A stretch of DNA of 64,000 nt. It comes from a virus. This document shows positions 1 to 64,000 of this stretch, one piece after another. The position numbers were made by a program, and so were the translations under genes. Positions within the stretch are counted from its first letter, which is position 1, and the number at the start of each line of letters is the position of its first letter. The DNA lies in the IMG/VR virus record IMGVR_UViG_3300035557_000069; one strand, 5' to 3'. The notes beneath the pieces are model-generated. The model worked only from the letters and a program-made list of their open reading frames with translations, was not told where the DNA came from and did no database searches.

Positions 1-3000
1 ATAAGTGAAACGACCAGTTCTACCAGCACCCTTTTCACTAGCACCACAAGTGAGCAGTGGGGGTGATGGTGGTACCGGTGGTGGTGGTGTAACGTCTGCG
101 GTTACACTGTTAGAAGAAACGACAATGTTCTGTGTTGAGGACGAAGATTTAACGTCTGTCTCTGTAACAGGTTTTATTGAGATTGTCGCTACTCTGGTCG
201 CGATAATTGTTCTTTCTGTTGATTGCGACATACCAGAAGCAATGTATTTTGTCTCTGCCGCTGTCGAAGGAGCCCGACCCGGGGAGTCGGCTAGTCTGAA
301 TACTCTCTCACCCGTTCTGAAACGAAGAACGTCACTATTAGGAATATGGAACAGACCAACGCAATCTCCATAAGCATTTGTTTCAATGCGCGATGGTTGA
401 TTGACGCCGCTTGTGGGAATAGCATCTCCAGCGATCCAGTTTCCATTGACAAACCACTGAAGAGTTTCGCCCGCCTCAAACTGCTCCGAGTTTGGATCCA
501 TAACGACAAAGATTCTATCGCCACGGAACGAGAGAATGCGAGCCTCTTTTGTGACAGAGCCAACAGTCTTGACCTTTTTTGCATCTCTGCTCAGAACAGC
601 AGTTGTAATCTCAACAGCAGGAGTACAATACTCGGTTACATTAAGACCATCAAACAAAGCACAAAGAGGTGTATTTGGCTTCATATTTCTGGAAGAAAAC
701 GCAACAAAGCGGGATCTGATAAAAGGAATGACCGATGTATCAACAACTCTTGTTCCCATGTCACGGGAAACAATAGAAGTCGCTGATGTTGAGATTTCCA
801 CACCAGTTCTATTCAAAGTTTCATTGACAGTGGTTGTCTGGTTGTTGGTTACAGCAGTCGTTGTTGTCTGAAGAATACGACCATCAACAGTAACATTAGA
901 AACAGTTACGTTAGTATTCAAGTCATCCGTAACAACCGTTCCTCTATTGACAGTCTGCCAATCATTCCAACGAACACCAACAGAGGCCGGATTATTAACG
1001 TTATCGACTAGAGTAGTATAAACATCATTCTCGCCGTTGACATTGATTACAACATCTGGTTTCTGGTAAGTCTCAACCCAAGTGTCGGTAGCAGGATTCA
1101 ACTGCATCTCACCATTCCACTTGAAAATAAGATATGGATTGAGATTAACCCAGAACGTTGCCCAAGGCTGTTCAAGACAAACAGCTTCGGTGTAAGGAAG
1201 ATAAACCAAATCACCCTTTTGAATAATGTTTGTTGGTGTTAGAGACGTATAACCAAACGAGAACGGCGCGAATCTTGGACGAAGAATACGATTCTCAGGA
1301 TCGATAGCGCAAGAGTAGTCCGGATTGTTTACATCACCCACCGAGTGTCCGGCAAACGAGTCGACCAGGATGCCGTTCTTGAAGCGTTCAATACCACCAT
1401 CATCCAAGAATGTTTCATCCTTAGCCTGCTTCTCTAGCAATGACAACGCGGTGTAGTACTCAACACGCTCAACACGCTTCTCAATCTTACCGATATCGCG
1501 CATAGTGTAACGGCGGTTATCAATATAGGTGAAAGTAACATCGGTTGCTTTGTCTGTGTATGCAGGCACACGAATGATATAGAGAGGCATTGCCTTTTCC
1601 ATATCTGTCGGCACAGCAGGATTTTCAGAAGGAACGCCCTTTACAACATAGAACTTTCTTTCTTGTGTTAGAACGAGTTTATCAACACGCGGGAGATAAT
1701 AGCTATAGTCTACCGTAACAATGCTGTCAGTGATGGCTGGAAATATACCAGTAATGGTTGTTGCACCATCGTCTCTTCTTGGACGGAAGTCTAAGCAATC
1801 ACGAAGATTATACTTCTCTCCAGTAGGAGAATTATAAACAGGAATATCAGTGTAATCCAAGTCAGTATATGAATCAACACTGAAGAAACCAGTCAATGAT
1901 GTAGCAGTAAAGTAATCGAAGTTGATTTCAAAGTTATCATAATCGGCATGAACAATATCTGCCAAAACGACCGAAGACTTCAACTGTACTGTGCCATGAT
2001 CATAAAACTCATCCCTTTGACCATTATCAAAGTCAAAGAAACCTGTGATATCAAGGTCTGGTAGAGGATCTACACCAGCAGTATCAACAGCATAGATGGA
2101 GTTAATACGATAACAATCGGATTTATTAAGAGAGATAAGATTGCTTGTTTTCGCTACAGTAAGAACCTGTCCGGTTACAAGATTTTTATCTCTCTGTAAA
2201 ACATTCGAAACACCAACCTTGGTATAGATATCAACAGTAACGTTAGAACCGGTAATGTTGATAGTGCGTTGTGTAGCCGAAGGCGCGGTAACGGACGTAA
2301 CAGGCACTTCAGCGCCAGAGGTTGTGTTAACAAGATAGAAATCGTTATTAGCAGTACTCAAGAATACTTGGTCAGCACTACCTGTGGCGATTGTTACTTG
2401 ACTGCCGCTGATAACAACATCCTGAAATGTCTTGTACGCTTGATATGAAGTATCAGAAACACCACCACTCAACAGAGTCTTGACTGTGGAGTTTGGAAGT
2501 GGTACAATTGCAGATTTACGATATGCTGTATAGAATACAGGCGTTTCCGCTGGCGCCTGTTGTGAATGCCATTCATTGGCATACCAAGTGCCCGACTTAA
2601 AGCTTACAATCTGCGGAATACCATACGTTGCTTCCATAGCAACGTCATAGACAAACAACTTAAACTTGTCAGCCGCGACCTTCTCAATTGCTCTAACGCG
2701 ACACTCACCAATCTTCGTTCCTGCTCCAGCCGCCGTGTCTTGAATATCAATGAGAATGTTACTTGCTAGGTCGGGAGGACTTGCGCCAGCCGGTGTCTCA
2801 ACAAAGAAATAGTTGCCGTGGTCAGCCTGAATCTGGCGACCACTCACAGTATTAAAGTCACGTGCCTTCTCAAGGTCAATGTTCGTGGTTGCAATCGTTT
2901 CGAACTCATAACCACGCACATATGCCTTGCCCGGCTCAAGCGCAAGAGTCAACAGGTCTGGATCCTCAAAGATATGCTCCTTGATTTTCAACCCGAAGTG

Positions 3001-3858
3001 GCGAACTGTGTAGTCACCGGACTCATCGTAGGTACGGCGGGCCAGTGTAGTTTCAAGGTCCGAGTAAGACGCGGAAGTAACGTCATAGACAAGCTGATTT
3101 TGAACGTAACGCGCAAGTTCAATGAACTCTCCTGTTACTGTAGCCGCCTCGTCCTCAACGTCAAACTCATATGCTGTAAGAGTAAGAGTGATACAATACC
3201 TATCGGCGCCCGGTGCCGCATAGTTATAGGAACCATTAGCGGGATCGAGGAGTGAGTTGTCAGTGAGACTGGAAACAATCGATTCTGTGATTTGGAGACC
3301 AACCTTAAGGTTAACAACATCACTATCCTCATAGAGAATAATCTTTTGTTCCTCGCAAAATACGAAGTAACCCTTGACGAAGAATACCGAATCGGGAATA
3401 GAGAAGAGTTTCGCTGTTCCTGTATAATCCGTAGTGTTTACAATAAAGAATTCATCACTATCAGCAGTGGTAATTTGTTCATTCTGTTGGAAATAGATAC
3501 CACCGTCATAGATGAAATACACTCTAGATGTTGACGTATCAATGTTTCTAACATAGAGAACTTTACCAGTTGCCCCCAAATCTTGACCTGTAATGGTCTT
3601 ATTGAGAAGAACAGAAGCATCCGGATCACTTACATCAATCCAACAAACGTCCGTCTTACTGGTTTTTCCTTCCAGTACAATAGAACCGTCCTTGAAGATG
3701 TGCGATCCAAATCTGGCGATTTGAGTCTGTAGAGCCGTTTGGAGTTGTGTTAACTCTCTCGCTTGAACGGCATACGATGGCTTAAAGAGAATCTTGAGAT
3801 AGTTCTTTGTACCATCGAAATCATCATAATACGGATTGGTATTTAAATTAATTGTCAT
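1..3858 (-). CDS. Large virion structural protein of the baseplate or tail-fibre module, partial. The N-terminus is in the window; the C-terminus runs off the left edge.
   Basis: ATG at 3858 sits 4 nt after the stop of the upstream 787-aa gene. The minus frame (plus-strand triplets starting at positions of 1 mod 3) shows no stop in the first ~1 kb I checked. The ORF track lists only small plus-strand ORFs here, which fits an omitted edge-truncated ORF. It lies in the late structural module. Confidence 0.55.
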   Translation of the reverse strand, partial: MTINLNTNPYYDDFDGTKNYLKILFKPSYAVQARELTQLQTALQTQIARFGSHIFKDGSIVLEGKTSKTDVCWIDVSDPDASVLLNKTITGQDLGATGKVLYVRNIDTSTSRVYFIYDGGIYFQQNEQITTADSDEFFIVNTTDYTGTAKLFSIPDSVFFVKGYFVFCEEQKIILYEDSDVVNLKVGLQITESIVSSLTDNSLLDPANGSYNYAAPGADRYCITLTLTAYEFDVEDEAATVTGEFIELARYVQNQLVYDVTSASYSDLETTLARRTYDESGDYTVRHFGLKIKEHIFEDPDLLTLALEPGKAYVRGYEFETIATTNIDLEKARDFNTVSGRQIQADHGNYFFVETPAGASPPDLASNILIDIQDTAAGAGTKIGECRVRAIEKVAADKFKLFVYDVAMEATYGIPQIVSFKSGTWYANEWHSQQAPAETPVFYTAYRKSAIVPLPNSTVKTLLSGGVSDTSYQAYKTFQDVVISGSQVTIATGSADQVFLSTANNDFYLVNTTSGAEVPVTSVTAPSATQRTINITGSNVTVDIYTKVGVSNVLQRDKNLVTGQVLTVAKTSNLISLNKSDCYRINSIYAVDTAGVDPLPDLDITGFFDFDNGQRDEFYDHGTVQLKSSVVLADIVHADYDNFEINFDYFTATSLTGFFSVDSYTDLDYTDIPVYNSPTGEKYNLRDCLDFRPRRDDGATTITGIFPAITDSIVTVDYSYYLPRVDKLVLTQERKFYVVKGVPSENPAVPTDMEKAMPLYIIRVPAYTDKATDVTFTYIDNRRYTMRDIGKIEKRVERVEYYTALSLLEKQAKDETFLDDGGIERFKNGILVDSFAGHSVGDVNNPDYSCAIDPENRILRPRFAPFSFGYTSLTPTNIIQKGDLVYLPYTEAVCLEQPWATFWVNLNPYLIFKWNGEMQLNPATDTWVETYQKPDVVINVNGENDVYTTLVDNVNNPASVGVRWNDWQTVNRGTVVTDDLNTNVTVSNVTVDGRILQTTTTAVTNNQTTTVNETLNRTGVEISTSATSIVSRDMGTRVVDTSVIPFIRSRFVAFSSRNMKPNTPLCALFDGLNVTEYCTPAVEITTAVLSRDAKKVKTVGSVTKEARILSFRGDRIFVVMDPNSEQFEAGETLQWFVNGNWIAGDAIPTSGVNQPSRIETNAYGDCVGLFHIPNSDVLRFRTGERVFRLADSPGRAPSTAAETKYIASGMSQSTERTIIATRVATISIKPVTETDVKSSSSTQNIVVSSNSVTADVTPPPPVPPSPPLLTCGASEKGAGRTGRFTY

Positions 3859-3862
3859 TGCC

Positions 3863-6226
3863 TTAGAACTTTATGTAGGTTTTAATAGTGATACTTTGAG
3901 TTTCACTAAAGGTGAATGGATTCTCTGTTGAGACATACAGTAAACTACCCGAGTATTTATCTATTTCTATCGGAGTTACCACGTAAGAAGAAATATAATT
4001 TCTAATCGGTTCTTCAACGGTTGACATATTACCAATAGGTAGAATGATATCGTTATCCAAAGGCATAAGATGAACTTCTTGCCCGTTCTTTTCGACAACA
4101 CGATATCTATTAACAGCCCCACCATCACCGGTTGTAATGAGAAGTTCGTCCTTATTCAAGCTTGTTGTTTGTGTAGAAGCATCAAACATTACTTTGTAGA
4201 GAGCAAAAGCACTTTGGTTTGCAAAAGACTTTCCTGTGAGCAAACTTCTAGGGTCTTTGATTATACCGAAGTGTCTAAAGTCCTGAATGATTTCATCACC
4301 CGCCAATTCGTTTCTCAATGGAGTATTGATAACAACTGTATCAGCAAACAGTTCTGAAGGTGCATCTGCGCCATGTCCAGATAGTGGTGGTAGAATGGCA
4401 TAAGCAAGGGCCAGTTCACTTGCTCTTGGTCCAGTAAGAAGAATGTTTGTGTGGTTCTCTGTTGTGTCTACAATCGTCACATCAGCATATGTGTAGCCTG
4501 AACCGTAGCTGGTCATGATAATATTTTCAAGTTCTCCCGTAGAACTAATTACGGGAGTTGCCGCGGCACCTGTACCATTTCCTGTAATAACAACAGAAAC
4601 ATTAGCGGGAGAGAGATAACCAGAACCCGGATGTGTCACCTTGATACAGAAGATTGAACCAGTACTAGGAACCTGTTCAATCACCGATTGGTCAGAGGTG
4701 TAATCCGACTGGGCAATTATACCTTTAACTTCTGCTCCAGAACCACTCATTGAGTCGGAGAGAACTGTTAGGAAAATATCAGTGTATCCCTCGCCTTTAT
4801 TCTCAACAATTACATCAACGATTTCTCCATTCTGAACAACAGGAACAAAGCTTGCTCCAATACCATCGCCCTGCGCCACAATCGTTGTGTCACCGTAGAA
4901 CTCATAATCTTGCCCCGGATCAAGAATGTTGACTTGAACAATGCTTCCTTCATACTCCACACAAGAAAGTAGAGCAGACGCATTACCGTAAATTCCTGTC
5001 CCAGTACCAACCACAGCTAATGTTGGTGCAGTTGTGTAGCCAGCGCCAGCATCTTCTATAACAACATCAAGTATGGCACCTGTTGTGTCGGATACAACGG
5101 CGATTAAGTTGGCTCCTCCAACATCAACATTGACGGCATCTGAAGTAGTATAACCTATACCACCCTCATCAATAACGATATTGGTGATTTGACCCGCTGT
5201 TATCTCAACATGCCCAACGGCGCCGAAGCCACCACCAGAGAAAACAACGGTTGCTCCTTTAGTGTATCCAGAACCCGGTGTGAGAACATTAACACCCAGA
5301 ATTGAACCATCTGTACCGACACTATCAATTTCTGCTGTTGCACCAGCGCCAGTTGTTGTGCCTGAAATAGTAATCGTAGTTTGGGGTATATCTTGATAAC
5401 CAGTACCACCAGCAATGACAATAGCATCATCGATAGTACCATTATTGTAGAAGGAGTCCGTCAATGCTTTCTGAACGGGAATATATTCTGGTGAACTAAA
5501 TCTATCATTCTTGAAAGAGGAAATAGAATACATGTATTTCCATACATAGATACCATTTCCTGCCCCTTGGTCAATAACAATAGGTTCAGTTGTTCTACTT
5601 GTTGGTTTAACTATTGAAGCGTACCCACCGCCATTACTCAAGCATTTATATACTTGGTTATCATCGGTAATTACATAGAAAGCTTTATCCCGCATGTCCT
5701 TCGTATGATCCCAACATTCGTAGATGGTACCGGAAGTCCAATCATATCTCTTGATAACTAAAGAAACGTCATTTGGAGATACTTGTTTGAGATAAACAAT
5801 CTCGGAGCGATACTTGCGATTTTCTTCCTCTGTCTCGGGAATGTAGTCGGGTGTGTAACCGAAACCACCCGAAGTGATAGTTACAGATAGAACACCACCA
5901 CAGGCGTTAATAGTCGCCACTGTTCCGGTTGCACCCAGACCACCATTCAATTCAGTAAATGTTACAGCAGAACCAACAACGTAATTCACGCCCGGTTCTT
6001 CTATAGTAACACCAGTTATAACACCATACTCAACAACCGCATGACCAATGGCACCAGTACCACCAGTAAATGACACTTCCACACCTGTTGGTGCATTATC
6101 GGGATTACCCCATGGTGCAACGCCGCCAAGATAATAGAAATATCTTGAACGCTGATACTGGAGGTCGTCTATAAACGTTTGAGCGTTTACAACGTTAAAT
6201 TGATGGCGAATAGATTTATGAGACAT
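3863..6226 (-). CDS. Repeat-containing tail-fibre or baseplate structural protein, 787 aa.
   Basis: The ORF track protein carries at least 8 degenerate repeats of ~45 aa, each with a G-x-G-Y-T/S core (GGFGYTPDY, GGTGYQDIP, GSGYTKGA, GGIGYTTSD, AGAGYTTAP, GEGYTDIF, GSGYLSPAN, GSGYTYADV). It is Gly/Thr/Val-rich, beta-rich, sits within the gp6/gp7 baseplate cluster and has no catalytic motifs. Confidence 0.6.
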   Translation of the reverse strand: MSHKSIRHQFNVVNAQTFIDDLQYQRSRYFYYLGGVAPWGNPDNAPTGVEVSFTGGTGAIGHAVVEYGVITGVTIEEPGVNYVVGSAVTFTELNGGLGATGTVATINACGGVLSVTITSGGFGYTPDYIPETEEENRKYRSEIVYLKQVSPNDVSLVIKRYDWTSGTIYECWDHTKDMRDKAFYVITDDNQVYKCLSNGGGYASIVKPTSRTTEPIVIDQGAGNGIYVWKYMYSISSFKNDRFSSPEYIPVQKALTDSFYNNGTIDDAIVIAGGTGYQDIPQTTITISGTTTGAGATAEIDSVGTDGSILGVNVLTPGSGYTKGATVVFSGGGFGAVGHVEITAGQITNIVIDEGGIGYTTSDAVNVDVGGANLIAVVSDTTGAILDVVIEDAGAGYTTAPTLAVVGTGTGIYGNASALLSCVEYEGSIVQVNILDPGQDYEFYGDTTIVAQGDGIGASFVPVVQNGEIVDVIVENKGEGYTDIFLTVLSDSMSGSGAEVKGIIAQSDYTSDQSVIEQVPSTGSIFCIKVTHPGSGYLSPANVSVVITGNGTGAAATPVISSTGELENIIMTSYGSGYTYADVTIVDTTENHTNILLTGPRASELALAYAILPPLSGHGADAPSELFADTVVINTPLRNELAGDEIIQDFRHFGIIKDPRSLLTGKSFANQSAFALYKVMFDASTQTTSLNKDELLITTGDGGAVNRYRVVEKNGQEVHLMPLDNDIILPIGNMSTVEEPIRNYISSYVVTPIEIDKYSGSLLYVSTENPFTFSETQSITIKTYIKF

Positions 6227-6239
6227 GAGGTCAATTCAA

Positions 6240-6698
6240 TTAGTTAATTGTTACGTTCCAGTTGATGGTCAGAATGTCAGAGGCACCCTTGTTGATGACC
6301 GAGAACACAGTGCGGCAAAGCATGGTACCAGCGGGGGTGCCATTGAAAACGCCAGCTTCTACGATAGCACCAGTACCAGTTCCGGCGGGGAAAGTACAGC
6401 TATACGTCACAGTGTTAGTCGCCACAGTACCACCAGCAACACCGCCATTGGTAGCCATTTCAAGTCTAGCTGCCTCAATAGACAGAGTGGTATTACCAGC
6501 GGCAGCCGCAGTGCTACCAGTACCAATAGCCATATGAGTCATCTGGGTGGGGCTACCAGAGTCCTTCATGCGCGATGCAATGAAGTTTTTACCAACAGTT
6601 ACGACAAGGTTATTTACCTCACGTAACTCTTTAAGATTGCCCGTCTCATCGAAAAGTGAGAGTGTAAGCGAGCCTGTTGCTTTTAGAAAGTCTTCCAT
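6240..6698 (-). CDS. Small structural-module protein of unknown function, 152 aa.
   Basis: Tightly packed between the gp7-like and repeat-protein genes, with SD-like ggataa upstream. Gly/Thr/Ala-rich beta-type composition. Confidence 0.4.
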   Translation of the reverse strand: MEDFLKATGSLTLSLFDETGNLKELREVNNLVVTVGKNFIASRMKDSGSPTQMTHMAIGTGSTAAAAGNTTLSIEAARLEMATNGGVAGGTVATNTVTYSCTFPAGTGTGAIVEAGVFNGTPAGTMLCRTVFSVINKGASDILTINWNVTIN

Positions 6699-6708
6699 TT
6701 TATTATCC

Positions 6709-8838
6709 TTATCCTAGTGTTAGTGTTTTCTCTATAGAGACGTAAGATCCTTCAGAGTAACTTTCTGCCTCATAGTAGATTTCTTCGAATGTAGTACCCG
6801 TATCTGCTGGAGTTGCAGTATCGGTTGTATTTTTATTTATGTCAGTTATTAAAGCATCAGAACCACTTATTGTATCCGTTGTGGGCACTTTCGTAACCAC
6901 TGTTGTTAGATATGGGAAAGTATCTTGATTATTTCTAACAACGATTGAGTCCAACAACAATGATGTAACAGTCTTAGAAAGACTATCGGAATTTTCTGCA
7001 TCTACCGTTAGATCCTCTAAGAGTTTAGTATTAACAAACTTGATTACTTCTGTTGCTGATCTTGTCTCAGTTAGGTTCTTGATTGCAACCAAAGAAGTAA
7101 TCAAGTCTTCTGGTAATACCTCATGTGGGTCCTCACCAAACTGAGGCAACACTTTAGTTATCCACAAGTCTGGATCAATATCAAATGCATCCAAGAACTC
7201 TGCATAGTAAGCTGTATCTTGCGAGATAGCACGAATAGCGGTATTCTCTGGAAGAACCAGAAGAGCAACCTTTGTTAGGTCACCAAAGAACTTCAACCCC
7301 GCGGGATGAATGAGATTCAGTGTACTTCTATATTCATCGATGCCTCTAAGTGTCTCTAATACATAAGAGAACATCTGATAGAAGTAATTATCTTGTAAGC
7401 GAATGTTAGGATTAGATAACTGTCCTTCATCAGACTGGAAGATACCACGATACTTAATAGCATAGTCGAATCTATAGAAGAGTGTTGTACGCGAAGCATA
7501 GTACTCTTCAACTGTTAAGTCCGGATCGATTAGCGTTGATGTATTTGCGGAACTACCAACACTTGTTTTGTTGAAGAAAGCAGTAACACCATTATAGTCT
7601 TGGGTGGTATATGCATTTTCGGCAGCTTCACCATAGTAAGAACTACTATCAATAATAGAAGTAACACCAAGAACGGAGTCTAAAACTAACGCGCCTTCCG
7701 CCTCATCTATATCAACAGTGTTATCAATGAAAGAGGTTATACCACTATCTACAGTTCCACTAAAAACCCATTCATCAGTTCTGTAGATATAAAGGTCACC
7801 AACATCAGCTACAACGTCCGTAATATATGCATCGTTATTATTTGGTGAAACCGGTAAATCCCCCGCAGTTGCCAGAACTCCCTTGATGGGTCTGTACAAA
7901 CTGGTAATGTCATATGTGACGTTTCCGGGTTTATTAGGATATGGCGAAACAACAACAAGTTGGTCTTCAGCGTGACCGCGACCATACTCATAGATTTCAA
8001 CCGCAGTCATCTCCCCGTTTGGACCAACGTCAACAACACGGGCTAATGAATCCTTTTCTTCTCCCTCAACAAAGAAAACCTGTCCTTTGCGCCAATCGCG
8101 TCCCGGTGTAATAATCTCAAGATAAGCGGGACTCTTGATTAGTTTACCACGATAGACAATAACGCCATTCTCAATAACGTCAATAATCTGTTCGCCATCT
8201 TCCAGTATCTCCTGAAATCCGTCGATACTATCAATATCAACCATCGTCTGGTCGACAATCTCAATTGTTTGAAAAGCGTTTTCATCTGTCTCAAAGACGA
8301 TGTTAGAGTTATTTCTATAGAAACAACGTGTCGTTTCGGCGTCTAGAATCTCGACTCTATCAACGTCAATGTAGAAGATACCGTTGGCATTCTCGACTTT
8401 AAGTTGGATATTGCTATTAATATCCATCTCACCGTATATTTGTCTAAGTGTGATGGAATTCTCAAAGAGCCAACGACCATCGGAAGCACGAAGAATGTTC
8501 TTACCTGGTTGACGTACAACAACAGCTTCGTTAAAGAAGATACGGAATAACAACTCAACAGCATTAACAGTGCCCTTTGAGTTATACAGATTGCGAATAA
8601 TCTTGATTAGCTTGCGGTCGTTAATTTGAGCAGTAGGAAACTTACTGGCAAACTCTTGGCGCAGGAAGAAAACAAAGTCTTCCGCACACAAGTCCACATC
8701 ACGTGCCTCATCAAACCTAATCGTATACTGGTCAAGAAACTTATAATAAGCCTCCATGAACTCAATAAACTTAGGATAATCGTTCCTGACAAAATCAGGA
8801 ACTTGATTATTAACAAGTAGTGACGTTTGTTTATTCAT
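6709..8838 (-). CDS. gp7: Baseplate wedge protein related to the C-terminal half of T4 gp7, 709 aa.
   Basis: N-terminal segments (PKFIEFMEAYYKFLDQ and KLIKIIRNLYNSKGTVNAVELLFRIFFNEAVVV) resemble T4 gp7 residues ~620-720 (SNFEAFCEAYIQYLSD and ARFFESRSYDFYSTKGIEASYKFLFKVLYNEEVEI) as I recall them. Its start overlaps the gp6 stop (ATGA), matching T4 gene order 6 then 7. Confidence 0.5.
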   Translation of the reverse strand: MNKQTSLLVNNQVPDFVRNDYPKFIEFMEAYYKFLDQYTIRFDEARDVDLCAEDFVFFLRQEFASKFPTAQINDRKLIKIIRNLYNSKGTVNAVELLFRIFFNEAVVVRQPGKNILRASDGRWLFENSITLRQIYGEMDINSNIQLKVENANGIFYIDVDRVEILDAETTRCFYRNNSNIVFETDENAFQTIEIVDQTMVDIDSIDGFQEILEDGEQIIDVIENGVIVYRGKLIKSPAYLEIITPGRDWRKGQVFFVEGEEKDSLARVVDVGPNGEMTAVEIYEYGRGHAEDQLVVVSPYPNKPGNVTYDITSLYRPIKGVLATAGDLPVSPNNNDAYITDVVADVGDLYIYRTDEWVFSGTVDSGITSFIDNTVDIDEAEGALVLDSVLGVTSIIDSSSYYGEAAENAYTTQDYNGVTAFFNKTSVGSSANTSTLIDPDLTVEEYYASRTTLFYRFDYAIKYRGIFQSDEGQLSNPNIRLQDNYFYQMFSYVLETLRGIDEYRSTLNLIHPAGLKFFGDLTKVALLVLPENTAIRAISQDTAYYAEFLDAFDIDPDLWITKVLPQFGEDPHEVLPEDLITSLVAIKNLTETRSATEVIKFVNTKLLEDLTVDAENSDSLSKTVTSLLLDSIVVRNNQDTFPYLTTVVTKVPTTDTISGSDALITDINKNTTDTATPADTGTTFEEIYYEAESYSEGSYVSIEKTLTLG

Positions 8839-10664
8839 TAGATTTTGATTGGTGTAAACTCGTATCTATTGCCCTTATAGATACGACCGTTGTTTGTTTC
8901 ATCAACAACCAATGAAACGGCTAGTTTTGCTACGTCAAGTTGAACAATCTGATTATTCATACTAACGATATCAGAAGAACTTGGATTGATGGTAAAGACA
9001 AAGGAACCAGTGGAGAGTCTTACGATGTTCAAGTTATTTATGACCATTCTACCGTGTTCATAATCAACTGTTCCTGTGTTACGTAGGTCATAACGAACAC
9101 CATTGATTAGTGTATAAAGCAACAAGTTACCTTGCGAATCATCATCGATATAGCAAACGTTACCGAAGTTATCAATGAAGAACGGTGTAGAAATGATAGA
9201 ACCAGCCTCAAACGGATTACCAATGTTGATATCATAGTTGGTAGCAACATTGTAAATCGGTGTCACTGTTCTATGCATCTTCATACGTGGCACACAGGAT
9301 GTGATACAAGGATCGACTTCCTCAACCTTTCTACTTACATAGGAACCACGAAGAATACGATTGAACTGTTGGAGTTCTGTGACATTCATATACAACATGG
9401 TACTAGTGATAGAGGTAATCAAATCACCCGCGGATTTTGCTGTAAGCGTTGGATCATAATAAGCAACAACATTCAATTCCACGTTGATGTATTCAGGATT
9501 GATGAACTCGGGAATAATCGTCACCATCTTATATGGATTGATATAGTCTGTGATAATATCCTGTTGCTCTTGATATGTCAGTGTCTTACCAGATGTTGTT
9601 TGCGCACTGATATACACCTTACCGTAAACGGGTGGTACCATCGTCTCACCACCCCAGACAGAAACAGCCTTGATAGACGAAACTCTATTCAGGATGAACG
9701 TTTCATAGTCCAAGGCAGTCACGATTCTGTTCTGTGAGGCATAGAAGTTCGGCGCGTTGTATCGAATCTCTTCTGTGGTCTCCGCTTCTCTACCACCATA
9801 AACAGCGGAAGTGATTGTCAAGTTTTCGATGGTGCCAGTACCGAGAGAGGGGCCCGTGTATGTGATATTGGAGATACCATTAGCACCGGATCCATTGGAA
9901 ACCATGTAGTTTGTGGTGATGATGTTACCATTAACTAGAGCCTTACCAAGAATACCATCACCGAAGGACAGTTCATACTCTCCGTTTTCCTTTTCGCCAA
10001 GATAATATACTTTGCTATTCTCGTCCACATCAGCGAAGTTTGAGACAGGTAGATAAGTCTCATAAAGAGTTGAAGGTGGTTCTTGAACGCGGACCGTTAA
10101 AGTCTCGGTATCAATGTTCGGGTTTGGCAGAATAAACGTGGTTGCGTTATCTACAGAAGAGTAGACAAAACGATTAATGATGGGACTGCCTTCGATAATC
10201 TCAACGTTTGAAAACTTGTAAACAGATGGATCAGTAGTATCGATGCCCGCCGTATAGTCCTGTGTTGTGTAGAAGGTATACTTTACACTGTCCTTGATGC
10301 CGGAAAATGTGGAATACTTGGGTAGAGTGATATATGGAACTGTTACATCAGCATTTGTAACAACGAAGTTTGCTGTGGTCTTGGCACAAGTATAACTTCT
10401 TGGTGTATAACCAAGTTCTTTGGCTCTGGAAACTACAGAGGAACGCTTGCTGGCAGTATCAAGGAAGGTTTCATTGATTGCCATGTTCGTATAGATGTTG
10501 TTGTAATATGTGTTTGCTGTTAGAATGTCCAACAGGATAGACATATTACTACCCTCAAAGTCATAGTCCGAGAATTGGCTTTGCCCCTTTAAAAACTCCT
10601 TGAGGCTCGCTTTGATTTCATCGAACTCCAGACTGCCTACTTGTATTTTTCTGTTAGTTGTCAT
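8838..10664 (-). CDS. gp6: Baseplate wedge subunit gp6, 608 aa.
   Basis: The N-terminal region (FLKGQSQFSDYDFEGSNMSILLDILTANTYY, SKRSSVVSRAKELGYTP) matches T4 gp6 (EFLDYDFEGSRLNVLCDLLAYNTLY, RSSVVQAAQDNGYLP). It lies between gp25 and gp7-like, as in T4-type phages. Confidence 0.75.
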   Translation of the reverse strand: MTTNRKIQVGSLEFDEIKASLKEFLKGQSQFSDYDFEGSNMSILLDILTANTYYNNIYTNMAINETFLDTASKRSSVVSRAKELGYTPRSYTCAKTTANFVVTNADVTVPYITLPKYSTFSGIKDSVKYTFYTTQDYTAGIDTTDPSVYKFSNVEIIEGSPIINRFVYSSVDNATTFILPNPNIDTETLTVRVQEPPSTLYETYLPVSNFADVDENSKVYYLGEKENGEYELSFGDGILGKALVNGNIITTNYMVSNGSGANGISNITYTGPSLGTGTIENLTITSAVYGGREAETTEEIRYNAPNFYASQNRIVTALDYETFILNRVSSIKAVSVWGGETMVPPVYGKVYISAQTTSGKTLTYQEQQDIITDYINPYKMVTIIPEFINPEYINVELNVVAYYDPTLTAKSAGDLITSITSTMLYMNVTELQQFNRILRGSYVSRKVEEVDPCITSCVPRMKMHRTVTPIYNVATNYDINIGNPFEAGSIISTPFFIDNFGNVCYIDDDSQGNLLLYTLINGVRYDLRNTGTVDYEHGRMVINNLNIVRLSTGSFVFTINPSSSDIVSMNNQIVQLDVAKLAVSLVVDETNNGRIYKGNRYEFTPIKI

Positions 10665-11053
10665 CGTACTCTTTTGAGGGCCACGTTAACTGTGAGTGGA
10701 CTTGTTGTATTGACTATGTTAAAGATGATGGTGATATCGGCGGAACTTTCGTCGGGATTAAATACCGTTCTTACATCAATAACACGGACTCGGGGTTCGA
10801 AGTTTGTAATAACGTCTCTAATCTCCTGGTTGATAACAGCTATCAATCCCGGCGTGATTAGTTCAAACATCATACCCATAACAGAAGAACCAATCTCTGA
10901 ATGAAACGCTCTTTCATAGTGCTTCGTGAGAATGAGGTTCTTCACGGCATTTTTAATAGCATTATCATCCGTCTTCACCATCAAATCACCGGTATTGGGA
11001 TGTGGTTCAAACGAAAGGTCGATATCTGTAAATGTACGTGTCTTAATAGCCAT
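10661..11053 (-). CDS. gp25: Baseplate wedge protein gp25 (gpW/lysozyme-like family), 130 aa.
   Basis: Size and pattern (IDLSFEP, KNAVKNLILT, ITNFEPRV) are typical of gp25/GPW. It overlaps the gp6 start by 4 nt. Confidence 0.75.
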   Translation of the reverse strand: MAIKTRTFTDIDLSFEPHPNTGDLMVKTDDNAIKNAVKNLILTKHYERAFHSEIGSSVMGMMFELITPGLIAVINQEIRDVITNFEPRVRVIDVRTVFNPDESSADITIIFNIVNTTSPLTVNVALKRVR

Positions 11054-11071
11054 ATTGTATTTATGTGTTTC

Positions 11072-13693
11072 TTAGTAAATCTTTGCGATAGTATAAACGT
11101 CTTTAGAGACTCTTGAGTGATTATTCATCGTAAATTGTTGCGGCGGCTTTCTGTTACCAGCAGAATTAAAGCTGATATGAATCCAACCCGGACCTGATGC
11201 ATACTCTAGCAACAACTGGTCATAAGGTACAAGCTTCTGAATCTCTAGACAGCGATAGTACAGGTCAGACCTTGACATTCCCGGGAAGGAGATATCCACT
11301 GCTTGTCCTTTGTTGTGTTGTGAAGTAGCGGTGCCCAAGCGAAGTCCAGAATTAATCTTGACATTAGAGTACTTCTCATAAATCGGGTCAAGAATATTTG
11401 TAGCCAGAGCCTTGAGATTGCAGTAAATCTGGTCAGCACGAAGCCCGTTCTGTTTGACAAGCTTTCTAGAACCATTGTCTGTGAGTTGTGCCAAGGTGAA
11501 ATACTTACTAATCTTCTCTTGATAGTTGAACGTGGTGGTGCCTTCTGGTATACCACACTCTCCCATCTTGACTTCTGCGTTGTTCTCTGTTGGTGCAACT
11601 TCCTCTGTGACAGGAGGCTTCTCTGTCAAGTCTTCTACAGTAGCAGTGCCCGACTCAATACGGGACTCTTTATGTGCTAGGATTTCTTCCTGTGTTCCGT
11701 CTTCTGGTGTCTCATAGAGCGCCGCTTCCTCATCACCACGCGAGTTAACAAGCAACTCACCAAGCTGTACTCTCTCACCACCAACAGCACTTGTAAACGG
11801 AGGTGAAGCTGGTGAGGCGGCACTTGCGGGGGTTGAGGCTCCAGAGTTTTGGAGTATGACTGGAGCATCGACCGCGTACTTCGCTCCACCCTGCACACTG
11901 AATAGCGCACCTGAGGAGAGACTGCAATTAGCACCAGACTTCACATTTGCGTTTGCACCTGCTTCAACGTTTGTATTGGCACCCGCCTTGATATCAATGT
12001 TCCCCGCAACGTTTAAACCAAAGTTACCACCGACATTGAGAGACATATTACCACCCGCGGTGAGCGTCAAGTCATCACCCGCATTGATAATAGCACTGTC
12101 ATGGACGTTGATTGTCGTTGTGCCATTGACTTCAATATCAAGGGTATCAGATACCTTTAAAGTCTTCGCACCCTCGACACAGACATGGGCATTACCCATA
12201 ACATGGACATATCCATTACGCTCTAGAATCGTATAATCATCACCAACAGTTCGTCTTACCATCGTTCCGTTGTGGTCAACTTCCCAGAACGTTCCCTTGG
12301 TATGATAGGTATGAATACGCTCATTACCAGGCGTATCATCCCATTCTTGCACATGTCCCGACTCGGATTGCCAGACGTTATTGAACGGATACTTGGCGTT
12401 GTATGGAGTCTTGGCTTGGTCCCATGCTCCAAAGGCACCGTTGGCGACTTCAACACCCTTATGCTCTGCCGTCTCCTTGAAGTAAACAATCGTGTTACGA
12501 ATGTTCTGGTGCCGTGCCAGTCTGTTTGTATCAGGTTCATTCAAGTGTGTGGTCAGTGGATACTTATTGTTCGGGTCCTTGAAGCCTAATTGACCGTTAA
12601 ATCTCTTGCGCGTATAGAGTGCGGAAGATGTTGTGGCAGGATTAGATTCAGCAACACCACCCGGAGCGTTCTTAATGGCTTCGTCTTGCGCCGCCATACT
12701 CTGTGGCGTCTCTGTAATGGAACCGTCTTTTTGAGGAATACCATCTTTAAGGAACCAAGTCTGCTCTGCCTTACGGCGATTGCGAAGACCCTTTTCAACA
12801 GAAGAGCCTGCGCGAATCTTGAAGGTAAGAAGATAGTCGGCCGCCTTTTGGTATTCCCCAGCGTTTAAACCAGACTCATTTACAAATTGTTTAACACCAC
12901 CTCCACCTGCATTATAAGCAAGGTCAACGAGTGCATCATACATTGACTGAGTGATAGGAACACGAACAGCGTTCTTTACAGCAGGTTCAAACTCTTTCTT
13001 CAACTTATATTGAAACAAGTCTTCCGCTTGTGCAACTGTCAGTGGTGCTGTATTTGCTGTAACGGGAGAGTTGTCTTTTAAGTACGTATTACCAACACCG
13101 ATAGTCCACTTACCCTCCGATGGGTTCTTGGGATTATCATTGTATGGATAAATCAAACCATCATTTCTTCGTCTCTGATAACCACCTTCATTCTTGGCAA
13201 GTTGTGTGGCACCTGCCGCGGAGATGCTGAACTCTTTTGCTGACTTGACTGGAATACCATCAGTGACGGCTTGAAGTTGTTCCTTCTCTTCTTTTTCTGT
13301 CTTTGGAGGAGGTTCTTCCGCCGGTGGTGGTGTGGGCTCCTGGACGTTTGATTGGTTGTTCAATAGTTCAAACGACTCTAGAGGTGGTTGTGTAGACTGT
13401 GGAATGCCTCCGAATGTACCAACAACGAAGGGCATTTGTTGATCGGGATCGATGAACTGAATAGCAACCCAAGTTCCCTCAACAACACCAACGGGCGCAT
13501 GACCTATTCCAGTCATTGCACCTGAAGTGGTGGGTTGTATCTTGTATGCCCAAGGCAGGTCTTCTGTCGGTAGCAGTGCCTTGTCGTGGGTGTGGAGTCC
13601 TAGTATACGAACTTTTACACGCCCAAGCATCAGAGGATCATTTCTGTCCTCTACACATCCAAGATAGAAACTAGGTATTTTCTGTATATTCAT
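11072..13693 (-). CDS. gp5: Baseplate central spike and cell-puncturing protein gp5-like, 873 aa. Domains in order: OB, GH24 lysozyme, beta-helix, then an extra C-terminal M15 (LAS) peptidase domain.
   Basis: The N-terminal OB-domain motif DPLMLGRVKVRILGLHTHDKALLPTEDLPWA matches gp5/VgrG OB. The lysozyme region NEGGYQRRRNDGLIYPYND..WTIGVGNTY ... DALVDLAYNAGGG resembles T4 lysozyme ([21 protein letters not shown]). V-x-G-x repeats (LNVGGNFGLNVAGNIDIKAGANTNVEAGANANV) form the beta-helix. The C-terminus (SQHNKGQAVDISFP...GPGWIHISF) is a VanY/M15-type zinc-peptidase signature. Confidence 0.8.
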   Translation of the reverse strand: MNIQKIPSFYLGCVEDRNDPLMLGRVKVRILGLHTHDKALLPTEDLPWAYKIQPTTSGAMTGIGHAPVGVVEGTWVAIQFIDPDQQMPFVVGTFGGIPQSTQPPLESFELLNNQSNVQEPTPPPAEEPPPKTEKEEKEQLQAVTDGIPVKSAKEFSISAAGATQLAKNEGGYQRRRNDGLIYPYNDNPKNPSEGKWTIGVGNTYLKDNSPVTANTAPLTVAQAEDLFQYKLKKEFEPAVKNAVRVPITQSMYDALVDLAYNAGGGGVKQFVNESGLNAGEYQKAADYLLTFKIRAGSSVEKGLRNRRKAEQTWFLKDGIPQKDGSITETPQSMAAQDEAIKNAPGGVAESNPATTSSALYTRKRFNGQLGFKDPNNKYPLTTHLNEPDTNRLARHQNIRNTIVYFKETAEHKGVEVANGAFGAWDQAKTPYNAKYPFNNVWQSESGHVQEWDDTPGNERIHTYHTKGTFWEVDHNGTMVRRTVGDDYTILERNGYVHVMGNAHVCVEGAKTLKVSDTLDIEVNGTTTINVHDSAIINAGDDLTLTAGGNMSLNVGGNFGLNVAGNIDIKAGANTNVEAGANANVKSGANCSLSSGALFSVQGGAKYAVDAPVILQNSGASTPASAASPASPPFTSAVGGERVQLGELLVNSRGDEEAALYETPEDGTQEEILAHKESRIESGTATVEDLTEKPPVTEEVAPTENNAEVKMGECGIPEGTTTFNYQEKISKYFTLAQLTDNGSRKLVKQNGLRADQIYCNLKALATNILDPIYEKYSNVKINSGLRLGTATSQHNKGQAVDISFPGMSRSDLYYRCLEIQKLVPYDQLLLEYASGPGWIHISFNSAGNRKPPQQFTMNNHSRVSKDVYTIAKIY

Positions 13694-13771
13694 TCAAAAC
13701 TCTAAGAATAACTTGACAGACACTATTGTTAATAGTATAGTAACTGTGTTGGTTAGAGATAAGGTAAAAGT

Positions 13772-15067
13772 TTAAGCAACTTGTTCTACTGGTGTCTGTA
13801 TAGTATCTTTTGCTAATTCAAGAAAGGTAAGGTGTCTGGTACCGGTGATATCGTGAGTTACACTGGTGATTAAGTATCTACCAGAAAGAACCTTATCTGT
13901 TACATCAGTCTCTTCCTTTGAAACACTCCTATCCTGATACACAATCAAGTCAACTGTTCTCCCCACCGTATAGTCCAAACGCCCCAAGACCTCAATCGTA
14001 GTCACCAAGGACTCTGTTCTCTTCAAGAGAGACATTCTTTGGAGACCATGATCGATGGGTAGCACAGGACTATTCTTATACAACTCTTTGTGGATGATCT
14101 GAGTTTTCATCTGTCCGTAAGGATGAAACTGCATCAGATTGCCCATTGTCTCATTCTCATTGAGTTGGACTTTCTTGAAGTCATCCTTACCAACGCGAGC
14201 CGCGAAGTTCAGAATCTTATTCTGGATATCAAAGTGATAGACGGCACCACCATAGTAGCCTTGTTGTAGTCTCTCTATGTAGTCATAGAAAACGGGCGTG
14301 GACATATCCAGAACCTTCTGATATTCCGCTTGGATATTCTCTACCGATTTCTCTTGTCTAGACGCTTGGTCTTTCTTGAAAATCTGGATAGGAACGCCCG
14401 AATATAGAGCATCAATAGAGGCAAAGATAAACCCTTCGTTTCCCTCAAAGAATACATAATTCGGATTATTATTATAGTTAATGGCTCTGAGGGCACAGTA
14501 ATAAATGTTCTCTATAGGTGTCCAGAAGTTTGAAGTATAGATTTCGTCGTTAGTGGTAGGCTCAATCGCCACATTCTTATTGGTCTTCAAGCCTGTGTTT
14601 GTGCTGATTAACGTCTTGACGGTATCCGAAATCTTTCCTTTAAACGTCTGACTAATTTTTGTATTCATATCCACATAGGCCTCAATCGACATAAAGTGGA
14701 GTGTGAACATAACTTTCTTTTCTGCCGCGTTCTCACGTCCTTCCATCTTATAGAGGTGGAAGATATTTTCGCGTCTCATATCAAAGTCATCACTACGGGG
14801 CGTCTCAATATCCAAGACTAGAAGTTCCTCACCAATCAAAGGAAACGCTTGACCAAGAGCCGTTGTATCAGTCAGTGTAATAGCACCCGTGATAAACGGA
14901 CACATAATGTTCTCATAGATGACAATCTTGGAAATCAGATTGGTTACATCCACTCTGCGATTGTTTGCTATGATGATGGCTGAGTTTATCTTAATAGAAC
15001 CAGGCTCAAACTTTTCCGCATTGGAAGATGTTTGTGCTGGATCTGTTACGACGGTATTATCACTCAC
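13772..15067 (-). CDS. Baseplate hub protein, possibly gp27-like, 431 aa.
   Basis: It lies between gp53 and gp5. The segment NNRRVDVTNLISKIVIYENIMCPFITGAITLTD loosely resembles the T4 gp27 N-terminus ([32 protein letters not shown]) as I recall it. Its start overlaps the gp53 stop. Confidence 0.4.
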   Translation of the reverse strand: MSDNTVVTDPAQTSSNAEKFEPGSIKINSAIIIANNRRVDVTNLISKIVIYENIMCPFITGAITLTDTTALGQAFPLIGEELLVLDIETPRSDDFDMRRENIFHLYKMEGRENAAEKKVMFTLHFMSIEAYVDMNTKISQTFKGKISDTVKTLISTNTGLKTNKNVAIEPTTNDEIYTSNFWTPIENIYYCALRAINYNNNPNYVFFEGNEGFIFASIDALYSGVPIQIFKKDQASRQEKSVENIQAEYQKVLDMSTPVFYDYIERLQQGYYGGAVYHFDIQNKILNFAARVGKDDFKKVQLNENETMGNLMQFHPYGQMKTQIIHKELYKNSPVLPIDHGLQRMSLLKRTESLVTTIEVLGRLDYTVGRTVDLIVYQDRSVSKEETDVTDKVLSGRYLITSVTHDITGTRHLTFLELAKDTIQTPVEQVA

Positions 15068-15624
15068 ACGATATCCTTAAAGTTTCTCAAGACCAATGTC
15101 AAGAGTTGTTTACTCAAGACCTTGATTTGGCGTCTTGACTCATTCATACTTAGTTCATAATCATAAGCGTAAATGGGATAGGCATCGGCAGACAGTTCCA
15201 GTTCCAGTGTTGTTAAATCACCATCATTGGAATTATACAAGGAAGGAGCAGTGGTACCATTTCCATTACTATCTTTATAACCCACTATTGTTCGCATAGC
15301 AGTTTCAACGGAACCATATTTCTCGGTGATATATCTATCAAACACCTCTGTTGACATAATGAAATCTTTACGATAATCATAGATATCATTCAAGAGCATA
15401 ATAATCCAGTTATAGTGCGGCGAACCATAAAGCTTTTCAGAAATAATCTCTGGTGTATCACCATCTTGAATATGATAGTAATCATAGAGAGTGATATTGT
15501 CCAAGACCTCTTTCTTGAAACGAATATTGGTGGTTATATCAACAAGCTTGACATATTCAGCGGGTCTCTTATAACCCGGAGGTGAAACTTGATAGATAAT
15601 TCTAGGAAAGTTCTTAAAGTACAC
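15064..15624 (-). CDS. gp53: Baseplate wedge subunit gp53, 186 aa.
   Basis: EKLYGSPHYNWIIMLLNDIYDYRKDF resembles T4 gp53 ANAIYGNPQLYWVLLMCNDNYDPYYGW. C-terminal RRQIKVLSK resembles T4 LRQIKIIAK. Size matches (T4: 196 aa). Confidence 0.75.
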   Translation of the reverse strand: MYFKNFPRIIYQVSPPGYKRPAEYVKLVDITTNIRFKKEVLDNITLYDYYHIQDGDTPEIISEKLYGSPHYNWIIMLLNDIYDYRKDFIMSTEVFDRYITEKYGSVETAMRTIVGYKDSNGNGTTAPSLYNSNDGDLTTLELELSADAYPIYAYDYELSMNESRRQIKVLSKQLLTLVLRNFKDIV

Positions 15625-15627
15625 TTG

Positions 15628-16728
15628 TTAGAACCCTTTATCAATAGAATCCTTGGTGTGAATACCAAGTTCTTGGAACGTCAAAGAGACGCGAATATAG
15701 TTAGGTACACCATTACTATGAGTGACCCATTGGCCTTCTGGTGTATAGTTGACGTTCATATCCTTTAGTACACACGTACCAACTCTGAAGACATATTCAT
15801 TTTCTGTGCCTGTGTCCGTGTAGAATGTGATATCAAACTCGGAAGGATAAACGAAGGTAAATCTATCTTCAGCCAAAAACTCTGGATGCATATGGTACTT
15901 GAACGTCTTAATAATACCTTTGATGGTCGCCGCTTCAGCCGCGGTCTTGGGATAAAACGTGTAGTCAATATCAAAAGACCTGAAGTTAACACCACTGAAA
16001 ATCATTTCCTTCTTGGTGTTAGCCGCTAGACCAGTGGCAGCCGAGACAGCACCAGAATCTGCGGCATTCGAAAGACCAAGCGCGGCACCAGCCGCAATGC
16101 TTGAGGCTGTTCTAGAACTGGTATTATTCAATGTATCGATGGGATTAGATACGGCACCACCAAGACGATTAATCAAGTCATACATCATTGTGCTAGTCGC
16201 ATCCCATTCCATAGAGTAGCGACTAACAAGAGTGTTGGGCATGGGTAGCTGAATGGCATTCTTGAGACGTTTGGTTTCTCTGGTAGCCGTACCCGCAACG
16301 AGATAAGGAATGGACGTGGCAGCGGCAACAGCGCCGCCCGCGATACCACCCTTAGCTATATTCGATGCCCCTTGAGCCTCTTTACCACCAAGAAAAGCAC
16401 TGAGAGAAAACTTAGATACAGCTCCCACAACGGCGCCACCCACGACCTGATTAGACGCCACCTTTTCAGCAGAGAGATTGGCGTTCTTGGCTCTTTGTTC
16501 AGTCAGAACCATATTAGCTTTTTCTCTCTCAAATGGATCTAACTCAACGATGGGTTGTGTTGTTGCTGCCTTGGAGTTTTGCTGAACATTGATGTTAAAT
16601 AGAACCCACGATTTACCATATGTTGCCGCATTGTTACCAAACAAATCAGCAGGATATGTGGTAAATTCCACATCATACTTGCTGTTTTGTGTTCCACCTT
16701 TCGATGTGAGGGCGTTAAAGTCTGCCAT
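15628..16728 (-). CDS. Baseplate tail-tube junction protein of the gp19-fold family (gp48/gp54-like), 366 aa.
   Basis: The C-terminus (EYVFRVGTCVLKDMNVNYTPEGQWVTHSNGVPNYIRVSLTFQELG) resembles the tail-tube-family C-terminus (T4 gp19 ...IKGLWPTNVGELQLDWDSNNEIQTFEVTLALDYWE). It is the first gene of the leftward late operon that begins at the divergent promoter region. Confidence 0.45.
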   Translation of the reverse strand: MADFNALTSKGGTQNSKYDVEFTTYPADLFGNNAATYGKSWVLFNINVQQNSKAATTQPIVELDPFEREKANMVLTEQRAKNANLSAEKVASNQVVGGAVVGAVSKFSLSAFLGGKEAQGASNIAKGGIAGGAVAAATSIPYLVAGTATRETKRLKNAIQLPMPNTLVSRYSMEWDATSTMMYDLINRLGGAVSNPIDTLNNTSSRTASSIAAGAALGLSNAADSGAVSAATGLAANTKKEMIFSGVNFRSFDIDYTFYPKTAAEAATIKGIIKTFKYHMHPEFLAEDRFTFVYPSEFDITFYTDTGTENEYVFRVGTCVLKDMNVNYTPEGQWVTHSNGVPNYIRVSLTFQELGIHTKDSIDKGF

Positions 16729-16741
16729 TTGTTTTCCTGTA

Positions 16742-16748
16742 CTAAATA
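16742..16748 (+). promoter_or_regulatory. Late-promoter-like motif CTAAATA, 30 nt upstream of the plus-strand gene at 16778.
   Basis: It resembles the T4 late -10 TATAAATA. It forms a perfect inverted pair with the minus-strand copy at 16764-16770 inside a 49-bp divergent intergenic region. Confidence 0.35.
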
Positions 16749-16763
16749 GATAGAGTTCTACTA

Positions 16764-16770
16764 TATTTAG
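16764..16770 (-). promoter_or_regulatory. Late-promoter-like motif CTAAATA on the minus strand, 36 nt upstream of the leftward structural operon that starts at 16728.
   Basis: Plus strand reads TATTTAG. Mirror partner of 16742-16748. Confidence 0.35.
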
Positions 16771-16777
16771 CGAGTTT

Positions 16778-17224
16778 ATGGCAAGAAATTATTCACAGGG
16801 GATATATAAGCCCATTAATCCACAGAAATATGAAGGCGATGTTAATAACATTGTCTATAGGAGTTCATGGGAGAAACGCTTCTTTATCTGGTGTGATACT
16901 AATCCTTCTGTTGTTGGTTGGTCATCCGAAGAAACTGTAATACCATATGTTTGCGGGACAGACAAGACATGGCATAGATACTTCGTTGATGCCAAGCTTA
17001 AAATCAAAGACTTGGATGGTAAGATTGGTACGTTTCTTGTTGAAATAAAACCCTATAAAGAAACACAGAAGCCTGAGTTTAAGGGCAGAAAAACCAAACA
17101 GTATTTAACAGAGTGTTTAACTTACGTGAAGAACCAAAGTAAATGGGCATATGCCAAGAATTATGCGCAAGAGCGTGGCATGAAGTTCATCATTATCACA
17201 GAGAAAGAACTAGGAATAAAGTAA
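16778..17224 (+). CDS. Conserved virion-morphogenesis protein, possibly a gp4-like head-completion protein with a TnsA-like nuclease fold, 148 aa.
   Basis: Size matches T4 gp4 (150 aa). The pattern HRYFVDAKLKIKDLDGKIGTFLVEIKPYKE resembles the Y-x-PDF...E-x-K core I recall for gp4. It is divergent from the gp53 operon, as gp4 is in T4. Weak. Confidence 0.35.
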   Translation: MARNYSQGIYKPINPQKYEGDVNNIVYRSSWEKRFFIWCDTNPSVVGWSSEETVIPYVCGTDKTWHRYFVDAKLKIKDLDGKIGTFLVEIKPYKETQKPEFKGRKTKQYLTECLTYVKNQSKWAYAKNYAQERGMKFIIITEKELGIK

Positions 17225-17827
17225 ATGGCAGTCAAGTCTCCCCTTGAAAAGATTTTAGATAAACATCACGTAGAACTCGGTCAACTAAGAACGAGTTCCG
17301 CAGGATGGTTTCAAGAACAGGTCAAGGCGATGACTTCCAATATTGGTATCAGACGCCCGGAAAACCTTATGCGTGGGGACCAGGCCGATAAATCCAACAA
17401 AATCTTCCCTGGCAATATGTACATGTTCATTTATGATCCGAAGTATAAAGAGACACTTCCTTATTATGACGTATTTCCTCTGGTGTTTCCTTTCAGTGAA
17501 GTCAAGGGTGGCTTCTATGGTATCAATCTTCACTATCTTCCTTATACACTCCGCGCTCAACTAATGGGGTCATTGCTGGAACTGAGAGACTCCACTGGTA
17601 CCGAGAAAGCGAAACTTCGCTTGTCTTGGGCAAAGCTTAATGCTATCTCAAAACATAAACTCATTCAACCGTGTGTGAAGCATTATCTTTATCCACACGT
17701 TCAAACCACATTTAAGAAAATAGACCACTCGGACTGGGCGACTGCGATGTTGTTACCCGCCGAGAAGTTCACTAAGGCAAACGTTATGCAAGTTTGGGCA
17801 GATTCAATTAGAAAGGTTAGCAAATAA
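17225..17827 (+). CDS. Hypothetical virion-module protein, 200 aa.
   Basis: Its start abuts the upstream stop (TAAATG). No motif recognised. Confidence 0.4.
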   Translation: MAVKSPLEKILDKHHVELGQLRTSSAGWFQEQVKAMTSNIGIRRPENLMRGDQADKSNKIFPGNMYMFIYDPKYKETLPYYDVFPLVFPFSEVKGGFYGINLHYLPYTLRAQLMGSLLELRDSTGTEKAKLRLSWAKLNAISKHKLIQPCVKHYLYPHVQTTFKKIDHSDWATAMLLPAEKFTKANVMQVWADSIRKVSK

Positions 17828-19089
17828 TGGCTGGGTTTTCATACTCGGATTTTGTCGCATTCGTCAAAGAGGATGGACTGTCCAAGCAAAATAGATTTTA
17901 CATTGAGTTGGCTGTACCAACGAGCATGACACAGTATAGATACAGACCAGCGGAAATGCTCTGTAAAGGTGTATCTATTCCAAGCGTTCAGATTGCATCA
18001 CAACCACTCCGTATTACGGGTGAAGTACTAGAAGCGCCGTATGATAGAACGTTTAGTGGCGCTTCCTTTCAGTTTTATTGTGATAGAAAACTATCCGTAA
18101 AGATGTTCTTTGATATCTGGTTCAATAAAATCCAAAGCACCAACTCAAGAATTGTTGGTTACTACAGTGATTTCATTTCTCCAGAGATTAAAGTTCACGT
18201 ATTGGACAAGAATAACACCGTTAATCATACGATTATTCTGTATGAGGCTTATCCAAAATCGATAGGTACATTGATGGTCGACCATGATTCACCAACGGTA
18301 ATGCTCTTAGATGTACAGTTCGAATACAAATACTATGATACCGAAGGCGTTATTGGTGATACATCAACTGGCGCCGCCGATACTATTATCTCTGATGGTA
18401 TTGCCAGTACCTCAATCAATTCGATGAATAACAAAGTGTGGTTATTGGATGCCCTCCTTGGTAAAGAGCAACCATATACGTTGATGAATGACTTGACCTC
18501 ACAGATAAACTCTTGGGTATCTGGAGCCAACGATTTAATTGGTACGTCTGCCATTGATATGTTTAATACTGGCACTACTGCCGTTAATACACTAGTCGAA
18601 CAAACACAGACTACATTAACAACTGCGCCGGATGCCGTGACATACGAAAAGATTAATCCCGTCCTCGGTGTGTTTAATCAAACAGTGAACGAAGCAGTGG
18701 ACAGAAGTATCAAGTATGTGCAGAACAACGCGGGCTCCATTATCAATACGGCAGTCAATGCTACTATTTCTGGTGGTGCCTTACCTGACATGTCAAACAT
18801 TATGGCTATCGCAGAGAATGGTTTAGAGTATGCAAAGTCGGAGGCAATTAACATCGGAACTGGTATGATTTTCGATGCTACCTCTACCGCTACATATGCG
18901 ATTTACGAAGGTCCGACGGGGCCTGATGATGAAACGCCTTACACAGAACCACCCGCGACTGTTAATAAAGTCAATGCCACTATGAGCGCAACTCAAGCAA
19001 CATCTAATGCCATCCTTAATACGGCTGTTAGTACTGTTTATAATACATCAGTAACAGCATTAAATAAAGCCATTGCACGTATTGTATGA
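17827..19089 (+). CDS. Tail-tube-fold baseplate protein of the gp19/gp48/gp54 family, 420 aa.
   Basis: DRTFSGASFQFYCDRKLSVKMFFDIWFNKI resembles T4 gp19 DRTFDDWTVTVMNDEAHDARQKFVDWQSI. LDVQFEYKYYD resembles gp19 C-terminal FEVTLALDYWE. Confidence 0.6.
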   Translation: MAGFSYSDFVAFVKEDGLSKQNRFYIELAVPTSMTQYRYRPAEMLCKGVSIPSVQIASQPLRITGEVLEAPYDRTFSGASFQFYCDRKLSVKMFFDIWFNKIQSTNSRIVGYYSDFISPEIKVHVLDKNNTVNHTIILYEAYPKSIGTLMVDHDSPTVMLLDVQFEYKYYDTEGVIGDTSTGAADTIISDGIASTSINSMNNKVWLLDALLGKEQPYTLMNDLTSQINSWVSGANDLIGTSAIDMFNTGTTAVNTLVEQTQTTLTTAPDAVTYEKINPVLGVFNQTVNEAVDRSIKYVQNNAGSIINTAVNATISGGALPDMSNIMAIAENGLEYAKSEAINIGTGMIFDATSTATYAIYEGPTGPDDETPYTEPPATVNKVNATMSATQATSNAILNTAVSTVYNTSVTALNKAIARIV

Positions 19090-19472
19090 AAGTAAGAAAC
19101 ACCACAAGTACAACTGAATACATCAAGGCAGACGAACATTGGTTAAATAGCCATTGGCGTCCAACAATGGGTTGGACTTATATTGCTATTTGTTTATTTG
19201 ATTTTATACTAGCCCCCATTTTTACATTTTGGTTCTTTGGGAAAACGGGGCAAGAGTTTGTTGCTTGGAAAGCATTAACAATGTCCGATGGTGGACTATT
19301 TCATCTATCAATGGGAGCTATCTTGGGTATCACGGCTTGGAGTCGTGGTCAAGAAAAGATAAGTAGGTATAGATATGGCGGATACAATGACTACAATGAA
19401 AGACAAGATTATGGCCAATATGACCAAGGAAACACAGCCGACTATCGTGACTCCCTTGGACAAGACAGATAA
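19086..19472 (+). CDS. Small membrane protein with two predicted TM helices, 128 aa.
   Basis: Hydrophobic stretches GWTYIAICLFDFILAPIFTFWFF and LFHLSMGAILGITAW. Embedded in the structural operon. Confidence 0.4.
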   Translation: MKVRNTTSTTEYIKADEHWLNSHWRPTMGWTYIAICLFDFILAPIFTFWFFGKTGQEFVAWKALTMSDGGLFHLSMGAILGITAWSRGQEKISRYRYGGYNDYNERQDYGQYDQGNTADYRDSLGQDR

Positions 19473-19920
19473 TGCCTTGAGTGAAGTGTTCAATACAGAA
19501 CCCATGGTGATTCGTCCCGACTCAAAGGATATTCTGGTTCAACCAAGTAACCCAACTGAGTCAGAGCCAGTAGATGCCTTGATTGAGGTTGATGCGAATG
19601 GTGCCCGTGGTAATCTCTACCAACTTCTCCAACAGGGGCAAGATGCTTTGACTTATGCGATTGACTTAGCCAAGCAGTCAGATAAGCCCTCGGCGTTCGA
19701 AGCTGTTTCCAATATGATTAAAACTCTAGCAGAGACGAATATGCAACTCCTCGACCTTCTAGAGAAGAAACAGAAGTTAACACGAACTAGCAATGGTAAG
19801 ATTACCAAGGAAGAGGCCTCAGGGCAGGCACCACCGGCTCAGGTTACAAACAATTCGATATTCGTTGGGTCGACCGCAGAGTTGGCCAAGATGTTAGACA
19901 AAATGAAAGGTGGAGAATAA
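19375..19920 (+). CDS. Acidic hypothetical protein, 181 aa as tracked. The true start is probably one of the internal Mets.
   Basis: It overlaps the preceding ORF by ~100 nt in another frame, and several Mets lie within its first 16 codons. Its stop overlaps the next start (TAATGG). Confidence 0.4.
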   Translation: MADTMTTMKDKIMANMTKETQPTIVTPLDKTDNALSEVFNTEPMVIRPDSKDILVQPSNPTESEPVDALIEVDANGARGNLYQLLQQGQDALTYAIDLAKQSDKPSAFEAVSNMIKTLAETNMQLLDLLEKKQKLTRTSNGKITKEEASGQAPPAQVTNNSIFVGSTAELAKMLDKMKGGE

Positions 19921-20618
19921 TGGGATTACCAATCCAGAAACATGCGATTTATAGTATTAAGGTACCATCAACAGGAAAGACGTTTCAATATAAACCCTTC
20001 ACGGTTCGCGAAGAAAAGGTCCTAGCACTAGCGCAAGAGTCAAAAGAAGATGCTGTTATTTACAACGGTATTGTTTCTGTCTTGAATGAGTGTTTTGGGA
20101 ACAAGTTGGATGCTACTGCTCTAGCTGTATTTGATGTTGAATACCTTCTGACACAAATTAGGGCAAAGGCTGTTGGCGAACTGGTTAACTTTCGTCTGGC
20201 TTGTGACAAAGATCCAGCCCACGAAAGAACACCATACGTTTTGGATGTTAGTAAACTGGAAGTCATAGTACCTGAGAAACACAACAAAAAAATCCATCTA
20301 TTCGGTGAAGTTGGTGTTGTAATGAGATATCCAACTTTAGGTGAGATGGTTAAGTTTGAGAAGGCAGATGATGTGGATTCCACAATCATGTGTATTGATT
20401 ACATCTATGAGGGTAATGAGATATATCAAGCAAAAGACCAAACACCAGATGAATTGAGAGTGTTTGTTGAAGCATTGAGTAAGAAGCAACTTGAGAAGAT
20501 AGAGGATGATTTCTTTAAGTCAATGCCATACTTTGAAGCCAAACTTGTTTGGGACTGTATGATTTGTAAACATCACCACGAAAAGGTTATTAAGGGTCTA
20601 CACAATTTTTTTACCTAA
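19920..20618 (+). CDS. Hypothetical baseplate/tail-module protein, 232 aa.
   Basis: Dense operon packing. No catalytic motif. Confidence 0.45.
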   Translation: MGLPIQKHAIYSIKVPSTGKTFQYKPFTVREEKVLALAQESKEDAVIYNGIVSVLNECFGNKLDATALAVFDVEYLLTQIRAKAVGELVNFRLACDKDPAHERTPYVLDVSKLEVIVPEKHNKKIHLFGEVGVVMRYPTLGEMVKFEKADDVDSTIMCIDYIYEGNEIYQAKDQTPDELRVFVEALSKKQLEKIEDDFFKSMPYFEAKLVWDCMICKHHHEKVIKGLHNFFT

Positions 20619-20668
20619 CTCTCTCCCATATCAGTCTCCATGACTTCTATAAGACTAACTTTCTGTTG

Positions 20669-20803
20669 ATGTACTTACACAAGTTTAGTTTGACTGAATT
20701 GGAAGACATGTTGCCTTGGGAGAGAGATGTGTACTTGGCACTCCTTGATAACTATATCGAAGAACAACGTATTAAGAAAGAAAAGAGTATAGGTGCCCTG
20801 TAA
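20669..20803 (+). CDS. Small ORF of 44 aa (MYLHKFSLTELEDMLPWERDVYLALLDNYIEEQRIKKEKSIGAL), translationally coupled (TAATG) to the tape-measure-like gene. Possibly an assembly chaperone.
   Basis: Read directly from the sequence. It is below the ORF track's 60-aa cutoff. In-frame ATGs at 20669 and 20708. Confidence 0.3.
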   Translation: MYLHKFSLTELEDMLPWERDVYLALLDNYIEEQRIKKEKSIGAL

Positions 20804-22905
20804 TGGCCGATAACAAACTCAAGTTCAAGACAGCTAAGGAATTTAACGAGTTCCTTAGTAGACTCCCCGAAGCAAACAGAGAGAAGATTCTGGAGCAACT
20901 CAATGAAGAGAAGCCCTCGGACTCTCCTGTTACTCCGCCTGTTGATCCTGTTAAACAAGAAATCGATAGCCGTATGGAACAAGTCAGAGAAGAAAAGACT
21001 GCTATGTTTCGTGAGAAGGGTATCATCGGTGAAACGGAAGAACTGTCGGATGACTTGATTAAAACACTCATGGGTGTTCCAACAACGGAGTCAATGGCAG
21101 CCATCGATGACTTGGTCCGTGCGGCTGAGAACCGAATGGCGACCTACGATGATTATGTTGCAGAGACTTATAAGAAAGCGAATGAACATCTTCGTGAGCA
21201 AGGCGTTATTAGTGAGGACGAAACGTACACCCCCGAACAGATTAGAGAGTTGGTTGGCTTCAAGGAACGCACTACAGAGATAATGACTGAGGGTGAAAAG
21301 GAAACGATAACAGAGAAAACGATTGAAAATACTGCTGAGAAGATTGTTGAGAAGGTATTCCAGAAGGAACAAGGTAAAAAGCAGAAAGAAGAGAAAGAGC
21401 GCAAGTCTTTATCCCTAGAGGACCTCCAACAGGAACTTGTAGCACTAGAACGCAGACGCTTAGAAGGTGTTTCTGATGTTGCGGCAAAACGCGAGGAAGC
21501 TGTTATCGGTGAACCCAAGAAGAAAGGTGCTAAACAGTATCTAAAGAATGTTGCCCGCGGGTTCTTCATGGGTGAAGAGTATGCCGATAAGAAAGAAAGA
21601 CAAGCCAAGGAAGCCCAACTAGAAAAGAACAAGCTTGACAAGTTTGTGGAGATTGAACAGTCATTTAATCCAACTGCAACAAGAGAAGAGTTGGAGAGTA
21701 AGTATAATAGACAGAATGAAATAACCAAACAACTTGAGGAAAAAGACAAGGAAATTTCCGAGTATAGTAAACTCGGCGTGGGTGATGAGGACTTAAAGCA
21801 AACTAGAGCATACAAGGAAAAGATTGCACTGTCCAAAGAGATGGCAGAGATGGGTACAAAGACGTTCTCCCAATTTGCCAAGAAGAGTGATAAGGAACAG
21901 TATTACGAAGACCTCCAGAGTAAACTTCAACCAACAGAGGAAGAGAAAACAGAAGCAGAGGTAGACGCTCAAGAAAATCTTGAAGTTCTAAAAGAGCAGA
22001 CAGAGATTAGTGGAGAGCAACTGGAACTCTTCAAGGAAGAGACAGAGAAAAACGATGTGTTTCGAACCGCGATGTTGGCAGCCCTGGCGGGTGGTGTTTT
22101 ATCGGGAAACAATACACCGAGTGTCGATATTGACTTGCCTGGTAGCAAGAGTAAGAAGCCGGGTCTGTTGAGCAGAGCGGGTAATGCCATCAAGAGCGCC
22201 GGCAAAGGTGCCATGGGCGGCTTGACGAAGCTGGGTGGTCTATCGGGTGGTGGTGCGGCTATGGGAGCCGCGACATTAGCGGCTGGAGCGGCAGCAGGTT
22301 ACGGTGTTTATCAAGCAGGTCAGGCGGTCCTCACGGGAAGGTCAGACGTTGGTGACTGGTTCAAGAAAAACGTTTACGACTCTGGTAAAGTCACAGATAG
22401 CGAAAAGGAAGCAACGAAGAAAGCAGACATTGAAAAGCTTGAAAAGCTTAATGTGGAGAGACAAGCGCAAGGTAAGAAACCTCTTGACATTGACTATGAA
22501 ACGGGTATGGTAAAGTCTGGAGTATCTAGTATCACAGCGGCACCTACTGCTATTGATAAAAAGACAGGTAAAGAAACATCACTAACACCAACTAATGAAG
22601 TGTCCCAAGTGTCAACTACTCCAACGGGTCCTGCGGCATCCTCCGTTGTACCTGAACCCATTTCACCTGTTGGTCAAACTAAACCAATGCTTCAATCATC
22701 TGCAAAGTTAGCAGAGAGTACAGACCCATTGATTGGTGCTGCCGAGACGATTGGTAAAAACATCAAAGTAAACGTACCCGCACCGATTGTCCAAAACGCT
22801 GGTGGTGGGGGGAAAGATAGGGTGGTTAGTACACCATTCTCACAACGAATCAAAAATCAAGAACCATCCATCTCAACGTATATCCGAGAGAGATATCTAC
22901 CATAA
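20803..22905 (+). CDS. Coiled-coil, E/K-rich tail-length tape-measure-like protein (gp29-like hub/ruler), 700 aa.
   Basis: Long heptad-like E/K-rich helical region, then a hydrophobic segment (AMLAALAGGVLSG) and a Gly-rich C-terminus. It is the last gene of the plus-strand structural block. Confidence 0.5.
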   Translation: MADNKLKFKTAKEFNEFLSRLPEANREKILEQLNEEKPSDSPVTPPVDPVKQEIDSRMEQVREEKTAMFREKGIIGETEELSDDLIKTLMGVPTTESMAAIDDLVRAAENRMATYDDYVAETYKKANEHLREQGVISEDETYTPEQIRELVGFKERTTEIMTEGEKETITEKTIENTAEKIVEKVFQKEQGKKQKEEKERKSLSLEDLQQELVALERRRLEGVSDVAAKREEAVIGEPKKKGAKQYLKNVARGFFMGEEYADKKERQAKEAQLEKNKLDKFVEIEQSFNPTATREELESKYNRQNEITKQLEEKDKEISEYSKLGVGDEDLKQTRAYKEKIALSKEMAEMGTKTFSQFAKKSDKEQYYEDLQSKLQPTEEEKTEAEVDAQENLEVLKEQTEISGEQLELFKEETEKNDVFRTAMLAALAGGVLSGNNTPSVDIDLPGSKSKKPGLLSRAGNAIKSAGKGAMGGLTKLGGLSGGGAAMGAATLAAGAAAGYGVYQAGQAVLTGRSDVGDWFKKNVYDSGKVTDSEKEATKKADIEKLEKLNVERQAQGKKPLDIDYETGMVKSGVSSITAAPTAIDKKTGKETSLTPTNEVSQVSTTPTGPAASSVVPEPISPVGQTKPMLQSSAKLAESTDPLIGAAETIGKNIKVNVPAPIVQNAGGGGKDRVVSTPFSQRIKNQEPSISTYIRERYLP

Positions 22906-22910
22906 AGAGA

Positions 22911-22966
22911 AAGCCCCTGTGATTAGCAGGGGCTTTCGTTCTAGAAAAACATACTACTTTTTCTAG
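22911..22966. terminator. Bidirectional intrinsic terminator made of two adjacent hairpins. It sits between the convergent 700-aa gene (plus) and gp32 (minus).
   Basis: Hairpin GCCCCTG-tgattag-CAGGGGC is followed by TTTCGTTCT. Hairpin CTAGAAAAA-catactac-TTTTTCTAG follows it. The 22970 stop of gene 32 lies immediately to the right. Confidence 0.6.
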
Positions 22967-22969
22967 CTT

Positions 22970-23899
22970 TTAGTCTTCGTCAACAATCGACCTGAAGTAA
23001 GACATTTCATCATCAACATCCCCTTCATCAGAGGGAGTCACTGCCTGAGCAACGGGTTCAGCCTTAGCGCGAGCCTTGGGTTCCGCTTTGACTCGCTCTT
23101 TCTGAACGAAAGCGGGTGCATCATCTTCGTCCAGTGAGGTGTTTTCAGCACGAGGAACAGAGGTGCCCGAGAGAACCGAATCAAGTTTCTTTTTCAGTTC
23201 ATCGTAACTCTTGAAGTTCTTCGCATTGACCAACTCATTGAGGTCATGGCGGGCATTCATAACGTTGAGGATAGTTTCCTCATCATCAGAAATGGGACCT
23301 GGCGCATCGAATTCCGACTGGTCAAAGTTGGCATAACCTTCGACCTTGCGCATACGCAGACGGAAGTTGGCACCAGTGAAGGGATTGAAGATATCGCAAG
23401 GTTTGATATCTTCGAAGGCAGGAAGCATCTTGTCCTTGATTTTCTCAAAGACTTTCTTGCCATACTTGAAGATGAAGACCTTGCCTTCATTCTCGGGGTG
23501 TTTCGGGTCAGAAATGACCAGAACGTTGGAGTAGAAGGACAGCTTACGCTTACGCTGGCGCGCAATGTCCTTATCGGAGTCCAAGCCGCTGTTCCAAAGA
23601 GCGTTGCAATGCTCAACAACGGGGTCTTCTTTGTTGATGGTGGTGAGACAGTTTTCGATGTACCACTTACCAGTAGGACCTTGGAAGCCGTGAGTGTACA
23701 GCTTGACCCACGGATTATCTTCATCGTTGATAGCCGGGAGGAAACGAATAACGGCAGACCCGTTACCGGTCTTGTCGCCCTCAAGTTTCCACATGCGGGC
23801 ATCATCGTAGGAGTTGGTGCTGTTCTGCTTTTCGATTGCCTTAGCAATCTTTTCGAGGGAGGAAGTTTTGCGCATTGCGCGGAGTTGTGCTAGATCCAT
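22970..23899 (-). CDS. gp32: Single-stranded DNA-binding protein gp32, 309 aa.
   Basis: WKLEGDKTGNGSAVIRFLP...GKWYIENC...ENEGKVFIFKYGKKVFEKI and the acidic C-terminal tail (DEGDVDDEMS) match T4 gp32 (WKLKLDNAGNGQAVIRFLP...GKWYIETC...ENEGKVFKYRFGKKIWDKI). Confidence 0.9.
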   Translation of the reverse strand: MDLAQLRAMRKTSSLEKIAKAIEKQNSTNSYDDARMWKLEGDKTGNGSAVIRFLPAINDEDNPWVKLYTHGFQGPTGKWYIENCLTTINKEDPVVEHCNALWNSGLDSDKDIARQRKRKLSFYSNVLVISDPKHPENEGKVFIFKYGKKVFEKIKDKMLPAFEDIKPCDIFNPFTGANFRLRMRKVEGYANFDQSEFDAPGPISDDEETILNVMNARHDLNELVNAKNFKSYDELKKKLDSVLSGTSVPRAENTSLDEDDAPAFVQKERVKAEPKARAKAEPVAQAVTPSDEGDVDDEMSYFRSIVDED

Positions 23900-23965
23900 G
23901 TGTATTCTCTTTTCGCTTTAGTTTGTGGCATTACGCCTATTACGCTTTTTTTGAAACGCTTTGTA

Positions 23966-24124
23966 TTACTTGATTTTGTAAAGTAGTTCAAGGTCCTCTT
24001 CATCATAATCATTTTCGTCAAACAGTTTACCGCGTTTGGGCTGGTCCGCAAGCATACCTTTACCCGGTACGTTGAGGCAATGTTTACGCTTCTTATCGTA
24101 AACGTGCCCATCGTTCTTACTCAT
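23966..24124 (-). CDS. Small ORF of 52 aa (MSKNDGHVYDKKRKHCLNVPGKGMLADQPKRGKLFDENDYDEEDLELLYKIK) between genes 59 and 32.
   Basis: Read from the sequence. Its ATG overlaps the gp59 stop by 8 nt. Below the track cutoff. Confidence 0.3.
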   Translation of the reverse strand: MSKNDGHVYDKKRKHCLNVPGKGMLADQPKRGKLFDENDYDEEDLELLYKIK

Positions 24125-24722
24125 TTCCACTCCTTTCTTTCAGGACTCGCCTGAATTTTTGTTCATCAATCACGATGAAGGACTGGAGTTTCTTGATTTT
24201 CAGAAACTCTTTCTTCCAAAGAGGCAGTCCTTCCATCCACAACGGTATGAAGTTCATTAACCTATCAAGTATGGCGACCGTTTCAATATGTATCTTACCA
24301 CTGAGGGTAAGCTGAAATAAGGTTGGAACGCCGTTGACTTCAAATAAATCTTTGAACTCTCTGTTGTGGTCTTCACAATGTATATTTAGATAAACTATAT
24401 CATCTGAAAAGGTCTTCGTCAAGCTTTGTCTAATTTTCTGCCACTTGTTATGAAGACTGAATGCCCGGTCAATATCATTAAACGGATAGTCATTACCATA
24501 GGCAAAGTTGGCGACTAGAACACTAGCGACTTGTTGGGGATTGTCACACTTCTTTCCGAATGCGGCAATAAGAGATTTGTCATTGCGCTTCTCCAACTGC
24601 TCTTTATTGGCGTTCTTAAACTTCCCGTTGCCCTTCACCGCATCGAAGGACACAGAAGAGAAATGTGCCTTCAATGCCATATAAAGCTGGAGTGTTTTAA
24701 CGGGGTCGGTGGGCATTCTCAT
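24117..24722 (-). CDS. gp59: gp59, loader of the gp41 replicative helicase, 201 aa.
   Basis: MRMPTDPVKTLQLYMALKAHF, LVANFAYG and KIHIETVAILDRLMNFI resemble T4 gp59 (LRMP..KSVYKLYLMIKQH, LVANQDAW, IISFETFILLDSFLNII). Adjacent to gene 32, as in T4. Confidence 0.8.
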   Translation of the reverse strand: MRMPTDPVKTLQLYMALKAHFSSVSFDAVKGNGKFKNANKEQLEKRNDKSLIAAFGKKCDNPQQVASVLVANFAYGNDYPFNDIDRAFSLHNKWQKIRQSLTKTFSDDIVYLNIHCEDHNREFKDLFEVNGVPTLFQLTLSGKIHIETVAILDRLMNFIPLWMEGLPLWKKEFLKIKKLQSFIVIDEQKFRRVLKERSGNE

Positions 24723-25162
24723 TTGCCTAACTCATAGTCCTCTAGGTCTTCAAACTTGGCATCCATATATCTGATGATTTCAACCATATCTTCATCACCA
24801 GCGGCGATTGCACGATTGATGCATTCTTCAACCTCCGTGGGGACACAATAAAACTCTGTTCGCCACTGGGTGCTTAACCACTCTTTACGTCTAGCAACAG
24901 TCGTATTGGTAGCATCCAAGACTACAGTATCGTGTCCTGCTAGAAAGAGCGCACGAACCATATTCTTGGCCATCGCCCAAACCATGGGTTCAGCGGGAGC
25001 ATAAAACTTCTGCCCATGAAGCGCCACCCGGATTGAATCGGGATTGACGATGGGTACTCCTATTCTCTTTGAGATTGTTGATTTCCCAGAATACGGTAAC
25101 CCGACCATACAGATTAGTGTCTTGGTGAAGTAACCAAGTTCATCAACCTTTAGAACTGTCAC
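24719..25162 (-). CDS. P-loop NTPase, a small nucleotide/polynucleotide-kinase-like protein (AAA_33-type), 147 aa.
   Basis: Walker A motif GLPYSGKST near the N-terminus. Confidence 0.5.
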   Translation of the reverse strand: MTVLKVDELGYFTKTLICMVGLPYSGKSTISKRIGVPIVNPDSIRVALHGQKFYAPAEPMVWAMAKNMVRALFLAGHDTVVLDATNTTVARRKEWLSTQWRTEFYCVPTEVEECINRAIAAGDEDMVEIIRYMDAKFEDLEDYELGK

Positions 25163-25422
25163 ATATCCTCCAACGATGGTTGGGCACGAAGCATACCCAT
25201 TTCGGCAAACTCAATCGCCAGTTTATCTTTGAGTTGACGATTGACCAGTGTTGCTACCTTGTCATAGTCCACATCGTTGTTCTCACAGTACTCAATGAGA
25301 ACCGTCGAACAGTTGGACTTGGTCTTAATCGCTTGCTTCTCAATAAACAGACTGAAATCGTTAGGCGACTTGAACATTTTCTTTTTTGGTGTAGAAGTTG
25401 ATAAGGTCGATAGCTTCATCAT
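25159..25422 (-). CDS. Hypothetical protein. The true start is likely the internal Met at ~25377, which removes the overlap with the upstream ORF.
   Basis: ORF track. Overlaps the 90-aa ORF by 62 nt if the first ATG is used. Confidence 0.35.
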   Translation of the reverse strand: MMKLSTLSTSTPKKKMFKSPNDFSLFIEKQAIKTKSNCSTVLIEYCENNDVDYDKVATLVNRQLKDKLAIEFAEMGMLRAQPSLEDM

Positions 25423-25633
25423 ATTTTTGATATTCCTTCATCTTTGCGCGATATAGTTTCCATTCAGGAGTGTCCAATTTCTCCAGTGAAAGACGCCCGC
25501 TGTGGTCTTCGAGGAAGCGGTCAAAGAACTTGTCCAATTTACGGATTTCCGTCTGGAGTTCTTTCTTGAGGGTAAGCAGACACATACCCTTGTTCGCCAT
25601 AGTCTGAATCTGTTTCTCGAGGTCGTTCAACAT
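25361..25633 (-). CDS. Hypothetical protein, 90 aa.
   Basis: ORF track. Charged helical composition. Confidence 0.4.
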   Translation of the reverse strand: MLNDLEKQIQTMANKGMCLLTLKKELQTEIRKLDKFFDRFLEDHSGRLSLEKLDTPEWKLYRAKMKEYQKYDEAIDLINFYTKKENVQVA

Positions 25634-25701
25634 AATAAGTCTCCGTTAGATGTTGGTTATTTGATTTAAGTGTACAACACCATTAAACGAAAGTCAAGCG
25701 A

Positions 25702-26295
25702 TTAATTTAGGTCCTTGATGTGGTCAATGATACCGTAAGCCTTCGCTTCCTTCGGTGTCAAGTAAACATCGGTAGGAGGCAGAAGGATTTCACGGATTTT
25801 CTTTTCGTCCAAGCCAGTGCATTTCTTGTAATGCTCAATGACTTTTCTATCGGTAAGCTGAAACTCTTTCATAACTGCCAGCAGTTCGTGGTGCTTGCCG
25901 ATGGAGCCACCTGAGTATTGATGGGACATAATGGTGGTGTTATTAGTGCAGAAACGCCTGCCTTTAGAACCAGACATAACAATCATTGTACCAGCAGAAG
26001 CGATTTCACCCAGACCCACGGTGCTGATGGGGATATTGGAGCCGCGCATAATGTCAATGAGTGCCCAAGCCGCGGAGAGGAGCCCACCCGGACTACAGAC
26101 CAAGAGAGTCAGTGTTTCTGGTTTCTCTTCCGCAAAGTTTGCTTCGATGATCCACTCAATCGTGGGTTTTACCGTGTCATAATTTATTTCATCCATCAAC
26201 AGCGAGTAAGACTGCCCCGAGGGCTGAACGTTGAACATCTTTGCTATGTTTCCGAACATATGTCCAGATGATTTTGGTCGAATAGATTTGGTCAT
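25702..26295 (-). CDS. clpP: ClpP-like serine protease subunit, 197 aa.
   Basis: Catalytic-triad context: GEIASAGT (Ser), MSHQYSGG (His; compare MIHQPLGG) and EAKAYGIID (Asp region). Length is typical of ClpP. Confidence 0.7.
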   Translation of the reverse strand: MTKSIRPKSSGHMFGNIAKMFNVQPSGQSYSLLMDEINYDTVKPTIEWIIEANFAEEKPETLTLLVCSPGGLLSAAWALIDIMRGSNIPISTVGLGEIASAGTMIVMSGSKGRRFCTNNTTIMSHQYSGGSIGKHHELLAVMKEFQLTDRKVIEHYKKCTGLDEKKIREILLPPTDVYLTPKEAKAYGIIDHIKDLN

Positions 26296-26504
26296 TCGTT
26301 TTCCTTTATGATTTTGATAGCACGTTTCAGTACGTAGTTTTCTTCCGATAAGCGTTCACATCTATCTTCAAGATTACAAAGATGCCTGATGATGTTTTCA
26401 AAAGCCGCCTTGTCAATGGGCTTTCTTTTAAGAGCATTTTTTACATCAAAAATATCATCTTGTAGACTCATATAGTATTCCTTAATGTGTAATATAATGA
26501 GCAT
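26292..26504 (-). CDS. Hypothetical small protein, 70 aa.
   Basis: ORF track. Overlaps the clpP start by 4 nt. Confidence 0.35.
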   Translation of the reverse strand: MLIILHIKEYYMSLQDDIFDVKNALKRKPIDKAAFENIIRHLCNLEDRCERLSEENYVLKRAIKIIKENE

Positions 26505-26547
26505 AAAGCGGGTTTATGAGCATTATAATATACATTATGATTGGGCG

Positions 26548-26590
26548 GTAGAACTTCAATGGCTTTCGCCTCCATTCTACCGCCCCTATC
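26548..26590. other. Strong 11-bp inverted repeat (GGGCGGTAGAA ... TTCTACCGCCC) with a 21-nt loop.
   Basis: Read from the sequence between the tandem-repeat block and the start of the 70-aa gene. Candidate terminator or RNA element. Confidence 0.5.
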
Positions 26591-26639
26591 CTTGTCTTTC
26601 TTACGTATCAACTTCATACGACTTCGAAGACTTTTACTC

Positions 26640-26853
26640 AATAAGTTAAGTTATATTTTAGTTAGAGTGTGGTACTTCTCGCACACTGTTCAGCGAGTTA
26701 AGCTAGCCATAGTCGCGTTTCATAAGTGCCTCCATCACCAATTAGCAATAAGTTAAGTTATATTTTAGTTAGAGTGTGGTACTTCTCGCACACTGTTCAG
26801 CGAGTTAAGCTAGCCATAGTCGCGTTTCATAAGTGCCTCCATCACCAATTAGC
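26640..26853. repeat. Perfect tandem duplication of a 107-bp unit (copy 1 26640-26746, copy 2 26747-26853).
   Basis: Both copies are identical at every position I compared. Each unit contains the imperfect hairpin AGTGTG-gtacttctcg-CACACT and, on the minus strand, GGAGG-N6-ATG followed by a 6-codon ORF (MKRDYG*). Confidence 0.9.
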
Positions 26854-26887
26854 TTAGTGTTGAACGGATATGTGAAACAATCTGTCC

Positions 26888-27013
26888 TTAGGCAACCAAT
26901 GCCTTACATTTAGGACAGAGAAAGTTGTGACCACCACGGTCGCAATGAACCTGACCAATGTTACCCTTCCAACCACACTTCTTACACTCAATCTTTTCTT
27001 TTTCGTAACTCAT
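26888..27013 (-). CDS. Zinc-ribbon mini-protein of 41 aa (MSYEKEKIECKKCGWKGNIGQVHCDRGGHNFLCPKCKALVA).
   Basis: Read from the sequence. Two CxxC pairs. Its ATG overlaps the upstream stop (ATGA). Below the track cutoff. Confidence 0.35.
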   Translation of the reverse strand: MSYEKEKIECKKCGWKGNIGQVHCDRGGHNFLCPKCKALVA

Positions 27014-27345
27014 ACAACAGGCTCAACCTTCACGCTTAGAGTAATATCAACATAGTAATAAGTGGCAACATGACTACCAAATAAACCAACCTTTGCTTTC
27101 CAAGAACTAGCGCCTGGTTGATGGAAAAGTTCTGGCCACGTCTCTGGTATTAATTTATTAAGATTTGCCGCCGCCTTCACTTGAGCATCATCAAGAAAAC
27201 GTTTGCGTTCGGTTTCTTCCTGCGCTGTTAAAAACAGACCCCTCTTCTTAGGATATTCAACAGTGGGATGATGGAACTCGTTAATAGCCGCGACGACCTC
27301 GGGGATATGGTCGACAAACAGCTTATATCGCTTTTTGAGAATCAT
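27010..27345 (-). CDS. Hypothetical protein, 111 aa.
   Basis: ORF track. Confidence 0.45.
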   Translation of the reverse strand: MILKKRYKLFVDHIPEVVAAINEFHHPTVEYPKKRGLFLTAQEETERKRFLDDAQVKAAANLNKLIPETWPELFHQPGASSWKAKVGLFGSHVATYYYVDITLSVKVEPVV

Positions 27346-27515
27346 AACAGACCAGCCTTAATGTCTCTCTTTTTCAAGTCACGGGCAATCTCAACGTCAC
27401 ACCAGTGAAACGAATCGGGATCAGCAATTTCGATGACTCTTTTGAGAAAAGCAGTGGCGTTCGGAGAATCGGAGTACTTGTCAAGAGTGCTTTCGATATC
27501 GTAGTATTTCGTCAC
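27342..27515 (-). CDS. Small protein of ~57 aa that more likely starts at GTG 27515 (V-T-K-Y-Y-D...).
   Basis: AAAGGAG sits 6 nt upstream of an in-frame GTG and directly downstream of a PeSL-type promoter. The track's longer ORF (to 27566) would run across that promoter. Confidence 0.35.
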   Translation of the reverse strand: MTKYYDIESTLDKYSDSPNATAFLKRVIEIADPDSFHWCDVEIARDLKKRDIKAGLL

Positions 27516-27580
27516 TGGTTTCTCCTTTGGGTTTGTCTCAATCACAAATATACTATACAACACCAAACCAGAGAAGTCAA
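27516..27580 (-). promoter_or_regulatory. Early sigma70-type promoter cassette of the PeSL-like family: -35 TTGACT (27575-27580), 17-bp spacer, -10 TATAGT (27552-27557), conserved leader and SD.
   Basis: Minus strand reads TTGACTtctctggtttggtgttgTATAGTatatttgtgattgagacaaacccAAAGGAGaaacca-GTG. Confidence 0.6.
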
Positions 27581-27589
27581 CAGAAATCT

Positions 27590-28237
27590 TTACACACCGA
27601 ATCTTTTTTCGTACTCACGACGAAGGGATAGGAAGCCACCAATCCATGTGTCTCGGCGCTCTTGGAAAACTTGTGGTTCATCATCGTCAACAGCAATGAT
27701 GATGACAAGTTGATTGATGGGTTTGGCGTAGAGTTCTTCCCACATAACAGCATAGGCTGCCGCTTGCATAAAGTAGTGGTGAATGGTTTCCATCTTCTTG
27801 CGCTTCGTGGAGGTCTTGAAGTCAATAACAGACAGACGATTACCATACTGGGCAAAACAGTCCGCAGTACCAGCCGCACGAAGATACTTGGAATAGAGTG
27901 GAACTTCCAAGCCATAGACCGTGGTGATGTTATTCAGAACGGGTTTAATGGAGTTCCAAATCTCTCTGTCAAACATATTCGGCTTGACTTCATCGTTCTT
28001 TAGGTAAGACTCACAGAGGTTGTGGATACGGGTACCACGACTACCTGCGCGGGCACCAATCTTAGTAGCTTCCTCTGCACCAACACGTTCTTTCCATTCA
28101 GCAATAGAAGTCTCGTTGTGAATAGAGGTGATGGTTGTTACAGAGGGTAACAGAAGCCCCTCGCAGTCGTAATATCGCTTACCGTCTTGCTCCACTCGCG
28201 GTAATCTTTTTGCCTTGACGGGTTGATAATCAAACAT
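27590..28237 (-). CDS. PD-(D/E)xK nuclease of the RecB/Cas4-like PDDEXK_1 family, 215 aa.
   Basis: Motif LSVIDFKTS (compare IIDYKTG) and the C-terminal QAAAYAVMWEE Q..Y motif. Confidence 0.55.
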   Translation of the reverse strand: MFDYQPVKAKRLPRVEQDGKRYYDCEGLLLPSVTTITSIHNETSIAEWKERVGAEEATKIGARAGSRGTRIHNLCESYLKNDEVKPNMFDREIWNSIKPVLNNITTVYGLEVPLYSKYLRAAGTADCFAQYGNRLSVIDFKTSTKRKKMETIHHYFMQAAAYAVMWEELYAKPINQLVIIIAVDDDEPQVFQERRDTWIGGFLSLRREYEKRFGV

Positions 28238-28841
28238 TTAGAATCCTAAGAGCCTTTTCATAGATTTGTTGGCGATGGGGTAGACCGTTGGTACCACCGT
28301 TTATTCTCTTCGTGAGAAGAACGAAGTTACCAGAGTCACAGAGGGGATTCAGATTGTTAACTTCCCAGAACCACCCAGCACTTAGTATAGCATTCTCCGG
28401 TATCAAAAGCAAGTCGGGGTCTAAGACCAATCTATCGTCGCTGAACAAGTATGTGGAACATCTCCCATAGTTGTTCTTACCCGTTACTTGAAGTATTCCA
28501 CGACCACGATACCTATAACCATCCCCAGACTCAGGAGGACCGTTTCCCATACGATTTCCATAGACAAGATTACCTATCTTTGCTGGCTTTCTAGAATAGT
28601 CAGCCGCCATACCCTCGCTCTTGAAATACTTTGGGAAGACTCTCAATAGGGCTTGGGCAGAATAGTTCAAGTTCTCTTCCAGAACATTAAAGCCCGCGGA
28701 CTCATGACCACACTGAGCCAAGAATGCGGCAACTCTCTTTGGTGTATTGATATCAAAACACGAAAGAAAGCGTTCAAGTTCGGCAGACCAGATGCCGGGT
28801 TGTCTGCACTCAGGAAGAACTTCTGCTACCGGTATTTGCAT
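28230..28841 (-). CDS. Glycoside hydrolase family 19 lysozyme (chitinase-like), a candidate endolysin, 203 aa.
   Basis: GH19 signatures AAFLAQCGHESAGF and GRGILQVTGKNNY. Downstream of a TATAAATA late promoter. Confidence 0.7.
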   Translation of the reverse strand: MQIPVAEVLPECRQPGIWSAELERFLSCFDINTPKRVAAFLAQCGHESAGFNVLEENLNYSAQALLRVFPKYFKSEGMAADYSRKPAKIGNLVYGNRMGNGPPESGDGYRYRGRGILQVTGKNNYGRCSTYLFSDDRLVLDPDLLLIPENAILSAGWFWEVNNLNPLCDSGNFVLLTKRINGGTNGLPHRQQIYEKALRILNV

Positions 28842-29077
28842 TAGCTAAACCAGACCTTCTGGTCCTCCGCAACGTATTCATCATCGCAAGACGAATACTT
28901 GGTGTGTGTTGGTAACGCCATCAAAACATCACCAAGACATGGCTTGTATGTGTCTAGAGAACTATACCAGACATTCTGACAATCTCTACACTCAATCAAT
29001 TCTCTAGAAAATCCATCGGAATGAAGACTCAACACAACAGCCTTCGTACTACCACAATTTGGACAATTTACTACCAT
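28841..29077 (-). CDS. Zinc-ribbon protein, 78 aa.
   Basis: CPNCG ... CRDCQ pattern. It is the first gene after the late promoter at 29107-29114. Confidence 0.4.
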   Translation of the reverse strand: MVVNCPNCGSTKAVVLSLHSDGFSRELIECRDCQNVWYSSLDTYKPCLGDVLMALPTHTKYSSCDDEYVAEDQKVWFS

Positions 29078-29106
29078 CTTCTTTTCTCTCTTTCTCTTAT
29101 TATTTG

Positions 29107-29114
29107 TATTTATA
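29107..29114 (-). promoter_or_regulatory. T4-type late promoter TATAAATA (minus strand), ~29 nt upstream of the Zn-ribbon/GH19 lysozyme gene pair.
   Basis: Plus strand reads tatttata at 29107-29114. Exact match to the T4 late -10 consensus. Confidence 0.55.
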
Positions 29115-29116
29115 CG

Positions 29117-29141
29117 AAAAAGCGGGGGATTTCTCCCCCGC
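29117..29141 (-). terminator. Rho-independent terminator after phoH.
   Basis: Minus strand reads GCGGGGGA-gaaa-TCCCCCGC followed by TTTTTCG, 6 nt after the phoH stop. Confidence 0.7.
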
Positions 29142-29146
29142 TAGAG

Positions 29147-29923
29147 TTAACAGCGTTTGTCTTCGTATTCCATCTTTGCTATGATGTATTCTTTTACCCT
29201 TTGGCTTCGTACTATATCATCAACGTCAAACTCAACCTTGAAATTCCCTTCCATACGGTGAGTGATATCAAAGAACTGTTTAAGTCCTGATTTGTCGTTG
29301 TTCTTTGTTAAGTCTGTTTGTCTATAGTCACCACACCAAACAATCTTGGAGTTATCACCCACACGGGTCATGACCGTATCAAGTTCTTGGAAGTTCATAT
29401 TCTGGCATTCGTCCACAATGATAATCGTGTCATTGAATGAGGTGCCACGCATAAAGGATGTGGACATAAATTCCACTTGTCCTTGCTCTTCCAGACGTTG
29501 CCAAGCATCGGACCTATCAAAGAGCATTTCACAGATTTGTTGATACGGTTGCTTGAAGATACTCATTTTTTCGTCGGCGTGACCTGGTAGAAATCCCATG
29601 TCTCTTGACTGAACAGACGACCTAACAACGACAACCTTGCGGAAACTATTGCTTCGGTCTAATACTTCTTCCAGTGCTTTGTAAAGAGCGCAAAAGGTCT
29701 TACCAGTGCCGGCGACACCATGGAGCGTGATAAAGTCATATCCTTGACGATAAGCGTCAAAGAACGTTTTTTGATTTTGTGTGAGTGGTGAAAACGTTTT
29801 AAGTTGGTCTATCTTTAGGACCTTAGGTTGTTTAGGTACAGCAAAAAGTTGTGCCTTTTGCTTCTTTGGTTGTTCGTTGATATCAAATACGTTTTGCTTC
29901 TTTGCCTGTTTATTTCTGGCCAT
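29147..29923 (-). CDS. phoH: PhoH-like ATPase, 258 aa.
   Basis: Walker A GVAGTGKT. IIVDECQN and GDYRQTD are typical PhoH motifs. Confidence 0.85.
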   Translation of the reverse strand: MARNKQAKKQNVFDINEQPKKQKAQLFAVPKQPKVLKIDQLKTFSPLTQNQKTFFDAYRQGYDFITLHGVAGTGKTFCALYKALEEVLDRSNSFRKVVVVRSSVQSRDMGFLPGHADEKMSIFKQPYQQICEMLFDRSDAWQRLEEQGQVEFMSTSFMRGTSFNDTIIIVDECQNMNFQELDTVMTRVGDNSKIVWCGDYRQTDLTKNNDKSGLKQFFDITHRMEGNFKVEFDVDDIVRSQRVKEYIIAKMEYEDKRC

Positions 29924-29953
29924 TAACTAATCCTTTACGGAGATTAGTTGCGC

Positions 29954-30418
29954 TTAAAAAAGCACCTCGCACAATATAGTAATCGGGGTAATGATTATCT
30001 GAAACGCTATAATCAGACTCACTAAACCCCAAGGCCATTGCCAGATACGCCAAATGCCGTATACCCAACTGCCCGTTGGCATTACATATAGATTATGATT
30101 ATTCATTATGTGCGCAACATAGACATAGATACCGATTGGTATCGCGGTTAAGATAGCAGTAAGAATAACAACTATTCCGTCAATTTGTGTGAAGTTGAGC
30201 GCAACCAGCCACTTCAAGATATAGAAGTATAAGACTGGATAGAAACCATACACAAAGAAATCCATTAAGTCAAAAAGAATGCCGTTACTCTCGACAATTT
30301 CAAGTCCTTTGACCTCACCTCTTTCTTTTGCAATCTGGGAGTCAACGCGGCCATCGATGTATTGCTTGGCCAAGTATCCCGCTAGTAATGTCTTCGCATC
30401 GATTTTCATAGTAATCAC
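29954..30418 (-). CDS. Polytopic membrane protein with ~4 TM helices, 154 aa.
   Basis: Hydrophobic segments FFVYGFYPVLYFYILKWLVAL, IVVILTAILTAIPIGIYVYVA and GLVSLIIAFQIIITPITIL. Confidence 0.45.
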   Translation of the reverse strand: MITMKIDAKTLLAGYLAKQYIDGRVDSQIAKERGEVKGLEIVESNGILFDLMDFFVYGFYPVLYFYILKWLVALNFTQIDGIVVILTAILTAIPIGIYVYVAHIMNNHNLYVMPTGSWVYGIWRIWQWPWGLVSLIIAFQIIITPITILCEVLF

Positions 30419-30657
30419 CTTATCTGTTTCTTCAATCCCTCGCCGCCGGGAGTACGTTCAGCGATGGAATGAAGCACATCACGAAAGCCACTGTCGATTT
30501 TCTTTACACCTAGGCGAACGGGATCGCCAACAGCGGGAGCCTCGACACATATTTCCAATTCTGGATGGTCTTTTTTGAAGGGGGCTAACTCCGCAATTTT
30601 CATGCGGAGTTCAGTCAGTTCGCCAGTTTCAATATTCTTAAACATGTAGGTAGGCAT
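30415..30657 (-). CDS. Hypothetical protein, 80 aa.
   Basis: ORF track. Start overlaps the upstream stop. Confidence 0.4.
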   Translation of the reverse strand: MPTYMFKNIETGELTELRMKIAELAPFKKDHPELEICVEAPAVGDPVRLGVKKIDSGFRDVLHSIAERTPGGEGLKKQIR

Positions 30658-30680
30658 AATGTTCCTTGAGATCAGTTCTA

Positions 30681-31037
30681 TTATTTAGCTTTCCGACCCG
30701 CTAAGGACTTCTGATGATTGAGCAGGCGCAACGCATTCTTACGCTCACGGTTCTCCTTGGCAGCGTCAATATACTTCTGCTGTACTTCCGCGGGGATACG
30801 GTCACGAAGCTTGACCTTGGGACGAACCTTGCGGAGTGCTTTGCGAAGAAACGCCTGCCCTGACCCCGGACCGTTGATGGCTTCCACATACTCCATCATC
30901 TGGGCGAGTGCCGTGATATCTTCGTCATTATCATAGACGTTCTTCAACTCAACTTCGCCTGTGGTGATACCAGCCTCGGCAAGTTCTTGGGCCAGCACCT
31001 CATCCGTTGTTACGATTTTCATTTCTTGGTCTTGCAT
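30681..31037 (-). CDS. Hypothetical protein, 118 aa.
   Basis: ORF track. Confidence 0.4.
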   Translation of the reverse strand: MQDQEMKIVTTDEVLAQELAEAGITTGEVELKNVYDNDEDITALAQMMEYVEAINGPGSGQAFLRKALRKVRPKVKLRDRIPAEVQQKYIDAAKENRERKNALRLLNHQKSLAGRKAK

Positions 31038-31406
31038 TTAAGCCTCCAAATCATCGGGGTGAATGTTAAAAACCTTGGGAACCAATACCTTCAAAAGTTT
31101 TCTTACTTCTGAAAGTTTTTCTTCAAGAGCAATAATCCTTGCTTGTTCATCGGTGATACCAAGAGCATACTTGTTGTTAGCTGCCTCATATGCATCATCA
31201 GTGACATACGAAAGTTCACCGAAACCACTAAGACTGTAACCAATCAACTGGGCAAACTGAATGCGGTCTTCCTGTGGAAAATCAACAACAGCCAAATCGT
31301 TCAAGTCGATGTTTCCGTGGTCCAAAAGATACTGAACCAGCTTGTTCCCCTTGAAGCGAATCGTCCCAACGTCCGTGAGATAGAGGGGCTGAATTGGTTG
31401 CATCAC
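31038..31406 (-). CDS. Hypothetical protein, 122 aa.
   Basis: ORF track. Confidence 0.4.
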   Translation of the reverse strand: MMQPIQPLYLTDVGTIRFKGNKLVQYLLDHGNIDLNDLAVVDFPQEDRIQFAQLIGYSLSGFGELSYVTDDAYEAANNKYALGITDEQARIIALEEKLSEVRKLLKVLVPKVFNIHPDDLEA

Positions 31407-31906
31407 TTCACTCCTGTACTGTTATAGGCACCAGTGCCGCGTTCTGTTTCATTAAGTTCTTCGACCATCTGGAAATCAGCGTGAAATACCATGGTGAAAA
31501 CACCTTGGGCAATCCTCTCGCCTGGCTCAAAGAATACTGGCTTATGTGAGAAGTTATACACGATAACACCCACCTCACCACGATAGCCACTATCAACAGT
31601 GCCGGGACTATTAGCGACGATGAAACCCTTCTTTAGGGCAGAACCCGACCGGGTACGAACTTGCATCTCCCAACCAGTGGGCACAGCCACTTTGATGCCC
31701 GTGGGAATAACAGCGACACCACCCGCCGCAATAATCCACTTGTCATAACCAGCAAGTTTCATATCAGCGGGCAATTCGGCTGCCCTCAAGTCATAACCCG
31801 AGTCACCCGGCATAGCAAGTTCAAGAGGATTCCCAACATAGTTGTCAAGATAAACAATCTTAACGGGAAGTCTGTTTGGATACATTATATCTCCTTGGGT
31901 GGACAA
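31403..31906 (-). CDS. dut: dUTP diphosphatase (trimeric dUTPase), 167 aa.
   Basis: Motifs AGYDKW/GDSGYDL, GTVDSGYRGE and RIAQG match dUTPase motifs 1-4. Confidence 0.8.
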   Translation of the reverse strand: MSTQGDIMYPNRLPVKIVYLDNYVGNPLELAMPGDSGYDLRAAELPADMKLAGYDKWIIAAGGVAVIPTGIKVAVPTGWEMQVRTRSGSALKKGFIVANSPGTVDSGYRGEVGVIVYNFSHKPVFFEPGERIAQGVFTMVFHADFQMVEELNETERGTGAYNSTGVK

Positions 31907-32247
31907 ACAATCCTCAGAATGGCAGAGAGTTGTTCTGGTTTAAATGGTTTTTGGAGCCAAGCAGAAGCACCACACGTTTTCGCTTGTTCTTTGCCAACTG
32001 TTGTTAACATCAGAATTGGTGTGAATCTATAACCAGGTGTTTTTCTTAGTTCCTGGCAGAGAGTACAACCATCCATATTCGGCATGTTTAAATCAGTAAT
32101 AATGAGGTCAAACTTGTGTTCTTTGGCAAGACGTAGCGCCATGACACCATCACTTGCTTCCATGACTTTATAGCGCATCTCTGTTAGAGTCATATTTATA
32201 ACGCTTCTAACTGTAGCAGAATCATCAACAACTAAAACCAATTTCAT
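31885..32247 (-). CDS. Stand-alone CheY-like response-regulator receiver (REC) domain protein, 120 aa.
   Basis: All phospho-acceptor pocket residues are present: VVDDS (D12/D13), IITDLNMP (D57), LMLTT (T87), LQKPF (K109). Confidence 0.75.
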   Translation of the reverse strand: MKLVLVVDDSATVRSVINMTLTEMRYKVMEASDGVMALRLAKEHKFDLIITDLNMPNMDGCTLCQELRKTPGYRFTPILMLTTVGKEQAKTCGASAWLQKPFKPEQLSAILRIVCPPKEI

Positions 32248-33560
32248 TTCTTTACTCGTTTGAATGGAATGTTGTCGATGGAGTCAGCTTCGTCTTTATC
32301 AAACCTACGACCAAGAAAGCGCGGAAGATAGAGAGACCATTTAGCATCATTCGTCTTGGCTTTAATTCTCTCGTTGTACGCGACTTCAACGATTGACCCT
32401 TTCCACTCAGAGAAAGGAATGTCTCGGTCTTTATCAGAGAGTCCCGAACCAACAGAGACTTCAACTAAACCATCAGAAGAGACACACTCAAGGGAACCGA
32501 TTTTGCCGGCATACTTACCAGTACCCTCAAGATAACCAACCACTTGGAGATCGCAGGTGATGACGCCCTTGTACTTGATTTGCGTCTTAGACCGCTTACC
32601 TTCCCAGACGTTTTTCTTGTCCTTGAGGATAGTGCCCTCTTCGCCACCTTCATACAACTCGGTGAAGTGCTTGTAGGCTTCTCGCTCGTTGTTTACAATC
32701 TTCGTGTTAACGATAGAGAAATTATAACGTTTGTTGGAGCATTTGTCAACCAACAATCTTAGACGATCCTCATAGGGTGTGGCGCAATAACCCGCGTTCC
32801 AGTCGGCAATCGGAATGATATCGAAGATGATGAAGTGAACCCGTTTAGCGACTTCATAGGGCAGAGTGCCGTGAATGGCTTTGTTGATTAGACCATTTCC
32901 CTTCTTACGGTCCATCAGCTTACCATCGCCTTCAACGACTACCAGTTCCCCATCCAACACATAGTCAGTACCAAAGTCATCAGCAAGACCAGCGTTAAAC
33001 ATATCGTGAAGGTCAAACGGTCGTCCATTCGAGGAGTGGAGTACAAACGCCCCGTTAATCGGGATTGCCTGACACCTCGACCCATCAACCTTGGTCTGAC
33101 TGTATGCGGGGAATGTGATATTCTTAATACTCTTTTCGTCATAAGCAGTCGCCTTCATAACAGGAAACTCGGGAATGAGGTTGGGCCAAATCTCATTGAC
33201 AGTAGACTCGGCCACACCACACTTCGGATCCTTAGCAATGATACGCTTGATAAGTTCACCTGTATCTTCACTTGCTATATTGAGGATGGTGTTCAAGTAA
33301 TTAATTGCGGCAGTACCAGTGACTTGCCGAGTGGACAAAGCACCCAACATATTCATGGCATCATAATCTGTTAGAGTTGATACCGGATTATACAGATACT
33401 TCGGTATCTTTTTGATGTAGAAGTTGGTGAACGGATCCAGTGCCAGCTTGAAGAACAGTTTGAGTTCCTCGTTCATACCATATCGACCGAGAATAAGTTT
33501 CTTCTCATTACGGCTGGCAGTAGCGGCAAGTTCATTCAGAATGTCAAGGTTTGTTTTCAT
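32244..33560 (-). CDS. ATP-dependent DNA ligase (T4 gp30-like), ~438 aa from the Met at 33560.
   Basis: Adenylation motif TKVDGSRC (KxDG). From the internal Met, the N-terminus MKTNLDILNELAATASRNEKKLIL parallels the T4 ligase start MILKILNEIASIGSTKQKQAIL. The track ORF extends 38 codons further upstream, which is probably not used. Confidence 0.8.
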   Translation of the reverse strand: MKTNLDILNELAATASRNEKKLILGRYGMNEELKLFFKLALDPFTNFYIKKIPKYLYNPVSTLTDYDAMNMLGALSTRQVTGTAAINYLNTILNIASEDTGELIKRIIAKDPKCGVAESTVNEIWPNLIPEFPVMKATAYDEKSIKNITFPAYSQTKVDGSRCQAIPINGAFVLHSSNGRPFDLHDMFNAGLADDFGTDYVLDGELVVVEGDGKLMDRKKGNGLINKAIHGTLPYEVAKRVHFIIFDIIPIADWNAGYCATPYEDRLRLLVDKCSNKRYNFSIVNTKIVNNEREAYKHFTELYEGGEEGTILKDKKNVWEGKRSKTQIKYKGVITCDLQVVGYLEGTGKYAGKIGSLECVSSDGLVEVSVGSGLSDKDRDIPFSEWKGSIVEVAYNERIKAKTNDAKWSLYLPRFLGRRFDKDEADSIDNIPFKRVKK

Positions 33561-34008
33561 ACCAAACAGGCCTTTCACGATTTTTCCAAGTAGCGATATG
33601 CCGCTTGGCACCATTATAATAGTTGCGATAGGATTGAACAGCGTCTTGTGTCTTGTATTCGTCGGGCATTGCAAGGGCGAACGGAGTTAACCCACTGTCT
33701 GAAATGCGTGGCAACGGTAGATTGGCCGCGACCACAAACGACTTGTGAACTTTACCGTACCTGTAATTATACTCTGTTTGTAACTCACTTGTCAAGTCAC
33801 GAAGATAAAGCCAGTTAGATAGGGAAGCACGACACCATTTGGCGCAGGGGTGATTTTGGTGAGTCACCCGATATCCTTCGTTGATGCCGGATAGGCGAAC
33901 GGTGGTAGACAGAAGTTGCGCGTACTCCGTAATCATCTTGACCACATGCTTATCAAGATGGGCTTGAGCGCACAACGTTTTGTCCTCGTCAAGGAGAAAG
34001 ATGTTCAA
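33544..34008 (-). CDS. Possible pyrimidine-dimer DNA glycosylase (T4 endonuclease V/DenV-like), 154 aa.
   Basis: The N-terminal MNIFLLDEDKTLCAQAHLDKH and the C-terminal TWKNRERPVWYEN loosely parallel T4 DenV (MTRINLTLVSELADQHL ... AQRPTWYKYYG) as I recall it. Confidence 0.35.
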   Translation of the reverse strand: MNIFLLDEDKTLCAQAHLDKHVVKMITEYAQLLSTTVRLSGINEGYRVTHQNHPCAKWCRASLSNWLYLRDLTSELQTEYNYRYGKVHKSFVVAANLPLPRISDSGLTPFALAMPDEYKTQDAVQSYRNYYNGAKRHIATWKNRERPVWYENKP

Positions 34009-34286
34009 AAGTGCCTCTTATAGACATGGAAGACCAGACCACAGTCAAGGAAGAATGTACCGAAGTACTCTCGACTCACACCCATATCATACACGATTTC
34101 CTGCCCCGTGGCAAATATTTCAAAGTAACGGGGAACAGTTTTCTCTTCCGGGTCGATTTCTGCCCACAGATAGGCCTTGTTCCCTTGAGCATGAACAGTC
34201 AAGAGATTAGCAAATTGCGGAAGGTCGATTTTGCAGAGGTTGGTGTTACCCTCAGGCTTCAAGTGATACTTATAGATCACACTCAT
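34005..34286 (-). CDS. Hypothetical protein, 93 aa.
   Basis: ORF track. Confidence 0.4.
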   Translation of the reverse strand: MSVIYKYHLKPEGNTNLCKIDLPQFANLLTVHAQGNKAYLWAEIDPEEKTVPRYFEIFATGQEIVYDMGVSREYFGTFFLDCGLVFHVYKRHF

Positions 34287-34397
34287 AATTTACCTCACCT
34301 GGGACCGGTAGTACCTTCCCAGTTGCGAAGGTCGAAGTAAGCAATAACGGCACTCAAGATGAAGATGCCAACAAACCACCAAATCATTTTTATCTCC

Positions 34398-34607
34398 TTA
34401 AGCCACGATGTTGAAGTGGAAGTGGATGCCGTTCGAGGCAGCATCAGCACCGACGAAAATCGGGAAGCAACGACCCTCTTTCGTCCAAGCAGTGAAGAAA
34501 CGAACGTGACCCGTCACCTCGAAGTTGAGAGCCTTAGCAACAGCCTTCAACATATTCGCTTCGTTGGCGTAGGTCTTGGTGGGCGTCACTTCAACATGAT
34601 TCAACAT
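34398..34607 (-). CDS. Hypothetical small protein, 69 aa.
   Basis: AGGAGG SD. Directly downstream of a PeSL-type promoter. Confidence 0.45.
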   Translation of the reverse strand: MLNHVEVTPTKTYANEANMLKAVAKALNFEVTGHVRFFTAWTKEGRCFPIFVGADAASNGIHFHFNIVA

Positions 34608-34675
34608 TAGAAAGCCTCCTGGTTAGTGTTTCTCAATTACAGATACACTATACAAGAGGCTGAGGTTAATGTCAA
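34608..34675 (-). promoter_or_regulatory. Early promoter cassette of the PeSL-like family: -35 TTGACA (34670-34675), N17, -10 TATAGT (34647-34652).
   Basis: Minus strand reads TTGACAttaacctcagcctcttgTATAGTgtatctgtaattgagaaacactaaccAGGAGGctttctaATG. Confidence 0.6.
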
Positions 34676-34694
34676 CAGAAAAAAGAGAGGGGCG

Positions 34695-35138
34695 TTACTT
34701 TTTCTCCCACCAAAAATCAATCCACTCGGAGTTTAACCGCTTGTCGATTTTTCGGCCGAAGAAATCCACGGGTACATGATTTCCTTGATTGTATACACAA
34801 CAGACAATATCCACTTGGTCGCGAGTGCATTCCCATTGCTCTAGAACCTCTTCAACGGTCTTACCAGTGTCAACATACTCGCAGACAAGCAGGATTTTCG
34901 CGCCAGCTTTAATCACGGCTTTAAGTGCTTCGTTATGCTCACGTAACTTTTCTTGATGACACCAATAGAGCAGGGTGGGTCTAGAGTGACGACCACAAAG
35001 CTTATGAGATAGAATGATAGAGGGGACACATCCACCCTTAACCAATCCAACAATGCGGTCATACTTCTTACCACATGCCCTAATCTCCCAAGCGATACGT
35101 TCTATATCCTCGGAGAAATCTTGAAAAGTGTATTCCAT
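34695..35138 (-). CDS. Type I phosphoribosyltransferase, HPRT-like PRPP-binding motif, 147 aa.
   Basis: ILLVCEYVDTGKTV matches the PRPP-binding loop (VLIVEDIIDTGKT). Confidence 0.5.
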   Translation of the reverse strand: MEYTFQDFSEDIERIAWEIRACGKKYDRIVGLVKGGCVPSIILSHKLCGRHSRPTLLYWCHQEKLREHNEALKAVIKAGAKILLVCEYVDTGKTVEEVLEQWECTRDQVDIVCCVYNQGNHVPVDFFGRKIDKRLNSEWIDFWWEKK

Positions 35139-35154
35139 GGTCAGCCTTAAAACA

Positions 35155-35436
35155 TTATTTTCTTGTGCTGTACATATTATTTAGGAACTTTTCAGTCTGT
35201 GAAATATAACGTTGTTGATCCTCAGTGAGAGGTGGATTGCTGGCTTTCAAGCGAGTCAAACAAAACAAGGCACCGTTCATCTGCTGAAACACGAAGTTTG
35301 TGCCGTTGTCGCGAAACTGGTTGAATCTTTTCAACAGAACACCATCAGGAACACCCGCTGTAGCAAGTTTCAGGATAGTCTGCTCCGCGTTGTATTCTGG
35401 TTTCTTTGTGTTAAAATCAAACGACAGTTGTTCCAT
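35155..35436 (-). CDS. Hypothetical protein, 93 aa.
   Basis: ORF track. Confidence 0.4.
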   Translation of the reverse strand: MEQLSFDFNTKKPEYNAEQTILKLATAGVPDGVLLKRFNQFRDNGTNFVFQQMNGALFCLTRLKASNPPLTEDQQRYISQTEKFLNNMYSTRK

Positions 35437-35723
35437 TATAGCTCCTCCAAGGCGTTATCAAACCATTCATTTTCGTCATAGAGGGCAATCCTCTTCTCCT
35501 GCATTGTGACTTCACCAAAGAACTTGCGGGGATTACCACACATACAACATTTGGAACTACCACAGTTCAAGGCATGCCGCTTGGCAAGACGATGGGGTTC
35601 TTCAACGATACTGGGTCGACCGTTGTAGATGTACAGAAGTTTCTTGGCGATACCAAGCTGTTTACGAATGTGATTCTTCTTTTGTCTGATCCGCGACTGG
35701 CGTTTCCGTTTCTCCGTGAACAT
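35436..35723 (-). CDS. Hypothetical basic protein with a CCMCG motif, 95 aa. Overlaps the next ORF by 62 nt.
   Basis: ORF track. One of the two overlapping ORFs may have a shorter real extent. Confidence 0.3.
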   Translation of the reverse strand: MFTEKRKRQSRIRQKKNHIRKQLGIAKKLLYIYNGRPSIVEEPHRLAKRHALNCGSSKCCMCGNPRKFFGEVTMQEKRIALYDENEWFDNALEEL

Positions 35724-35955
35724 CGACCTCTCCTTGGTAGTTTACTCCTGCGATCCGAACACAACCATATTGGGCCTGACTGTCAAAACATTTATGAGTG
35801 AAAAACTTGGTCTTTCCACCGTTGAAAATCGACCAGGCGCCCTTTTCGGAACTAGCGTGATAGCGACTTAATAACTTAACGGGTTCAACAAGGACCAACA
35901 AACCACAAGCTGAACACTTCCATTGGACTTGATACTTATAAAATCTCTCAGCCAT
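35662..35955 (-). CDS. Cys-containing hypothetical protein, 97 aa.
   Basis: ORF track. Contains CSACG and a few further Cys. Confidence 0.35.
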   Translation of the reverse strand: MAERFYKYQVQWKCSACGLLVLVEPVKLLSRYHASSEKGAWSIFNGGKTKFFTHKCFDSQAQYGCVRIAGVNYQGEVDVHGETETPVADQTKEESHS

Positions 35956-36673
35956 GCACCACCCCCGTTGACTCTATATCAAAGATTTCTTGGATTGCTT
36001 GCGCTATTGCAACAGCAAGTTCTCTGTGTTCCTGTTGTGTTCCTTCGTCCGTTCTAACATCAATGTAGTGAATGAATGAACGAATTGTTCCCTGCACATA
36101 CAGGCGGCTGGGTGTACAACCCTCGGGTAGAACGCACCTTGCTTGCTCTTTTGCAATCCCGTTATCAAGTGCCCACTGATACACTTGTTTGGCATGTTCA
36201 ATCAGGGCTTTCTGTCTGTCAATGAAACGGGATTGAATACTAACGTGGTCTAGATTACAGGGGTCAAGTGGGACACTCTTCTGCCTGTTCTTGGGGTCCT
36301 GCATTCGTGCTTCGCGAATAACGAACTCCATTTGTGTTGGGTCCGCATATCGCTGGCTGAACTCTTGAAAGGTGAATGACCTGTGCCTCAAGAGTTGTCT
36401 GGCAATGTCTCTCGTTGTTTCAATCTCAACAGTGATTGAACACATTTCAAAAGGAGAGAAGTGTTTATGTTTTAATAGATAATCTATTAGTTTTTCTGAT
36501 GTATCTTTGTTGAGTTGATTTGTTGGATTGCTAATTCTAGCGCAATACGCTATAAGTTCTTTTATGGACTGTATGCCCGTTTTCTCAAAGAACTCTTCGA
36601 TGGGTTGTGAGTAACAGACCAACGATGCCCGCATGTTTTCATACCTTTCAAAGTTGTATGGATCCATACACAT
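35948..36673 (-). CDS. thyX: Flavin-dependent thymidylate synthase ThyX, 241 aa.
   Basis: ThyX signature RHRSFTFQEFSQRY (RHR-x7-S-x-RY). Confidence 0.85.
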   Translation of the reverse strand: MCMDPYNFERYENMRASLVCYSQPIEEFFEKTGIQSIKELIAYCARISNPTNQLNKDTSEKLIDYLLKHKHFSPFEMCSITVEIETTRDIARQLLRHRSFTFQEFSQRYADPTQMEFVIREARMQDPKNRQKSVPLDPCNLDHVSIQSRFIDRQKALIEHAKQVYQWALDNGIAKEQARCVLPEGCTPSRLYVQGTIRSFIHYIDVRTDEGTQQEHRELAVAIAQAIQEIFDIESTGVVHG

Positions 36674-36703
36674 TTTTTACGGATCCATACAATTATTTGT
36701 ACA

Positions 36704-36937
36704 TTACTCCACGGGTGTAGTGGGAGTAACCTGCGGAATTGCCTGACCACGAATCTTACCAATGAGATCCGCGACACGCACATAAGGACCGGCTGCCAGC
36801 GCATCAAGCGCCAGGTTGACTTCATCAACAGTCAGAACAAGGGTGATTAGCTTTGGCTCAACGACTTCCTGAGTATTCTCTTCTTTTCCTTCTGTCATCT
36901 TCTTACCTTTCATGGTTACAACGTTATTTTTCTTCAT
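36704..36937 (-). CDS. Small protein translationally coupled to the radical-SAM gene, 77 aa. Possible partner, RRE-like (RiPP-recognition-element) or substrate.
   Basis: Overlaps the rSAM stop by 14 nt. Lys-rich N-terminus, then LITLVLTVDEVNLALDALAAGPYVRVADLIGKI. Confidence 0.4.
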   Translation of the reverse strand: MKKNNVVTMKGKKMTEGKEENTQEVVEPKLITLVLTVDEVNLALDALAAGPYVRVADLIGKIRGQAIPQVTPTTPVE

Positions 36938-37985
36938 CTGTTTTGATCCATTTCAGTTCTGCTGAGGATGTGGTTGTTATGTGTGAATCTCGAAAACCCG
37001 GCGGATACGTCTGTACTGCATACATCATAACTTGATTGTCCATCCACGGTGGTCTGATGTTATCACTTTGTTTTGGGAATGGTGTTTCAATCGGTTGTAG
37101 TCTCATTATCTTTTGAACCAGAGACGGGGATTGTTCAAAACACACACGATTGCAATGGTCCTTACAACACTTGGGTGTACCAAATCGCCAATCACGGAAA
37201 CCAGTCTCCCAGATTTGCCCCATGCTTTCCTTTAGGAGATTGCCTTGAACCGGCGCATCCGTCCAAGAAACCATAGACAGACAAGGAATAACATCGCCGT
37301 TGCAAAGAACACCCAGAGAAGACATTCCCGCGCCGCAGGCACCGCCGTTAAAGTTGTCAGCAACAATAACATCTTTGTATCCCTTCATGGCACTATTAAT
37401 CTTATCACACAACGTCTTGGTTGCATACTCGGATTCATAGATGGCGTTAGAGTTTTTGTCTTTGTACATGGTCAACTGAATCTGCCAAAGCAACCCCCTC
37501 TGCTGAACAACGTCAAAGATGGTTTCAAACATCCATAGATTTGTTTTGTTGAAGTTGGTGATGATGGTCGGGCGATACTTGGTATCCTTGAAGTACTTCG
37601 TATACAGTTCACACTCTCGTTCGGTGTTAATAGAGACGCCGATACCATCATAAAGGTCAAGAATGGCACCCCACTCGGATTCACCATAGGGCATAGAACC
37701 ATCGGTCTTAGGCAAAGACTGGGGATTAACCAAAATCTTCGACTTGATACCTTTACATTTGAAGATATCGGTAATTTCGTAGTGTGCTTTCCAAGGTACA
37801 AGCATAGGATCACCACCAGAAATATTCACCTCTTTGGGTGGATACTTAGCAATCGCTTGTGCAATCTCAGCATACTTTTCGGGATCACGCGACACTCTTA
37901 TTCCATGTTCCTTGGAACCACAATAGTCACAGTTGTTGGTGCATCGGTCGGTAATCTCCCAGATTACTTCATTCAGTCTAATCAT
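36924..37985 (-). CDS. Radical SAM enzyme with a C-terminal SPASM/twitch-type auxiliary Fe-S domain, 353 aa.
   Basis: CxxxCxxC cluster CTNNCDYC. Gly-rich SAM motif ISGGDP. C-terminal GGACGAGMSSLGVLCNGDVIPC ... CCKDHCNRVC matches the SPASM Cys pattern. Confidence 0.75.
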   Translation of the reverse strand: MIRLNEVIWEITDRCTNNCDYCGSKEHGIRVSRDPEKYAEIAQAIAKYPPKEVNISGGDPMLVPWKAHYEITDIFKCKGIKSKILVNPQSLPKTDGSMPYGESEWGAILDLYDGIGVSINTERECELYTKYFKDTKYRPTIITNFNKTNLWMFETIFDVVQQRGLLWQIQLTMYKDKNSNAIYESEYATKTLCDKINSAMKGYKDVIVADNFNGGACGAGMSSLGVLCNGDVIPCLSMVSWTDAPVQGNLLKESMGQIWETGFRDWRFGTPKCCKDHCNRVCFEQSPSLVQKIMRLQPIETPFPKQSDNIRPPWMDNQVMMYAVQTYPPGFRDSHITTTSSAELKWIKTDEEK

Positions 37986-38025
37986 TATTTTCTCCTTAGT
38001 TAAAACGGGGAAGTAGCCCAGTTAA

Positions 38026-38334
38026 TTACGACTCTAGCTTGTCAATTATTGACAACATCTTTTTGGCAACTTCTGTTTGTACTTCAATTGAGGGTCCCTT
38101 TTCACACCGATAGATGGAAGTGAGAACCTCAAGGTTACGCCGATACATCTCCTGCTCTGCTACTTTCTTATTAAGGGGAATCCAGATTTCCCTCTCTTCC
38201 ATGTCTTTTGCATGGGTCTCTGTTGCTTGTTTGAGGTTGTGTTCCTCAAATTGTAATTCCAACGATTTTTGTTCCATATAGTACCTTTCTATTCTTCGTC
38301 TTCCCCAACGAAGTTCATAGGGGCTACTTCCCAC
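38026..38334 (-). CDS. Hypothetical protein, 102 aa.
   Basis: ORF track. Confidence 0.35.
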   Translation of the reverse strand: MGSSPYELRWGRRRIERYYMEQKSLELQFEEHNLKQATETHAKDMEEREIWIPLNKKVAEQEMYRRNLEVLTSIYRCEKGPSIEVQTEVAKKMLSIIDKLES

Positions 38335-38345
38335 ACCGTATATAG

Positions 38346-38627
38346 CTATTTTGGTAAAGTCTCTGGATTGAAGGTTGGAGTCCCGAACAACAGTCGCTTG
38401 TATTCACCTTCATAGTATTGCGCATTCTCTCTAAGCTGTTTGTTCATCTCCCGAAGTTCTTCTAGCTTTTCGATGACTTCCCTAATAGTATCGACATTGT
38501 ACGTTTGGAGGAGCATCAAGGGTACGTCTTTACCCTTGTAACATTGATTCGTTGTATGGTTACAACGGAATTTCAGTATAGCAATGATTTCATTTATCAA
38601 TGGACAAGTCTGTTCCACTTTGTTCAT
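38346..38627 (-). CDS. Hypothetical protein, 93 aa.
   Basis: ORF track. Confidence 0.35.
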   Translation of the reverse strand: MNKVEQTCPLINEIIAILKFRCNHTTNQCYKGKDVPLMLLQTYNVDTIREVIEKLEELREMNKQLRENAQYYEGEYKRLLFGTPTFNPETLPK

Positions 38628-38961
38628 CTTTACTCTGCTTTCGTCTGGGATACATGGGAGGTTCTGGAAAGTACATCCAGTGTGTAATCTCTTCTAGAAC
38701 AGGCATCCAAGAAACACCACCCTTCATACTAATGGTCATCTGAATGAAGTCACATTCTGGTGCCTCGGGAGAGTCATAGTATTCGGAGATGGGATTACCG
38801 TTTCTGTCCTTAGTCTTTGAGTAGTGACCAGCGCGGACAGTGTAACCTTTGCCGGGTCTAATCTCTTCATAAACGTGGTCGAACTCGGCTACTAATACGG
38901 AGACGCCGTACTTGCCCTCAGGGATTTCAGGCAGTCTCTTACTAACGGGAATCCATCTCAT
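38590..38961 (-). CDS. Hypothetical protein, 123 aa.
   Basis: ORF track. Confidence 0.35.
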   Translation of the reverse strand: MRWIPVSKRLPEIPEGKYGVSVLVAEFDHVYEEIRPGKGYTVRAGHYSKTKDRNGNPISEYYDSPEAPECDFIQMTISMKGGVSWMPVLEEITHWMYFPEPPMYPRRKQSKDEQSGTDLSIDK

Positions 38962-39213
38962 TTATTTGAACCTCAGAATGCCCATCGGTGTTATGTCTGA
39001 AAGTGTGAACTCCTCTAAAAACCTATCTCTTTCGGTATCAGTAACTATGACGACCTGCCAGCCCGCGGGCTCCGTGCGTGGTACCATTACGAATGATAGA
39101 CGATCCCCCTCTTGATAGACTCTACCAAATACCGAACGTGACTGCATCGCTACCGCTTGCTCCTTCAACAGAGGAGCGCCGAACTTAGTATCAAGAATAT
39201 GTTCTGTTTTCAT
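38962..39213 (-). CDS. Hypothetical protein, 83 aa.
   Basis: ORF track. Confidence 0.35.
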   Translation of the reverse strand: MKTEHILDTKFGAPLLKEQAVAMQSRSVFGRVYQEGDRLSFVMVPRTEPAGWQVVIVTDTERDRFLEEFTLSDITPMGILRFK

Positions 39214-39214
39214 A

Positions 39215-39826
39215 TTAGTCCCACCAACCCCTCATATGCCCGAGATTTTTAATGAACAGCTTCCAGACCTTTTCGTCCATCGCCGCCGCCTTGTACATAC
39301 CGACGCGATACTCCTCATTCTGCTCTTCGGTACGTTTATCTATAAGAGAGTATAACACCGGAATACCATAGGAGTCAACCTGGCAGACCTCACTTTCTAA
39401 GTCATTCTTGACGCCATGCTTCTCTTGCATCTCAAGATAGTTCTTCACAGCATATGTTTCGTCGCGGTGCATTTCAAGCAATCTACGGGTCCATTTGATT
39501 CGCTTGGCGTCTCTCTTGGCACTAGCAGACATAGTATTGGGACCCTCAAAGAACCGTTGCATTTCTTCAAGTTGTTTGTCCATAATCCGTAGCAGATAGT
39601 CGTGGTCAAAAACATCAGTGTTCCAGATGATACCCTTCCAAATCCAGAAGTTACGAACACCGCGCTTCAAGGCGTACCAAGGATGAAACACCAACTCGTC
39701 CCAGATTTTACACCAGTGTCTATAAGCGTCCTGCTTAGATGCTTTTCTGGACGGGTGTTTCAAGAGAACGAATAGTTCCTCAAACATCCACTTGAACTCA
39801 TACCATGCCCTTCTGATTGCGCCCAT
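39215..39826 (-). CDS. Trp-rich hypothetical protein, 203 aa.
   Basis: ORF track. Confidence 0.4.
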   Translation of the reverse strand: MGAIRRAWYEFKWMFEELFVLLKHPSRKASKQDAYRHWCKIWDELVFHPWYALKRGVRNFWIWKGIIWNTDVFDHDYLLRIMDKQLEEMQRFFEGPNTMSASAKRDAKRIKWTRRLLEMHRDETYAVKNYLEMQEKHGVKNDLESEVCQVDSYGIPVLYSLIDKRTEEQNEEYRVGMYKAAAMDEKVWKLFIKNLGHMRGWWD

Positions 39827-39962
39827 TTATTTTTGCCTTCCATTAACTTTTTTTAAGAAAAACTAGTGAAATGTTACTATATAATAATGAGAGAACATTA
39901 ACAATCATTAACGAAAGGGAACCACCATGTTCACTAAAAAGTTCAAAGACTATCTCCGCGAC

Positions 39963-40805
39963 TCATACATCATTGTCATCCTGATTATCTTGGGTGCATT
40001 TGCAACCATCAGCGCAATCCTCATAGCCTGGCCCGCAATCGCATATCTTGGTGCGAAACTGTTCTAATTGACCAAAGCGTTTCTCAAAGCCGGGAGTGTT
40101 CTGTCCTAGCTTGAGAACGTCCCAATACAGACCAACAACGTTGTCCAAGAACTGGTCATCATAGTGCATATGCCCATGGTACCACTTTTTGAAGCCCGAA
40201 TTGTTTCTGATTTCAAGAAACATATCATTCAAATGTTGCGCAACCAAGTCCCCCGTCTTAGCACTTGAAGACTCAAACGGACTCATACGTGGCATGGCTC
40301 TCAGAGGTGGTACATGGGTGATGACATAGTTGATGGCCTTACTGCTCCGAATGTTGCTCCAAGCGAGGTCTAGTTCCTGCTCGTTAGGATACTCTCTAGC
40401 CCACCAAGAGATATCTTCGGTGCGGTATTGCTTGTCAATAGACAGACCACCACCAAACACGAATACAGTATCATCACCAAACGTGTAAATGTTTCCACGA
40501 CGAAGATGATAGATTTCACCCCTTTCGGTCTTGACTACACCGACCGGTCCACCGAACTTCTCTTCAACTTCGAGGCGGTCAACCATATCGAAGTTCTCAT
40601 GGTTGCCGTCCACGAAGCAAGTGGTCCAAGGCTTCTCAGCCAGCCAATCCAACCAGTATCGTTCTTCCTTTGTATTAGCCCAAAGACCACCGAAGTCGCC
40701 AGCAATGATGACAACATCCTCTTTAGTCAAAAGGGTGCCTTGTGGAAAGTTGTCTGTGGTGAATCTATGAAAATCACCATGTGTGTCGCCTGTAATGTAG
40801 ACCAT
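39963..40805 (-). CDS. Calcineurin-like metallophosphoesterase with a Cys-rich C-terminal tail, 280 aa.
   Basis: Metallophosphatase motifs GDTHGD, GDFGG, GNHE and GHMHY. Confidence 0.7.
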   Translation of the reverse strand: MVYITGDTHGDFHRFTTDNFPQGTLLTKEDVVIIAGDFGGLWANTKEERYWLDWLAEKPWTTCFVDGNHENFDMVDRLEVEEKFGGPVGVVKTERGEIYHLRRGNIYTFGDDTVFVFGGGLSIDKQYRTEDISWWAREYPNEQELDLAWSNIRSSKAINYVITHVPPLRAMPRMSPFESSSAKTGDLVAQHLNDMFLEIRNNSGFKKWYHGHMHYDDQFLDNVVGLYWDVLKLGQNTPGFEKRFGQLEQFRTKICDCGPGYEDCADGCKCTQDNQDDNDV

Positions 40806-40806
40806 A

Positions 40807-41430
40807 TTAGTTAATCCATTTCAGAGTGGTGTTACCCTTAAATCCCTTTTCCCAGACAAACCAAGCATAACAGACAGCAGAGCCGCCATCATCGTCTGGT
40901 AGAAACTCACCGTTCTTCCTACAAGCAATCCTTGATGATGAAACATAGATTGTCTTGGGTGGTGCGTGTTCAAACAACATCTTTCGTTTCTTACCCTCAC
41001 AGAAGGTCAGCTTTAGAAACATCGCTACCTTGTAACCGGGTGCCACGATATCCAACGACCTCTCTATAAACTCTTGAGCGAACTTATAGGGTGGGTTGGT
41101 GATAATGTGTATCTTCTGATTGAGGTCAACATCAAAGTCAAACGTGTAAAGGAAGTCCCGAACTTCATCCAACTTGAATGTGCGTTCAATGATATCTGTA
41201 GCCTTGACTTCATAACCCTTTTCGCGAAAGACGTTGACTAGATGCCCCTCTCCAGCCGCGGGTTCCCAAATTGGCCCATTGAACTCCTCCACTTGAAGTA
41301 GAATTTCCGCCGCTATTGGATCTGTAGCATAAAAGTCTCTTAACTCTCTTTCCTCGTCCGTATGCGAGGACGCGCCAAGCGTTGTATAAATCGCTCGGCG
41401 ACCTGAACCTACCCAGTCTTTCTTACTCAT
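40807..41430 (-). CDS. DNA methyltransferase with an NPPY catalytic motif, probably N6-adenine, 207 aa.
   Basis: SAM-binding EPAAGEGHL and catalytic ITNPPY. Confidence 0.65.
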   Translation of the reverse strand: MSKKDWVGSGRRAIYTTLGASSHTDEERELRDFYATDPIAAEILLQVEEFNGPIWEPAAGEGHLVNVFREKGYEVKATDIIERTFKLDEVRDFLYTFDFDVDLNQKIHIITNPPYKFAQEFIERSLDIVAPGYKVAMFLKLTFCEGKKRKMLFEHAPPKTIYVSSSRIACRKNGEFLPDDDGGSAVCYAWFVWEKGFKGNTTLKWIN

Positions 41431-41711
41431 GCAAGTGCGTTAGCAATCCTATCTTTCAGTTCTTGGTTCTCTTTGCGTAAGCGTTGAACCTCTTCGACCC
41501 ACCATGGATTAGGTGATACCATATTGTGCCTACAAGCGGGGTTCTTACAGAAGAACGATGCCCTGTCCCACATTGCACCCCATACCTCTGTTTCCTTGGC
41601 ATAGAGTGCTTTCTTGGTAAGCATATGTAGATACTTAGCATCAGTGACAATGGAAATATCCACCATCATACTAACATTTTCTGTACTACATTTAGGGCAT
41701 TTAAATCCCAT
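41427..41711 (-). CDS. Zinc-ribbon protein, 94 aa.
   Basis: CPKCS ... C..NPAC pattern. Confidence 0.4.
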   Translation of the reverse strand: MGFKCPKCSTENVSMMVDISIVTDAKYLHMLTKKALYAKETEVWGAMWDRASFFCKNPACRHNMVSPNPWWVEEVQRLRKENQELKDRIANALA

Positions 41712-41713
41712 AA

Positions 41714-41983
41714 CTATTCTTCCGTTTTATACATAATCTGGTCTTCTCGTTCATCCAGAAAGTATATCAATTCACGCGCTTCCCTGTATATTCTCATAGT
41801 TGTCACCATAGAACACGATTGTTTTGTGTGTTTTCTTTCGAATGCATCAACCATTGCGCGAGTGACCTCACAATGGTTCACGGTCTTACAGGACAAAATA
41901 GTCTTGAGAACTTTCCTGGCGTCCAACTTGATTTCATCTGTTTTAAAGAACATACTATCTCCTAGTTGAATTGAGACTGCCAT
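41714..41983 (-). CDS. Hypothetical protein, 89 aa.
   Basis: ORF track. Confidence 0.4.
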   Translation of the reverse strand: MAVSIQLGDSMFFKTDEIKLDARKVLKTILSCKTVNHCEVTRAMVDAFERKHTKQSCSMVTTMRIYREARELIYFLDEREDQIMYKTEE

Positions 41984-42090
41984 AGAAAGTCTTGATATTC
42001 GTTCTCGAGGAGTTCCAAGAAGAACGTATCGATTTCATCAATGGCGGCAAGTTCGCCACGCTCGTCCTCCGAGAGATATGTATCTTCCAA
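41962..42090 (-). CDS. Unlisted acidic mini-ORF of 42 aa with a TTG start (LEDTYLSEDERGELAAIDEIDTFFLELLENEYQDFLWQSQFN).
   Basis: Read from the sequence. AAGGAG sits 7 nt upstream of TTG. Protein-like composition. Confidence 0.3.
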   Translation of the reverse strand: MEDTYLSEDERGELAAIDEIDTFFLELLENEYQDFLWQSQFN

Positions 42091-42092
42091 GA

Positions 42093-42281
42093 TTAGACTC
42101 CTTCGTAAACGATTTCGTTAGAACGACCGCTTTCTTTGCCGAGGTAGTAGGCGAACATATCAGCATGGGCCAAGGCGGAACGACCGTGGAAGTCTGCTTT
42201 CGCCGTGATTTCTTCGCCCTTGGTGACCAGCACAACAACAGCCTCGGGGGAGATTTTCTTGACCAGAATCATCTTAGGCAA
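42093..42281 (-). CDS. Hypothetical protein, 62 aa.
   Basis: ORF track. Preferred over the overlapping basic ORF 42038-42238. Confidence 0.35.
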   Translation of the reverse strand: MPKMILVKKISPEAVVVLVTKGEEITAKADFHGRSALAHADMFAYYLGKESGRSNEIVYEGV

Positions 42282-42633
42282 TTCCTTTCAGGTAGCCGTA
42301 GGGGAGATTGTAGGTGTATTCGAAGTAGTCATCATCGTGCATCAAGTATTCATCGTTTTCAGCTTGACGGAGCCAGCGAAGAGCAGTCGCTTTGTCTTCC
42401 GCACCCGAGGCGATCATGGTGGTCAAGAGAACTTCGAAGCGATTGACCGCCTCGTTCCGCATTTCCTTTTCGCGTTCGATTTCCGCGTCAAGGTCGACCA
42501 GAAGAGCGTCCCAGATGGCTTGCTTCTCTTCCGGTGTCGCATCATCAGCATAGAAGCGACCACCACGGGGACGAAAGCCATAAGCATCTTTGTGGAGGTC
42601 AGAGTAGATGTTTTCGTCGTAGGTGAAAGTCAT
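42274..42633 (-). CDS. Hypothetical protein, 119 aa.
   Basis: ORF track. Confidence 0.45.
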   Translation of the reverse strand: MTFTYDENIYSDLHKDAYGFRPRGGRFYADDATPEEKQAIWDALLVDLDAEIEREKEMRNEAVNRFEVLLTTMIASGAEDKATALRWLRQAENDEYLMHDDDYFEYTYNLPYGYLKGIA

Positions 42634-42635
42634 TA

Positions 42636-42722
42636 CTTGCTCACTTTCGCTTTAGCCGGGAGGTAGGAAAGAAGACAGGGAATGAAGAAGCCGAGCAACA
42701 TCACGATTTCGTATTTCATAGA
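42636..42722 (-). CDS. Hydrophobic peptide of 28 aa (MKYEIVMLLGFFIPCLLSYLPAKAKVSK). It is the first gene after a PeSL-type promoter.
   Basis: Read from the sequence. AAGGAG sits 6 nt upstream. Confidence 0.3.
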
Positions 42723-42781
42723 GTCTCCTTGGTTAGCGTCGATTACAGATACATCTTACACCAACCAAGAAGTTGTGTCAA
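42723..42781 (-). promoter_or_regulatory. Early promoter cassette of the PeSL-like family: -35 TTGACA (42776-42781), N17, -10 TAAGAT (42753-42758).
   Basis: Minus strand reads TTGACAcaacttcttggttggtgTAAGATgtatctgtaatcgacgctaaccAAGGAGactctATG. Confidence 0.6.
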
Positions 42782-42784
42782 CAC

Positions 42785-43132
42785 TTATTTTTGTTCGGGA
42801 CGTGTTTTCATCATTTTTTCTGCGATTGTCCAAGCTAACTTACAACGGTCTTCGTTGTTGCCCGCTCCAGCATAGTCTTTGTAGCAAGAGAGAATGCCTT
42901 GGAGGGCGCCTAGGGCGAACTGGTCCCTGAGGCGGGTTTCATACTGCTCTTGATTCAACTCATGGTTCTTCCGATTGCGTTCGGCTTCCTCTTCCGCCAG
43001 CACCATCAGCTTGTCAACCATTTCGCCCAAGAGACGCCTGTTCTGCTCCTCAAGGCGCTTGGCATGGGCTTCATTCAAACGATTAATCTCTTCAATGTAT
43101 CTGTCAAGGTCAGTCACGGGGATCCTCCTCAC
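42785..43132 (-). CDS. Hypothetical protein, 115 aa.
   Basis: ORF track. Confidence 0.4.
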   Translation of the reverse strand: MRRIPVTDLDRYIEEINRLNEAHAKRLEEQNRRLLGEMVDKLMVLAEEEAERNRKNHELNQEQYETRLRDQFALGALQGILSCYKDYAGAGNNEDRCKLAWTIAEKMMKTRPEQK

Positions 43133-43334
43133 CGGGTTCCAGTTTCTCTTCCAAGAGGTTTACACCCCTTCGCATCATATGAACTTCTGTAGCCCAAGGA
43201 TAGTGTTTTAAACAACCTAGTGCCCGTTGTCTAATCGTCTTGGGTATTCTGGGGTATTTGGTGAAGTCGGCAATGTCATAAAGAAACTGCCTGACTTCAT
43301 CAATAGACCTTGCTCTTTCCGCGGGTGTTGTCAT
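43110..43334 (-). CDS. Hypothetical protein, 74 aa.
   Basis: ORF track. Confidence 0.35.
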   Translation of the reverse strand: MTTPAERARSIDEVRQFLYDIADFTKYPRIPKTIRQRALGCLKHYPWATEVHMMRRGVNLLEEKLEPGEEDPRD

Positions 43335-43924
43335 TGTTCACCCTTCTGTTCCAACAACTCAATCCGCTTGTTCAAGTACCACTGGGCTTTCTTAAGGTCT
43401 TCAAGATACTTGTTCGGGTCTTTCTTACCAGCCCGAGAAACGTACTTGATGACGTTGCCGAGAAAGTAGTCCTTGTCCAATCCCCAAGCAATGATGACCT
43501 TAACTGTCTCATAGACGTTGTTGATGCCGCCGTAGTGCGCGGGACTATTGACTGGATCAGTTGCGATAATATCTTTACCTGCCCAACTTGCGGAGGGCTT
43601 TTGTGCTTGACTCATAGAGTATATACGCTCCTTATATCTGTAGTATTCTTCAAACTTCAAAGCCGAGGGTCCGACTAAATCAAAAGAACTGATAATGTGT
43701 TCTAAACCATACTCAAAAATGTCCATGTAGTGGCCAAAATCTACGAGACTATGGGCCATCAACAGATCGTTATCGTAAAAGAAATCATTTGCCTCATTGT
43801 AGCAAATGACATGGTCCCCGTTATAGAGAATGGTATCACATCGTTTATCTATAAACTCAGTAAGTGCATACTCTAAACAGTTCATTGTTTCCTCACACAG
43901 GCGGGGCAAGCAACATACAACCAT
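43331..43924 (-). CDS. DUF3310-type phage protein, 197 aa.
   Basis: The C-terminal half SPAHYGGINNVYETVKVIIAWGLDKDYFLGNVIKYVSRAGKK...DLKKAQWYL matches the DUF3310 signature. Confidence 0.5.
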   Translation of the reverse strand: MVVCCLPRLCEETMNCLEYALTEFIDKRCDTILYNGDHVICYNEANDFFYDNDLLMAHSLVDFGHYMDIFEYGLEHIISSFDLVGPSALKFEEYYRYKERIYSMSQAQKPSASWAGKDIIATDPVNSPAHYGGINNVYETVKVIIAWGLDKDYFLGNVIKYVSRAGKKDPNKYLEDLKKAQWYLNKRIELLEQKGEQ

Positions 43925-44295
43925 CCACCCTTTTGCATCGTTCCACGTTCGCCGCAGTTCTCACACGTTATAGCTGAAAGAGAGGATGCCATATCGATAA
44001 CACCAGCGGTGTATTCATCACCGCCGTTGTAATATATTCGCAAGGTGCCGAACTTCTCTTTGACTTGAACAAAGACCACGGGCATGTACTCGGTGGTGTC
44101 AACACCACTTTCCTTATACCGCGTCTTCCACTTTTCGTGTTGGGCTATACAGTCGCAAGCATTCCAGAGAATATCAAACCAACCATCACCATGAGTACAT
44201 CCCCAACACATACACGTTTCTTGGGGTGTCTTTTCGTGTTGCTGAAAGATAGATGGAAACTCTTTGTATAACTTTTCTTCTAGTTCTTTTCTCAC
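43882..44295 (-). CDS. Cys-rich hypothetical protein, 137 aa.
   Basis: CMCWGC ... CDC ... CENCG ... CPAC. Confidence 0.4.
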   Translation of the reverse strand: MRKELEEKLYKEFPSIFQQHEKTPQETCMCWGCTHGDGWFDILWNACDCIAQHEKWKTRYKESGVDTTEYMPVVFVQVKEKFGTLRIYYNGGDEYTAGVIDMASSLSAITCENCGERGTMQKGGWLYVACPACVRKQ

Positions 44296-44573
44296 TTGTA
44301 TTCCTCGCTGATACGGAATGAATGAATCAAGTCCCGCCGCACGGTGTAACTGCCCTTATTGTAAGGGATAGTGAATGTCGGGGATTGAGGTCGACAATGA
44401 TACCATTTGACGAAATCCCTCCACGGCAACGCCAACGAACCCCTCTCAGGCACTTTGCAGGCATAGCTAACTGTAGAACCCACCGTGAAAAATATGTACA
44501 GGGCAGATTCGCGTTGTCTAACTATCGGACTCGCTACAGGACCGTCTTTCTTCTTGGGTGGCCAGAGTGCCAT
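44292..44573 (-). CDS. Hypothetical protein that probably starts at the internal Met (MALWPP...), ~93 aa.
   Basis: The track ORF (to 44669) overlaps the next ORF by 150 nt, and its N-terminal 32 residues are low-complexity. Confidence 0.3.
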   Translation of the reverse strand: MALWPPKKKDGPVASPIVRQRESALYIFFTVGSTVSYACKVPERGSLALPWRDFVKWYHCRPQSPTFTIPYNKGSYTVRRDLIHSFRISEEYK

Positions 44574-44778
44574 CAGTTTTCTCCTCAATGAAGGTTTCAA
44601 GTGCTTTGATGACTGCCCACTCAATGAGCAGTTCATTAAGTTTCTGTTCTGGTATGTTACGCTTGGCAAAGTCGAGTAGCGCGTTGTACTCTTCCTCCGT
44701 GAAGTCGCATTCCCAGTTGACTGTTGCCGACTCTGTTTCCTTTAGTATTTCCATGATATTCCTAATGCAGAAGCGCAC
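44518..44778 (-). CDS. Hypothetical acidic protein, 86 aa.
   Basis: ORF track. Confidence 0.35.
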   Translation of the reverse strand: MRFCIRNIMEILKETESATVNWECDFTEEEYNALLDFAKRNIPEQKLNELLIEWAVIKALETFIEEKTDGTLATQEERRSCSESDS

Positions 44779-45035
44779 CGAAATCGGTCGTTCTTTTTAA
44801 ACAGATGGTCATTTAGCTTGAACTCTTTCAAGACGTAATCACCATTCCAGCCACCTTCCCAAGTCTGAATGAACCCGGTTTCTTTGAGATACATTCGGAG
44901 GGCATGGAAGGCGGGATGGTCCACCTGCGTCTGTGTTGTGCAGAATGTTCCTAGACAATCCGTGTATCCATATTCAACGGTCACGGAAGTTAGGAACTCG
45001 GGTCTAACTGTGAAGATTGGTATATTCTTAGTCAT
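44742..45035 (-). CDS. Hypothetical protein, 97 aa.
   Basis: ORF track. Confidence 0.35.
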   Translation of the reverse strand: MTKNIPIFTVRPEFLTSVTVEYGYTDCLGTFCTTQTQVDHPAFHALRMYLKETGFIQTWEGGWNGDYVLKEFKLNDHLFKKNDRFRCASALGISWKY

Positions 45036-45318
45036 TGATGATTAGTACATTCACACCCAGTAGCTTGAAGCGGTCGGTCGAACCCAGAACAGCGAAGCGA
45101 TAACCAGCAACCTCACCATCGGGAGTGCGGTCAACGGTCTCAAGAAAGAATTGGACTTCCTTACCCGTCAAGTGACTTTCCAGAGTGATGGTATCAACGA
45201 ACTTACCGAAACGAAGCCCGCGTTCAACATTAAGCTTCCCGCCAGGCAACTCAGACAGTTCAGCGACGAAAGTTTTGGTGGTCGGGTTGAACGTGAACAG
45301 ACTGGTCGACAGACTCAT
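45028..45318 (-). CDS. Hypothetical protein, 96 aa.
   Basis: ORF track. Confidence 0.35.
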   Translation of the reverse strand: MSLSTSLFTFNPTTKTFVAELSELPGGKLNVERGLRFGKFVDTITLESHLTGKEVQFFLETVDRTPDGEVAGYRFAVLGSTDRFKLLGVNVLIIND

Positions 45319-45590
45319 TTCAGAAACTCCTTGATTTTGTAGTTCCAGACGGTGTATTTGGCAGTCTTGATATTCAAGTTGAAACCGTAGTTGATACGAT
45401 CATGAGCAGTTTCGTGAATGTAACTGTCAGCAAGGCCAACTTCGACCAGTTTGTCTAGACGATAGCGAGTTTGGGAAACAGTCAAACCCAAGTGTTTTGC
45501 CCAATCGCGAAGAGAAAGCGATTTGCTTTCCGCATCCTCAAAGAGAAAAACGTTTTCTCGGACGATACTTTCAACAGTAATCTTGGGCAT
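45315..45590 (-). CDS. Putative winged-helix DNA-binding protein, 91 aa.
   Basis: HTH-like LSLRDWAKHLGLTVSQTRYRLDKL. It is the first gene after a PeSL-type promoter. Confidence 0.4.
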   Translation of the reverse strand: MPKITVESIVRENVFLFEDAESKSLSLRDWAKHLGLTVSQTRYRLDKLVEVGLADSYIHETAHDRINYGFNLNIKTAKYTVWNYKIKEFLK

Positions 45591-45652
45591 TGTGTCTCCT
45601 TGGTTGGTGTCGATTACATATACATCCTACACCAACCAAGGAGAGAAGTCAA
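45591..45652 (-). promoter_or_regulatory. Early promoter cassette of the PeSL-like family: -35 TTGACT (45647-45652), N17, -10 TAGGAT (45624-45629).
   Basis: Minus strand reads TTGACTtctctccttggttggtgTAGGATgtatatgtaatcgacaCCAACCAAGGAGacacaATG. Its 12-bp inverted repeat CTCCTTGGTTGG/CCAACCAAGGAG spans the spacer and the SD. Confidence 0.6.
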
Positions 45653-45658
45653 CCATTA

Positions 45659-45892
45659 TTATATAATCAGCGGAGATTTTTCTTCTTGGGGTTCCGCCGA
45701 CCAAGGCATACGGGGGCGACCACAGCTTGCACACACGAAGATTTGGACGGGTTGCTCAATATCTTTGCTTGATCCCACCATGACTCCGGGCACTCGTTTG
45801 ATGATGACAGCATCCCCGAAATAGGGACAACCACACTCACAGGTGATGTTTTCACACTGGGAGATATCCATCTTAACCGACATTTTATCCAT
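45659..45892 (-). CDS. Zinc-ribbon protein, 77 aa.
   Basis: CEC..C ... CASCG. Confidence 0.4.
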   Translation of the reverse strand: MDKMSVKMDISQCENITCECGCPYFGDAVIIKRVPGVMVGSSKDIEQPVQIFVCASCGRPRMPWSAEPQEEKSPLII

Positions 45893-46060
45893 TTCTCAAT
45901 TCTCTTTCTATGTAATAGTGTGTTGAAATTGGCACAACAAAGAAACTAATGATATAAACAAACCAAAAGGGAATAACGTGCCACGATAGGTGCATTATGA
46001 ACAGAAAGAGAAATGCAATGATTATTCCCAAGAGTTGACAAAACATATATTCTTGCCACT

Positions 46061-46486
46061 TCATTCCAACGTCTCCCTCTCAAGCATATACGTTTTGTCA
46101 GTACAGACGATTGAGCATCTTTCCTGCTTGAACATGGTCATCAACAAATGTGCTATAGAATATGCATCATTCTTGATATGTTGAATAGACTTTGGAAATC
46201 GGGGATATTGAATGAGTTCAACACACACGCCGGGTTCTTGACCGCCTGTATAGACAAAGTTGATATCAGTTATATTGCAACCAAGACCTACTTCGTCACA
46301 ATACATCCTGACCCAATAGATAGCCTCATGATACTGATGTGTTCCTCCATTATATCCTTCTCTTCGCCCCACAAACACTCTAGCCGAAAATGTCTCACTT
46401 GTCTTCATAGGAAGGTTCTTTCTCTTGAAACTCACACGTACCTCTTTCGAGGAGGCAACCATAGTGAGAGGTATTGGGAACGTCAA
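46061..46486 (-). CDS. Hypothetical protein, 141 aa.
   Basis: ORF track. Confidence 0.4.
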   Translation of the reverse strand: MTFPIPLTMVASSKEVRVSFKRKNLPMKTSETFSARVFVGRREGYNGGTHQYHEAIYWVRMYCDEVGLGCNITDINFVYTGGQEPGVCVELIQYPRFPKSIQHIKNDAYSIAHLLMTMFKQERCSIVCTDKTYMLERETLE

Positions 46487-46737
46487 CCATCAACTCTTCT
46501 ATCAGACGTTTCTTGAACTTCTGATAGAGATATTCAATCTCGGAGTCTCTCATATACGGGAAGAGTTCTCAAGCAAGTCGGCAACGCTTGTCGTAAACGC
46601 GGCGACAATACGTCCGCGGGCTTCAATACACGCCACACTCAAACTACCGTTATATCTTGCTGGTTGAAAAGCGAGAAGTTGGTTTTCAAAGTAATTGACT
46701 GCCTTAGCAACTTCCTCTATTTGCCTTGCTGAAAGCA

Positions 46738-47070
46738 TTATAGTCCTCCTAGATACGCCACAAGCGCAATCGTTAGAATGTGTGAAATGTTATCAACGAT
46801 GATGATTGACCAAGGGTAGCAAGGTCCAGTAGCGAACTTCTCACTACCCTTGGCTTTCATAAACCACATAACAACGTTTGTTCTATCAACGATGTAGTGT
46901 TGTCCTGCGATAATTGATAGTTGCCACCAATTGAAACCACAGAACAGGAAGGGCAACATATAGGTTAAAACGTGGATGGCGCAATGAAAGCTTGAGGACT
47001 TTTTGTTTTGCGCCATCCAGTCATTCTGGATGATATAGTCCCCGATTAGATGGGCATATATCCAGTGCAT
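46738..47070 (-). CDS. Small integral membrane protein, 110 aa.
   Basis: Hydrophobic segments. ORF track. Confidence 0.45.
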   Translation of the reverse strand: MHWIYAHLIGDYIIQNDWMAQNKKSSSFHCAIHVLTYMLPFLFCGFNWWQLSIIAGQHYIVDRTNVVMWFMKAKGSEKFATGPCYPWSIIIVDNISHILTIALVAYLGGL

Positions 47071-47080
47071 AGTGTATTCC

Positions 47081-48008
47081 TTACTTCGTCACATCGATGA
47101 AGGGCATCGGAGCATTCCCACCCATATACGCGGGTAGCTTACCATCCCACTTCTCAATAGCTTTCAGTTGCACGTATTCCTTACCACCCTGCTTCTGAAT
47201 AGCCTCTGCCTGAATGCGAATCTGTTCTGCCTCTGCTTCTGCCATCGCTACCTTCTGCTCGGCTTCGACCTTCACACGCTCAAGGTCATTTCGTGCCTTC
47301 ATAGCTTGCTGTTCGGCAGTCTGCTTTGCTTCAATAGCGGCATTGAACGATTGTGAGAAGTGGAAGTTTGTAATCTGAATGTCTTCCACGACCACGTTAT
47401 ACTCAGAGATAGACCGACGGAGGGCAGCCGCAATCTCATTCTTTACAGCTTCACGCATGGAAAGCAATTGCTCAGCAGAATACTTCGCTACGACTGCCTT
47501 TACAACCTCTTGAATACGTGGAGCGATAATCTTGTTCTCAACGTCTGTACCGATGGTGGAATAAATCTCCGACAGTTTGTTTTCATTGAGGTGATAGTTC
47601 AACGCTACCTCAGTATCAACATTTTGAAGGTCTTTCGTGCCAGCGTTTCGCCGGCGCTTGTGCTTTCTGTGTCTTTACGTCAATGAACACAATGCGGTCA
47701 CGAATAGGTACTCGGAAGTTCAGACCAGAACTAGCAACATTGGAAACAGAGCCGAACGATAGAACGACCGCGCGTTGACCAGCATCAACAGTGTAGAAAC
47801 AGTTGGTTGCCACCATAATCAGCAATCCCGCAAGGATGCCGAAGAGTAGATAGCGAACCTTCAACGGAAACACGAACGGCGTCTCCGCTCGTTTGGAAGT
47901 GGGAAGAGCATTGTATTCTGCTTTCTCTTCAATATACGCCCACACATAAAAACCAATACCCAACAACACAAGCACAATCACGAGGATATTCACGACCAAA
48001 GCCAACAT
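47081..48008 (-). pseudogene. SPFH/band-7 (prohibitin/HflK/C-like) membrane-protein gene split by a +1 frameshift near 47640 into ORFs 47616-48008 (TM plus SPFH N-terminus) and 47081-47602 (SPFH C-terminus).
   Basis: The upstream ORF ends ...VDAGQRAVVLSFGSV...NFRVPIRDRIVFIDVKTQKAQAPAKRWHERPSKC*. The next frame continues with the canonical TKDLQNVDTEVALNYHL...RIQEV...NVVVEDIQITNFHFSQSFNAAIEAKQTAEQQA (SPFH core plus C-terminal coiled coil). Junction read directly from the sequence. Confidence 0.6.
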
Positions 48009-48033
48009 TATCTTGTTTCCTTTCTGTTAGGGG

Positions 48034-48249
48034 TTAATCTTCAAATTGCTCAAGCCTAAAAACAGAGTTTGCACAAACAACCTTCGGTATGAGAATAGTG
48101 TTTCCACTACAATCATAAAAGGTCTTGTAACCTTGACCCGCGTTCTTTAGACGTTCAATAGTACGTTCCAATTCAACGTCATCCAACTTTTCTGGTTTAC
48201 TGTAAAATGTACCAACCGGCGTAAACGCCACTATCCTGAACTTTCTCAT
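48034..48249 (-). CDS. Hypothetical protein, 71 aa.
   Basis: ORF track. Confidence 0.35.
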   Translation of the reverse strand: MRKFRIVAFTPVGTFYSKPEKLDDVELERTIERLKNAGQGYKTFYDCSGNTILIPKVVCANSVFRLEQFED

Positions 48250-48251
48250 TT

Positions 48252-48440
48252 CTATTCCTTAGCGAAAGAGGTGCAACCTGGCGCCCAGTTCGCCTTGAAG
48301 TCAATCTTGGCCATACGGCGATCAACGTCATATGCCCACGATGCCTTACAGAAACCAACTGGAGCCTGACCGAAGTCGAGATTTTTACATTCGTAGCAAG
48401 TACGATCGGTCGGAGTCTTTTCAGCGTCGAGAATGGTCAT
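48252..48440 (-). CDS. Cys-containing small protein, 62 aa.
   Basis: ORF track. CYECK ... C ... C. Confidence 0.35.
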   Translation of the reverse strand: MTILDAEKTPTDRTCYECKNLDFGQAPVGFCKASWAYDVDRRMAKIDFKANWAPGCTSFAKE

Positions 48441-48441
48441 C

Positions 48442-48663
48442 TTAGGCTCCGCAGTATTCCGAGAGAAGGAACTTGGCCCGGTTCAGAGTCTTCCGGGCGG
48501 CTTCAACATCACCCATCGCCATTTCTTCCTGAGCATCGCTCAAGAGCGACATAACGACAAACGAAGCCCCGTTATGCTTGAACCCGAAAGTCATCTCAAC
48601 CGCTTTTGCATAGGCAGTGATATCTTCACACCCAAACATCTCAAGCATCGCTTCTTTCGTCAT
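48442..48663 (-). CDS. Hypothetical protein, 73 aa.
   Basis: ORF track. Confidence 0.35.
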   Translation of the reverse strand: MTKEAMLEMFGCEDITAYAKAVEMTFGFKHNGASFVVMSLLSDAQEEMAMGDVEAARKTLNRAKFLLSEYCGA

Positions 48664-48702
48664 CTCAGTTCCTTTCGTGGTGGGAGTGTCAACTACAGTT
48701 AC

Positions 48703-48731
48703 AATATACAGTAAAGCGTGGTGACTGTCAA
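48703..48731 (-). promoter_or_regulatory. Sigma70-type promoter: -35 TTGACA (48726-48731), N17, -10 TATATT (48703-48708). It is embedded in a 9-bp inverted repeat (GCGTGGTGA ... TCACCACGC) that, read on the plus strand, is followed by TTTTTTG.
   Basis: Read from the sequence. It may double as a terminator for plus-strand read-through. Confidence 0.5.
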
Positions 48732-48842
48732 GAAAAATCTTTCAATCACCACGCTTTTTTGTTTTGGCGGAGGACTTTGGCGCAACCCGCTTATCTCGCG
48801 ACTTCCACGGAGCCCGGTTATTTCATCCACCAGCCTGAATTG

Positions 48843-50228
48843 TTAGATAACAACCTCGTACTTGCTGACAGTGTTCAGCATAACATTACGTGGATTAGTA
48901 ATGTCGCCAGAAAGTACACCCTTAAGGACCTGCGGGCTGTAACCACCAATCAACGCGGTGTTACCGTCGTTGCGGAGAACAGGTAGATTGGAACCACGCC
49001 CGTTCACGTTCCAGAACACAACAGCCGGCATCTTGTAACCGGAAGCCTCATACTGCTTACGGATACGATGATAGGTCGAGTCATCCGCCCCATTGATACA
49101 ACCATCGAACTGCATATCCGAAACAATCAGGATAGCATCAGGTAGTTCCGACTGGTCAAGACGGTTCTTCACTGCCGTGTTGAGGATGGTAGCGAACACT
49201 GCATCCAGATTAGTGTTCATACCCCATTCCGAACGCTCAATATAGTGCATCTTCTGCCCGAGCGTGGTGTACTTGGAAATGTCCTTGAACTCAGGACGCT
49301 CGGAGAACGTCACGAACTGGTTCTTGAACTGACCCTCATTGCGTTCAGCACAATAGATACCCAGACCAACAGCAATATCGATTGCCTGAATAGACCCCGA
49401 GACCGGCGTGAACATGGAACCAGAAACGTCGATGACAGGCAGAATGTTACGTTGCTTGCCTTCGAACAGGTCAGGAAGAGCATTCCACTGAACATCCGCG
49501 GAAGCATTGTGTTGACGGAGACCACGGACGATATCGTGGGGGAATACAGCACCCGCCTTGATAGTGTCCTTACCTTCCTTCACACGATTGATGAAGGCAA
49601 CAAAACGCTCGTTGTCGTTACGTCCGAACGCCTTACCGTAGCGAGACATAGCCACAGAAGGGACCGAGGAATACTTGATAACATCCCAACGCTTCGCGCA
49701 CATGTCCTGCTCAACAGTCCTGGACAGACCAACAATCAGCTTACGGAAGCGAGACTCGGAGAGACCCATTTCCTTCGCCAGCTTGAAGAACGAAGCCTTA
49801 CGGCGTGGAACCCACTTTGCCGCCAGACCATTGCCTTCGCGAAGAGCGTTAGCATAGACACGGATCGCGTTAGCCTCACAAGGAGTACCAACGAGTTCCA
49901 GAACGTCATCCCAACGACCGTACTTCGGCACCAGGTCGATGTTGCGATTGACGTAGGTAGGATGGGTGTTAGCCAGATACTTGAGAGCCTTACGGAAGGC
50001 AGAACGCTCCCCCGCGCCGCCGCGGCAGTCACGACCCCAGAACACGACCTGCAGGGCAGTCTTCGCGTCTTCGGTCAGAGCCGAACGAAGGTCATTGGTG
50101 ATATCCTCACGACGGTACTGAACCATCTTGAAGAACAGATCCACGCATGGATCAAGGGAGGAACGATTGGTGACCGAACCGTTTTCGGTCAGAGTGGTGT
50201 TGTTGACGGCATTGAACAGAGTGGACAT
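48843..50228 (-). CDS. von Willebrand factor A domain protein with an ~250-aa helical N-terminal DUF2828-like region, 461 aa.
   Basis: MIDAS motif ILPVIDVSGSMFTP (DxSxS). The N-terminal VVFWGRDCRGGAGERSAFRKALKYLANTHP is typical of the DUF2828 family as I recall it. Confidence 0.65.
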   Translation of the reverse strand: MSTLFNAVNNTTLTENGSVTNRSSLDPCVDLFFKMVQYRREDITNDLRSALTEDAKTALQVVFWGRDCRGGAGERSAFRKALKYLANTHPTYVNRNIDLVPKYGRWDDVLELVGTPCEANAIRVYANALREGNGLAAKWVPRRKASFFKLAKEMGLSESRFRKLIVGLSRTVEQDMCAKRWDVIKYSSVPSVAMSRYGKAFGRNDNERFVAFINRVKEGKDTIKAGAVFPHDIVRGLRQHNASADVQWNALPDLFEGKQRNILPVIDVSGSMFTPVSGSIQAIDIAVGLGIYCAERNEGQFKNQFVTFSERPEFKDISKYTTLGQKMHYIERSEWGMNTNLDAVFATILNTAVKNRLDQSELPDAILIVSDMQFDGCINGADDSTYHRIRKQYEASGYKMPAVVFWNVNGRGSNLPVLRNDGNTALIGGYSPQVLKGVLSGDITNPRNVMLNTVSKYEVVI

Positions 50229-50635
50229 GATATGTCACCTTTCATAATAAGCTGGCTGGTCTTGGACAGTTTAAAGTGATATCCATCACTTGCGGTCGGA
50301 TGACCTTCTCAGTAGGAGAGTTGCTGAACCCAGCCATGGGTTAACGTTCTGAGTGTACTTTCTTTTCCAGTAGTATGAATGGTAGTTAAGTTGCTGTAGA
50401 CACTCACTTTAGCCAAGATGAAGCTGTTCTGGATGGTTTATCGATACCGTGTGTTCAGTCATACCGATAGATGGCGTTATTGCCAATTACTTCATTGCCG
50501 ATAGGTTAGATGTTTCTCTTAGCCATGTCTTTAAGTAGTAGTAATTGCTGTACCCATCCAAGGTTTATTTGTTGCTCTTCAATACATAGACACTATAACA
50601 TCACCATTTTTTCGTGTCAAACTTTCTCTAAAAAA

Positions 50636-50938
50636 TTAATTTAATTGTACATTTCCCGAACCTGTAACGACTACACCAACGGGGCATCCCGCTACAGGGT
50701 CAGACATTCGTCCTGCGCCACGCGAAGAAATCTGGACGTTCGGCGAAAACCCCACCATAAGAGTTGGATGACCGCAAGTGCAAATTGCCATATCACCTGC
50801 ACGAACCGTGCCCAGATTGTTGGTCAAAACAGTAGTATCGCCGGTGATGAAGAAACCCACAACACCGCGGCAGGTCGGATCAGCATGGCAACAACACACC
50901 GCGGTGACAATATCACCAACTCTAGCTTGACCTAACAT
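50636..50938 (-). CDS. PAAR-repeat spike-tip protein (T4 gp5.4-like), 100 aa.
   Basis: Repeated PAAR-type motifs RVGDIVTAVCCCH..., TVRAGDMAICTCGHP and AGRMSDPVAGCPVG. Size is typical. Confidence 0.7.
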   Translation of the reverse strand: MLGQARVGDIVTAVCCCHADPTCRGVVGFFITGDTTVLTNNLGTVRAGDMAICTCGHPTLMVGFSPNVQISSRGAGRMSDPVAGCPVGVVVTGSGNVQLN

Positions 50939-51645
50939 TAGATGACGCCCGGAGTAATGATACTCATAACTTCGGCAAGAGTACCCGTGGCATTCTGTCC
51001 GAACGCAACATATGCATAAGAACTGATGAAAGCCATTGCACTAGCATTAGCCGAGACCTCACCGCTTCCGGTAGTCTCAAACGTAGCAGTCAACGTGGCG
51101 ATATCCGCAACAAGAGCCTCGTGGAGTGGTGTAAAGTTCTCTAGAAGATAACCAACGTCCGGACCTTCACCAATTTCCGGCTGATTGGCAATCAACGCGG
51201 CAAACTCCGCCTCATAGCTTGAGTATATAGCCACTTCGCTGGCTTGATAGTCGGCATCGAAAGTTTTTGTACCCAGAAACATATAGGTACTTTGTTCAGC
51301 AACTGGCGGCAGACCATCTAGATTGTTAACCTCATTCTGAACATTAGTGGCGGATGACAGAAACATCAACTTGGTTTTATAAGCATCATTTGCCAACCAA
51401 GTATTGTTATAATGGTCAAGATATACTTCTTTTAACAATTCAAGGGCAGCCAGAACCTCAGCCTTCTCAACGGAGATATCAACAGGCGTCTCAATGGGTT
51501 CTGGATCACCAATCATCTCATAAACGTAAATCGTTTCATAAGTGGTATTAGCAACAGTCTTTAACGCATCAATCGCGGTAAAGATAGCTGTATACGGATT
51601 GGAGACTGGATTACCAGAGGCATCTATTTTATCAGAGTAAGACAT
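50938..51645 (-). CDS. Hypothetical protein co-transcribed upstream of the PAAR gene, 235 aa.
   Basis: AGGAG SD. Its stop overlaps the PAAR start. Confidence 0.45.
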   Translation of the reverse strand: MSYSDKIDASGNPVSNPYTAIFTAIDALKTVANTTYETIYVYEMIGDPEPIETPVDISVEKAEVLAALELLKEVYLDHYNNTWLANDAYKTKLMFLSSATNVQNEVNNLDGLPPVAEQSTYMFLGTKTFDADYQASEVAIYSSYEAEFAALIANQPEIGEGPDVGYLLENFTPLHEALVADIATLTATFETTGSGEVSANASAMAFISSYAYVAFGQNATGTLAEVMSIITPGVI

Positions 51646-51655
51646 GGAGACTCCT

Positions 51656-51831
51656 AAAAGGGTAACCCGTTTTTTTCTGTTTCCAAGACAAAACGGGTAA
51701 AATCTCAGTCGCGGTTAAGCGGCAAGGGCAAAGTCATACTCGCCTTTTATTGCTTTTGTCTGATATACGGCCATGACATTCCGGACTGTCCATCTTCGTA
51801 CTTGTTACCCAGTCGAAACCTTGGCACCCCC
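51656..51831 (-). ncRNA. ssrA: tmRNA (ssrA) 5' acceptor piece: acceptor 5' strand GGGGGUG (51831-51825), spacer CCAAG, D-loop analogue GUUUCGACUGGG (51819-51808), then a downstream region ending in an intrinsic terminator hairpin (51665-51698 plus a U-tract).
   Basis: Read from the sequence. Spacing and sequence match the E. coli tmRNA 5' end GGGGCUG-AUUCU-GGAUUCGACGGG. GGGGGUG pairs with the 3' strand CACCUCC at 51931-51937, with a G3·U wobble. The terminator is ACCCGUUUU...AAAACGGGU plus CUUUU. Confidence 0.55.
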
Positions 51832-51926
51832 ATCAACAGCATACTAGCAGAAGCCTCTAATCTCGCCCCAGTGGGCATAACACATGGCCTCAGTGCCCCG
51901 ATGTGTCCGGGATGATAGTATGCTCT

Positions 51927-52010
51927 TGGTGGAGGTGGCGGGATCGAACCCGCGTCCTAAGCACCTTTCGGTTGACTTCATACAGTCATATTGCTATTTA
52001 GTTATTACTA
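51927..52010 (-). ncRNA. ssrA: tmRNA (ssrA) 3' piece: T-arm, acceptor 3' strand and ACCA end (core 51927-51957), with short hairpins upstream. It lies 95 nt upstream of the 5' acceptor piece, so the gene looks circularly permuted (two-piece). The upstream boundary is uncertain.
   Basis: Minus strand reads GGAC-GCGGG-UUCGAU-CCCGC-CACCUCC-A-CCA. The E. coli tmRNA 3' end is GGACGCGGGUUCAACUCCCGCCAGCUCCACCA. A73 discriminator. No canonical tRNA 5' half lies within 100 nt upstream. Confidence 0.55.
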
Positions 52011-52328
52011 GAAACGTATTTCGTGATCAACAAGTGGTCCAAGATACTTGTTAATATCAGGATAAGTGCGAATAGTTTTCCACTCACACCACCTCGGTTT
52101 ATGATATCCTCGTTCCGCGTGTTCACTAGTATCAGAAAGATACTCAAACAGGGCGGCGACCATAAGAATCATAAACGGATGGGTCTTTCTATTCACATTA
52201 TGATGTTTATTAAACTGTGAAAGATACGCTCTTCCAGTATCACAATGAGCCACAGTTGTGCAGGACTTCACAACCTTTATGACTTTTTTCAAGTCCGAGT
52301 GTGCTTTACAGTTGTCATAGAAACTCAT
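52008..52328 (-). CDS. ORF of 106 aa that ends in three consecutive stops (UAG UAA UAA), ~50 nt before the tmRNA T-arm. It may be a protein gene and/or may contain the tmRNA tag reading frame.
   Basis: ORF track. SD AAGGAA upstream. The triple-stop reading is from the sequence. Confidence 0.3.
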   Translation of the reverse strand: MSFYDNCKAHSDLKKVIKVVKSCTTVAHCDTGRAYLSQFNKHHNVNRKTHPFMILMVAALFEYLSDTSEHAERGYHKPRWCEWKTIRTYPDINKYLGPLVDHEIRF

Positions 52329-52748
52329 TGTTCGTTCCTTTCATAATGAAGAATAAACACCGTATTACGCACCCCCGTAACCACAGCCTCTTTAAACCCA
52401 ATACATAACTTTCTTTACTTTAATGTGTATTGGAGAAGTAGGACCCATTGAACTCTCTGGATGCTTTATGTGCTTACGTAACAACATCTTACGACTTGGC
52501 GAAGCTAGACCCTTTTAGTTCTATAAGTATAGGGTCAATTCAGATTGTTCGGACACGGTGTTTATAAACTTGCTATTAAATCACCTCTAGTGGGCAGAAA
52601 TCCGGAAAATGTCTGATAAAGACCTTTTGGTGTGGCAACTCTTTCAGTTGCTGGTCATGGGCGCAACACTCAACCGAACTTTGATTGAGAATGAAATATG
52701 GGCACCTCGATGAACACCCACCCAAGGGAATAGTCACCTTGCGTTGTG

Positions 52749-52952
52749 TCATACGAACGTTTTATCCTGACAGTCTTGACAGATACCAGAAATCAAAAAC
52801 TCTTTACGGGAAATAGCGTCACGAAATTCCGTAGCTGATTTGCCGCAGAACATACAAGTGTTCTGGCTCAACGTCTCGGTGAGAGTTTTACCGAACGTCT
52901 CTTTGGCAAAACCATCGATGAATGCTTGCATTTCAGGCGTCTTCTGGCTCAT
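52749..52952 (-). CDS. Small Cys-containing protein, 67 aa from the Met at 52952 (MSQKTPEMQAF...).
   Basis: GAGGAG sits 8 nt upstream of the ATG at 52952. The track's longer N-terminal extension is low-complexity. CMFCGK ... CQDCQ. Confidence 0.4.
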   Translation of the reverse strand: MSQKTPEMQAFIDGFAKETFGKTLTETLSQNTCMFCGKSATEFRDAISRKEFLISGICQDCQDKTFV

Positions 52953-53111
52953 ACATATTCTCCTCTTCGATTTGAAAGGCTTCGCGTTTCTCTTTCCGGC
53001 GGGCAGTGCGGAACATCTCGCGGCGCTTTCCGGGCGGCGGGGCGCAACATGGACAGTTCCAACCACCAACACCCACTTTGAGAAACTTCAAGTATCGTTT
53101 TCGTTCCATAA

Positions 53112-53683
53112 TTAGAACCCTTTCACCATTGGGTACTGATTGAACGCCTTGGCAAGCAACTCAAAATCATCAGTCAGTTCCGGGTTAGCAACTTCAACGT
53201 TATTGACGTTGACCCAGACGACCTCGGCCCATTTATTGTTGAGGTCTTTCAAACCATCAACAGCCACACCGAGAGTCTTCACAAGCGAGTAACCGAAGCG
53301 GCGTTCACCTTCCCAGAAGACAACACCCTTGGTACCTTTCTTGACCTTACGACCCGCGACGACCACGACTTCGGAGCCCTTGCGAACGCGGTGGGCGCGT
53401 TCAAGGTCTTCCGATTTCAGTTTGCGAAAAGCGAGTTCACGTTTATGCGCGGCATACTTCGCCTTGACTTCATCCGTCGCGTCAATCTTGCACGAAACAT
53501 CGCCGCAACCGAAGCGAGTGCTGTAGACAATACGCGACTCAGGCGCGTTTTTCTCTTTGTTCCAGACAATCACAAGTTCGTCCCAGTCATCATACCACGA
53601 CTGGTGACCAGTCTCAAGAACAGCGCCCTCAAACTCAACAATCTTTTCGCCAGTTTCGTGATTGGTGTAAATGACGGGCATTG
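53112..53683 (-). CDS. Hypothetical protein, ~189 aa from the Met at 53683 (MPVIYTNHETGEK...).
   Basis: The PeSL promoter and AAGGAGAGACTCA-ATG fix the start at 53683. The track ORF extends 17 codons upstream, across the promoter. Confidence 0.45.
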
Positions 53684-53745
53684 AGTCTCTCCTTGGTTGG
53701 CGTCGATTACAGATACATCTTACACCAACCAAGGAGACTTGTCAA
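53684..53745 (-). promoter_or_regulatory. Early promoter cassette of the PeSL-like family: -35 TTGACA (53740-53745), N17, -10 TAAGAT (53717-53722). Its 12-bp inverted repeat spans the spacer and the SD.
   Basis: Minus strand reads TTGACAagtCTCCTTGGTTGGtgTAAGATgtatctgtaatcgacgCCAACCAAGGAGagactcaATG. Confidence 0.65.
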
Positions 53746-53755
53746 CAACTATTTT

Positions 53756-55180
53756 TCACAAAATGGGTTTATTTGCGTTCTCCCGAATCTTCTCAAAGTT
53801 AGTCAAGGCAACAAACGGCTCATACAGTTTCTTCGTCATAGTGTAGACCAAGTTCAGGATAATCTTGTCTTCCCAATTCTGGTCATCCAGACGAACGGTT
53901 TTTGCCTTGCCTTCCTCGTCCTCCACGACAGTGAGGCGACCACGTTTGCTTTCTTTGCCCGGTGCTTCCTTGAAAACATCAATCCATTTACCATTGACAA
54001 GCAGGGCGCAACACTTCATGGCGAATCCGTAGGTGTCGCGGTTAACGTGTTGGAGCAGGGCACCACCCATCCCGAATGCTACGTTGTCAGCACTGAAACC
54101 TGCCCACTTGAGAGTAGCTAGGATTTCGTTGATGCTGGCTTTGTTGATGCCGTCTCCTTGAATAACGCGAACATAAGGAGGAAGCACTTTGTAACCCTTG
54201 CTGTTCCGAGTGGTACCAAACTTCTCTGCAAGGATTTCAACACAACGGCGTACGGTCGGAGCGGGGTCCCCCGAGTCCGGACGAATAACCAGAGTACCAC
54301 CAACTGCGCCGAGGGCTTCAACATCTGCCTTCAACTCGGTACCCCAGAGTTCACAAGCCTTGAAGATATCGTAGCTGTCCGAAACAACAGCCACAAGCTT
54401 GCCAGGACCGCCGTATTGTTTCAGCATATTGCGGTATGCTTCAACTTCGTTGTCTTTACCCCAACTGGTGATGGTGCTATGTTCAGCCGCAGGAATACTG
54501 AACCCTGCCATCTCTGCACCGTAGTAGTGATTGGCATACTGAACACCCTCAACAGTGTCCGAGCCGAGAAAGTTTACAAGGTGAGCCGCACCGCCGATAC
54601 CAGCAGTTTCACCCGAAGAGCAACCACGACCACCGAAGTCATGGAGTTTGAATGCGACTTGCTCTTGAACGTCACTGGTCCGCTCAAGGAAGTCTTTGAT
54701 GACTTTCTTGCAGTCATAACTTACAGTGGCGACCGAAGACGGGTACCAGATGGCGCGAAGTAGAGCCGTTTCGAGGAAGTTCACGATCCAAAAGCACACA
54801 GGATCAGTACAACATATCGTAAGTAAGCAATTACGATTTTTAATAACAGTTCCTTCAGGTAAAGCCTTGATAGTGACAGGCATATATCCTTTATACTCGG
54901 TTAGTATATACTCAAATCCTTGTTTATTGAAAGGAACCCCATGTGCTTTACAGAACAGTTCAGCCTCTTCAATATCAGCTTGAGTAATCGGGGTGAGTAG
55001 ATAGTCCTTGATGAACATCTGTAATCCAAAGAACACAAGATGATCTCCTCCTCTCGCTTCAATATACGATTGCATCCCCTCGGCTCCCGGAGGATATTGT
55101 CCTTGATGTTCAGTGTTATTGATACCGATTGAATGCGAGAATTTGTATGAATCGGTGGATAGTAGGATATTTCTTTTCAT
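53756..55180 (-). CDS. nadV: Nicotinamide phosphoribosyltransferase (NadV/Nampt), 474 aa.
   Basis: Length and motifs (STDSYKFSH N-terminus, IRPDSGDP, GDGI) are typical of Nampt. Confidence 0.85.
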   Translation of the reverse strand: MKRNILLSTDSYKFSHSIGINNTEHQGQYPPGAEGMQSYIEARGGDHLVFFGLQMFIKDYLLTPITQADIEEAELFCKAHGVPFNKQGFEYILTEYKGYMPVTIKALPEGTVIKNRNCLLTICCTDPVCFWIVNFLETALLRAIWYPSSVATVSYDCKKVIKDFLERTSDVQEQVAFKLHDFGGRGCSSGETAGIGGAAHLVNFLGSDTVEGVQYANHYYGAEMAGFSIPAAEHSTITSWGKDNEVEAYRNMLKQYGGPGKLVAVVSDSYDIFKACELWGTELKADVEALGAVGGTLVIRPDSGDPAPTVRRCVEILAEKFGTTRNSKGYKVLPPYVRVIQGDGINKASINEILATLKWAGFSADNVAFGMGGALLQHVNRDTYGFAMKCCALLVNGKWIDVFKEAPGKESKRGRLTVVEDEEGKAKTVRLDDQNWEDKIILNLVYTMTKKLYEPFVALTNFEKIRENANKPIL

Positions 55181-55223
55181 AGTAAGTCTCCCTTACTTTG
55201 GTGATGGTGAGTTGTCTATCAAC

Positions 55224-55754
55224 TCACTTATTGAATTGGTGTTTATAAGCCCGTTCTAACCAGATTTTCCATTGCTCTAAACTATGTTCTTTCTTGGAGT
55301 AGTTACAAGCAGAACAACATGGTACAACGTTATCTAGTGTGTAACCCTTGTTATTATCTACCCTATCAATACCGTTATACAGCAACGTATCATAGACCAT
55401 TCTCATTTCTGTGTTCGGTACTGTACCACAATAGTAGCATGACTGTTGCGTAATGTCAACCACATTTTGTAGTGTAAGTTCGAATAATATACCTCTCTTC
55501 TTGGCACCGCTTACGTAACGTCTGTACAACTTTCGTTTGAGACCCATTTGGTCGGGGAATCGACGATTTGGTCTAGGTGGTGAACAATCTTTACACGCCA
55601 GGCGTATTGAGTTACGTAAATCCGTAATATGTGCGTATCTAACACCACCACACTCACACTGACATACCCACTTCTTACGTTCATTATCAAAGTATGTCAG
55701 TGTGAGTTTTCCATATTTCTCGCCGCTTGTTGCTGAGTTATTTGTTCTTGCCAT
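55224..55754 (-). CDS. HNH family endonuclease, a probable free-standing homing endonuclease, 176 aa.
   Basis: N-terminal Cys4 zinc finger (CQCECGG ... CKDC). HNH core CYYCG ... GIDRVDNNKGYTLDNVVPCCSACNYSK. It sits between the two NAD-salvage genes. Confidence 0.7.
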   Translation of the reverse strand: MARTNNSATSGEKYGKLTLTYFDNERKKWVCQCECGGVRYAHITDLRNSIRLACKDCSPPRPNRRFPDQMGLKRKLYRRYVSGAKKRGILFELTLQNVVDITQQSCYYCGTVPNTEMRMVYDTLLYNGIDRVDNNKGYTLDNVVPCCSACNYSKKEHSLEQWKIWLERAYKHQFNK

Positions 55755-55958
55755 TTTGTGTCCGTTTCCAAATAAGTATTTTTATGATTACACTTATTTA
55801 GTAACAGTCACTTTTCTAGGCCTCACTCCTTTTCGGTAATCAGGCTCAACTGCCCACAAGCGGCGCCGGCGGCAACTTCGGCTTCTGTAGCGATAGCAAC
55901 AGCGAAGTCAAAACCGGCTTCTTTAAGTTCCTGAGCGATTTTCTCCATGGTATTCTCC

Positions 55959-56762
55959 TTAGATAATGTTAGTTGTGGTAATGATGCCGGCGCCCAGCCC
56001 ATTCTGGTCGCTAATCTCATTACGATTGATTGGTGATAGCTTGATGAAGAAATACTTTGGGTCAAAATACCTCTTGAGTTTGTCAATGTCAAAGTCCGCT
56101 TCATCGACCAGTGTAAGATTCACAGTGGTCTTCAACTTGCTTTTGGTGCGAATCTGACCAAGTTCTTCAATGGTCATCAGATTGTTCACTGGAATAAGTT
56201 CACGCCTGCGGTCTTCATCTAGTGAATGAAGACTAATCTGGAGCGTGATGTTGTCCTTAATCCAAGAGAAGTCCGACCCCCTAACGCCGATAGTGCTGAT
56301 ATAGTGATGAAACAGAATATCATTTCTGTGTTGCTGGAACATATCAATAGCTTTCCTGACTTCATCAATATTCAGAAAAGGCTCACCCATGCGAGTATAG
56401 TTAATCTTGAGTTCCTTGGGATGTTCGAAGCCAAGAGAATCCAAGAATTCCTCGTTCTTCTCAAGCATAACAAACTTGACTTGGTCTGTAATCTCCTTAG
56501 CAGTAAGATTGCGCCAGCCCTTCATCTGCCCAGTGGCGCAGAACTTACATCCAACAGGACAACCGGACATAGTGGACACACCAATCATCCAGCGTTCTGC
56601 TCTGGAGCCGATATTACCATCCCGCAACGCATTGGTGCCGTTGACACACTCCTTGGTATAGTAAGGCAGAAATGTGTCCGTAGTCTCAATCAGTCGCCCG
56701 TCTTCCAGTTCAAGACAGTAGACGGATCCGTTTGTGAAATGTCGGCTTCGTAGTTCTTTCAT
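55959..56762 (-). CDS. Radical SAM enzyme with an RlmN/Cfr-type cluster motif, N-terminally minimal, 267 aa.
   Basis: CPVGCKFCATG matches the RlmN/Cfr CxxGCxFCxTG pattern. GEPFLN is present. The ~60-aa N-terminal RNA-binding domain of RlmN is absent. Confidence 0.55.
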   Translation of the reverse strand: MKELRSRHFTNGSVYCLELEDGRLIETTDTFLPYYTKECVNGTNALRDGNIGSRAERWMIGVSTMSGCPVGCKFCATGQMKGWRNLTAKEITDQVKFVMLEKNEEFLDSLGFEHPKELKINYTRMGEPFLNIDEVRKAIDMFQQHRNDILFHHYISTIGVRGSDFSWIKDNITLQISLHSLDEDRRRELIPVNNLMTIEELGQIRTKSKLKTTVNLTLVDEADFDIDKLKRYFDPKYFFIKLSPINRNEISDQNGLGAGIITTTNII

Positions 56763-56764
56763 CG

Positions 56765-57796
56765 TTAAATTCCTAGCAAGTCGGTAATGATATCGTAGTG
56801 ATCCTCAAAAAGACGGTCGGGCTCCAGTTCCGAGATGGGCAGCCAGAAAGCCTTCTCCGCATCATCGGCGCCTTTGACTCGCGGCAGGTCACCACAGTTC
56901 GGTAGTTCAATGAGGAATGCGTTAGTCACAGTACGTCCGCGAAGACTACGTTCAGGAGCATCATACACCTTCTGGCGCTTGATACAACCCCTCAGGACGG
57001 GCATGGGAACCTTAATCTTAGTCTCTTCACGAAGTTCCCGAAGCATACCATCAATAAGCGTTTCCTCTTGATTGAGAAAGCCACCCGGCAAGGCATACAG
57101 TCCTTTACCCGGTTCTGCCCGGCGCTTCACCAGCAGAATATGACCAGACTGAATGACAACAGCATCCGTGGTCAGAAATGTCACGGGATAAGGAGCAACA
57201 GCCCATGACTCTTTATATCCCTTGATGTAGAAATACTCCTGAACCAGTTGCTTGAACTCCGGTGTTTGAGTAAAGCCTTGGAGATACTGGAACACGGTCG
57301 GTGGTACAAACTTCTCAAAGTAATCAAACTTGAAGTATCTATCACGCAAGGCGGTGGCGTGAAGATGGCTCAGTTCTTCATCAAAGCCCGCGGGCGAGAT
57401 GAAATGCCACTGCGGGAACATATCGATGTACCAACTGGTGTAGTCTTCCTTGTTACCCGTGATAGCGATACTCCCAAAGTCCGGATCGCCGTTGTCGGAA
57501 AGGATGACTTGGTCCACCACGTTCTGTACATGCATGGCCCATTTCTGGTCATTGTAGGTGAAGTCGTTGAGATAACCATACAGAACGCGGCTATCGTTAT
57601 CAGTGACGCCTCGAATCATAGACACACGTTCACTAGCAGTGAACGGGTTCTTGATTGTACGAGGACGATTAGCCGTGCCGATTAAGACAATGACCTTCTC
57701 GGAGTACTTCAAGGCGTTTTCTAGAATAGCTTGATGGTTCTTGTGGAAGGGCTGAAATCGCCCGATGAATACGCAATACTTGTGTTTTTTAAGCAT
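56765..57796 (-). CDS. natV: Bifunctional NMN adenylyltransferase/Nudix hydrolase (NatV-like), 343 aa.
   Basis: N-terminal nucleotidyltransferase motif CVFIGRFQPFHKNHQ. C-terminal Nudix box GGFLNQEETLIDGMLRELREETKIK. Confidence 0.85.
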   Translation of the reverse strand: MLKKHKYCVFIGRFQPFHKNHQAILENALKYSEKVIVLIGTANRPRTIKNPFTASERVSMIRGVTDNDSRVLYGYLNDFTYNDQKWAMHVQNVVDQVILSDNGDPDFGSIAITGNKEDYTSWYIDMFPQWHFISPAGFDEELSHLHATALRDRYFKFDYFEKFVPPTVFQYLQGFTQTPEFKQLVQEYFYIKGYKESWAVAPYPVTFLTTDAVVIQSGHILLVKRRAEPGKGLYALPGGFLNQEETLIDGMLRELREETKIKVPMPVLRGCIKRQKVYDAPERSLRGRTVTNAFLIELPNCGDLPRVKGADDAEKAFWLPISELEPDRLFEDHYDIITDLLGI

Positions 57797-57821
57797 AATG
57801 GACTCCCCATTAAGATATGAT

Positions 57822-57845
57822 AGTGAGGCGTCTTTCGCCTCACAC
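57822..57845 (-). terminator. Terminator-like hairpin (GTGAGGCG ... CGCCTCAC) followed by a late-promoter-like CTAAATA (57826-57832), just upstream of natV.
   Basis: Read from the sequence. Confidence 0.4.
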
Positions 57846-57866
57846 TTCTATTTAGTTTAAAATGAA

Positions 57867-58157
57867 TTACTCGTCCAAGAACGGATCTATAACACCAGTC
57901 ATTCGGCGCAATTGATATGTACACTCATTCGTGGTTTCTTTGCCGAGAGACACGGATTTACCATAGCACCTCGTTGTTTCTTTGTCGTGGCCGATAACAC
58001 AAAATCCAGCACCGATGATATCATCTTTGGTCTTGCCAATATTTCGGGTCATTTGATCATGAGATATAAAATCTGGAAACACAACTAGGGTGTCCAGCCG
58101 ACCAACACCCGTATTCAAATCACGAACGAAAATGTATTTCAATTCACTCACAGTCAT
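57867..58157 (-). CDS. Hypothetical protein, 96 aa.
   Basis: ORF track. Confidence 0.35.
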   Translation of the reverse strand: MTVSELKYIFVRDLNTGVGRLDTLVVFPDFISHDQMTRNIGKTKDDIIGAGFCVIGHDKETTRCYGKSVSLGKETTNECTYQLRRMTGVIDPFLDE

Positions 58158-58493
58158 TTATCCTTTAGTGGCTTTGGCTTCCGCCTCTTCCATGAGTTGG
58201 CGCCAGTATTTCAGAATGCGCGGTTTCTTACCGGGTGCCGCGCTCTGCCAGAACGTAAGTTGTTTAGTTGAGAGGCGTCCCATCTTCTGATAGTAGACCG
58301 CCATCGAAGAACCGATTTCAGCGTGGGCTGGCATGAAACCTCGCCCGTTGTGTTCGACCGTGGCACCCATGACTTGCTCTGATGCCGTTTGACGATTGTG
58401 AAGATGAACCAATGCGCGCCCAACTGCAACCATACCTACCGCGTCTTTGCGCATCAGAACAGTCTCAATTTTGGTGCGAAGGTCTTTGTTCAT
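58158..58493 (-). CDS. Hypothetical protein, 111 aa.
   Basis: ORF track. Confidence 0.4.
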   Translation of the reverse strand: MNKDLRTKIETVLMRKDAVGMVAVGRALVHLHNRQTASEQVMGATVEHNGRGFMPAHAEIGSSMAVYYQKMGRLSTKQLTFWQSAAPGKKPRILKYWRQLMEEAEAKATKG

Positions 58494-58629
58494 TTCTTGG
58501 CAGCCTCAACGATTTTGTTAAACGTCTTGTTAGAAACGGTACGAACACCACAGACGCGGCAGGGAAAGGTTTCAAGAACCTTGGTACCACAACAGAGACA
58601 TTTGACTTTCTTGAGGTCAGCACTCATTA
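58490..58629 (-). CDS. Unlisted zinc-ribbon mini-protein of 45 aa (MSADLKKVKCLCCGTKVLETFPCRVCGVRTVSNKTFNKIVEAAKK). Its stop overlaps the next ATG.
   Basis: Read from the sequence. Confidence 0.3.
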
Positions 58630-58632
58630 GCG

Positions 58633-58753
58633 AGCCGCTTTCTCTTTAAGCAGGGCGATGTTGGAATTGACTTCTTTCGTCGCTTTTTGGGCGGGGACTT
58701 TGGTGACTTTACCACCACGCTTCAAGAACTCTTCAACGCTTTCGATTTTCATT
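58633..58753 (-). CDS. Unlisted mini-protein of 40 aa (MKIESVEEFLKRGGKVTKVPAQKATKEVNSNIALLKEKAAR). It is the first gene after a PeSL promoter.
   Basis: AAAGGAG sits 8 nt upstream. Read from the sequence. Confidence 0.3.
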
Positions 58754-58820
58754 TTGTGGTCTCCTTTGGGGTTAGCGTCAATCACAAATACACTATACAC
58801 CAGAAGGAGACCACTGTCAA
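58754..58820 (-). promoter_or_regulatory. Early promoter cassette of the PeSL-like family: -35 TTGACA (58815-58820), N17, -10 TATAGT (58792-58797).
   Basis: Minus strand reads TTGACAgtggtctccttctggtgTATAGTgtatttgtgattgacgctaaccccAAAGGAGaccacaaaATG. Confidence 0.6.
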
Positions 58821-58832
58821 CAACAAAATACC

Positions 58833-59117
58833 TTATTCCACTTTTTTCTTTCGTACTCGCTTGGGCTTGACTTCCGGTGGTTGGGGCTCCTCAGCGATTT
58901 TTTGCTCCGGTTTGGTAGCTGTCTCTAGGGCAGTCTTCAAATCGGCAACACAATTCTCATAGAATACCACATCCTCCCGCCAGTGCTTTTTCAACTCGGC
59001 ATTCTGAGAGGTCAGTTCGTTCTCAATATCTTGGAGTTTGAGAACGTTATTCCGATACACCAAGATCCCAATAACGAAACCAATAGCGATACCCACAAAA
59101 AACGCGATAAAACTCAT
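58833..59117 (-). CDS. Type-II membrane protein with an N-terminal TM helix and a coiled-coil ectodomain (spanin- or FtsB-like architecture), 94 aa.
   Basis: FIAFFVGIAIGFVIGILVY, then a heptad-like LKLQDIENELTSQNAELKK and a Lys-rich tail. Confidence 0.4.
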   Translation of the reverse strand: MSFIAFFVGIAIGFVIGILVYRNNVLKLQDIENELTSQNAELKKHWREDVVFYENCVADLKTALETATKPEQKIAEEPQPPEVKPKRVRKKKVE

Positions 59118-59130
59118 TCTTTCTTCTCCT

Positions 59131-59715
59131 TTACATGGACCCGGTAATATAGTTGTATATAGACTTCCAGTTTTTCACAACAGGGCACCCCGTGTGGTGC
59201 ATATTGTGTTGATGCTCGACCAAAATACCAGTCAGTCCAATGTCCATGCCAACTTGAACGTTCTGAATGTGGTCTTCAATCCAATAGCATTCTGAATCAC
59301 GATACTCTTCTAGGGCTTCGTCTTTATCAGCACCCGTATCAAGAATAATAAACTTATCGAAAGTCGTTTCACCAAACAGCTTCCGAAGGTTCTTGATTCT
59401 AAGTTCCCCCGCATATCGGTCGGTCGATAGCGAGGTGATAACATGGAAAATGTATCCGTGTTGTTCGTGAAGTTTTTTCACATAATGAACAGAGTCACGG
59501 AACGGCGGGAGGAAACCAATAGCGGCAGACTCGTTAAACATGCGGACGAGGTTGCGCTTCTCACCTTGAGGAATTCCATACTGATCCTCAATGCGATAGA
59601 ACAGCTTGTGGTTATCACAAACCTTATATCCCTGTTTAGCCATCCAAGTATGAAAAGCGAACTCCCAGTCCAGAAGTACACCATCACAGTCTGTCAAAAT
59701 CAATTTGTTGTTCAT
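59131..59715 (-). CDS. HAD-superfamily phosphatase, 5'(3')-deoxyribonucleotidase (NT5C)-like, 194 aa.
   Basis: Motif I LILTDCDGVLLDWE (DxDGV, NT5C-type). Confidence 0.55.
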   Translation of the reverse strand: MNNKLILTDCDGVLLDWEFAFHTWMAKQGYKVCDNHKLFYRIEDQYGIPQGEKRNLVRMFNESAAIGFLPPFRDSVHYVKKLHEQHGYIFHVITSLSTDRYAGELRIKNLRKLFGETTFDKFIILDTGADKDEALEEYRDSECYWIEDHIQNVQVGMDIGLTGILVEHQHNMHHTGCPVVKNWKSIYNYITGSM

Positions 59716-59955
59716 TCAATATAGCCTTTGCTTGGGTGTAGAAACTGCTTTTGGTTGGTAAACGGGACGATAGACTTCACTCATATTGTTATCACACCTC
59801 GGACAACCAACATCCTTGAACTCTAGACTATTCCACTCAACATCGGATATGGCATAGTTACAGATACCACATTGATAGTGGTCGACCTTATTATGTACCG
59901 AACAAGGTAGGGTTGTTTCATCGTAGCATCTACAACCATCTTTACTTGGAAACAT
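59716..59955 (-). CDS. Cys-rich small protein, 79 aa.
   Basis: CRC ... C ... CGIC ... CPRC. Confidence 0.35.
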   Translation of the reverse strand: MFPSKDGCRCYDETTLPCSVHNKVDHYQCGICNYAISDVEWNSLEFKDVGCPRCDNNMSEVYRPVYQPKAVSTPKQRLY

Positions 59956-60084
59956 TTTTTACCTTCTTTTTGTGATTCTTGATGTATTCAATGATGGCCT
60001 TGTTAACACACTTGGAACACAATCGATCCTCATCCGGATCGTATATCGTTGCTCCACAAACATCACACCCGCAAAATCCCATGA
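59944..60084 (-). CDS. Unlisted zinc-ribbon mini-protein of ~46 aa (MGFCGCDVCGATIYDPDEDRLCSKCVNKAI...).
   Basis: Read from the sequence. Confidence 0.25.
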
Positions 60085-60085
60085 C

Positions 60086-60376
60086 TCACCTCTTCATTCG
60101 TTCTAGTTGACCACATAAAACAACAATCGCGGCATCAATTGCATTATTCCAGATAACAGTTTCTTCCTTCTCATATTGAGAAACAAGTCGGGCATACGCT
60201 TGGCGGAGTTTCTCGTTTTCCTGCTCCAGAGGTGACTTCTGTTTCTCCTCTTCATCGCACCATTCACAAGGAAAGCTTTGTGTTTTAATGCCGTTAGCTA
60301 CGGTACAGTTTTCGTCGTTATACTTACATCCATGAATGATGCAACAATGCTCGGTATGAACGTCTTTTTCACTCAT
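60086..60376 (-). CDS. Cys-rich protein, 96 aa.
   Basis: HCCIIHGC ... C ... CEWC. Confidence 0.35.
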   Translation of the reverse strand: MSEKDVHTEHCCIIHGCKYNDENCTVANGIKTQSFPCEWCDEEEKQKSPLEQENEKLRQAYARLVSQYEKEETVIWNNAIDAAIVVLCGQLERMKR

Positions 60377-60583
60377 TTATTCAATCCTCGTGATAATGTT
60401 GAAGTCTGTATCAACAGATTGTCCAACGTCTAACGCTAGAACATAATCTTCCCAGAACCAACGACTGTCCATGGTCGACCCCTTCTTTGTGTACTCACTT
60501 GTCAACCAATGCGGAGCATTATATTCGGAGAAGATTTCTGGCTTCGTCTTAAAAAACTTATGTTGCATCGAAAATCGTTTCAT
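60377..60583 (-). CDS. Hypothetical protein, 68 aa.
   Basis: ORF track. Confidence 0.3.
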   Translation of the reverse strand: MKRFSMQHKFFKTKPEIFSEYNAPHWLTSEYTKKGSTMDSRWFWEDYVLALDVGQSVDTDFNIITRIE

Positions 60584-60862
60584 TCAATCCTCGTATTGCT
60601 CATAGAGCCGACCATCCTCTAATGGTGTTGTCCAGATGAACGTGCCCTTTATGGGCTGAACATAAGATGGAAATCTACCGTCAAGTTTAAACCCGGCAAT
60701 CAACAGGGCTTCTCTGTCAATGTTGTTCGGGTCAACTATTGCAGAGGCTATTAACTTTTTATCCGCGATAGTCATCACAAACGAGACTGCCGCGCACCAC
60801 CAGGTTGCCATGCTTCGTACAAAGTAGACAAGGCGGCACAGCATCACCACGAAGACCAACAA
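60584..60862 (-). CDS. Hypothetical protein. Its N-terminal 30 codons as tracked are doubtful.
   Basis: ORF track. An alternative Cys-rich frame overlaps its 5' part. Confidence 0.3.
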   Translation of the reverse strand: MLVFVVMLCRLVYFVRSMATWWCAAVSFVMTIADKKLIASAIVDPNNIDREALLIAGFKLDGRFPSYVQPIKGTFIWTTPLEDGRLYEQYED

Positions 60863-61372
60863 ACTTGGAGTAGAAGCAGGTCGTACAGCAGTCGGATTCC
60901 CTCAGATTGGGTGGATTAGGCGTACTCACACTTCCTCCTTCGGCTCGGCATTCTTATGCTTCACCTTGCGATTGTACTTGGTTGAGGTATGCGGACCACC
61001 TTTAGGCGGCACGGGAATGCGTATCAAAGCTTGAAATCTATTTTTCATCGTCTTTTAGCCTTGAAGTTGAGGGCAGCGTTATAACCTGCCACGAAAGAAA
61101 CCAGAGAGGGAACACCAGCACCAGAATAACACTTTTTGTAGGCAATCCATGCCTTGTAGACTTCGTGGCTGGAAGTTCTGTAATCTTTCTCGATCATATC
61201 TTCTCCACTCGGTAGGTACTCTTCACGCCGATTTTCTTGTAGTACTCGTTGAGTATTTCACAGTTAACAAAAGCCGCAATCTCACTGTCATATTGTACAA
61301 TGGTTTCAGTCTCGTTGTCAACTATAAAATGAGTTTCACCAGCCTTGGGCTTAACTTTGAGGGGATTATTCA

Positions 61373-61573
61373 TCAGAACAACTCCAGGTTCCAGTGTTCA
61401 GCGATATCATTTCGGTACTGGTTGAAATCAATCATCTCACCATTTCGCCTCAGTACCCATTTACCATTCATGGGATTGCCATTGGGAGTTTTACCATACT
61501 CTCGTTCAAGAGTCATATTGTGAGTGATATTCTCATATCTCTCAACACCATCCTTCAACCCCATGTTGAGCAT
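61373..61573 (-). CDS. Hypothetical protein, ~67 aa from an internal Met. The track's 99-aa version overlaps the next ORF.
   Basis: ORF track, with start adjusted. Confidence 0.3.
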   Translation of the reverse strand: MLNMGLKDGVERYENITHNMTLEREYGKTPNGNPMNGKWVLRRNGEMIDFNQYRNDIAEHWNLELF

Positions 61574-61580
61574 TCTAATT

Positions 61581-61796
61581 CTAATTTTGGCCATGCTTTT
61601 CACTCCAAGGTTTCGGGTCATAGCTACATGCCATACAGGGTCGAATACCATCCTCTTTAGCGTCTTGCTCACTCATAGTAGTAGAAACAAGAGGCTTACC
61701 GTTCACCGTACCGTTCAGACAGGAGCAGTCTGAATCTTTATGGTACTTTTTACTCATTCGACCAGTGTAAGGTGAAACAGACACAATGACTTTCAT
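61581..61796 (-). CDS. Cys-containing small protein, 71 aa.
   Basis: CSC ... CMAC. Confidence 0.35.
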   Translation of the reverse strand: MKVIVSVSPYTGRMSKKYHKDSDCSCLNGTVNGKPLVSTTMSEQDAKEDGIRPCMACSYDPKPWSEKHGQN

Positions 61797-61883
61797 AGTT
61801 ATTCCTTTAATATCTCATTTCTTCCTAACACAGTTACTATACTAGGTCCACAATAGGTTGTCAAGAGAAATCTTTAGAGTTCC

Positions 61884-61912
61884 AAAAGAAAAAGCCCGCT
61901 TTAGGCGGGCTT
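61884..61912 (-). terminator. Rho-independent terminator overlapping the stop of the 90-aa gene.
   Basis: Minus strand reads GCCCGCC-uaaa-GCGGGC followed by UUUUUCUUUU. Confidence 0.65.
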
Positions 61913-62173
61913 CGTTTCGTAGGCGCAGTCGGCACAGCACCACGCTCTTTTGTCTCCTGTGAAACCTTCTCCACAGGTACGGCAGCGGCACGTGTAGTCG
62001 CCTGGTGCCCAACCTCTTTCTAAGACAGGAGGACGGGTGTCACCATTAGTAAGGCACTGCTCCATGAATGTCTTGTGTTTTTTGTTTCCAAATATGCGTT
62101 CCCAGTTCTCTTCATATACATCATGGGGAACACTAAACGGTCTTGGTTTAGATCCCTTTCCATTCTGACTCAT
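61901..62173 (-). CDS. Cys-rich (likely Zn-binding) small protein, 90 aa.
   Basis: CRCRTCGEGF ... CCADC. Confidence 0.4.
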   Translation of the reverse strand: MSQNGKGSKPRPFSVPHDVYEENWERIFGNKKHKTFMEQCLTNGDTRPPVLERGWAPGDYTCRCRTCGEGFTGDKRAWCCADCAYETKPA

Positions 62174-62324
62174 ACATCAAACTCCTTAATACGTTTTAAT
62201 GCCTTTGAACCATCACATATGTCCTCAAGAGGATGCTTGGGAGTCTGTAGTTGTAGCCCAAGGAGATACGTATTCAACTCAAATATTACACCGTTCACCT
62301 CAAACGTGGGTTTATCTTCCCCAC

Positions 62325-64000
62325 TCATACGGCGCATTGACCTCCCGCGCAAGCTTGTTCACCTTGTAAATCTGTGTTGTCATCCCGTTCTATAACTTTC
62401 TTTATATCAATGTCGTGCATAAACGACATAAGACGGTCATACTCTTCTTTACTACAATCTTCGAAGGGAGCCTGTGGATAGTCGTGACCATCGTAAGGAA
62501 GAACTGAGATGCCATTATAGAACTCACGATTGTTCCACATCCACTTAGCGACTCTATCCCATTCGTGTTGCTTGATAGAGATAGTGCAAGAGACGTTGTG
62601 ATGATTGGCACCCGTCCTATAACCAGGTCTGACCCACTCTGTATTGAACTTCTTAACACGCTCAAGCAAGTCCATGACCTTCTCATTGCGAAGGATAGAA
62701 CCTTCTGGAGCTTTCTGTGGGAACGAGATAACAGACTCCAAATGTGGTTTGAACTTACAATCTTCCACCAACTCCGGAAAGTTCTCACTCATATAATGGA
62801 ATAGGGCTTCATTCTTTCCGACTCGCACTCGACGGATATAGTAGTCGTTGTGCCATGCGTGAATACCCGAGGAAGAGCCGACCACTAAAGACGATGTACC
62901 AGACGGCTTAACTGTCGTTGTTCTAGCCGCCGGCTGAATGTTCAGAAGATAAGCATACTTCCCGTTCGTTACTCTGACAACCTCGGCTGCCTCGCGAAGG
63001 TCTAGCTTGAGTACAGCACCCGAGGCAATACCAGTCATACCCACACCAATCAACGCCTCCTTGTCTGTGGTGTCTTTCCAGATGTTTCTCAAGTAGTGAA
63101 AGTTAGTGTATGCGGCTTGGAGAGTTCCAATAACTGCCGCGGCCTCGCAACGGTCATTGAGGTCCTTCTGGTCTTCAACATCGGAGACATTGACCTCTGT
63201 AAGATTACAGAACTGGTAAGGGTTCAAAGAGATTTCGCAACAGGGGTTGGTGAATACGTCCTTGTCGTTTGTCCAATAGAAACCGGGCTCACCCGCACCA
63301 GAGTTTTTGACAACTTCCCAAAGCTTCTGGAATTCTTCTTCTGTGACTTCACCGCGTGGTAGCACAACAGAGTTGTTTGACCTACCGCGTTGGGGGTTCA
63401 GTTCGTACCAAGAGTTTGTCTTACAGTAAAGCATATCAAGATCATCGCGGTCAAATCCACAAATCATGGCTGCCCGACGAATACCACCAGCTAGAACAGC
63501 GTCGGCAATGAAGCAACACATATCATAGACTTCTAGACTAGTGAGTTGGCGTCCGATGGCTCCGTTGAGAATAGAGCGCAAACGTTCAATGCAAATCTTG
63601 AGCGGATCGGGTCCAGGTGCCTTGCCACCAGATGTGACAAGACGGGCACCTTTCGGACGGATATCGCGGTAGTCAAACTCGGGATTAGACTTGCCCTTGG
63701 TATACGCTTTAATCAGGACCTTGATAGCATCCGCCCAACCTTCAATGCTATCACCAATCAGATAACGGCGTGGTCTGTCTGTTGGTCCGACGATAACAGG
63801 TAGCTTGCTGATATGATGCTTCTGAACAGAGAAACCAACACCCGTACCACCCAGAAGCAAAAACATCAGTTCTGCAAAGGCGAACGGATGCTCCATGGGC
63901 ATATAGGCGCAATTGAAAATCCTAGAATTGGAAATCTCAATAGGAGTACCAGCAAACTGCATTGACCTCATAGAGGGAAGCACTTTGCGTGGTATGATGA
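62325..64000 (-). CDS. Ribonucleotide reductase catalytic (large) subunit, partial. Its N-terminus lies beyond the right edge.
   Basis: Active-site motif NPCCEISL (N-x-C-x-E at the radical site). LGGTGVGFS. Redox-Cys region IFNCAYMP. C-terminal Cys pair (ACAGGQCAV). About 220 N-terminal residues expected for NrdA/NrdJ are missing, which fits truncation at 64000. Confidence 0.65.
   Translation of the reverse strand, partial: IIPRKVLPSMRSMQFAGTPIEISNSRIFNCAYMPMEHPFAFAELMFLLLGGTGVGFSVQKHHISKLPVIVGPTDRPRRYLIGDSIEGWADAIKVLIKAYTKGKSNPEFDYRDIRPKGARLVTSGGKAPGPDPLKICIERLRSILNGAIGRQLTSLEVYDMCCFIADAVLAGGIRRAAMICGFDRDDLDMLYCKTNSWYELNPQRGRSNNSVVLPRGEVTEEEFQKLWEVVKNSGAGEPGFYWTNDKDVFTNPCCEISLNPYQFCNLTEVNVSDVEDQKDLNDRCEAAAVIGTLQAAYTNFHYLRNIWKDTTDKEALIGVGMTGIASGAVLKLDLREAAEVVRVTNGKYAYLLNIQPAARTTTVKPSGTSSLVVGSSSGIHAWHNDYYIRRVRVGKNEALFHYMSENFPELVEDCKFKPHLESVISFPQKAPEGSILRNEKVMDLLERVKKFNTEWVRPGYRTGANHHNVSCTISIKQHEWDRVAKWMWNNREFYNGISVLPYDGHDYPQAPFEDCSKEEYDRLMSFMHDIDIKKVIERDDNTDLQGEQACAGGQCAV

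What the first reader, a model, noticed from the sequence alone, without database searches (positions are those of the whole stretch)
11072..13693. gp5 spike with lysozyme plus an additional C-terminal M15 peptidase domain (an evolved-VgrG-like architecture)
T4 gp5 has OB, GH24-lysozyme and beta-helix domains. This 873-aa homologue adds, after the beta-helix and an acidic linker, a C-terminal domain with the LAS/M15 zinc-peptidase signature (SQHNKGQAVD ... WIHIS). That gives two cell-wall hydrolase activities on one tail spike. An enzymatic domain C-terminal to the needle tip, where the PAAR protein normally caps, resembles the cargo domains of evolved VgrGs in type VI secretion.
Basis: partly seen in the sequence, partly recalled or inferred. 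Interest (0 to 1): 0.55.

Follow-up and report, generated by a model that had tools for sequence, protein, structure and literature searches.

The report
Phage tail spike with extra peptidase
The cell-puncturing tail spike of this uncultured T4-like phage carries, besides the usual lysozyme, a second and very probably active zinc peptidase tethered to its far end; this layout is common in environmental phages, recalls cargo-carrying spikes of bacterial type VI secretion, and I found no paper describing it.

Summary
It is a gp5 central-spike orthologue (OB fold, GH24 lysozyme, beta-helix) in a conserved baseplate gene block.

The "acidic linker" is not a plain spacer. It holds a near-invariant L-x-V-x-[TS]-R...Y-E-T-P-E-D-G element, and the folded module already starts near residue 668.

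The window also encodes a stand-alone PAAR protein (50636-50938, minus strand), so the peptidase accompanies the cap and does not replace it.

The same module is fused to gp5 in cultured phages Cr30, pf16, BUCT-ZZ01 and Melnitz. It is fused to PAAR in PA5oct, Vibrio 1.244.A, KoPa-5 and Milchi. About 110 of the 150 best 50%-identity clusters are spike fusions.

The most likely function is a tip-tethered peptidoglycan peptidase that helps the tail cross the cell wall. It works like an evolved VgrG but is not a member of that family. It is real, widespread, visible in databases and experimentally untested, so interest is moderate.

The parts
11072..13693 (-). Whole ORF, 873 aa: gp5-type central spike protein with a C-terminal M15 peptidase.
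   Evidence: ORF. T4 gp5 PDB hits at about 5e-40. PHROG 430 at 6e-93. 120 of 120 listed homologues share the architecture.
13379..13672 (-). N-terminal OB-fold domain (residues 8-105).
   Evidence: Pfam Gp5_OB 2.1e-21. Aligns to T4 gp5 residues 9-115.
12719..13243 (-). GH24 lysozyme domain (residues about 151-325). E169 and T197 are retained and the catalytic Asp is probably D186. Two insertions (about 172-184 and 187-191) are unique to this protein.
   Evidence: Pfam Phage_lysozyme 2.3e-23. PDB lysozymes 9kbs/6et6 at about 1e-19. Alignment with the closest homologues.
12419..12718 (-). Inter-domain region (residues 326-425). The first part is variable. It is followed by an invariant G370-F371-x-D-P...Y-P...E-P-D-T-N-R-L-A-R segment that leads into the helix.
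   Evidence: Per-column conservation. Consensus of alignment A3. The Melnitz gene split falls just upstream of this motif.
11840..12418 (-). Triple-stranded beta-helix needle region (residues 426-618).
   Evidence: phmmer alignment to T4 gp5 residues 378-540. Gp5_trimer_C 24.1 bits, which is below threshold, plus DUF2345 and Gp5_C repeats.
11693..11839 (-). Acidic, Pro/Ala-rich tether (residues 619-667).
   Evidence: Composition and charge. pLDDT 60-66 in model 2.
11696..11755 (-). Conserved tether motif L647-x-V649-x-[TS]-R652...Y660-E661-T-P-[ED]-[DE]-G666.
   Evidence: L647 in 116/119, V649 in 113/119, R652 in 118/119, Y660 in 113/119 and E661 in 118/119 sequences. YE-type elements are seen in PAAR-M15 fusions.
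11558..11692 (-). Helical N-terminal extension of the peptidase module (residues 668-712).
   Evidence: Model 2 gives helices at 668-681 and 686-690 and a strand at 695-699, with pLDDT 83-92. BFVD matches span about 240 columns.
11075..11557 (-). LAS/M15A zinc-peptidase core (residues 713-873).
11294..11323 (-). S791-Q-H793-N-K-G796-Q-A798-V-D800: the SxHxxGxAxD zinc-binding motif (H793, D800).
   Evidence: Invariant in 121 of 121 sequences. Aligns to the SLHYEGRAVD motif of ShhN.
11171..11206 (-). E830 (candidate general base, nt 11204-11206) through W837-I-H839-I-S841 (third zinc ligand H839).
   Evidence: E830, W837 and H839 are invariant. They align to the YYES...HIHCS segment of ShhN.
11420..11557 (-). 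Cys713 and Cys758 (the end codons of this span): a co-occurring pair and a probable disulfide.
   Evidence: Both present in 109 sequences, both absent in 10, one only in 2.
50636..50938 (-). Stand-alone PAAR protein (100 aa), the presumed cap of the spike.
   Evidence: Pfam PAAR_motif 6.8e-08, 33.1 bits against a cut-off of 27. Own PAAR HMM 7.8e-07.
10661..11053 (-). gp25-like baseplate wedge gene immediately downstream.
   Evidence: PHROG 261 at 5.6e-42. GPW_gp25 in the contig record.
8838..10664 (-). gp6-like baseplate wedge gene.
   Evidence: PHROG 219 at 3e-158.
13772..16728 (-). Upstream baseplate genes: phrog_350 tail protein (13772-15067), gp53-like (15064-15624) and gp48-like tail tube cap (15628-16728).
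   Evidence: PHROGs. The same order is seen in related contigs.

Best explanation
The ORF encodes the central spike (gp5 orthologue) of the contractile tail of an uncultured T4-like aquatic phage.

Proposed parts:
- The N-terminal OB domain seats the trimer in the baseplate hub.
- A GH24 muramidase follows.
- A triple-stranded beta-helix forms the needle, capped by a separately encoded PAAR protein.
- From the distal end of each of the three chains a tether of about 50 residues leads to a module of about 205 residues. This module is a helical extension plus a LAS/M15A zinc peptidase.

Proposed mechanism:
- When the sheath contracts, the needle is driven through the outer membrane. The three tethered peptidases sit next to the tip, so they are the first enzymes to reach the periplasm.
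- There they cut peptide stems or cross-links of peptidoglycan.
- The GH24 domain, further back on the spike, cuts glycan strands.
- Together they open a hole for the tail tube.

Shown here: domain identities, the fold, invariance of the catalytic residues, the fixed C-terminal position, the presence of PAAR, and the alternative fusion of the module to PAAR in other phages.

Inferred: catalytic activity, the bond cleaved, retention of the domain in the virion, and the order of events. The conserved tether motif is inferred to be functional, as a docking or latching segment, but its role is unknown.
For: - gp5 identity and baseplate synteny.
- H793, D800, H839, E830 and R785 are invariant in 121 sequences. 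They align to the Zn/Glu site of ShhN and are kept across 150 clusters at 50% identity.
- The Cys713/Cys758 pair co-occurs, which fits an extracytoplasmic enzyme.
- Relatives of the domain are free-standing M15 endolysins of Pelagibacter, Stenotrophomonas and Bacteroides phages. The module is therefore of a lytic-enzyme lineage.
- In about 18 of 45 GH24-less clusters, and in phage pf16, there is no room for any lysozyme. There M15 is the only enzyme on the spike.
- The same module is fused to PAAR in PA5oct gp239, Vibrio 1.244.A, KoPa-5 and Milchi. The GenBank record notes ESI-MS/MS detection for PA5oct gp239.
- In the genomes checked, the module sits on gp5 with a stand-alone PAAR (this window, Cr30) or on PAAR with a gp5 that lacks it (KoPa-5, Milchi), not on both.
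- A C-terminal enzymatic domain and a PAAR cap are functionally compatible in T6SS: VgrG2b needs PAAR3 (PMC7376260).
Against: - No activity, zinc or virion data exist for this protein or any gp5-M15 fusion.
- The single-sequence Pfam M15_3 score is below the gathering threshold.
- The first His of the classical HxH motif is Trp837 here. The chemistry may therefore differ from M15A DD-peptidases, and the Hedgehog N-domain, the next-best structural match, is not an established peptidase.
- Three globular domains of about 23 kDa near the tip could hinder membrane piercing. They might be cleaved off or folded back before use.
- Model 2 gives only pLDDT 60-66 for the tether motif, so its placement is unknown.
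- The GH24 domain has unusual insertions in its catalytic hairpin.
Confidence: 0.68

Rival explanations
1. The M15 module is removed during tail maturation, like the C-terminal intramolecular chaperone domains of some tailspikes and fibres. It would be absent from the infectious particle and serve only in folding or trimerisation of the helix, or be released into the infected cell.
For: - The tether carries a near-invariant short motif that could be a processing site.
- T4 gp5 itself is proteolytically processed during assembly (established knowledge).
- A bulky domain at the needle tip looks awkward for piercing.
Against: - A pure chaperone would not need an invariant zinc triad, Glu and Arg over 38-85% identity.
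- The fold is not that of the S74-type chaperone domains.
- The PAAR-M15 fusion of PA5oct is flagged as detected by ESI-MS/MS in its record.
- The module also sits on PAAR, which needs no trimerisation chaperone.
Confidence: 0.12
2. The domain is the phage's end-of-cycle lysin. It would be active from within the cell after release by cleavage or internal translation start, and its fusion to a structural gene would be incidental.
For: - The closest free-standing relatives are annotated endolysins (M15) of podophages and siphophages.
- Milchi's PAAR-M15 gene is annotated as an endolysin.
- No other endolysin was identified in this 64-kb window.
Against: - In about 113 of the 150 best clusters the domain lies directly after a gp5 helix, at the extreme C-terminus.
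- The gene context is baseplate genes, not holin or spanin genes.
- The internal Met710 is not conserved and lies inside the structured module.
- The window covers only part of the genome, so a separate endolysin cannot be excluded.
Confidence: 0.08
3. The domain is a catalytically silent peptidoglycan-binding or anchoring module. It would use a Hedgehog-like pseudo-active site to hold the spike tip in the wall rather than cut it.
For: - Hedgehog N-domains, which keep the zinc site without an accepted protease role, are the best sequence-profile match in the PDB and rank second in the fold searches after 1lbu.
- Trp837 replaces the first His of the HxH motif.
Against: - The candidate general base E830, R785 and H859 are conserved together with the zinc ligands.
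- Homologues serve as sole lysins of small phages.
Confidence: 0.07

Closest known systems
Bacteriophage T4 gp5 (tail-associated lysozyme, central spike; PDB 1K28, 1PDL) with its gp5.4 PAAR cap
   Same: OB domain, GH24 lysozyme and beta-helix in the same order. phmmer gives about 5e-40. The gene lies among baseplate genes, and a PAAR protein is encoded in the genome.
   Different: - T4 gp5 ends with the helix at 575 aa. This protein adds a tether and a peptidase module of about 205 residues.
- PAAR is encoded 37 kb away instead of nearby.
- The lysozyme carries two extra loops.
Evolved VgrG spikes of type VI secretion, e.g. P. aeruginosa VgrG2b with a C-terminal metallopeptidase effector (PMC7376260) and V. 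cholerae VgrG3 (own knowledge)
   Same: - An enzymatic domain follows the gp5-like needle.
- It works with a PAAR cap.
- Cargo can sit on either the spike or PAAR.
- Some gp5-M15 relatives even carry a VgrG3-like_C domain, Pfam PF21277 at 7e-53.
   Different: - The context is a phage baseplate, not a T6SS locus.
- No gp27-like domain (Phage_GPD) is fused to the spike.
- No immunity gene is expected.
- The cargo serves the phage's own entry, not interbacterial killing.
PAAR-M15 fusion proteins of large myophages (PA5oct gp239, Vibrio phage 1.244.A NVP1244A_059, KoPa-5 gp124, Milchi CDS0185)
   Same: The same M15 module, 36-45% identical, at the C-terminus behind an acidic, Pro-rich tether. They are part of the same spike complex. 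PA5oct gp239 is flagged as ESI-MS/MS-detected.
   Different: The carrier is PAAR (one copy per spike) instead of gp5 (three copies). The L-x-V-x-T-R part of the tether motif is not evident in these proteins.
Streptomyces albus G zinc D-Ala-D-Ala carboxypeptidase (PDB 1LBU, MEROPS M15A) and the Hedgehog/DD-peptidase (LAS) fold
   Different: - Only 14-16% identity.
- Trp replaces the first His of the HxH motif.
- The N-terminal extension differs.
- The substrate bond is unknown.
Tail devices with two lytic domains: Anabaena phage A-1(L) hub gp15 (PMC10966104) and phi29 gp13 (lysozyme + M23; own knowledge). Also distal enzymatic domains on central spikes: the phage 812 petal domain (PMC13433997)
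   Same: More than one wall-degrading activity on one tail protein, and an enzyme placed at the distal end of a central spike.
   Different: The carriers differ (a hub protein, a tail knob, or a coiled-coil spike of a Gram-positive phage), and so do the enzyme families. None is a gp5 beta-helix with a LAS peptidase behind it.

Membership tests
T4 gp5-type central spike protein | N-terminal gp5 OB-fold domain | tested here: met
   Pfam Gp5_OB 2.1e-21, 77 bits against a cut-off of 25. Aligns to T4 gp5 residues 9-115.
T4 gp5-type central spike protein | C-terminal triple-stranded beta-helix region | tested here: met
   phmmer aligns residues 426-587 to T4 gp5 378-540, domain E about 1e-15. Pfam Gp5_trimer_C alone is sub-threshold, 24.1 against 30.9. 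Trimer formation itself was not tested.
T4 gp5-type central spike protein | Lysozyme domain between OB and helix, with the catalytic Glu/Asp/Thr | tested here: inconclusive
   Pfam Phage_lysozyme 2.3e-23. E169 and T197 align with the family consensus. The Asp is probably D186, but two insertions unique to this protein disrupt the hairpin alignment.
T4 gp5-type central spike protein | Encoded within the baseplate gene module | tested here: met
   Flanked by gp48-, gp53-, gp25- and gp6-like genes. The same order is seen in related contigs.
T4 gp5-type central spike protein | Maturation cleavage into gp5* and gp5C, and incorporation into the virion | not testable with these tools
   No sequence rule exists for the cleavage. 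The only hint is that Melnitz splits the gene just upstream of the invariant GF-x-DP motif.
Peptidase M15 / LAS (Hedgehog/DD-peptidase fold) | H-x(6)-D plus a distal His as the zinc triad | tested here: met
   H793, D800 and H839 are invariant in 121 of 121 sequences. They align to the zinc-site residues of ShhN.
Peptidase M15 / LAS (Hedgehog/DD-peptidase fold) | The fold | tested here: met
Peptidase M15 / LAS (Hedgehog/DD-peptidase fold) | Score above the Pfam Peptidase_M15_3 (PF08291) gathering threshold | tested here: not met
   This sequence scores 16.6-18.5 bits against 23.2. Homologues pass: P0140 at 26.7 and P0191 at 24.9, and PF08291 is precomputed for many. It is best filed as a divergent subfamily of the superfamily.
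Peptidase M15 / LAS (Hedgehog/DD-peptidase fold) | Zinc-dependent cleavage of a peptidoglycan peptide bond | not testable with these tools
   Needs biochemistry.
Evolved VgrG (T6SS) | gp27-like and gp5-like modules fused in one chain | tested here: not met
   The ORF starts with the gp5 OB domain. No gp27-like (Phage_GPD) domain was detected in it.
Evolved VgrG (T6SS) | T6SS gene context (TssB/C, Hcp, TssM and others) | tested here: not met
   The neighbours are phage baseplate, head-completion and replication genes.
Evolved VgrG (T6SS) | Effector domain C-terminal to the needle, used together with a PAAR cap | tested here: met
   The M15 module follows the helix. A PAAR gene is in the window.

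The most novel reading that the evidence does not exclude
Phage spike complexes use the same cargo logic as type VI secretion. A mobile 'tether + M15 peptidase' cassette is carried at the very tip, and it is attached interchangeably to the C-terminus of gp5 (three copies) or of PAAR (one copy). The middle lysozyme slot is swapped independently (GH24, GH19, lysozyme2, VgrG3-like, or none). The conserved Y-E-containing tether element would act as a latch that docks or silences the peptidase until the tip enters the periplasm. This would make 'evolved' spikes and PAARs an ancestral phage trait rather than a T6SS invention. It would also contradict the published view that phage PAARs are unfused (PMC7824862).
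Probability: 0.3. Interest if true: 0.65.

Novelty: new variant of a known kind. Interest (0 to 1): 0.45.

Why it matters
How contractile-tail phages of Gram-negative bacteria cross the peptidoglycan layer is modelled almost entirely on T4, where a single lysozyme sits behind the needle.

This protein represents a large environmental family, with at least about 110 clusters at 50% identity among the best 150. In this family a zinc peptidase is tethered in front of, or beside, the needle tip, and in some members it is the only enzyme.

Three consequences follow if it is active and retained in the virion:
- The first enzymatic event in the periplasm for many marine and freshwater T4-like phages would be peptide cleavage, not glycan cleavage.
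- The modular 'spike or PAAR carries cargo' principle of T6SS would also operate in phages.
- The family would offer compact, probably disulfide-stabilised Gram-negative-directed peptidases with natural outer-membrane delivery partners, which is of interest for engineered lysins.

Cultured carriers exist (Cr30, pf16, BUCT-ZZ01, Melnitz, PA5oct), so all of this can be tested directly.

Tried and rejected
- Megablast of the gene against 50,697 phage records found nothing. The window has no close cultured relative. The best gp6 match is about 37% aa identity to Pelagibacter myophages.
- Single-sequence phmmer of the C-terminal 219 aa against the PDB found nothing. A family profile was needed.
- NCBIfam has no model for the C-domain.
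- 'The peptidase replaces PAAR' is rejected, because a stand-alone PAAR ORF lies at 50636-50938.
- 'The linker is a featureless acidic spacer' is rejected.
- 'Internal start at Met710 gives a free lysin' is rejected. Position 710 is not conserved and lies inside the structured module.
- Whether the tether motif docks onto the peptidase is inconclusive.
- A statistical link between the tether of gp5-M15 and the cultured PAAR-M15 proteins is weak. It is significant only for metagenomic P0190 and P0211, at about 3e-5 in a 14-sequence search. For PA5oct, KoPa-5 and Milchi the similarity was seen only by eye.
- Several ~325-aa 'YE motif-M15' proteins that I first took for PAAR fusions are not. P0122 matches the query residue for residue across the aligned linker, so it is probably the query's own C-terminal fragment. 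P0140 carries a beta-helix (DUF2345) remnant.
- An apparently ORF-free 1.9 kb at 871-2818 is a long minus-strand ORF that runs off the left end of the window.
- Eight full-text literature searches found no description of gp5-M15 or of phage PAAR-M15.
Full report
**1. Observation**

A single ATG-to-TAA ORF of 873 aa occupies window 11072-13693, on the minus strand. The plus-strand reading is full of stops. SQHNKGQAVD is residues 791-800 and WIHIS is residues 837-841.

Pfam gives Gp5_OB at residues 37-104 (2.1e-21) and Phage_lysozyme (GH24) at 189-310 (2.3e-23). It also gives sub-threshold Gp5_trimer_C, DUF2345 and Gp5_C hits over residues 452-568. Peptidase_M15_3 hits residues 761-813 at only 16.6 bits, against a gathering score of 23.2. 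phmmer against the PDB finds T4 gp5 (1k28, 1pdl and others) at about 5e-40, with separate alignments for the OB domain and the beta-helix. PHROGs assigns the protein to 'baseplate hub subunit and tail lysozyme' (phrog_430, 6e-93). Residues 724-860 are assigned independently to an endolysin family (phrog_894, 7.5e-17).

The neighbours, on the same strand, are gp48-like, gp53-like, a phrog_350 tail protein, then this gene, then gp25-like and gp6-like genes. The same order is found on related metagenome contigs.

**2. Is the C-terminal domain really an M15/LAS peptidase?**

All 120 homologues listed by the large protein search end with this domain. These homologues are 37-70% identical to the query over the whole protein, most of them over 98-100% of its length. 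In an alignment of 121 C-domains (38-85% identical), the following residues are invariant: R785, S791, H793, G796, A798, D800, L829, E830, W837 and H839. S841, H859, F854, T855 and M856 are conserved at 97% or more.

A profile of the domain finds Sonic hedgehog N-terminal domains as its only PDB relatives (E 0.004). SQHxxGQAVD aligns to SLHYEGRAVD, and LLLEY...WIHIS aligns to YYES...HIHCS. From established knowledge of ShhN, these are the zinc ligands His/Asp/His and the active-site Glu of the LAS superfamily.

There are two caveats. The single sequence does not reach Pfam's threshold, although several homologues do. And the first His of the classical HxH motif is Trp837.

**3. Anatomy beyond the first description**

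The segment called an 'acidic linker' (616-712, net charge -14) is not uniform. Residues 647-666 carry a near-invariant motif, L-x-V-x-[TS]-R...A...Y-E-T-P-[ED]-[DE]-G. L647 occurs in 116 of 119 sequences, V649 in 113, R652 in 118, Y660 in 113 and E661 in 118.

A second model covering residues 630-873 places helices at 668-681 and 686-690 and a strand at 695-699, with pLDDT 83-92. The folded module therefore begins near residue 668. The motif region itself has pLDDT of only 60-66. BFVD matches span about 240 columns of this longer module in gp5-OB proteins and in shorter 'Peptidase M15A, C-terminal' proteins.

Cys713 and Cys758 are both present in 109 sequences, both absent in 10, and singly present in 2. 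This suggests a disulfide and hence an extracytoplasmic working environment.

The GH24 domain keeps E169 and T197, and probably D186. It has two insertions in the Glu-Asp-Thr hairpin that none of the 13 closest homologues share.

**4. PAAR**

A search with a PAAR HMM that I built, followed by Pfam, identifies a stand-alone 100-aa PAAR protein at 50636-50938 on the minus strand (PAAR_motif 33.1 bits against a cut-off of 27). The peptidase therefore accompanies the cap and does not replace it.

Caulobacter phage Cr30 has the same arrangement, with the PAAR gene directly after its gp5-M15 gene. In T6SS, the evolved spike VgrG2b, which ends in a metallopeptidase effector, still requires its cognate PAAR3 (PMC7376260). 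A C-terminal domain and a cap are thus functionally compatible.

**5. Distribution**

tblastn of the C-domain against 50,697 phage records finds 132 records in three settings.
- At the end of gp5 genes:
  - Cr30: 701 aa, with Phage_lysozyme2 instead of GH24.
  - pf16: 510 aa, with no lysozyme domain at all.
  - BUCT-ZZ01: 939 aa, with GH19.
  - Melnitz: the gene is split.
- At the end of PAAR proteins of about 330 aa:
  - PA5oct gp239. Its GenBank note reads 'ESI-MS/MS ... muramoyl-pentapeptidase'.
  - Vibrio phage 1.244.A.
  - KoPa-5.
  - Milchi.
- As free-standing 'peptidase M15' lysins of Pelagibacter, Stenotrophomonas, Bacteroides and other phages, and of microviruses.

The PAAR and gp5 assignments were verified with Pfam. 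In the genomes inspected, the module is on gp5 with a plain PAAR, or on PAAR with a gp5 that lacks it.

An exhaustive profile search of 1.84 billion representatives gives 8,933 clusters at E of 1e-3 or better and 342 at 1e-30 or better. Of the best 150, about 113 have the domain directly after a gp5-type helix, and nearly always at the extreme C-terminus.

Among 45 OB-helix-M15 clusters without GH24, about 18 have fewer than 65 residues between the OB domain and the helix, which leaves no room for a lysozyme. Seven carry a VgrG3-like C-terminal domain (PF21277, best E 7e-53), five carry GH19, and two carry Phage_lysozyme2. The middle enzymatic slot is therefore a swappable cassette, while the terminal M15 is constant.

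**6. Mechanism**

The best-supported reading is a virion-associated peptidoglycan peptidase tethered to the distal end of the spike. On contraction, the needle with its PAAR cap passes the outer membrane and the three M15 domains arrive in the periplasm first. They would cleave peptide stems or cross-links, and GH24 would cleave glycan strands.

- Shown: homology, fold, invariant catalytic residues, fixed position, PAAR co-encoding, and the alternative PAAR carrier.
- Inferred: activity, bond specificity, retention in the virion, timing, and any role of the tether motif.

Rival readings are listed with their tests. They are a maturation-cleaved assembly domain, an end-of-cycle lysin, and a silent binding domain. 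Each is disfavoured mainly by three facts: the invariance of the full catalytic constellation, the baseplate context, and the existence of spikes where M15 is the only enzyme.

**7. Comparison with what is known**

The protein is a member of the gp5 spike family. The OB domain, the helix and the gene context were tested and met. The lysozyme catalytic geometry is inconclusive.

The C-domain belongs to the LAS/M15 superfamily by fold and zinc triad. It is a divergent subfamily that falls below the PF08291 threshold.

It works like an evolved VgrG but is not one, because it has no gp27 fusion and no T6SS context.

Tail proteins with two lytic activities are already known (A-1(L) hub, PMC10966104; phi29 gp13, own knowledge). 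So are distal enzymatic domains on central spikes (phage 812 petal domain, PMC13433997).

Eight full-text searches found no description of a gp5-M15 or a phage PAAR-M15 architecture. A comparative review of jumbo phages states that their PAAR proteins are stand-alone and unfused to effectors (PMC7824862). The fusions verified here contradict that statement. On the other hand, UniProt and InterPro already label some of these proteins 'Peptidase M15A, C-terminal', and the PA5oct record notes the pentapeptidase similarity. The composition is therefore visible in databases.

**8. Verdict**

- The feature is real, conserved and widespread. I class it as a variant of a known kind (the gp5 spike) that has not been characterised experimentally or, as far as I could find, discussed in the literature.
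- Interest is moderate. It is not surprising in its components. It is useful as a directly testable extension of the T4 entry model and of the link between phages and T6SS.

Noticed in passing
window 51715-51987 (-): A permuted (two-piece) tmRNA gene: Rfam RF04321 at 104.6 bits against a gathering score of 47. ARAGORN also calls it, with tag peptide GEYDFALAA. It lies just upstream of an unannotated 235-aa ORF and the PAAR gene. To my knowledge phage-encoded tmRNAs are uncommon. A two-piece form may hint at an alpha- or beta-proteobacterial or cyanobacterial host.
   Followed up: partly
window 50636-50938 (-): The stand-alone PAAR gene lies about 37 kb from gp5, among non-structural genes (NAMPT at 53756-55180, a DUF2828/DUF7788 protein at 48843-50228). 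In T4 and Cr30 it sits next to gene 5.
   Followed up: partly
window about 13100-13190 (-), residues about 169-197: The GH24 domain has two insertions (about 13 and about 5 residues) inside the catalytic Glu-Asp-Thr hairpin. They are absent from the 13 closest homologues. Whether the lysozyme is still active is unclear.
   Followed up: partly
homologues P0033, P0038, P0040, P0045, P0048, P0112; alignment A3; L001, L003: The enzymatic slot between the OB domain and the helix is swapped among relatives: GH24, GH19 (PF00182), Phage_lysozyme2 (PF18013), the T6SS VgrG3-like C-terminal domain (PF21277, 7e-53), or nothing. The terminal M15 stays constant throughout.
   Followed up: partly
L002 3962-7005 (Methylophilales phage Melnitz): In Melnitz the spike is encoded by two genes. 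The split falls shortly before the invariant G-F-x-D-P...Y-P...D-T-N-R-L-A motif that precedes the helix. This resembles the gp5*/gp5C cleavage of T4 and may mark the equivalent boundary in this family.
   Followed up: no
window 1 to about 2900 (-): A minus-strand reading frame is open across the whole of 780-2900 (at least 706 codons; not checked further left) and is absent from the ORF list, most simply because it runs off the left end of the window. It is probably a large tail or baseplate gene downstream of the wedge genes. The plus-strand ORFs called at 125-786 are likely spurious.
   Followed up: partly
window 53756-55180 (-) and 62325-63971 (-): An auxiliary metabolic gene (nicotinamide phosphoribosyltransferase, NAPRTase 4e-54) and a class II-like ribonucleotide reductase fragment. 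By my knowledge, such genes are typical of large aquatic myophages.
   Followed up: no
residues 713 and 758 of the ORF (nt 11555-11557 and 11420-11422): The two cysteines of the M15 core are gained and lost together across 121 homologues (109 both, 10 neither). This suggests a disulfide that stabilises the enzyme outside the cytoplasm.
   Followed up: partly

What the first reader, a model, noticed from the sequence alone, without database searches (positions are those of the whole stretch)
26640..26853. Perfect 2 x 107-bp tandem duplication in a 500-bp non-coding gap
Two identical head-to-tail copies with no detectable divergence point to a very recent duplication or active maintenance. Each unit carries an imperfect hairpin (AGTGTG-N10-CACACT) and, on the coding (minus) strand, GGAGG-N6-ATG plus a 6-codon ORF (MKRDYG). 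That layout could be a leader-peptide or attenuator, or an sRNA, present in two copies. The block is followed by a strong 11-bp-stem hairpin (26548-26590) and a TATAAT-like box before the next gene. It is not CRISPR-like, since there are no spacers and only two copies.
Basis: seen in the sequence. Interest (0 to 1): 0.5.

Follow-up and report, generated by a model that had tools for sequence, protein, structure and literature searches.

The report
Recent tandem duplication in phage spacer
A 107-base stretch of non-coding DNA in a T4-like phage from a metagenome is repeated head-to-tail at least twice; this is most likely a young, unstable copying accident in a fast-changing part of the genome rather than a regulatory device.

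Summary
Window 26639-26853 contains two identical head-to-tail copies of a 107-nt unit, and it is the only long tandem repeat in the 64 kb. The unit-to-unit junction also appears in other assemblies of the same phage clone. A k=31 Logan assembly breaks exactly k-1 bases inside each edge of the array. A 67.6-kb JGI contig ends with two full copies plus 7 nt of a third. The junction is therefore real, but "2" is only a lower bound on copy number, because no other short-read assembly spans the array.

The regulatory reading is not supported. The unit folds no better than shuffled sequence. It has no promoter, no terminator and no Rfam match. It sits in a roughly 1.05-kb cassette of ORFan genes that is absent from the closest syntenic relative. 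The mini-ORF (MKRDYG) and the 6-bp hairpin are present but cannot be told apart from chance features.

The strongly structured element lies next to the array, not in it: a hairpin at 26543-26585 and a palindrome at 26483-26537.

Best reading: a recent duplication with 1 nt of microhomology at its boundaries, in a hyperplastic region of a T4-like phage, with copy number probably changing through homologous recombination. Interest is low.

The parts
26746..26852 (-). Repeat copy 1 (upstream copy in the direction of transcription), 107 nt. Base 26853 is shared with the left flank (1 nt of microhomology).
26639..26745 (-). Repeat copy 2 (downstream copy), 107 nt, 100% identical to copy 1.
26810..26840 (-). 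GGAGG (26836-26840), 5 nt, then the mini-ORF ATG..TAG (26810-26830) encoding MKRDYG, in copy 1. The same feature in copy 2 lies at 26703-26733.
   Evidence: Read directly. No evidence that it is translated.
26666..26687 (.). 6-bp stem, 10-nt loop hairpin AGTGTG/CACACT in copy 2 (26773-26794 in copy 1). It overlaps an alternative 5-bp hairpin, CTCGC/GCGAG. Both are weak.
   Evidence: the unit's fold is not better than shuffles
26543..26585 (.). Hairpin H1 outside the array: perfect 11-bp G+C-rich stem and 21-nt loop containing a small GGC-GAAA-GCC hairpin. No U-run follows it on the minus strand. The plus strand has a T-rich tail.
26483..26537 (.). Palindrome H2: 25-nt arms, 84% complementary, 5-nt centre, directly upstream of the Shine-Dalgarno sequence of the 59-aa gene. 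It contains the 'TATAAT-like' boxes.
   Evidence: H1+H2 z-score -6.3 on the plus strand, -5.8 on the minus strand
26888..27013 (-). Upstream gene: 41-aa CxxC...CxxC zinc-ribbon-like ORFan. Its stop codon is 34 nt before the array.
   Evidence: called in three assemblies
26292..26471 (-). Downstream gene: 59-aa ORFan, followed by a ClpP-like protease (25702-26295), a gp33-like coactivator, a gp59-like loader and gp32.
27552..27580 (-). Nearest upstream early-type promoter (TTGACT-17-TATAGT), a member of a dispersed promoter/stem-loop family. Inferred source of the transcript that reads through the array.
26295..27345 (-). Lineage-specific cassette (111-aa gene, 41-aa gene, array, hairpins, 59-aa gene). 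It has no counterpart in the closest syntenic relative L010.

Best explanation
The array is a real and evolutionarily young tandem duplication of a 107-bp non-coding segment. It lies in the untranslated spacer of an early transcription unit, inside a hyperplastic ORFan cassette of a T4-like phage.

Inferred origin: one template-switch or illegitimate-recombination event with only 1 nt of microhomology at the boundaries. Once two identical copies exist, the phage's own very active homologous recombination can add or remove copies by unequal exchange. The phage population would then carry a mix of copy numbers, and short-read assemblies would fail to cross the array.

The duplication survives because it lies in non-coding DNA. 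A 107-nt insert is not a multiple of 3 and would frameshift any gene. It probably has little or no function of its own. The SD + MKRDYG mini-ORF and the small hairpin are passengers, possibly the remnant of a decayed gene start.

Shown: the repeat, its perfection, its junction in other assemblies, its lineage specificity, and the absence of regulatory signals. Inferred: the mechanism of origin, the copy-number instability and the neutrality.
For: - Repeat: a perfect 2 x 107 nt, the only long tandem repeat in 64 kb.
- Boundaries: they share only one base (G on the minus strand).
- Logan k=31 assembly: the left contig L003 ends with exactly G plus the first 29 nt of the unit. The right contig L006 starts with exactly the last 30 nt of the unit. 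Both are k-1 nodes, as expected if unit-end to unit-start junction k-mers are present in the reads of SRR36367033.
- JGI contig L002 (67.6 kb): it ends with 2 full units plus 7 nt of a third. Its terminal k-mers of 116 nt or more are absent from the window, and its tail fits only models with 3 or more copies.
- Other assemblies: no other assembly of the same clone spans the array, although all are 100% identical in the flanks.
- T4-like identity: gp33-like, gp59-like and gp32 genes sit next to the array.
- Variability: the region is hypervariable among relatives. L010 keeps the exonuclease, the early promoter, the 57-aa gene and ClpP, but replaces 27345-26295 with one unrelated 65-aa gene. L001, L007-L009, L016 and L018 carry other contents.
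- ORFans: the flanking 111-aa and 59-aa proteins are ORFans among 5.8 billion proteins.
- No regulatory signals: no promoter or terminator, no Rfam hit, no excess RNA structure in the unit, and no copy elsewhere in the window or in three public collections.
Against: - No reads were available, so copy number and heterogeneity are inferred only from how assemblies behave.
- The 3-copy reading of the JGI contig could be a loop-traversal artefact of multi-k assembly.
- All contigs are 100% identical, so the datasets may come from one site and are independent assemblies rather than independent populations.
- A neutral 107-bp perfect duplication should be lost fairly quickly in a highly recombinogenic phage. 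Its presence in every dataset that covers the site leaves room for selection.
- A good Shine-Dalgarno sequence at the correct spacing from an ATG is not the most expected chance feature.
- Absence of conservation cannot separate 'no function' from 'new function'.
Confidence: 0.7

Rival explanations
1. The unit is a functional cis-regulatory RNA or small RNA present in two doses. It could be a translated leader (MKRDYG) with alternative hairpins acting as an attenuator, or a small RNA processed from the 3' UTR of the early operon.
For: - GGAGG lies 5 nt before an ATG, followed by a 6-codon ORF.
- Two mutually exclusive small hairpins, CTCGC/GCGAG and AGTGTG/CACACT, follow the ORF.
- The array lies on the transcribed strand downstream of an early promoter at 27552-27580, with no terminator in between.
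Against: - Fold z-scores are -0.70 and -0.37, so the unit is no more structured than shuffled sequence.
- No terminator-like hairpin with a U-run occurs in or after the unit, although this phage does use canonical terminators elsewhere.
- The unit has no promoter of its own, and Rfam gives no match at E<=10.
- The mini-ORF has no run of regulatory codons.
- The next gene is about 170 nt beyond the array, behind H1 and H2.
- No relative carries the element, so covariation cannot be tested.
Confidence: 0.1
2. The array is a dosage-tunable element under selection, a small 'accordion'. It could be an RNA decoy or sponge, or an array of phased protein-binding sites, with copy number expanded by unequal recombination. 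A comparison is the expansion of pseudo-ToxI repeats in phage PhiTE to escape ToxIN (my own knowledge, not checked in the paper library).
For: - Assemblies disagree on copy number, 2 versus at least 3.
- The copies are perfectly identical.
- Each unit carries two copies of a 10-mer (AGTTAAGYTA), giving four sites spaced 52/55/52 nt, about five helical turns.
- The setting is an accessory ORFan cassette, where anti-defence genes are often found.
Against: - The unit length of 107 nt is unlike the 34-45-nt units of type III antitoxin RNAs (my own knowledge).
- No Rfam match, and no internal sub-periodicity beyond one 10-mer pair, which my rough estimate puts within chance.
- No nuclease or toxin-like partner gene lies nearby.
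- No RNA structure signal.
- Copy-number disagreement is equally expected for a neutral repeat.
Confidence: 0.07
3. Assembly artefact: the phage really has one copy, and the duplication was created by the assembler or by joining contig ends.
For: - A perfect repeat is exactly what an untrimmed overlap would look like.
- Only one contig (the 69,459-bp source seen) spans the array.
Against: - 107 is not a usual assembler k.
- The junction is written out in a second contig from a different assembly (L002).
- A k=31 assembly by a different program breaks at exactly k-1 nt inside both edges. This requires junction k-mers in the reads.
- With a single copy there is no junction k-mer and no reason for any assembler to break there.
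Confidence: 0.03
4. The gap is partly coding. A 57-aa ORF (26468-26641, minus strand) starts with the TTG formed by the last 3 nt of the array and ends in an ATGA overlap with the 59-aa gene, so the array would be its 5' leader.
For: The ORF exists, and its stop codon overlaps the next start codon in the ATGA arrangement typical of coupled phage genes.
Against: - No gene caller reported it in three assemblies.
- No Shine-Dalgarno sequence precedes the TTG or the internal ATG.
- The ORF is filled by the two strongest hairpins of the region.
- A full HMMER scan of 1.84 billion representative proteins gave only two weak multi-stretch hits to long, unrelated-looking proteins.
Confidence: 0.05

Closest known systems
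Spontaneous tandem duplications and segmental amplifications in T4-type phages ('accordion' behaviour; e.g. classical T4 rII duplications and amplifications selected under defence pressure). Cited from my own knowledge, not checked in the paper library.
   Same: Head-to-tail identical copies. Boundaries with little or no homology. Occurrence in a phage with T4-type recombination and replication genes. Expected instability of copy number through homologous recombination.
   Different: Known cases usually involve kilobase segments carrying genes and were found under selection. Here only 107 bp of non-coding DNA is involved, and no selective agent is known.
PeSL cassettes (promoter-early stem-loops) and hyperplastic regions of T4-like phages (Arbiol et al. 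2010, PMC2839356; Comeau et al. 2014, PMC4122927)
   Same: The array sits in a block of small ORFan genes that differs between close relatives. The window has a dispersed family of sigma-70-like promoters combined with a stem-loop and a Shine-Dalgarno sequence. One of them lies 700 nt upstream of the array and is conserved in relative L010.
   Different: The 107-nt unit has no promoter and no terminator-like stem-loop and no similarity to that family. It is tandem, not dispersed. It is not a PeSL.
Leader-peptide transcription attenuators (trp/his type)
   Same: A short ORF with a Shine-Dalgarno sequence, followed by two overlapping alternative hairpins.
   Different: No terminator, no regulatory codons, no adjacent regulated gene, no conservation, and no excess folding energy.
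Type III toxin-antitoxin RNA repeats (ToxI and phage pseudo-ToxI). Cited from my own knowledge.
   Same: Perfect tandem non-coding repeats in a phage whose number can change.
   Different: The unit is three times longer. There is no toxN-like gene and no Rfam match.

Membership tests
Simple recent tandem duplication (structural variant) | Two or more head-to-tail copies with (near-)identical sequence | tested here: met
   Period 107, 2.0 copies, 100% identity
Simple recent tandem duplication (structural variant) | The novel unit-to-unit junction is present in independent data, so it is not an assembler product | tested here: met
   The junction is written in JGI contig L002. The Logan k=31 contigs end and start exactly k-1 nt inside the array. 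Reads themselves were not available.
Simple recent tandem duplication (structural variant) | A single-copy ancestral state exists in relatives or in the population | tested here: inconclusive
   No contig with one copy was found. Relatives lack the whole cassette. Exact searches of viral, metagenome and genome collections found nothing.
Simple recent tandem duplication (structural variant) | Copy-number variation between genomes | tested here: inconclusive
   The window has 2 copies. The tail of L002 fits only 3 or more. This may reflect loop traversal by the assembler.
Leader peptide / transcription attenuator | Short translated ORF with a ribosome-binding site | tested here: met
   GGAGG-N5-ATG plus 6 codons. 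Translation was not tested.
Leader peptide / transcription attenuator | Intrinsic terminator with a competing antiterminator, directly upstream of the regulated gene | tested here: not met
   No terminator-like site in the array. The hairpins are weak and the unit's z-score is -0.70. The next gene is about 170 nt away, behind H1 and H2.
Small RNA gene | Own promoter and terminator, stable or conserved structure, or a match to a known family | tested here: not met
   No promoter or terminator. z-scores are -0.70 and -0.37. No Rfam match at E<=10 inside the array. No homologues, so covariation cannot be tested.
PeSL (promoter-early stem-loop) cassette | Strong sigma-70-like promoter combined with a terminator stem-loop, dispersed in many copies | tested here: not met
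   The unit has none of these and is not similar to the dispersed family D1/D2.
CRISPR array | Short repeats separated by unique spacers | tested here: not met
   The copies abut with no spacer, and the unit is 107 nt.
Type III antitoxin-like RNA repeats (ToxI / CptI / TenpI) | Tandem units of about 34-45 nt next to, or mimicking the partner of, an endoribonuclease toxin | tested here: not met
   The unit is 107 nt with no internal sub-period. No Rfam match. The neighbouring genes are a Zn-ribbon ORFan, a 59-aa ORFan and a ClpP-like protease.
Iteron / centromere-like protein-binding array | Several short, significantly recurring binding motifs and a cognate binding-protein gene | tested here: inconclusive
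   One 10-mer pair per unit, spaced 52/55 nt. My rough estimate puts this within chance. No partition or initiator gene was recognised nearby.

The most novel reading that the evidence does not exclude
The 107-nt unit is a new kind of copy-number-tunable non-coding element, kept in multiple copies by selection and expanded or contracted by the phage's own recombination. Candidate roles are an RNA decoy or sponge, an array of ribosome-loading mini-ORFs, or phased protein-binding sites. It would serve in anti-defence or in control of the downstream ClpP / gp33 / gp59 / gp32 genes.
Probability: 0.06. Interest if true: 0.6.

Novelty: new member of a known kind. Interest (0 to 1): 0.17.

Why it matters
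As it stands, this matters mainly as a technical caution. A perfect 107-bp repeat breaks short-read assemblies of this phage at one fixed point, and the copy number written in any contig cannot be trusted. For assembler k between 107 and 213, the shortest path through the assembly graph gives exactly two copies whatever the true number.

Biologically it is a small, fresh example of how the hyperplastic ORFan regions of T4-like phages change. If read data showed that multi-copy genomes are stably favoured, it would become a tractable case of dosage tuning of a non-coding phage element. Nothing found here points that way.

Tried and rejected
- **Known RNA families.** Rfam at gathering thresholds over the whole window, and at E<=10 over 26300-27100, gave nothing in the array.
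- **RNA structure of the unit.** Neither strand folds better than shuffles. The strong z-score of the whole gap (-3.5) comes from the two hairpins outside the array.
- **Promoters.** The early consensus TTGAC-N18-TATANT is clearly enriched in the window (9 found against 0.2 expected), but none lies in the gap. The probable late motif CTAAATA/TATAAATA is absent from the gap; the unit has CTAAAATA, with one extra A. I considered a MotA-box-like TTGCTAAT created at the junction and dropped it, because no suitably spaced -10 follows.
- **Other copies of the unit.** None in the window, in INPHARED phages, or as exact 20-37-mers in IMG/VR, JGI metagenome contigs or GTDB genomes.
- **Relatives.** The flanking 111-aa and 59-aa proteins have no homologues. 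ClpP-based relatives at 60-76% identity do not contain the cassette and have no comparable tandem repeats.
- **An 11-mer shared with a relative.** TAAAATATAAC also occurs in the spacer upstream of ClpP in L010. It does not extend and does not recur in the window, so I treat it as chance.
- **A decayed tmRNA.** Relatives L016 and L001 carry a permuted tmRNA in this slot, so I asked whether the gap is a decayed copy. There is no Rfam or BLAST support.
- **The 57-aa ORF at the array edge.** No homologues.
- **Terminal inverted repeats, target-site duplication, genome terminus.** The sequence does not support any of these.
- **Sample accessions.** They were not found in the paper library.

Full report
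**1. The observation**

Tandem Repeats Finder reports one array at 26639-26853: period 107, 2.0 copies, 100% matches, no indels. The exact-seed repeat finder gives the two copies as 26639-26745 and 26746-26852. It is the only tandem repeat in the 64-kb window with a period above 21 nt.

- The AGTGTG-N10-CACACT hairpin is present (26666-26687 and 26773-26794). Its 6-bp stem is perfect, not imperfect.
- GGAGG is followed by 5 nt, not 6, and then ATG AAA CGC GAC TAT GGC TAG (MKRDYG) on the minus strand.
- The 11-bp hairpin is at 26543-26585, 5 nt from the stated position.
- The TATAAT-like box belongs to a palindrome with 25-nt arms at 26483-26537.

**2. Context**

All genes here run on the minus strand.
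- Upstream of the array: a PD-(D/E)XK exonuclease (27590-28237), a small gene called as 57 or 67 aa depending on the gene caller, a 111-aa ORF (27010-27345) and a 41-aa zinc-ribbon-like ORF (26888-27013).
- Downstream: a 59-aa ORF (26292-26471), a ClpP-like protease, a gp33-like late-transcription coactivator, an AAA kinase, a gp59-like helicase loader and gp32.

This is a T4-like phage. It has no close relative in INPHARED: megablast found nothing, and blastn gave only 65-75% identity patches in the endolysin and exonuclease genes. The non-coding gap measures 416 bp (26472-26887).

**3. Is the duplication real, or an assembly product?**

Exact-protein look-ups found other contigs of the same phage clone. 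All are 100% identical to the window over everything they cover. None of them crosses the array.

- *Logan assembly of SRR36367033 (k=31).* The left contig ends with G plus the first 29 nt of the unit. The right contig begins with the last 30 nt of the unit. These are exactly the k-1 nodes at which a de Bruijn graph branches when the end of the unit is followed both by the right flank and by another unit. Junction k-mers are therefore present in those reads. A single-copy genome would give no break.
- *JGI contig Ga0394088_087292 (67.6 kb).* It ends with two full units plus 7 nt of a third. Its terminal k-mers of 116 nt or more are absent from the window, and its last 300 nt fit only models with at least three copies.
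- *What "two copies" means.* For any assembler k between 107 and 213, the shortest path through the graph of an array with three or more copies yields exactly two copies (last lines, plus my reasoning). The window's "two copies" is therefore a lower bound.
- *Source contig.* Only a 69,459-bp JGI/ENA contig, presumably the window's source, carries both flanking proteins.

Conclusion: the junction is real. Copy number is at least 2 and unresolved, and it may be heterogeneous. The three-copy reading could still be a loop-traversal artefact of multi-k assembly. The datasets may also come from one site.

**4. What the unit does not contain**

- RNA folding of the 107-nt unit is no better than dinucleotide shuffles on either strand (z -0.70 and -0.37).
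- The promoter/terminator scan finds nothing in the array.
- The phage's early promoters are easy to recognise. TTGAC-N18-TATANT occurs 9 times against 0.2 expected. It belongs to a dispersed cassette with a conserved leader and, in several copies, a stem-loop and a Shine-Dalgarno sequence. The nearest one is at 27552-27580, so the array is probably transcribed by read-through from there (inference).
- The likely late motif CTAAATA/TATAAATA is absent from the gap. It is seen as a divergent pair at 16742/16764 and downstream of a canonical terminator at 29107.
- Rfam has no match in the array, even at E<=10.
- The unit has no second copy in the window and no exact 20-37-mer in IMG/VR, JGI metagenome contigs or GTDB genomes.
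- 107 is not a multiple of 3, and no minus-strand ORF crosses the array.
- A 57-aa ORF starts at the array's last TTG and ends in an ATGA overlap with the 59-aa gene. It was not reported by the gene callers of the other assemblies and has no meaningful homologues among 1.84 billion representative proteins.

**5. What is structured**

The structured element lies outside the array. H1 (26543-26585) and the palindrome H2 (26483-26537) give z = -6.3 on the plus strand and -5.8 on the minus strand. These two account for the z of -3.5 for the whole gap. H1 has no U-run on the minus strand, unlike this phage's canonical terminators. On the plus strand it is followed by a T-rich stretch.

**6. Comparison with relatives**

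ClpP-based searches found relatives at 60-76% protein identity. The order PhoH - GH19 - exonuclease - [variable slot] - ClpP ... gp33 - gp59 - gp32 is conserved, but the slot differs in every lineage.

In the closest syntenic relative, L010, DNA similarity runs through the exonuclease, the early promoter and the 57-aa gene. It stops at window position 27370 and resumes in ClpP at 26278. In between, L010 has one unrelated 65-aa gene, where the window has the 111-aa gene, the 41-aa gene, the array, the hairpins and the 59-aa gene.

The 111-aa and 59-aa proteins have no homologues among 5.8 billion proteins. Relatives show no comparable tandem repeats. The array therefore lies in a lineage-specific ORFan cassette in a hyperplastic region, of the kind described for T4-like phages (PMC2839356, PMC4122927). 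No covariation or conservation test is possible.

**7. Most likely explanation**

The array is a young tandem duplication generated by template switching or illegitimate recombination. The boundaries share a single base. It is tolerated because it lies in non-coding DNA.

The following rests on my own knowledge, not on tool results. The T4 mutation rate is about 2e-8 per bp per replication, so two 107-nt copies would stay identical for on the order of 1e5 replications. T4-type recombination is frequent enough that unequal exchange between 107-bp repeats should change copy number at an appreciable rate. That would produce the mixed population that best explains why every short-read assembly stumbles here.

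The mini-ORF and the small hairpins are probably passengers. Confidence is about 0.7.

**8. Rivals**

- A leader, attenuator or sRNA (about 0.1). It fails the terminator, promoter, structure and conservation tests.
- A selected, dosage-tunable decoy or binding array (about 0.07). It has only the copy-number disagreement and a non-significant phased 10-mer in its favour.
- A hidden 57-aa gene (about 0.05).
- A pure assembly artefact with one true copy (about 0.03). The junction evidence contradicts it.

**9. Novelty and score**

This is an ordinary kind of event, a recent tandem duplication in a plastic phage region, at a new place. No known family claims the sequence. Interest is low (0.17). 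The useful outcome is the caution about copy number and the concrete read-level tests listed under next steps.

Noticed in passing
window 51624-52018 (-); also L016 7828-8286 and L001 4544-4906: The phage encodes a circularly permuted (two-piece) tmRNA: Rfam RF04321 at 104.6 bits, ARAGORN tag GEYDFALAA. Two relatives carry a permuted tmRNA (tags ANDSVYALAA and ANDNVFALAA) in the variable slot upstream of ClpP, which is the slot holding the 107-nt array in the window. Phage-encoded two-piece tmRNAs have been reported (e.g. PMC9004378, seen but not read). This may hint at a host whose own tmRNA is two-piece.
   Followed up: partly
window 27515-27595, 34610-34690, 42716-42800, 45587-45671, 48666-48746, 50555-50635, 53680-53764, 58755-58835, 61799-61879 (all -); L010 875-955: A dispersed family of early-promoter cassettes: A/T-rich upstream stretch, TTGACA, 17 nt, TATAGT, a conserved leader GTATCTGTAATTGAC, then AACCAAGGAGA and a start codon. 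In three copies (42.7, 45.6 and 53.7 kb) a 12-bp stem (CTCCTTGGTTGG / CCAACCAAGGAG) encloses the -10 box. It resembles the PeSL cassettes of T4-like phages and is conserved in a relative.
   Followed up: partly
window 26483-26585: A double hairpin next to the array: an 11-bp G+C-rich stem with an inner GNRA mini-hairpin, plus a palindrome with 25-nt arms that abuts the ribosome-binding site of the 59-aa gene. z is -6.3 on the plus strand and -5.8 on the minus strand. It could be an operator, an RNA stability or processing element, or an antisense small RNA on the plus strand. For the last option there is a weak promoter-like site at 26440-26468 (+) and a T-rich tail after 26586. It is unique in the window, with no Rfam match.
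   Followed up: partly
window 16742-16748 (+) and 16764-16770 (-); 29107-29114 (-): A divergent pair of CTAAATA motifs in the 50-nt gap between two oppositely oriented gene blocks that, by position, appear to be structural. A TATAAATA lies just after a canonical terminator at about 29120-29145. These are probably gp55-type late promoters. The motif count is not enriched in the window as a whole.
   Followed up: partly
window 26468-26641 (-): A 57-aa ORF whose TTG start is the last 3 nt of the repeat array and whose stop overlaps the start of the 59-aa gene (ATGA). It was not reported by the gene callers of the other assemblies, and there is no real homologue among 1.84 billion proteins.
   Followed up: yes
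L010 1316-1326 vs window 26650-26660 and 26757-26767: An 11-mer from the repeat unit, TAAAATATAAC, also occurs once in the closest relative, in the short spacer just upstream of its ClpP gene. It does not extend and does not recur elsewhere in the window. Probably chance.
   Followed up: yes
window 1-64000: No tRNA genes in 64 kb of a T4-like phage that nevertheless carries a tmRNA.
   Followed up: no

What the first reader, a model, noticed from the sequence alone, without database searches (positions are those of the whole stretch)
27516..58820. Dispersed family of near-identical early promoter cassettes with a spacer-to-SD inverted repeat (PeSL-like)
At least six copies were found on the minus strand: 27516-27580, 34608-34675, 42723-42781, 45591-45652, 53684-53745 and 58754-58820. 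They share TTGAC(A/T)-N17-TA(T/A/G)(A/G)(G/A)T, a conserved leader GUAU(C/U/A)UGU(A/G)AU(C/U)GAC, AAGGAG and an ATG. In the best copies the 12-mer CTCCTTGGTTGG in the -35/-10 spacer is the exact inverse of CCAACCAAGGAG covering the SD, 24 nt apart. Each copy precedes a different small gene. That pattern matches the mobile promoter-early-stem-loop cassettes proposed to mediate modular gene shuffling in T4-type vibriophages and aeromonad phages. The inverted repeat could also be an operator or a cruciform or recombination site.
Basis: seen in the sequence. Interest (0 to 1): 0.55.

Follow-up and report, generated by a model that had tools for sequence, protein, structure and literature searches.

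The report
Early promoter cassettes that mask ribosome sites

Summary
Seven copies, not six, lie on the minus strand against 0 expected by chance. Each has TTGAC(A/T)-17 nt-TAnnnT, a conserved leader, a Shine-Dalgarno (SD) sequence and a start codon. Each abuts the previous gene's stop codon and heads a different small ORFan.

In five copies the promoter spacer pairs with the SD region (-23 to -32 kcal/mol, z -4.8 to -7.8). The -10 box and the expected start site sit in the loop.

Arm sequences differ between copies, but the 3' arm nearly always covers the SD. Substitutions in the stems are G-U wobbles on the sense strand. An orthologous copy in a related phage has a compensatory U-A to C-G change. 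Another ortholog is 92% identical, against 62% at third codon positions of the neighbouring gene.

Best reading: a PeSL-like early promoter cassette whose hairpin masks the SD in read-through RNA. This is the logic of T4 genes e, soc, 49 and I-TevI, applied to sigma-70-type promoters as a repeated module. Related contigs show a gene-block indel, an inserted gene and a gene-order swap next to cassettes.

Classical PeSL stem-loops in phage phi1 do not touch the SD. No transcript or translation data exist. Verdict: new variant of a known kind, moderate interest.

The parts
27513..27591 (-). Cassette copy 1. -35 TTGACT at 27580-27575, -10 TATAGT at 27557-27552, leader ATATTTGTGATTGA, SD AAGGAG, GTG start at 27515. 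It precedes a 57-aa ORFan (27515-27342). Spacer-to-SD pairing is weak.
   Evidence: MFE -13.3, z -0.5. The exonuclease gene upstream stops at 27590, 9 nt before the -35 box.
34605..34684 (-). Cassette copy 2. -35 TTGACA at 34675-34670, -10 TATAGT at 34652-34647. 5' arm AGCCTCTTG at 34661-34653 pairs with 3' arm CAGGAGGCT (the SD) at 34621-34613. ATG at 34607. It precedes a 69-aa ORFan.
   Evidence: MFE -25.2, z -5.2. The upstream stop codon is 19 nt before the -35 box.
42717..42792 (-). Cassette copy 3. -35 TTGACA at 42781-42776, -10 TAAGAT at 42758-42753. 5' arm at 42772-42758 (CTTCTTGGTTGGTGT), 3' arm at 42739-42725 (ACGCTAACCAAGGAG). The stem has three G-U wobbles. ATG at 42719. It precedes a 28-aa ORF.
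   Evidence: MFE -23.4, z -4.8. Sense -23.4 against antisense -10.5 kcal/mol. The upstream stop codon is 3 nt before the -35 box.
45588..45663 (-). Cassette copy 4. -35 TTGACT at 45652-45647, -10 TAGGAT at 45629-45624. 16-bp stem: 5' arm at 45644-45629, 3' arm at 45610-45595 (ACACCAACCAAGGAGA). ATG at 45590. It precedes a 91-aa ORFan.
   Evidence: MFE -30.5, z -5.7. The upstream stop codon is 6 nt before the -35 box.
48661..48757 (-). It has no spacer-to-SD pairing. Instead a 15-bp hairpin (48757-48743 with 48727-48713) encloses the -35 box. This is the classical PeSL arrangement.
   Evidence: Cassette fold z +1.1; upstream hairpin -29.4 kcal/mol, z -8.0. There is a 111-nt gap after the DUF2828 gene.
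53679..53758 (-). Cassette copy 6. -35 TTGACA at 53745-53740, -10 TAAGAT at 53722-53717. 5' arm at 53737-53722, 3' arm at 53703-53688 (ACGCCAACCAAGGAGA). ATG at 53681. It precedes a 189-aa ORFan and lies directly after the NAMPT gene.
   Evidence: MFE -32.3, z -7.8. The NAMPT stop codon is 10 nt before the -35 box. Orthologs are in L271/L272 and L270.
58750..58830 (-). Cassette copy 7. -35 TTGACA at 58820-58815, -10 TATAGT at 58797-58792. 5' arm at 58814-58795 (GTGGTCTCCTT.CTGG..) pairs with 3' arm at 58773-58756 (..CCAAAGGAGACCAC). Arm sequence and register differ from copies 3, 4 and 6. ATG at 58752. It precedes a 41-aa ORF.
   Evidence: MFE -29.1, z -5.5. The ortholog in L270 has compensatory changes. 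The upstream stop codon is 12 nt before the -35 box.

Best explanation
These are modular early-gene expression cassettes of a T4-like phage. Each is a strong host sigma-70-type promoter: an A/T-rich tract, TTGACA, a 17-nt spacer, TAnnnT and a conserved initially transcribed leader GTATNTGTRATYGA. Each is fused to a strong SD and a start codon, and sits directly behind the stop codon of the previous gene. In most copies the 17-nt spacer, which the polymerase reads almost without regard to sequence, doubles as an anti-SD. In RNA that starts at an upstream promoter and reads through, the spacer pairs with the SD region in a 9-16 bp stem and hides the ribosome-binding site. RNA started at the cassette's own promoter begins inside the loop, lacks the 5' arm and has a free SD. 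The first gene of each unit, and the genes translationally coupled to it, would then be translated only while its own promoter fires. They would be insulated from transcription arriving from upstream. Because the cassettes are 60-90% alike over about 70 bp and flank ORFans, they also serve as homology patches for gene shuffling, as proposed for PeSLs. Shown directly: the sequence family, the pairing with its statistics and covariation, the conservation in orthologs, and rearrangements next to cassettes. Inferred: promoter activity, the start site in the loop, read-through, and translational masking.
For: Family and promoter: 7 matches against 0 expected. The boxes match 10-11 of 12 consensus positions with a 17-nt spacer.
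Hairpin statistics: five window copies fold at -23.4 to -32.3 kcal/mol, z -4.8 to -7.8, with no shuffle doing as well. At 91 control SD+start sites in the same window, the same upstream-to-SD duplex measure averages -8.3 (sd 3.3, minimum -17.2); the cassettes score -22.6 to -30.7.
Independent arms: different copies use different arm sequences, and in nearly every case the arms cover the SD (in the weakest case, the L274 45652-type copy, the helix abuts and only partly overlaps it). Examples are CTCCTTGGTTGGTG/CACCAACCAAGGAG, GTGGTCTCCTT/AAGGAGACCAC, AGCCTCTTG/CAGGAGGCT, AAAGACTCCTTG/CAAGGAGTCTTT (L023), CCTCACTTTCAGGT/ACCTGAAAGTGAGG (L019) and CTTTCTCCT/AGGAGAAAG (L274). Own-arm pairing beats cross-copy pairing in a permutation test, p = 0.0006.
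RNA level: the stem substitutions in 42781 and 53745 are all G-U on the sense strand. Sense against antisense MFE is -23.4 vs -10.5 and -32.3 vs -26.0.
Orthologs: L270 compared with copy 58820 has an identical 25-nt loop and a compensatory U-A to C-G change; the stems are -31.7 and -29.1. L271 compared with copy 53745 differs at 5 of 66 cassette positions (92% identity), against 62% identity at third codon positions of the adjacent NAMPT gene. The arm parts of the spacer are unchanged.
Geometry: the -10 box and the position 7 nt after it lie in the loop. The predicted probability that the SD is unpaired is 0.00-0.02 in read-through RNA in the four most stable window copies (0.20 in copy 42781), against about 0.3-0.5 in the cassette's own transcript.
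Read-through is expected: the upstream stop codons lie 3-19 nt before the -35 box, and the scan finds no terminator-like site at any cassette.
Precedent: T4 genes e, soc, 49 and I-TevI use an RBS-sequestering hairpin whose 5' strand is encoded at the internal promoter (PMC3014915).
Shuffling: L270 lacks the 4.4-kb block 58157-53756, so that a cassette follows the 111-aa gene directly. L274 has a gene inserted before one cassette and two genes swapped after another. L023 5707 is a chimeric cassette that diverges inside the leader.
Against: There are no transcription or translation data. The start site is assumed from the consensus distance. Two of seven window copies lack the hairpin: 27580 is weak and 48731 has none. 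So does the L270 ortholog of copy 53745, whose -35 box is also degenerate (TTGCCT). The hairpin is therefore not obligatory. Distant marine T4-like contigs share the leader motif but show no general spacer-to-SD pairing: mean z is -0.76 and only 4 of 40 have z below -2. The benefit of masking an early gene in read-through RNA is conjecture. The authors of PeSL showed that one phi1/RB49 stem-loop attenuates downstream expression (PMC2839356), so a role in transcription cannot be excluded here. The rearrangement evidence comes from short contigs of 3-5 kb. In the clearest indel only one boundary lies at a cassette.
Confidence: 0.6

Rival explanations
1. The hairpin acts on transcription or RNA fate, not on translation. 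It would be an attenuator, a pause site or a factor-dependent terminator for transcripts from upstream units. That is the role the PeSL authors assigned to their stem-loops. Alternatively it would be a 3' stabiliser or a processing site for the upstream mRNA. Overlap with the SD would then be incidental, or would serve only to make the downstream RNA untranslated and so prone to Rho.
For: In RB49/phi1 a PeSL stem-loop placed before lacZ reduced expression as strongly as the rrnB T1 terminator (PMC2839356). The cassettes leave no room for any other terminator after the upstream gene. Copy 48731 carries a terminator-like hairpin around its -35 box, followed by a U-rich stretch.
Against: No U tract follows the 3' arm in any SD-masking copy; the sequences are AGACUCAAUG, ACACAAUG and CAAAAUG. 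The terminator scan reports nothing at the cassettes. A 20-24 nt loop is atypical for an intrinsic terminator. The one feature constant across unrelated arm sequences is coverage of the SD. A pure attenuator or stabiliser would not need that.
Confidence: 0.2
2. The inverted repeat works at the DNA level. It would be a cruciform or single-strand hairpin that promotes recombination between cassettes, as in PeSL mini-circle formation, or an operator for a dimeric phage regulator that shuts early promoters off.
For: Cassettes sit next to an indel, an inserted gene and a gene-order swap in related contigs, and one copy is chimeric. In RB49 the mini-circle crossovers mapped inside the stem-loop (PMC2839356). 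The loop, which holds the -10 box and the leader, is the most conserved part and could bind a protein.
Against: Arm sequences differ between copies, so no single sequence-specific protein can read them. A 20-24 nt loop strongly disfavours cruciform extrusion in duplex DNA (general knowledge). Stem substitutions are G-U on the sense strand, which are A-C mismatches on the other strand and in DNA; the antisense folds lose up to 13 kcal/mol. Homologous recombination needs only the shared sequence, not the inverted repeat.
Confidence: 0.08
3. The pairing has no function. It would be a by-product of recent duplication and gene conversion of one palindromic cassette, or of templated quasi-palindrome mutation.
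For: Three window copies and several copies in L019 and L023 share the same arms and could descend from one event. Some copies and one ortholog lack the hairpin.
Against: At least six unrelated arm pairs all cover the SD. An ortholog shows a compensatory change. The cassette is far better conserved than neighbouring synonymous sites, 92% against 62%. Control gene starts in the window show nothing comparable.
Confidence: 0.05

Closest known systems
PeSLs (promoter-early stem-loops) of T4-like phages: RB49/phi1 (Arbiol et al. 2010, PMC2839356) and PST/T4, nt-1/KVP40 (Comeau et al. 2014, PMC4122927)
   Same: A repeated composite motif of about 70-100 bp: an A/T-rich tract, a sigma-70-like -35/-10 pair with a 17-nt spacer, a stem-loop, a conserved leader, an SD and an ATG. 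It is concentrated among small ORFans in variable regions and lies next to indels between relatives. Copy 48731 has a classical promoter-overlapping hairpin.
   Different: In phi1 the stems are compact G-run/C-run hairpins inside the spacer or around the -10 box, and their pairing with the SD is negligible (-1 to -7.6 kcal/mol, one at -12.5). In PST and nt-1 the stems lie upstream of the promoter. Here the 3' arm is the SD, the loop holds the -10 box and the start site, and the arms vary between copies. The predicted effect is on translation of read-through RNA, not on termination.
RBS-sequestering hairpins with an internal promoter in T4 genes e, soc, 49 and I-TevI, and Aeh1 mobE (reviewed in PMC3014915)
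   Same: The SD is held in a helix in long transcripts from upstream. A promoter sits so that its own transcripts lack the 5' strand and are translated. The 5' strand is encoded at the promoter.
   Different: The T4 cases use late promoters (TATAAATA, gp55) at single genes, to delay expression until late. Here the promoter is the host sigma-70 early type, the anti-SD is the -35/-10 spacer itself, and the device is a multi-copy cassette (at least 10 copies in one genome). The predicted outcome is the reverse: expression only while the early promoter is active.
Fold-back inhibition in insertion sequences such as IS10 and IS50: protection from outside transcription (Davis, Simons and Kleckner 1985; from my own knowledge, not read here)
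   Same: Transcripts entering a mobile module from outside contain an extra 5' segment that pairs with the ribosome-binding site. Transcripts from the module's own promoter lack it.
   Different: This is not a transposon. There is no transposase and there are no terminal inverted repeats. The comparison concerns function only.
Conserved downstream regions of strong phage early promoters, for example T5 N25 with initial transcribed sequence ATAAATTTGAGAGAGGAG (from my own knowledge)
   Same: The sequence is conserved beyond the -10 box into the first 10-15 transcribed bases, with a (T/C)GA motif around +6 to +8 followed by the SD.
   Different: The leader here, GTATNTGTRATYGA, is a different sequence. 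Its role in promoter escape, pausing or factor binding is untested.

Membership tests
PeSL (promoter-early stem-loop cassette) | Sigma-70-like early promoter: -35 and -10 boxes with a spacer of about 17 nt | tested here: met
   All 7 copies have TTGAC(A/T), exactly 17 nt, then TA(T/A/G)(A/G)(G/A/T)T. They match 10-11 of 12 consensus positions. Promoter activity itself was not tested.
PeSL (promoter-early stem-loop cassette) | A/T-rich tract upstream of the -35 box | tested here: inconclusive
   The 20 nt upstream are 50-75% A+T, against about 55% for the window. AAAATAGTTG or ATTTTTCTG recurs immediately before the -35 box. The enrichment is modest.
PeSL (promoter-early stem-loop cassette) | A stable stem-loop within or next to the promoter | tested here: met
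   Five copies have z -4.8 to -7.8, and copy 48731 has a hairpin around its -35 box with z -8.0. The geometry differs from phi1: here the 3' arm is the SD.
PeSL (promoter-early stem-loop cassette) | The stem-loop acts as a transcription terminator or attenuator | not testable with these tools
   No U tract follows the stems, and the terminator scan reports no site at the cassettes. This needs reporter or RNA data.
PeSL (promoter-early stem-loop cassette) | SD and start codon of the downstream gene at the 3' end | tested here: met
   An SD-like purine run (AAGGAG, AGGAGG or AAAGGA) lies 6-10 nt before an ATG or GTG that opens an ORF of 28-189 aa in every copy.
PeSL (promoter-early stem-loop cassette) | Many copies, concentrated in variable regions in front of ORFans | tested here: met
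   There are 7 copies in 27.5-58.8 kb of the window and 3 more just beyond it in the same phage. L023 overlaps the source contig at 100% identity. Six of the 7 first genes have no PHROG family; the seventh has only a weak match to a family of unknown function. None lies in the structural module at 3.8-23 kb.
PeSL (promoter-early stem-loop cassette) | Insertions, deletions or replacements between related phages lie at the cassettes | tested here: met
   L270 lacks window 58157-53756, and there a cassette directly follows the 111-aa gene. L274 has a gene inserted before the 48731-type cassette and two genes swapped after the 45652-type cassette. L023 5707 is a chimeric cassette. Caveats: the relatives are short contigs of 3-5 kb, and the ~27-kb difference in L271 does not start at a cassette.
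PeSL (promoter-early stem-loop cassette) | Excision of cassette-flanked ORFans as mini-circles | not testable with these tools
   This needs inverse PCR on phage DNA. ORFans flanked by two cassettes do exist, for example L023 5707-6054.
T4-type RBS-sequestering hairpin with an internal promoter (e, soc, 49, I-TevI) | SD or start codon paired in transcripts that come from upstream | tested here: met
   Prediction only: P(SD unpaired) is 0.00-0.02 in four of the five hairpin-bearing window copies and 0.20 in copy 42781. The MFE and centroid structures agree.
T4-type RBS-sequestering hairpin with an internal promoter (e, soc, 49, I-TevI) | The promoter is placed so that its own transcript starts inside the hairpin and lacks the 5' strand | tested here: inconclusive
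   The -10 box and the position 7 nt after it lie in the loop, and the 5' arm is the spacer. The geometry is shown by the sequence; the start site is not mapped.
T4-type RBS-sequestering hairpin with an internal promoter (e, soc, 49, I-TevI) | The internal promoter is a T4 late promoter (TATAAATA, gp55-dependent) | tested here: not met
   The cassettes carry -35/-10 boxes of the sigma-70 type. TATAAATA occurs twice in the window, at chance level, and not at a cassette. The element works like the T4 cases but is not a member of that set.
IS-type fold-back inhibition | Part of a transposable element with a transposase and terminal inverted repeats | tested here: not met
   No transposase: none of the downstream first genes has an annotated function (six have no PHROG hit, one weakly matches a family of unknown function). 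Similarity between copies ends at the -35 flank and at the start codon. This is a functional analogy only.

The most novel reading that the evidence does not exclude
The cassette is a self-insulating, portable expression module. The anti-SD sits in the only part of a sigma-70 promoter that is free to vary. This ties translation of the downstream gene to initiation at its own promoter, so the gene's expression does not depend on where recombination drops it. Leaving the first ORF untranslated in read-through RNA may also trigger Rho-dependent polarity. If so, tightly packed early units would be insulated from each other without any intrinsic terminator. This would be a general design principle for the hyperplastic early regions of T4-like phages, and a natural counterpart of synthetic insulated promoter-RBS parts.
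Probability: 0.3. Interest if true: 0.65.

Novelty: new variant of a known kind. Interest (0 to 1): 0.5.

Why it matters
Hyperplastic early regions of T4-like phages hold most of their unknown genes. How dozens of tandem early units avoid cross-talk has only been addressed by the PeSL terminator idea. A promoter spacer that doubles as an anti-Shine-Dalgarno sequence would give a second, translational route to insulation and to strict immediate-early timing. It would extend the T4 e/soc/I-TevI principle from single late genes to a repeated early module. The prediction is easy to test with reporter fusions. The design is compact enough to be useful as a synthetic-biology part: expression only from the proximal promoter, regardless of context. 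The case also shows that cassette-mediated shuffling occurs in a T4-like lineage far from the phages where it was described.

Tried and rejected
1. Cassette sharing between genomes. Contigs L019 and L023 share only the 43-74-bp cassette with the window, which at first looked like mobility between genomes. L023 then proved to overlap the source contig at 100% identity. It is the same phage, so these are paralogous copies and not evidence of transfer.
2. Collection scans with the leader pattern. The 16-mer scan of viral contigs returned mostly chance hits, and the profile found no further cassette in them. The metagenome scan returned a distant marine T4-like group, an unrelated human-gut promoter family and singletons. 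It gave no close relatives.
3. Loci related through NAMPT (L026, L027; 49-56% identity). They are too distant, carry no cassette and show no useful synteny.
4. Exact-protein look-ups. They found only the same phage in a fragmented assembly whose contigs break at the cassettes.
5. Column-wise covariation counting. I abandoned it because the arms sit in different registers in different copies. I used per-copy energies, a cross-pairing permutation and ortholog comparison instead.
6. The drop in nucleotide identity at the cassette in L271: about 84% upstream against about 65% downstream. I did not count it as a recombination junction, because it may only reflect a conserved enzyme lying next to a fast-evolving ORFan.
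7. Homologs of the 69-aa first gene. They occur in unrelated phages without any cassette.
8. Melting of the hairpin by ribosomes terminating at the upstream stop codon (translational coupling). I considered this and rejected it on distance: the 5' arm starts 12-33 nt after the stop codon.
9. A similarity search of the cassette against isolated phages gave only sub-significant fragments of 22-25 nt.

Full report
**Source and setting.** The window is most of a 67.6-kb JGI metagenome contig (3300035454, Ga0394088_087292). It comes from a T4-like myovirus that has no close relative among isolated phages. A megablast of 8 kb gave only a 50-nt hit. The gp5-like hub protein is at most 39% identical to proteins of cyanophage, Methylophilales, Pseudomonas and Caulobacter T4-like phages. 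Baseplate and tail genes occupy about 3.8-23 kb. From 23 kb to 64 kb almost all genes are on the minus strand. Most are small. Among them are a DNA ligase, ThyX, radical-SAM proteins and an NAD salvage pair, NAMPT and NMNAT-Nudix.

**The observation.** A pattern made of the -35 box, the -10 box and the leader finds seven sites, all on the minus strand, against 0.00 expected. The extra one has its -35 box at 48731. An nhmmer profile finds no further copy in the window. The repeat finder recovers the family independently, with 61-90% identity to reference copies. The exact 12-mers 24 nt apart occur in two copies. Each cassette runs from a short A/T-rich tract through TTGAC(A/T), exactly 17 nt, TAnnnT, the leader GTATNTGTRATYGA and an SD, to a start codon.
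- The first genes are 57, 69, 28, 91, 73, 189 and 41 aa. Six have no PHROG family and one weakly matches a family of unknown function.
- Six cassettes begin 3-19 nt after the stop codon of the preceding gene; copy 48731 begins 111 nt after.
- No terminator-like site is reported at any cassette.

**More copies in the same phage.** IMG/VR contig L023 is 100% identical over 1,189 bp to the part of the source contig just beyond the window. It carries three more copies in the same orientation. L019, from the same sample as L023, carries five. The phage therefore has at least ten copies. A fragmented assembly of the same phage breaks exactly at cassettes.

**The inverted repeat is a real, selected hairpin.** Five window copies, folded as RNA from the -35 box to the start codon, give one dominant hairpin.

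| Copy | MFE (kcal/mol) | z-score |
|---|---|---|
| 34675 | -25.2 | -5.2 |
| 42781 | -23.4 | -4.8 |
| 45652 | -30.5 | -5.7 |
| 53745 | -32.3 | -7.8 |
| 58820 | -29.1 | -5.5 |

No shuffle out of 200 does as well for any of these five. The 5' arm is the promoter spacer. The 3' arm is the SD region. The 20-24-nt loop holds the -10 box and the conserved leader. Copy 27580 pairs only weakly (z -0.5). Copy 48731 does not pair at all, but has a 15-bp hairpin enclosing its -35 box (-29.4 kcal/mol, z -8.0).

At 91 other SD+start sites in the window, the same upstream-to-SD duplex measure averages -8.3 (sd 3.3, minimum -17.2). The five cassettes score -22.6 to -30.7.

The arms are not one sequence. At least six unrelated arm pairs occur in the window, L019, L023 and a relative, L274. 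They extend 5' or 3' of the SD in different registers and, in all but the weakest case, include the SD. Each spacer pairs better with its own SD region than with those of other copies (permutation p = 0.0006).

**RNA or DNA.** Relative to the perfect 45652 stem, the substitutions in 53745 (A to G) and 42781 (A to G, plus two C to T changes) all give G-U pairs on the sense strand. On the other strand they would be A-C mismatches. Sense against antisense MFE is -23.4 vs -10.5 for 42781 and -32.3 vs -26.0 for 53745. Together with the long loop and the variable arms, this favours a sense-strand RNA structure over a cruciform or an operator.

**Orthologs.** Protein searches with the first genes found related phages on short contigs.
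- In L270, the cassette orthologous to 58820 has an identical 25-nt loop. Its arms are changed in a compensatory way, including U-A to C-G. It forms a perfect 13-bp core, GGTCTCCCTTTGG/CCAAAGGGAGACC. The stems are -31.7 and -29.1 kcal/mol.
- In L271/L272, the cassette after NAMPT differs from copy 53745 at 5 of 66 positions (92% identity). Third codon positions of the adjacent NAMPT gene are only 62% identical. No change falls in the arm part of the spacer. A plain promoter does not need a conserved spacer.
- One ortholog, the L270 copy of 53745, has lost the 5' arm and also has a degraded -35 box, TTGCCT. This shows that the hairpin is dispensable. It also fits the model after the fact: a gene that must be translated from read-through RNA cannot keep the mask.

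**Predicted consequence.** With a start site 7 nt after the -10 box, the cassette's own transcript begins at G/A in ..TGTAAT.. and lacks the 5' arm. The predicted probability that the SD is unpaired is about 0.3-0.5 in that transcript. In RNA arriving from upstream it is 0.00-0.02 in four of the five hairpin-bearing window copies and 0.20 in copy 42781. Because the cassettes abut upstream genes with no terminator, such read-through RNA should be common. Several units continue with overlapping stop and start codons, for example 45590-45315 followed by 45318-45028. The mask may therefore control a coupled chain of genes.

This is the logic described for T4 genes e, soc, 49 and I-TevI. There, long early transcripts sequester the ribosome-binding site, and transcripts from a late promoter that encodes the 5' strand are translated (PMC3014915). 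The difference here is that the internal promoter is of the sigma-70 early type and the device is a multi-copy cassette. The predicted outcome is translation only while the early promoter fires, and insulation from upstream units. A possible extension, untested, is that the untranslated first ORF makes read-through RNA a Rho substrate.

**Comparison with PeSLs.** The two PeSL papers define the element as follows: an A/T-rich tract, a sigma-70-like promoter, a stem-loop, an SD and an ATG, repeated in hyperplastic regions, next to indels, with stem-loops acting as terminators or attenuators. I extracted 17 such promoters from phage phi1. Their stems are compact, for example GGGGATC..GATCCCC inside the spacer or GGGGGTA..TACCCCC around the -10 box. 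They do not pair with the SD: the duplex energy is -1 to -7.6 kcal/mol, with one at -12.5. The present cassettes therefore share the composite design and the genomic behaviour of PeSLs, but have a different stem geometry and a different predicted effect.

Evidence for shuffling:
- L270 lacks the whole block 58157-53756 (a 96-aa gene, NMNAT-Nudix, radical SAM, a 176-aa gene and NAMPT). There the 53745-type cassette follows the 111-aa gene directly.
- L274 has a homolog of window gene 46061-46486 inserted before the 48731-type cassette. It also has the two genes after the 45652-type cassette in swapped order. L277 shows the same swap; L278 shows the window order.
- L271 joins the 189-aa gene to ClpP (window 26295), skipping about 27 kb. 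That junction is not at a cassette.
- L023 5707 is a chimeric cassette, identical to 45652 up to GTAATC and unrelated after it.

**The conserved loop.** The leader motif also follows TATAGT-type -10 boxes, in front of several different genes, in many marine T4-like contigs. Some of these share 30-55% protein identity with the window. It is therefore conserved far beyond neutral expectation. Those copies mostly lack SD pairing (mean z -0.76). Some have small palindromes inside the spacer instead. What the leader does is open: promoter escape, a -10-like pause element or a factor site. It resembles the conserved downstream regions of T5 early promoters (my own knowledge).

**Verdict.** The thing is a PeSL-like early promoter cassette with a new twist, an anti-SD promoter spacer. 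The pairing is under selection, with high confidence. Its role as a translational mask of read-through RNA is the best-supported mechanism (about 0.6), but it rests entirely on sequence analysis.

Noticed in passing
window 51624-52018 (-): A phage-encoded permuted (two-piece) tmRNA gene. ARAGORN gives the tag peptide GEYDFALAA, and Rfam RF04321 scores 104.6 bits. Permuted tmRNAs are typical of alphaproteobacteria, cyanobacteria and some betaproteobacteria, so this may hint at the host.
   Followed up: partly
window 26639-26852: A perfect tandem duplication of 2 x 107 nt between minus-strand genes. Each unit carries a strong SD (GGAGG) and a 6-codon mini-ORF (MKRDYG), followed by a small hairpin. 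It could be a leader-peptide or small-RNA element, or an assembly artefact.
   Followed up: partly
window 53756-58157 (-): A block that includes the NAD salvage genes (NMNAT-Nudix and NAMPT) together with a radical-SAM gene and small genes. It has no cassette of its own. The whole block is absent from the related contig L270.
   Followed up: partly
L270 2361-2431 and 2902-2974; L271 844-914: In the related phages the -35 box of the orthologous cassettes reads TTGCCA or TTGCCT instead of TTGACA. The preceding AAAATAGTTG and the rest of the cassette are kept.
   Followed up: no
loci L003-L020, L029-L137 (marine metagenome and IMG/VR contigs): Many marine T4-like contigs carry TTGACT-ttgttctcaaaacatcg-TATAGT-GTATATGTAATTGAGAGAAAGGA in front of several different genes. 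The leader motif is thus shared with phages whose proteins are only 30-55% identical to those of the window.
   Followed up: partly
loci L028, L031, L042, L045, L048, L066, L073, L083, L104, L127, L129 (mostly labelled human-gut metagenome contigs): An unrelated, highly conserved family, TTGACAggcacaagatgcagtgcTATACTgtatctgtaattgatttttgtgcgtatccc, contains the same 15-mer after its -10 box. No SD or start codon follows. It may be the promoter of a non-coding RNA.
   Followed up: no
window ~47121-47170: A 50-nt stretch inside the Band_7/SPFH gene is 94% identical to Rak2-like jumbo phages (Salmonella 7t3 and SE_PL, Klebsiella fENko-Kae01). It is the only megablast hit of that 8-kb query against isolated phages.
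   Followed up: no
L025 2077-2131; L267 1-60: Contigs of the Logan assembly SRR36367033 of the same phage end exactly inside cassettes. The repeats are long and similar enough to break short-read assemblies.
   Followed up: partly
window 58800 and 53732: ORF listing (both sites) and the contig's own gene calls (58800) start the first genes at GTG or TTG codons inside the promoter, giving 57 aa instead of 41 and 206 aa instead of 189. The SD-preceded ATGs are at 58752 and 53681.
   Followed up: yes
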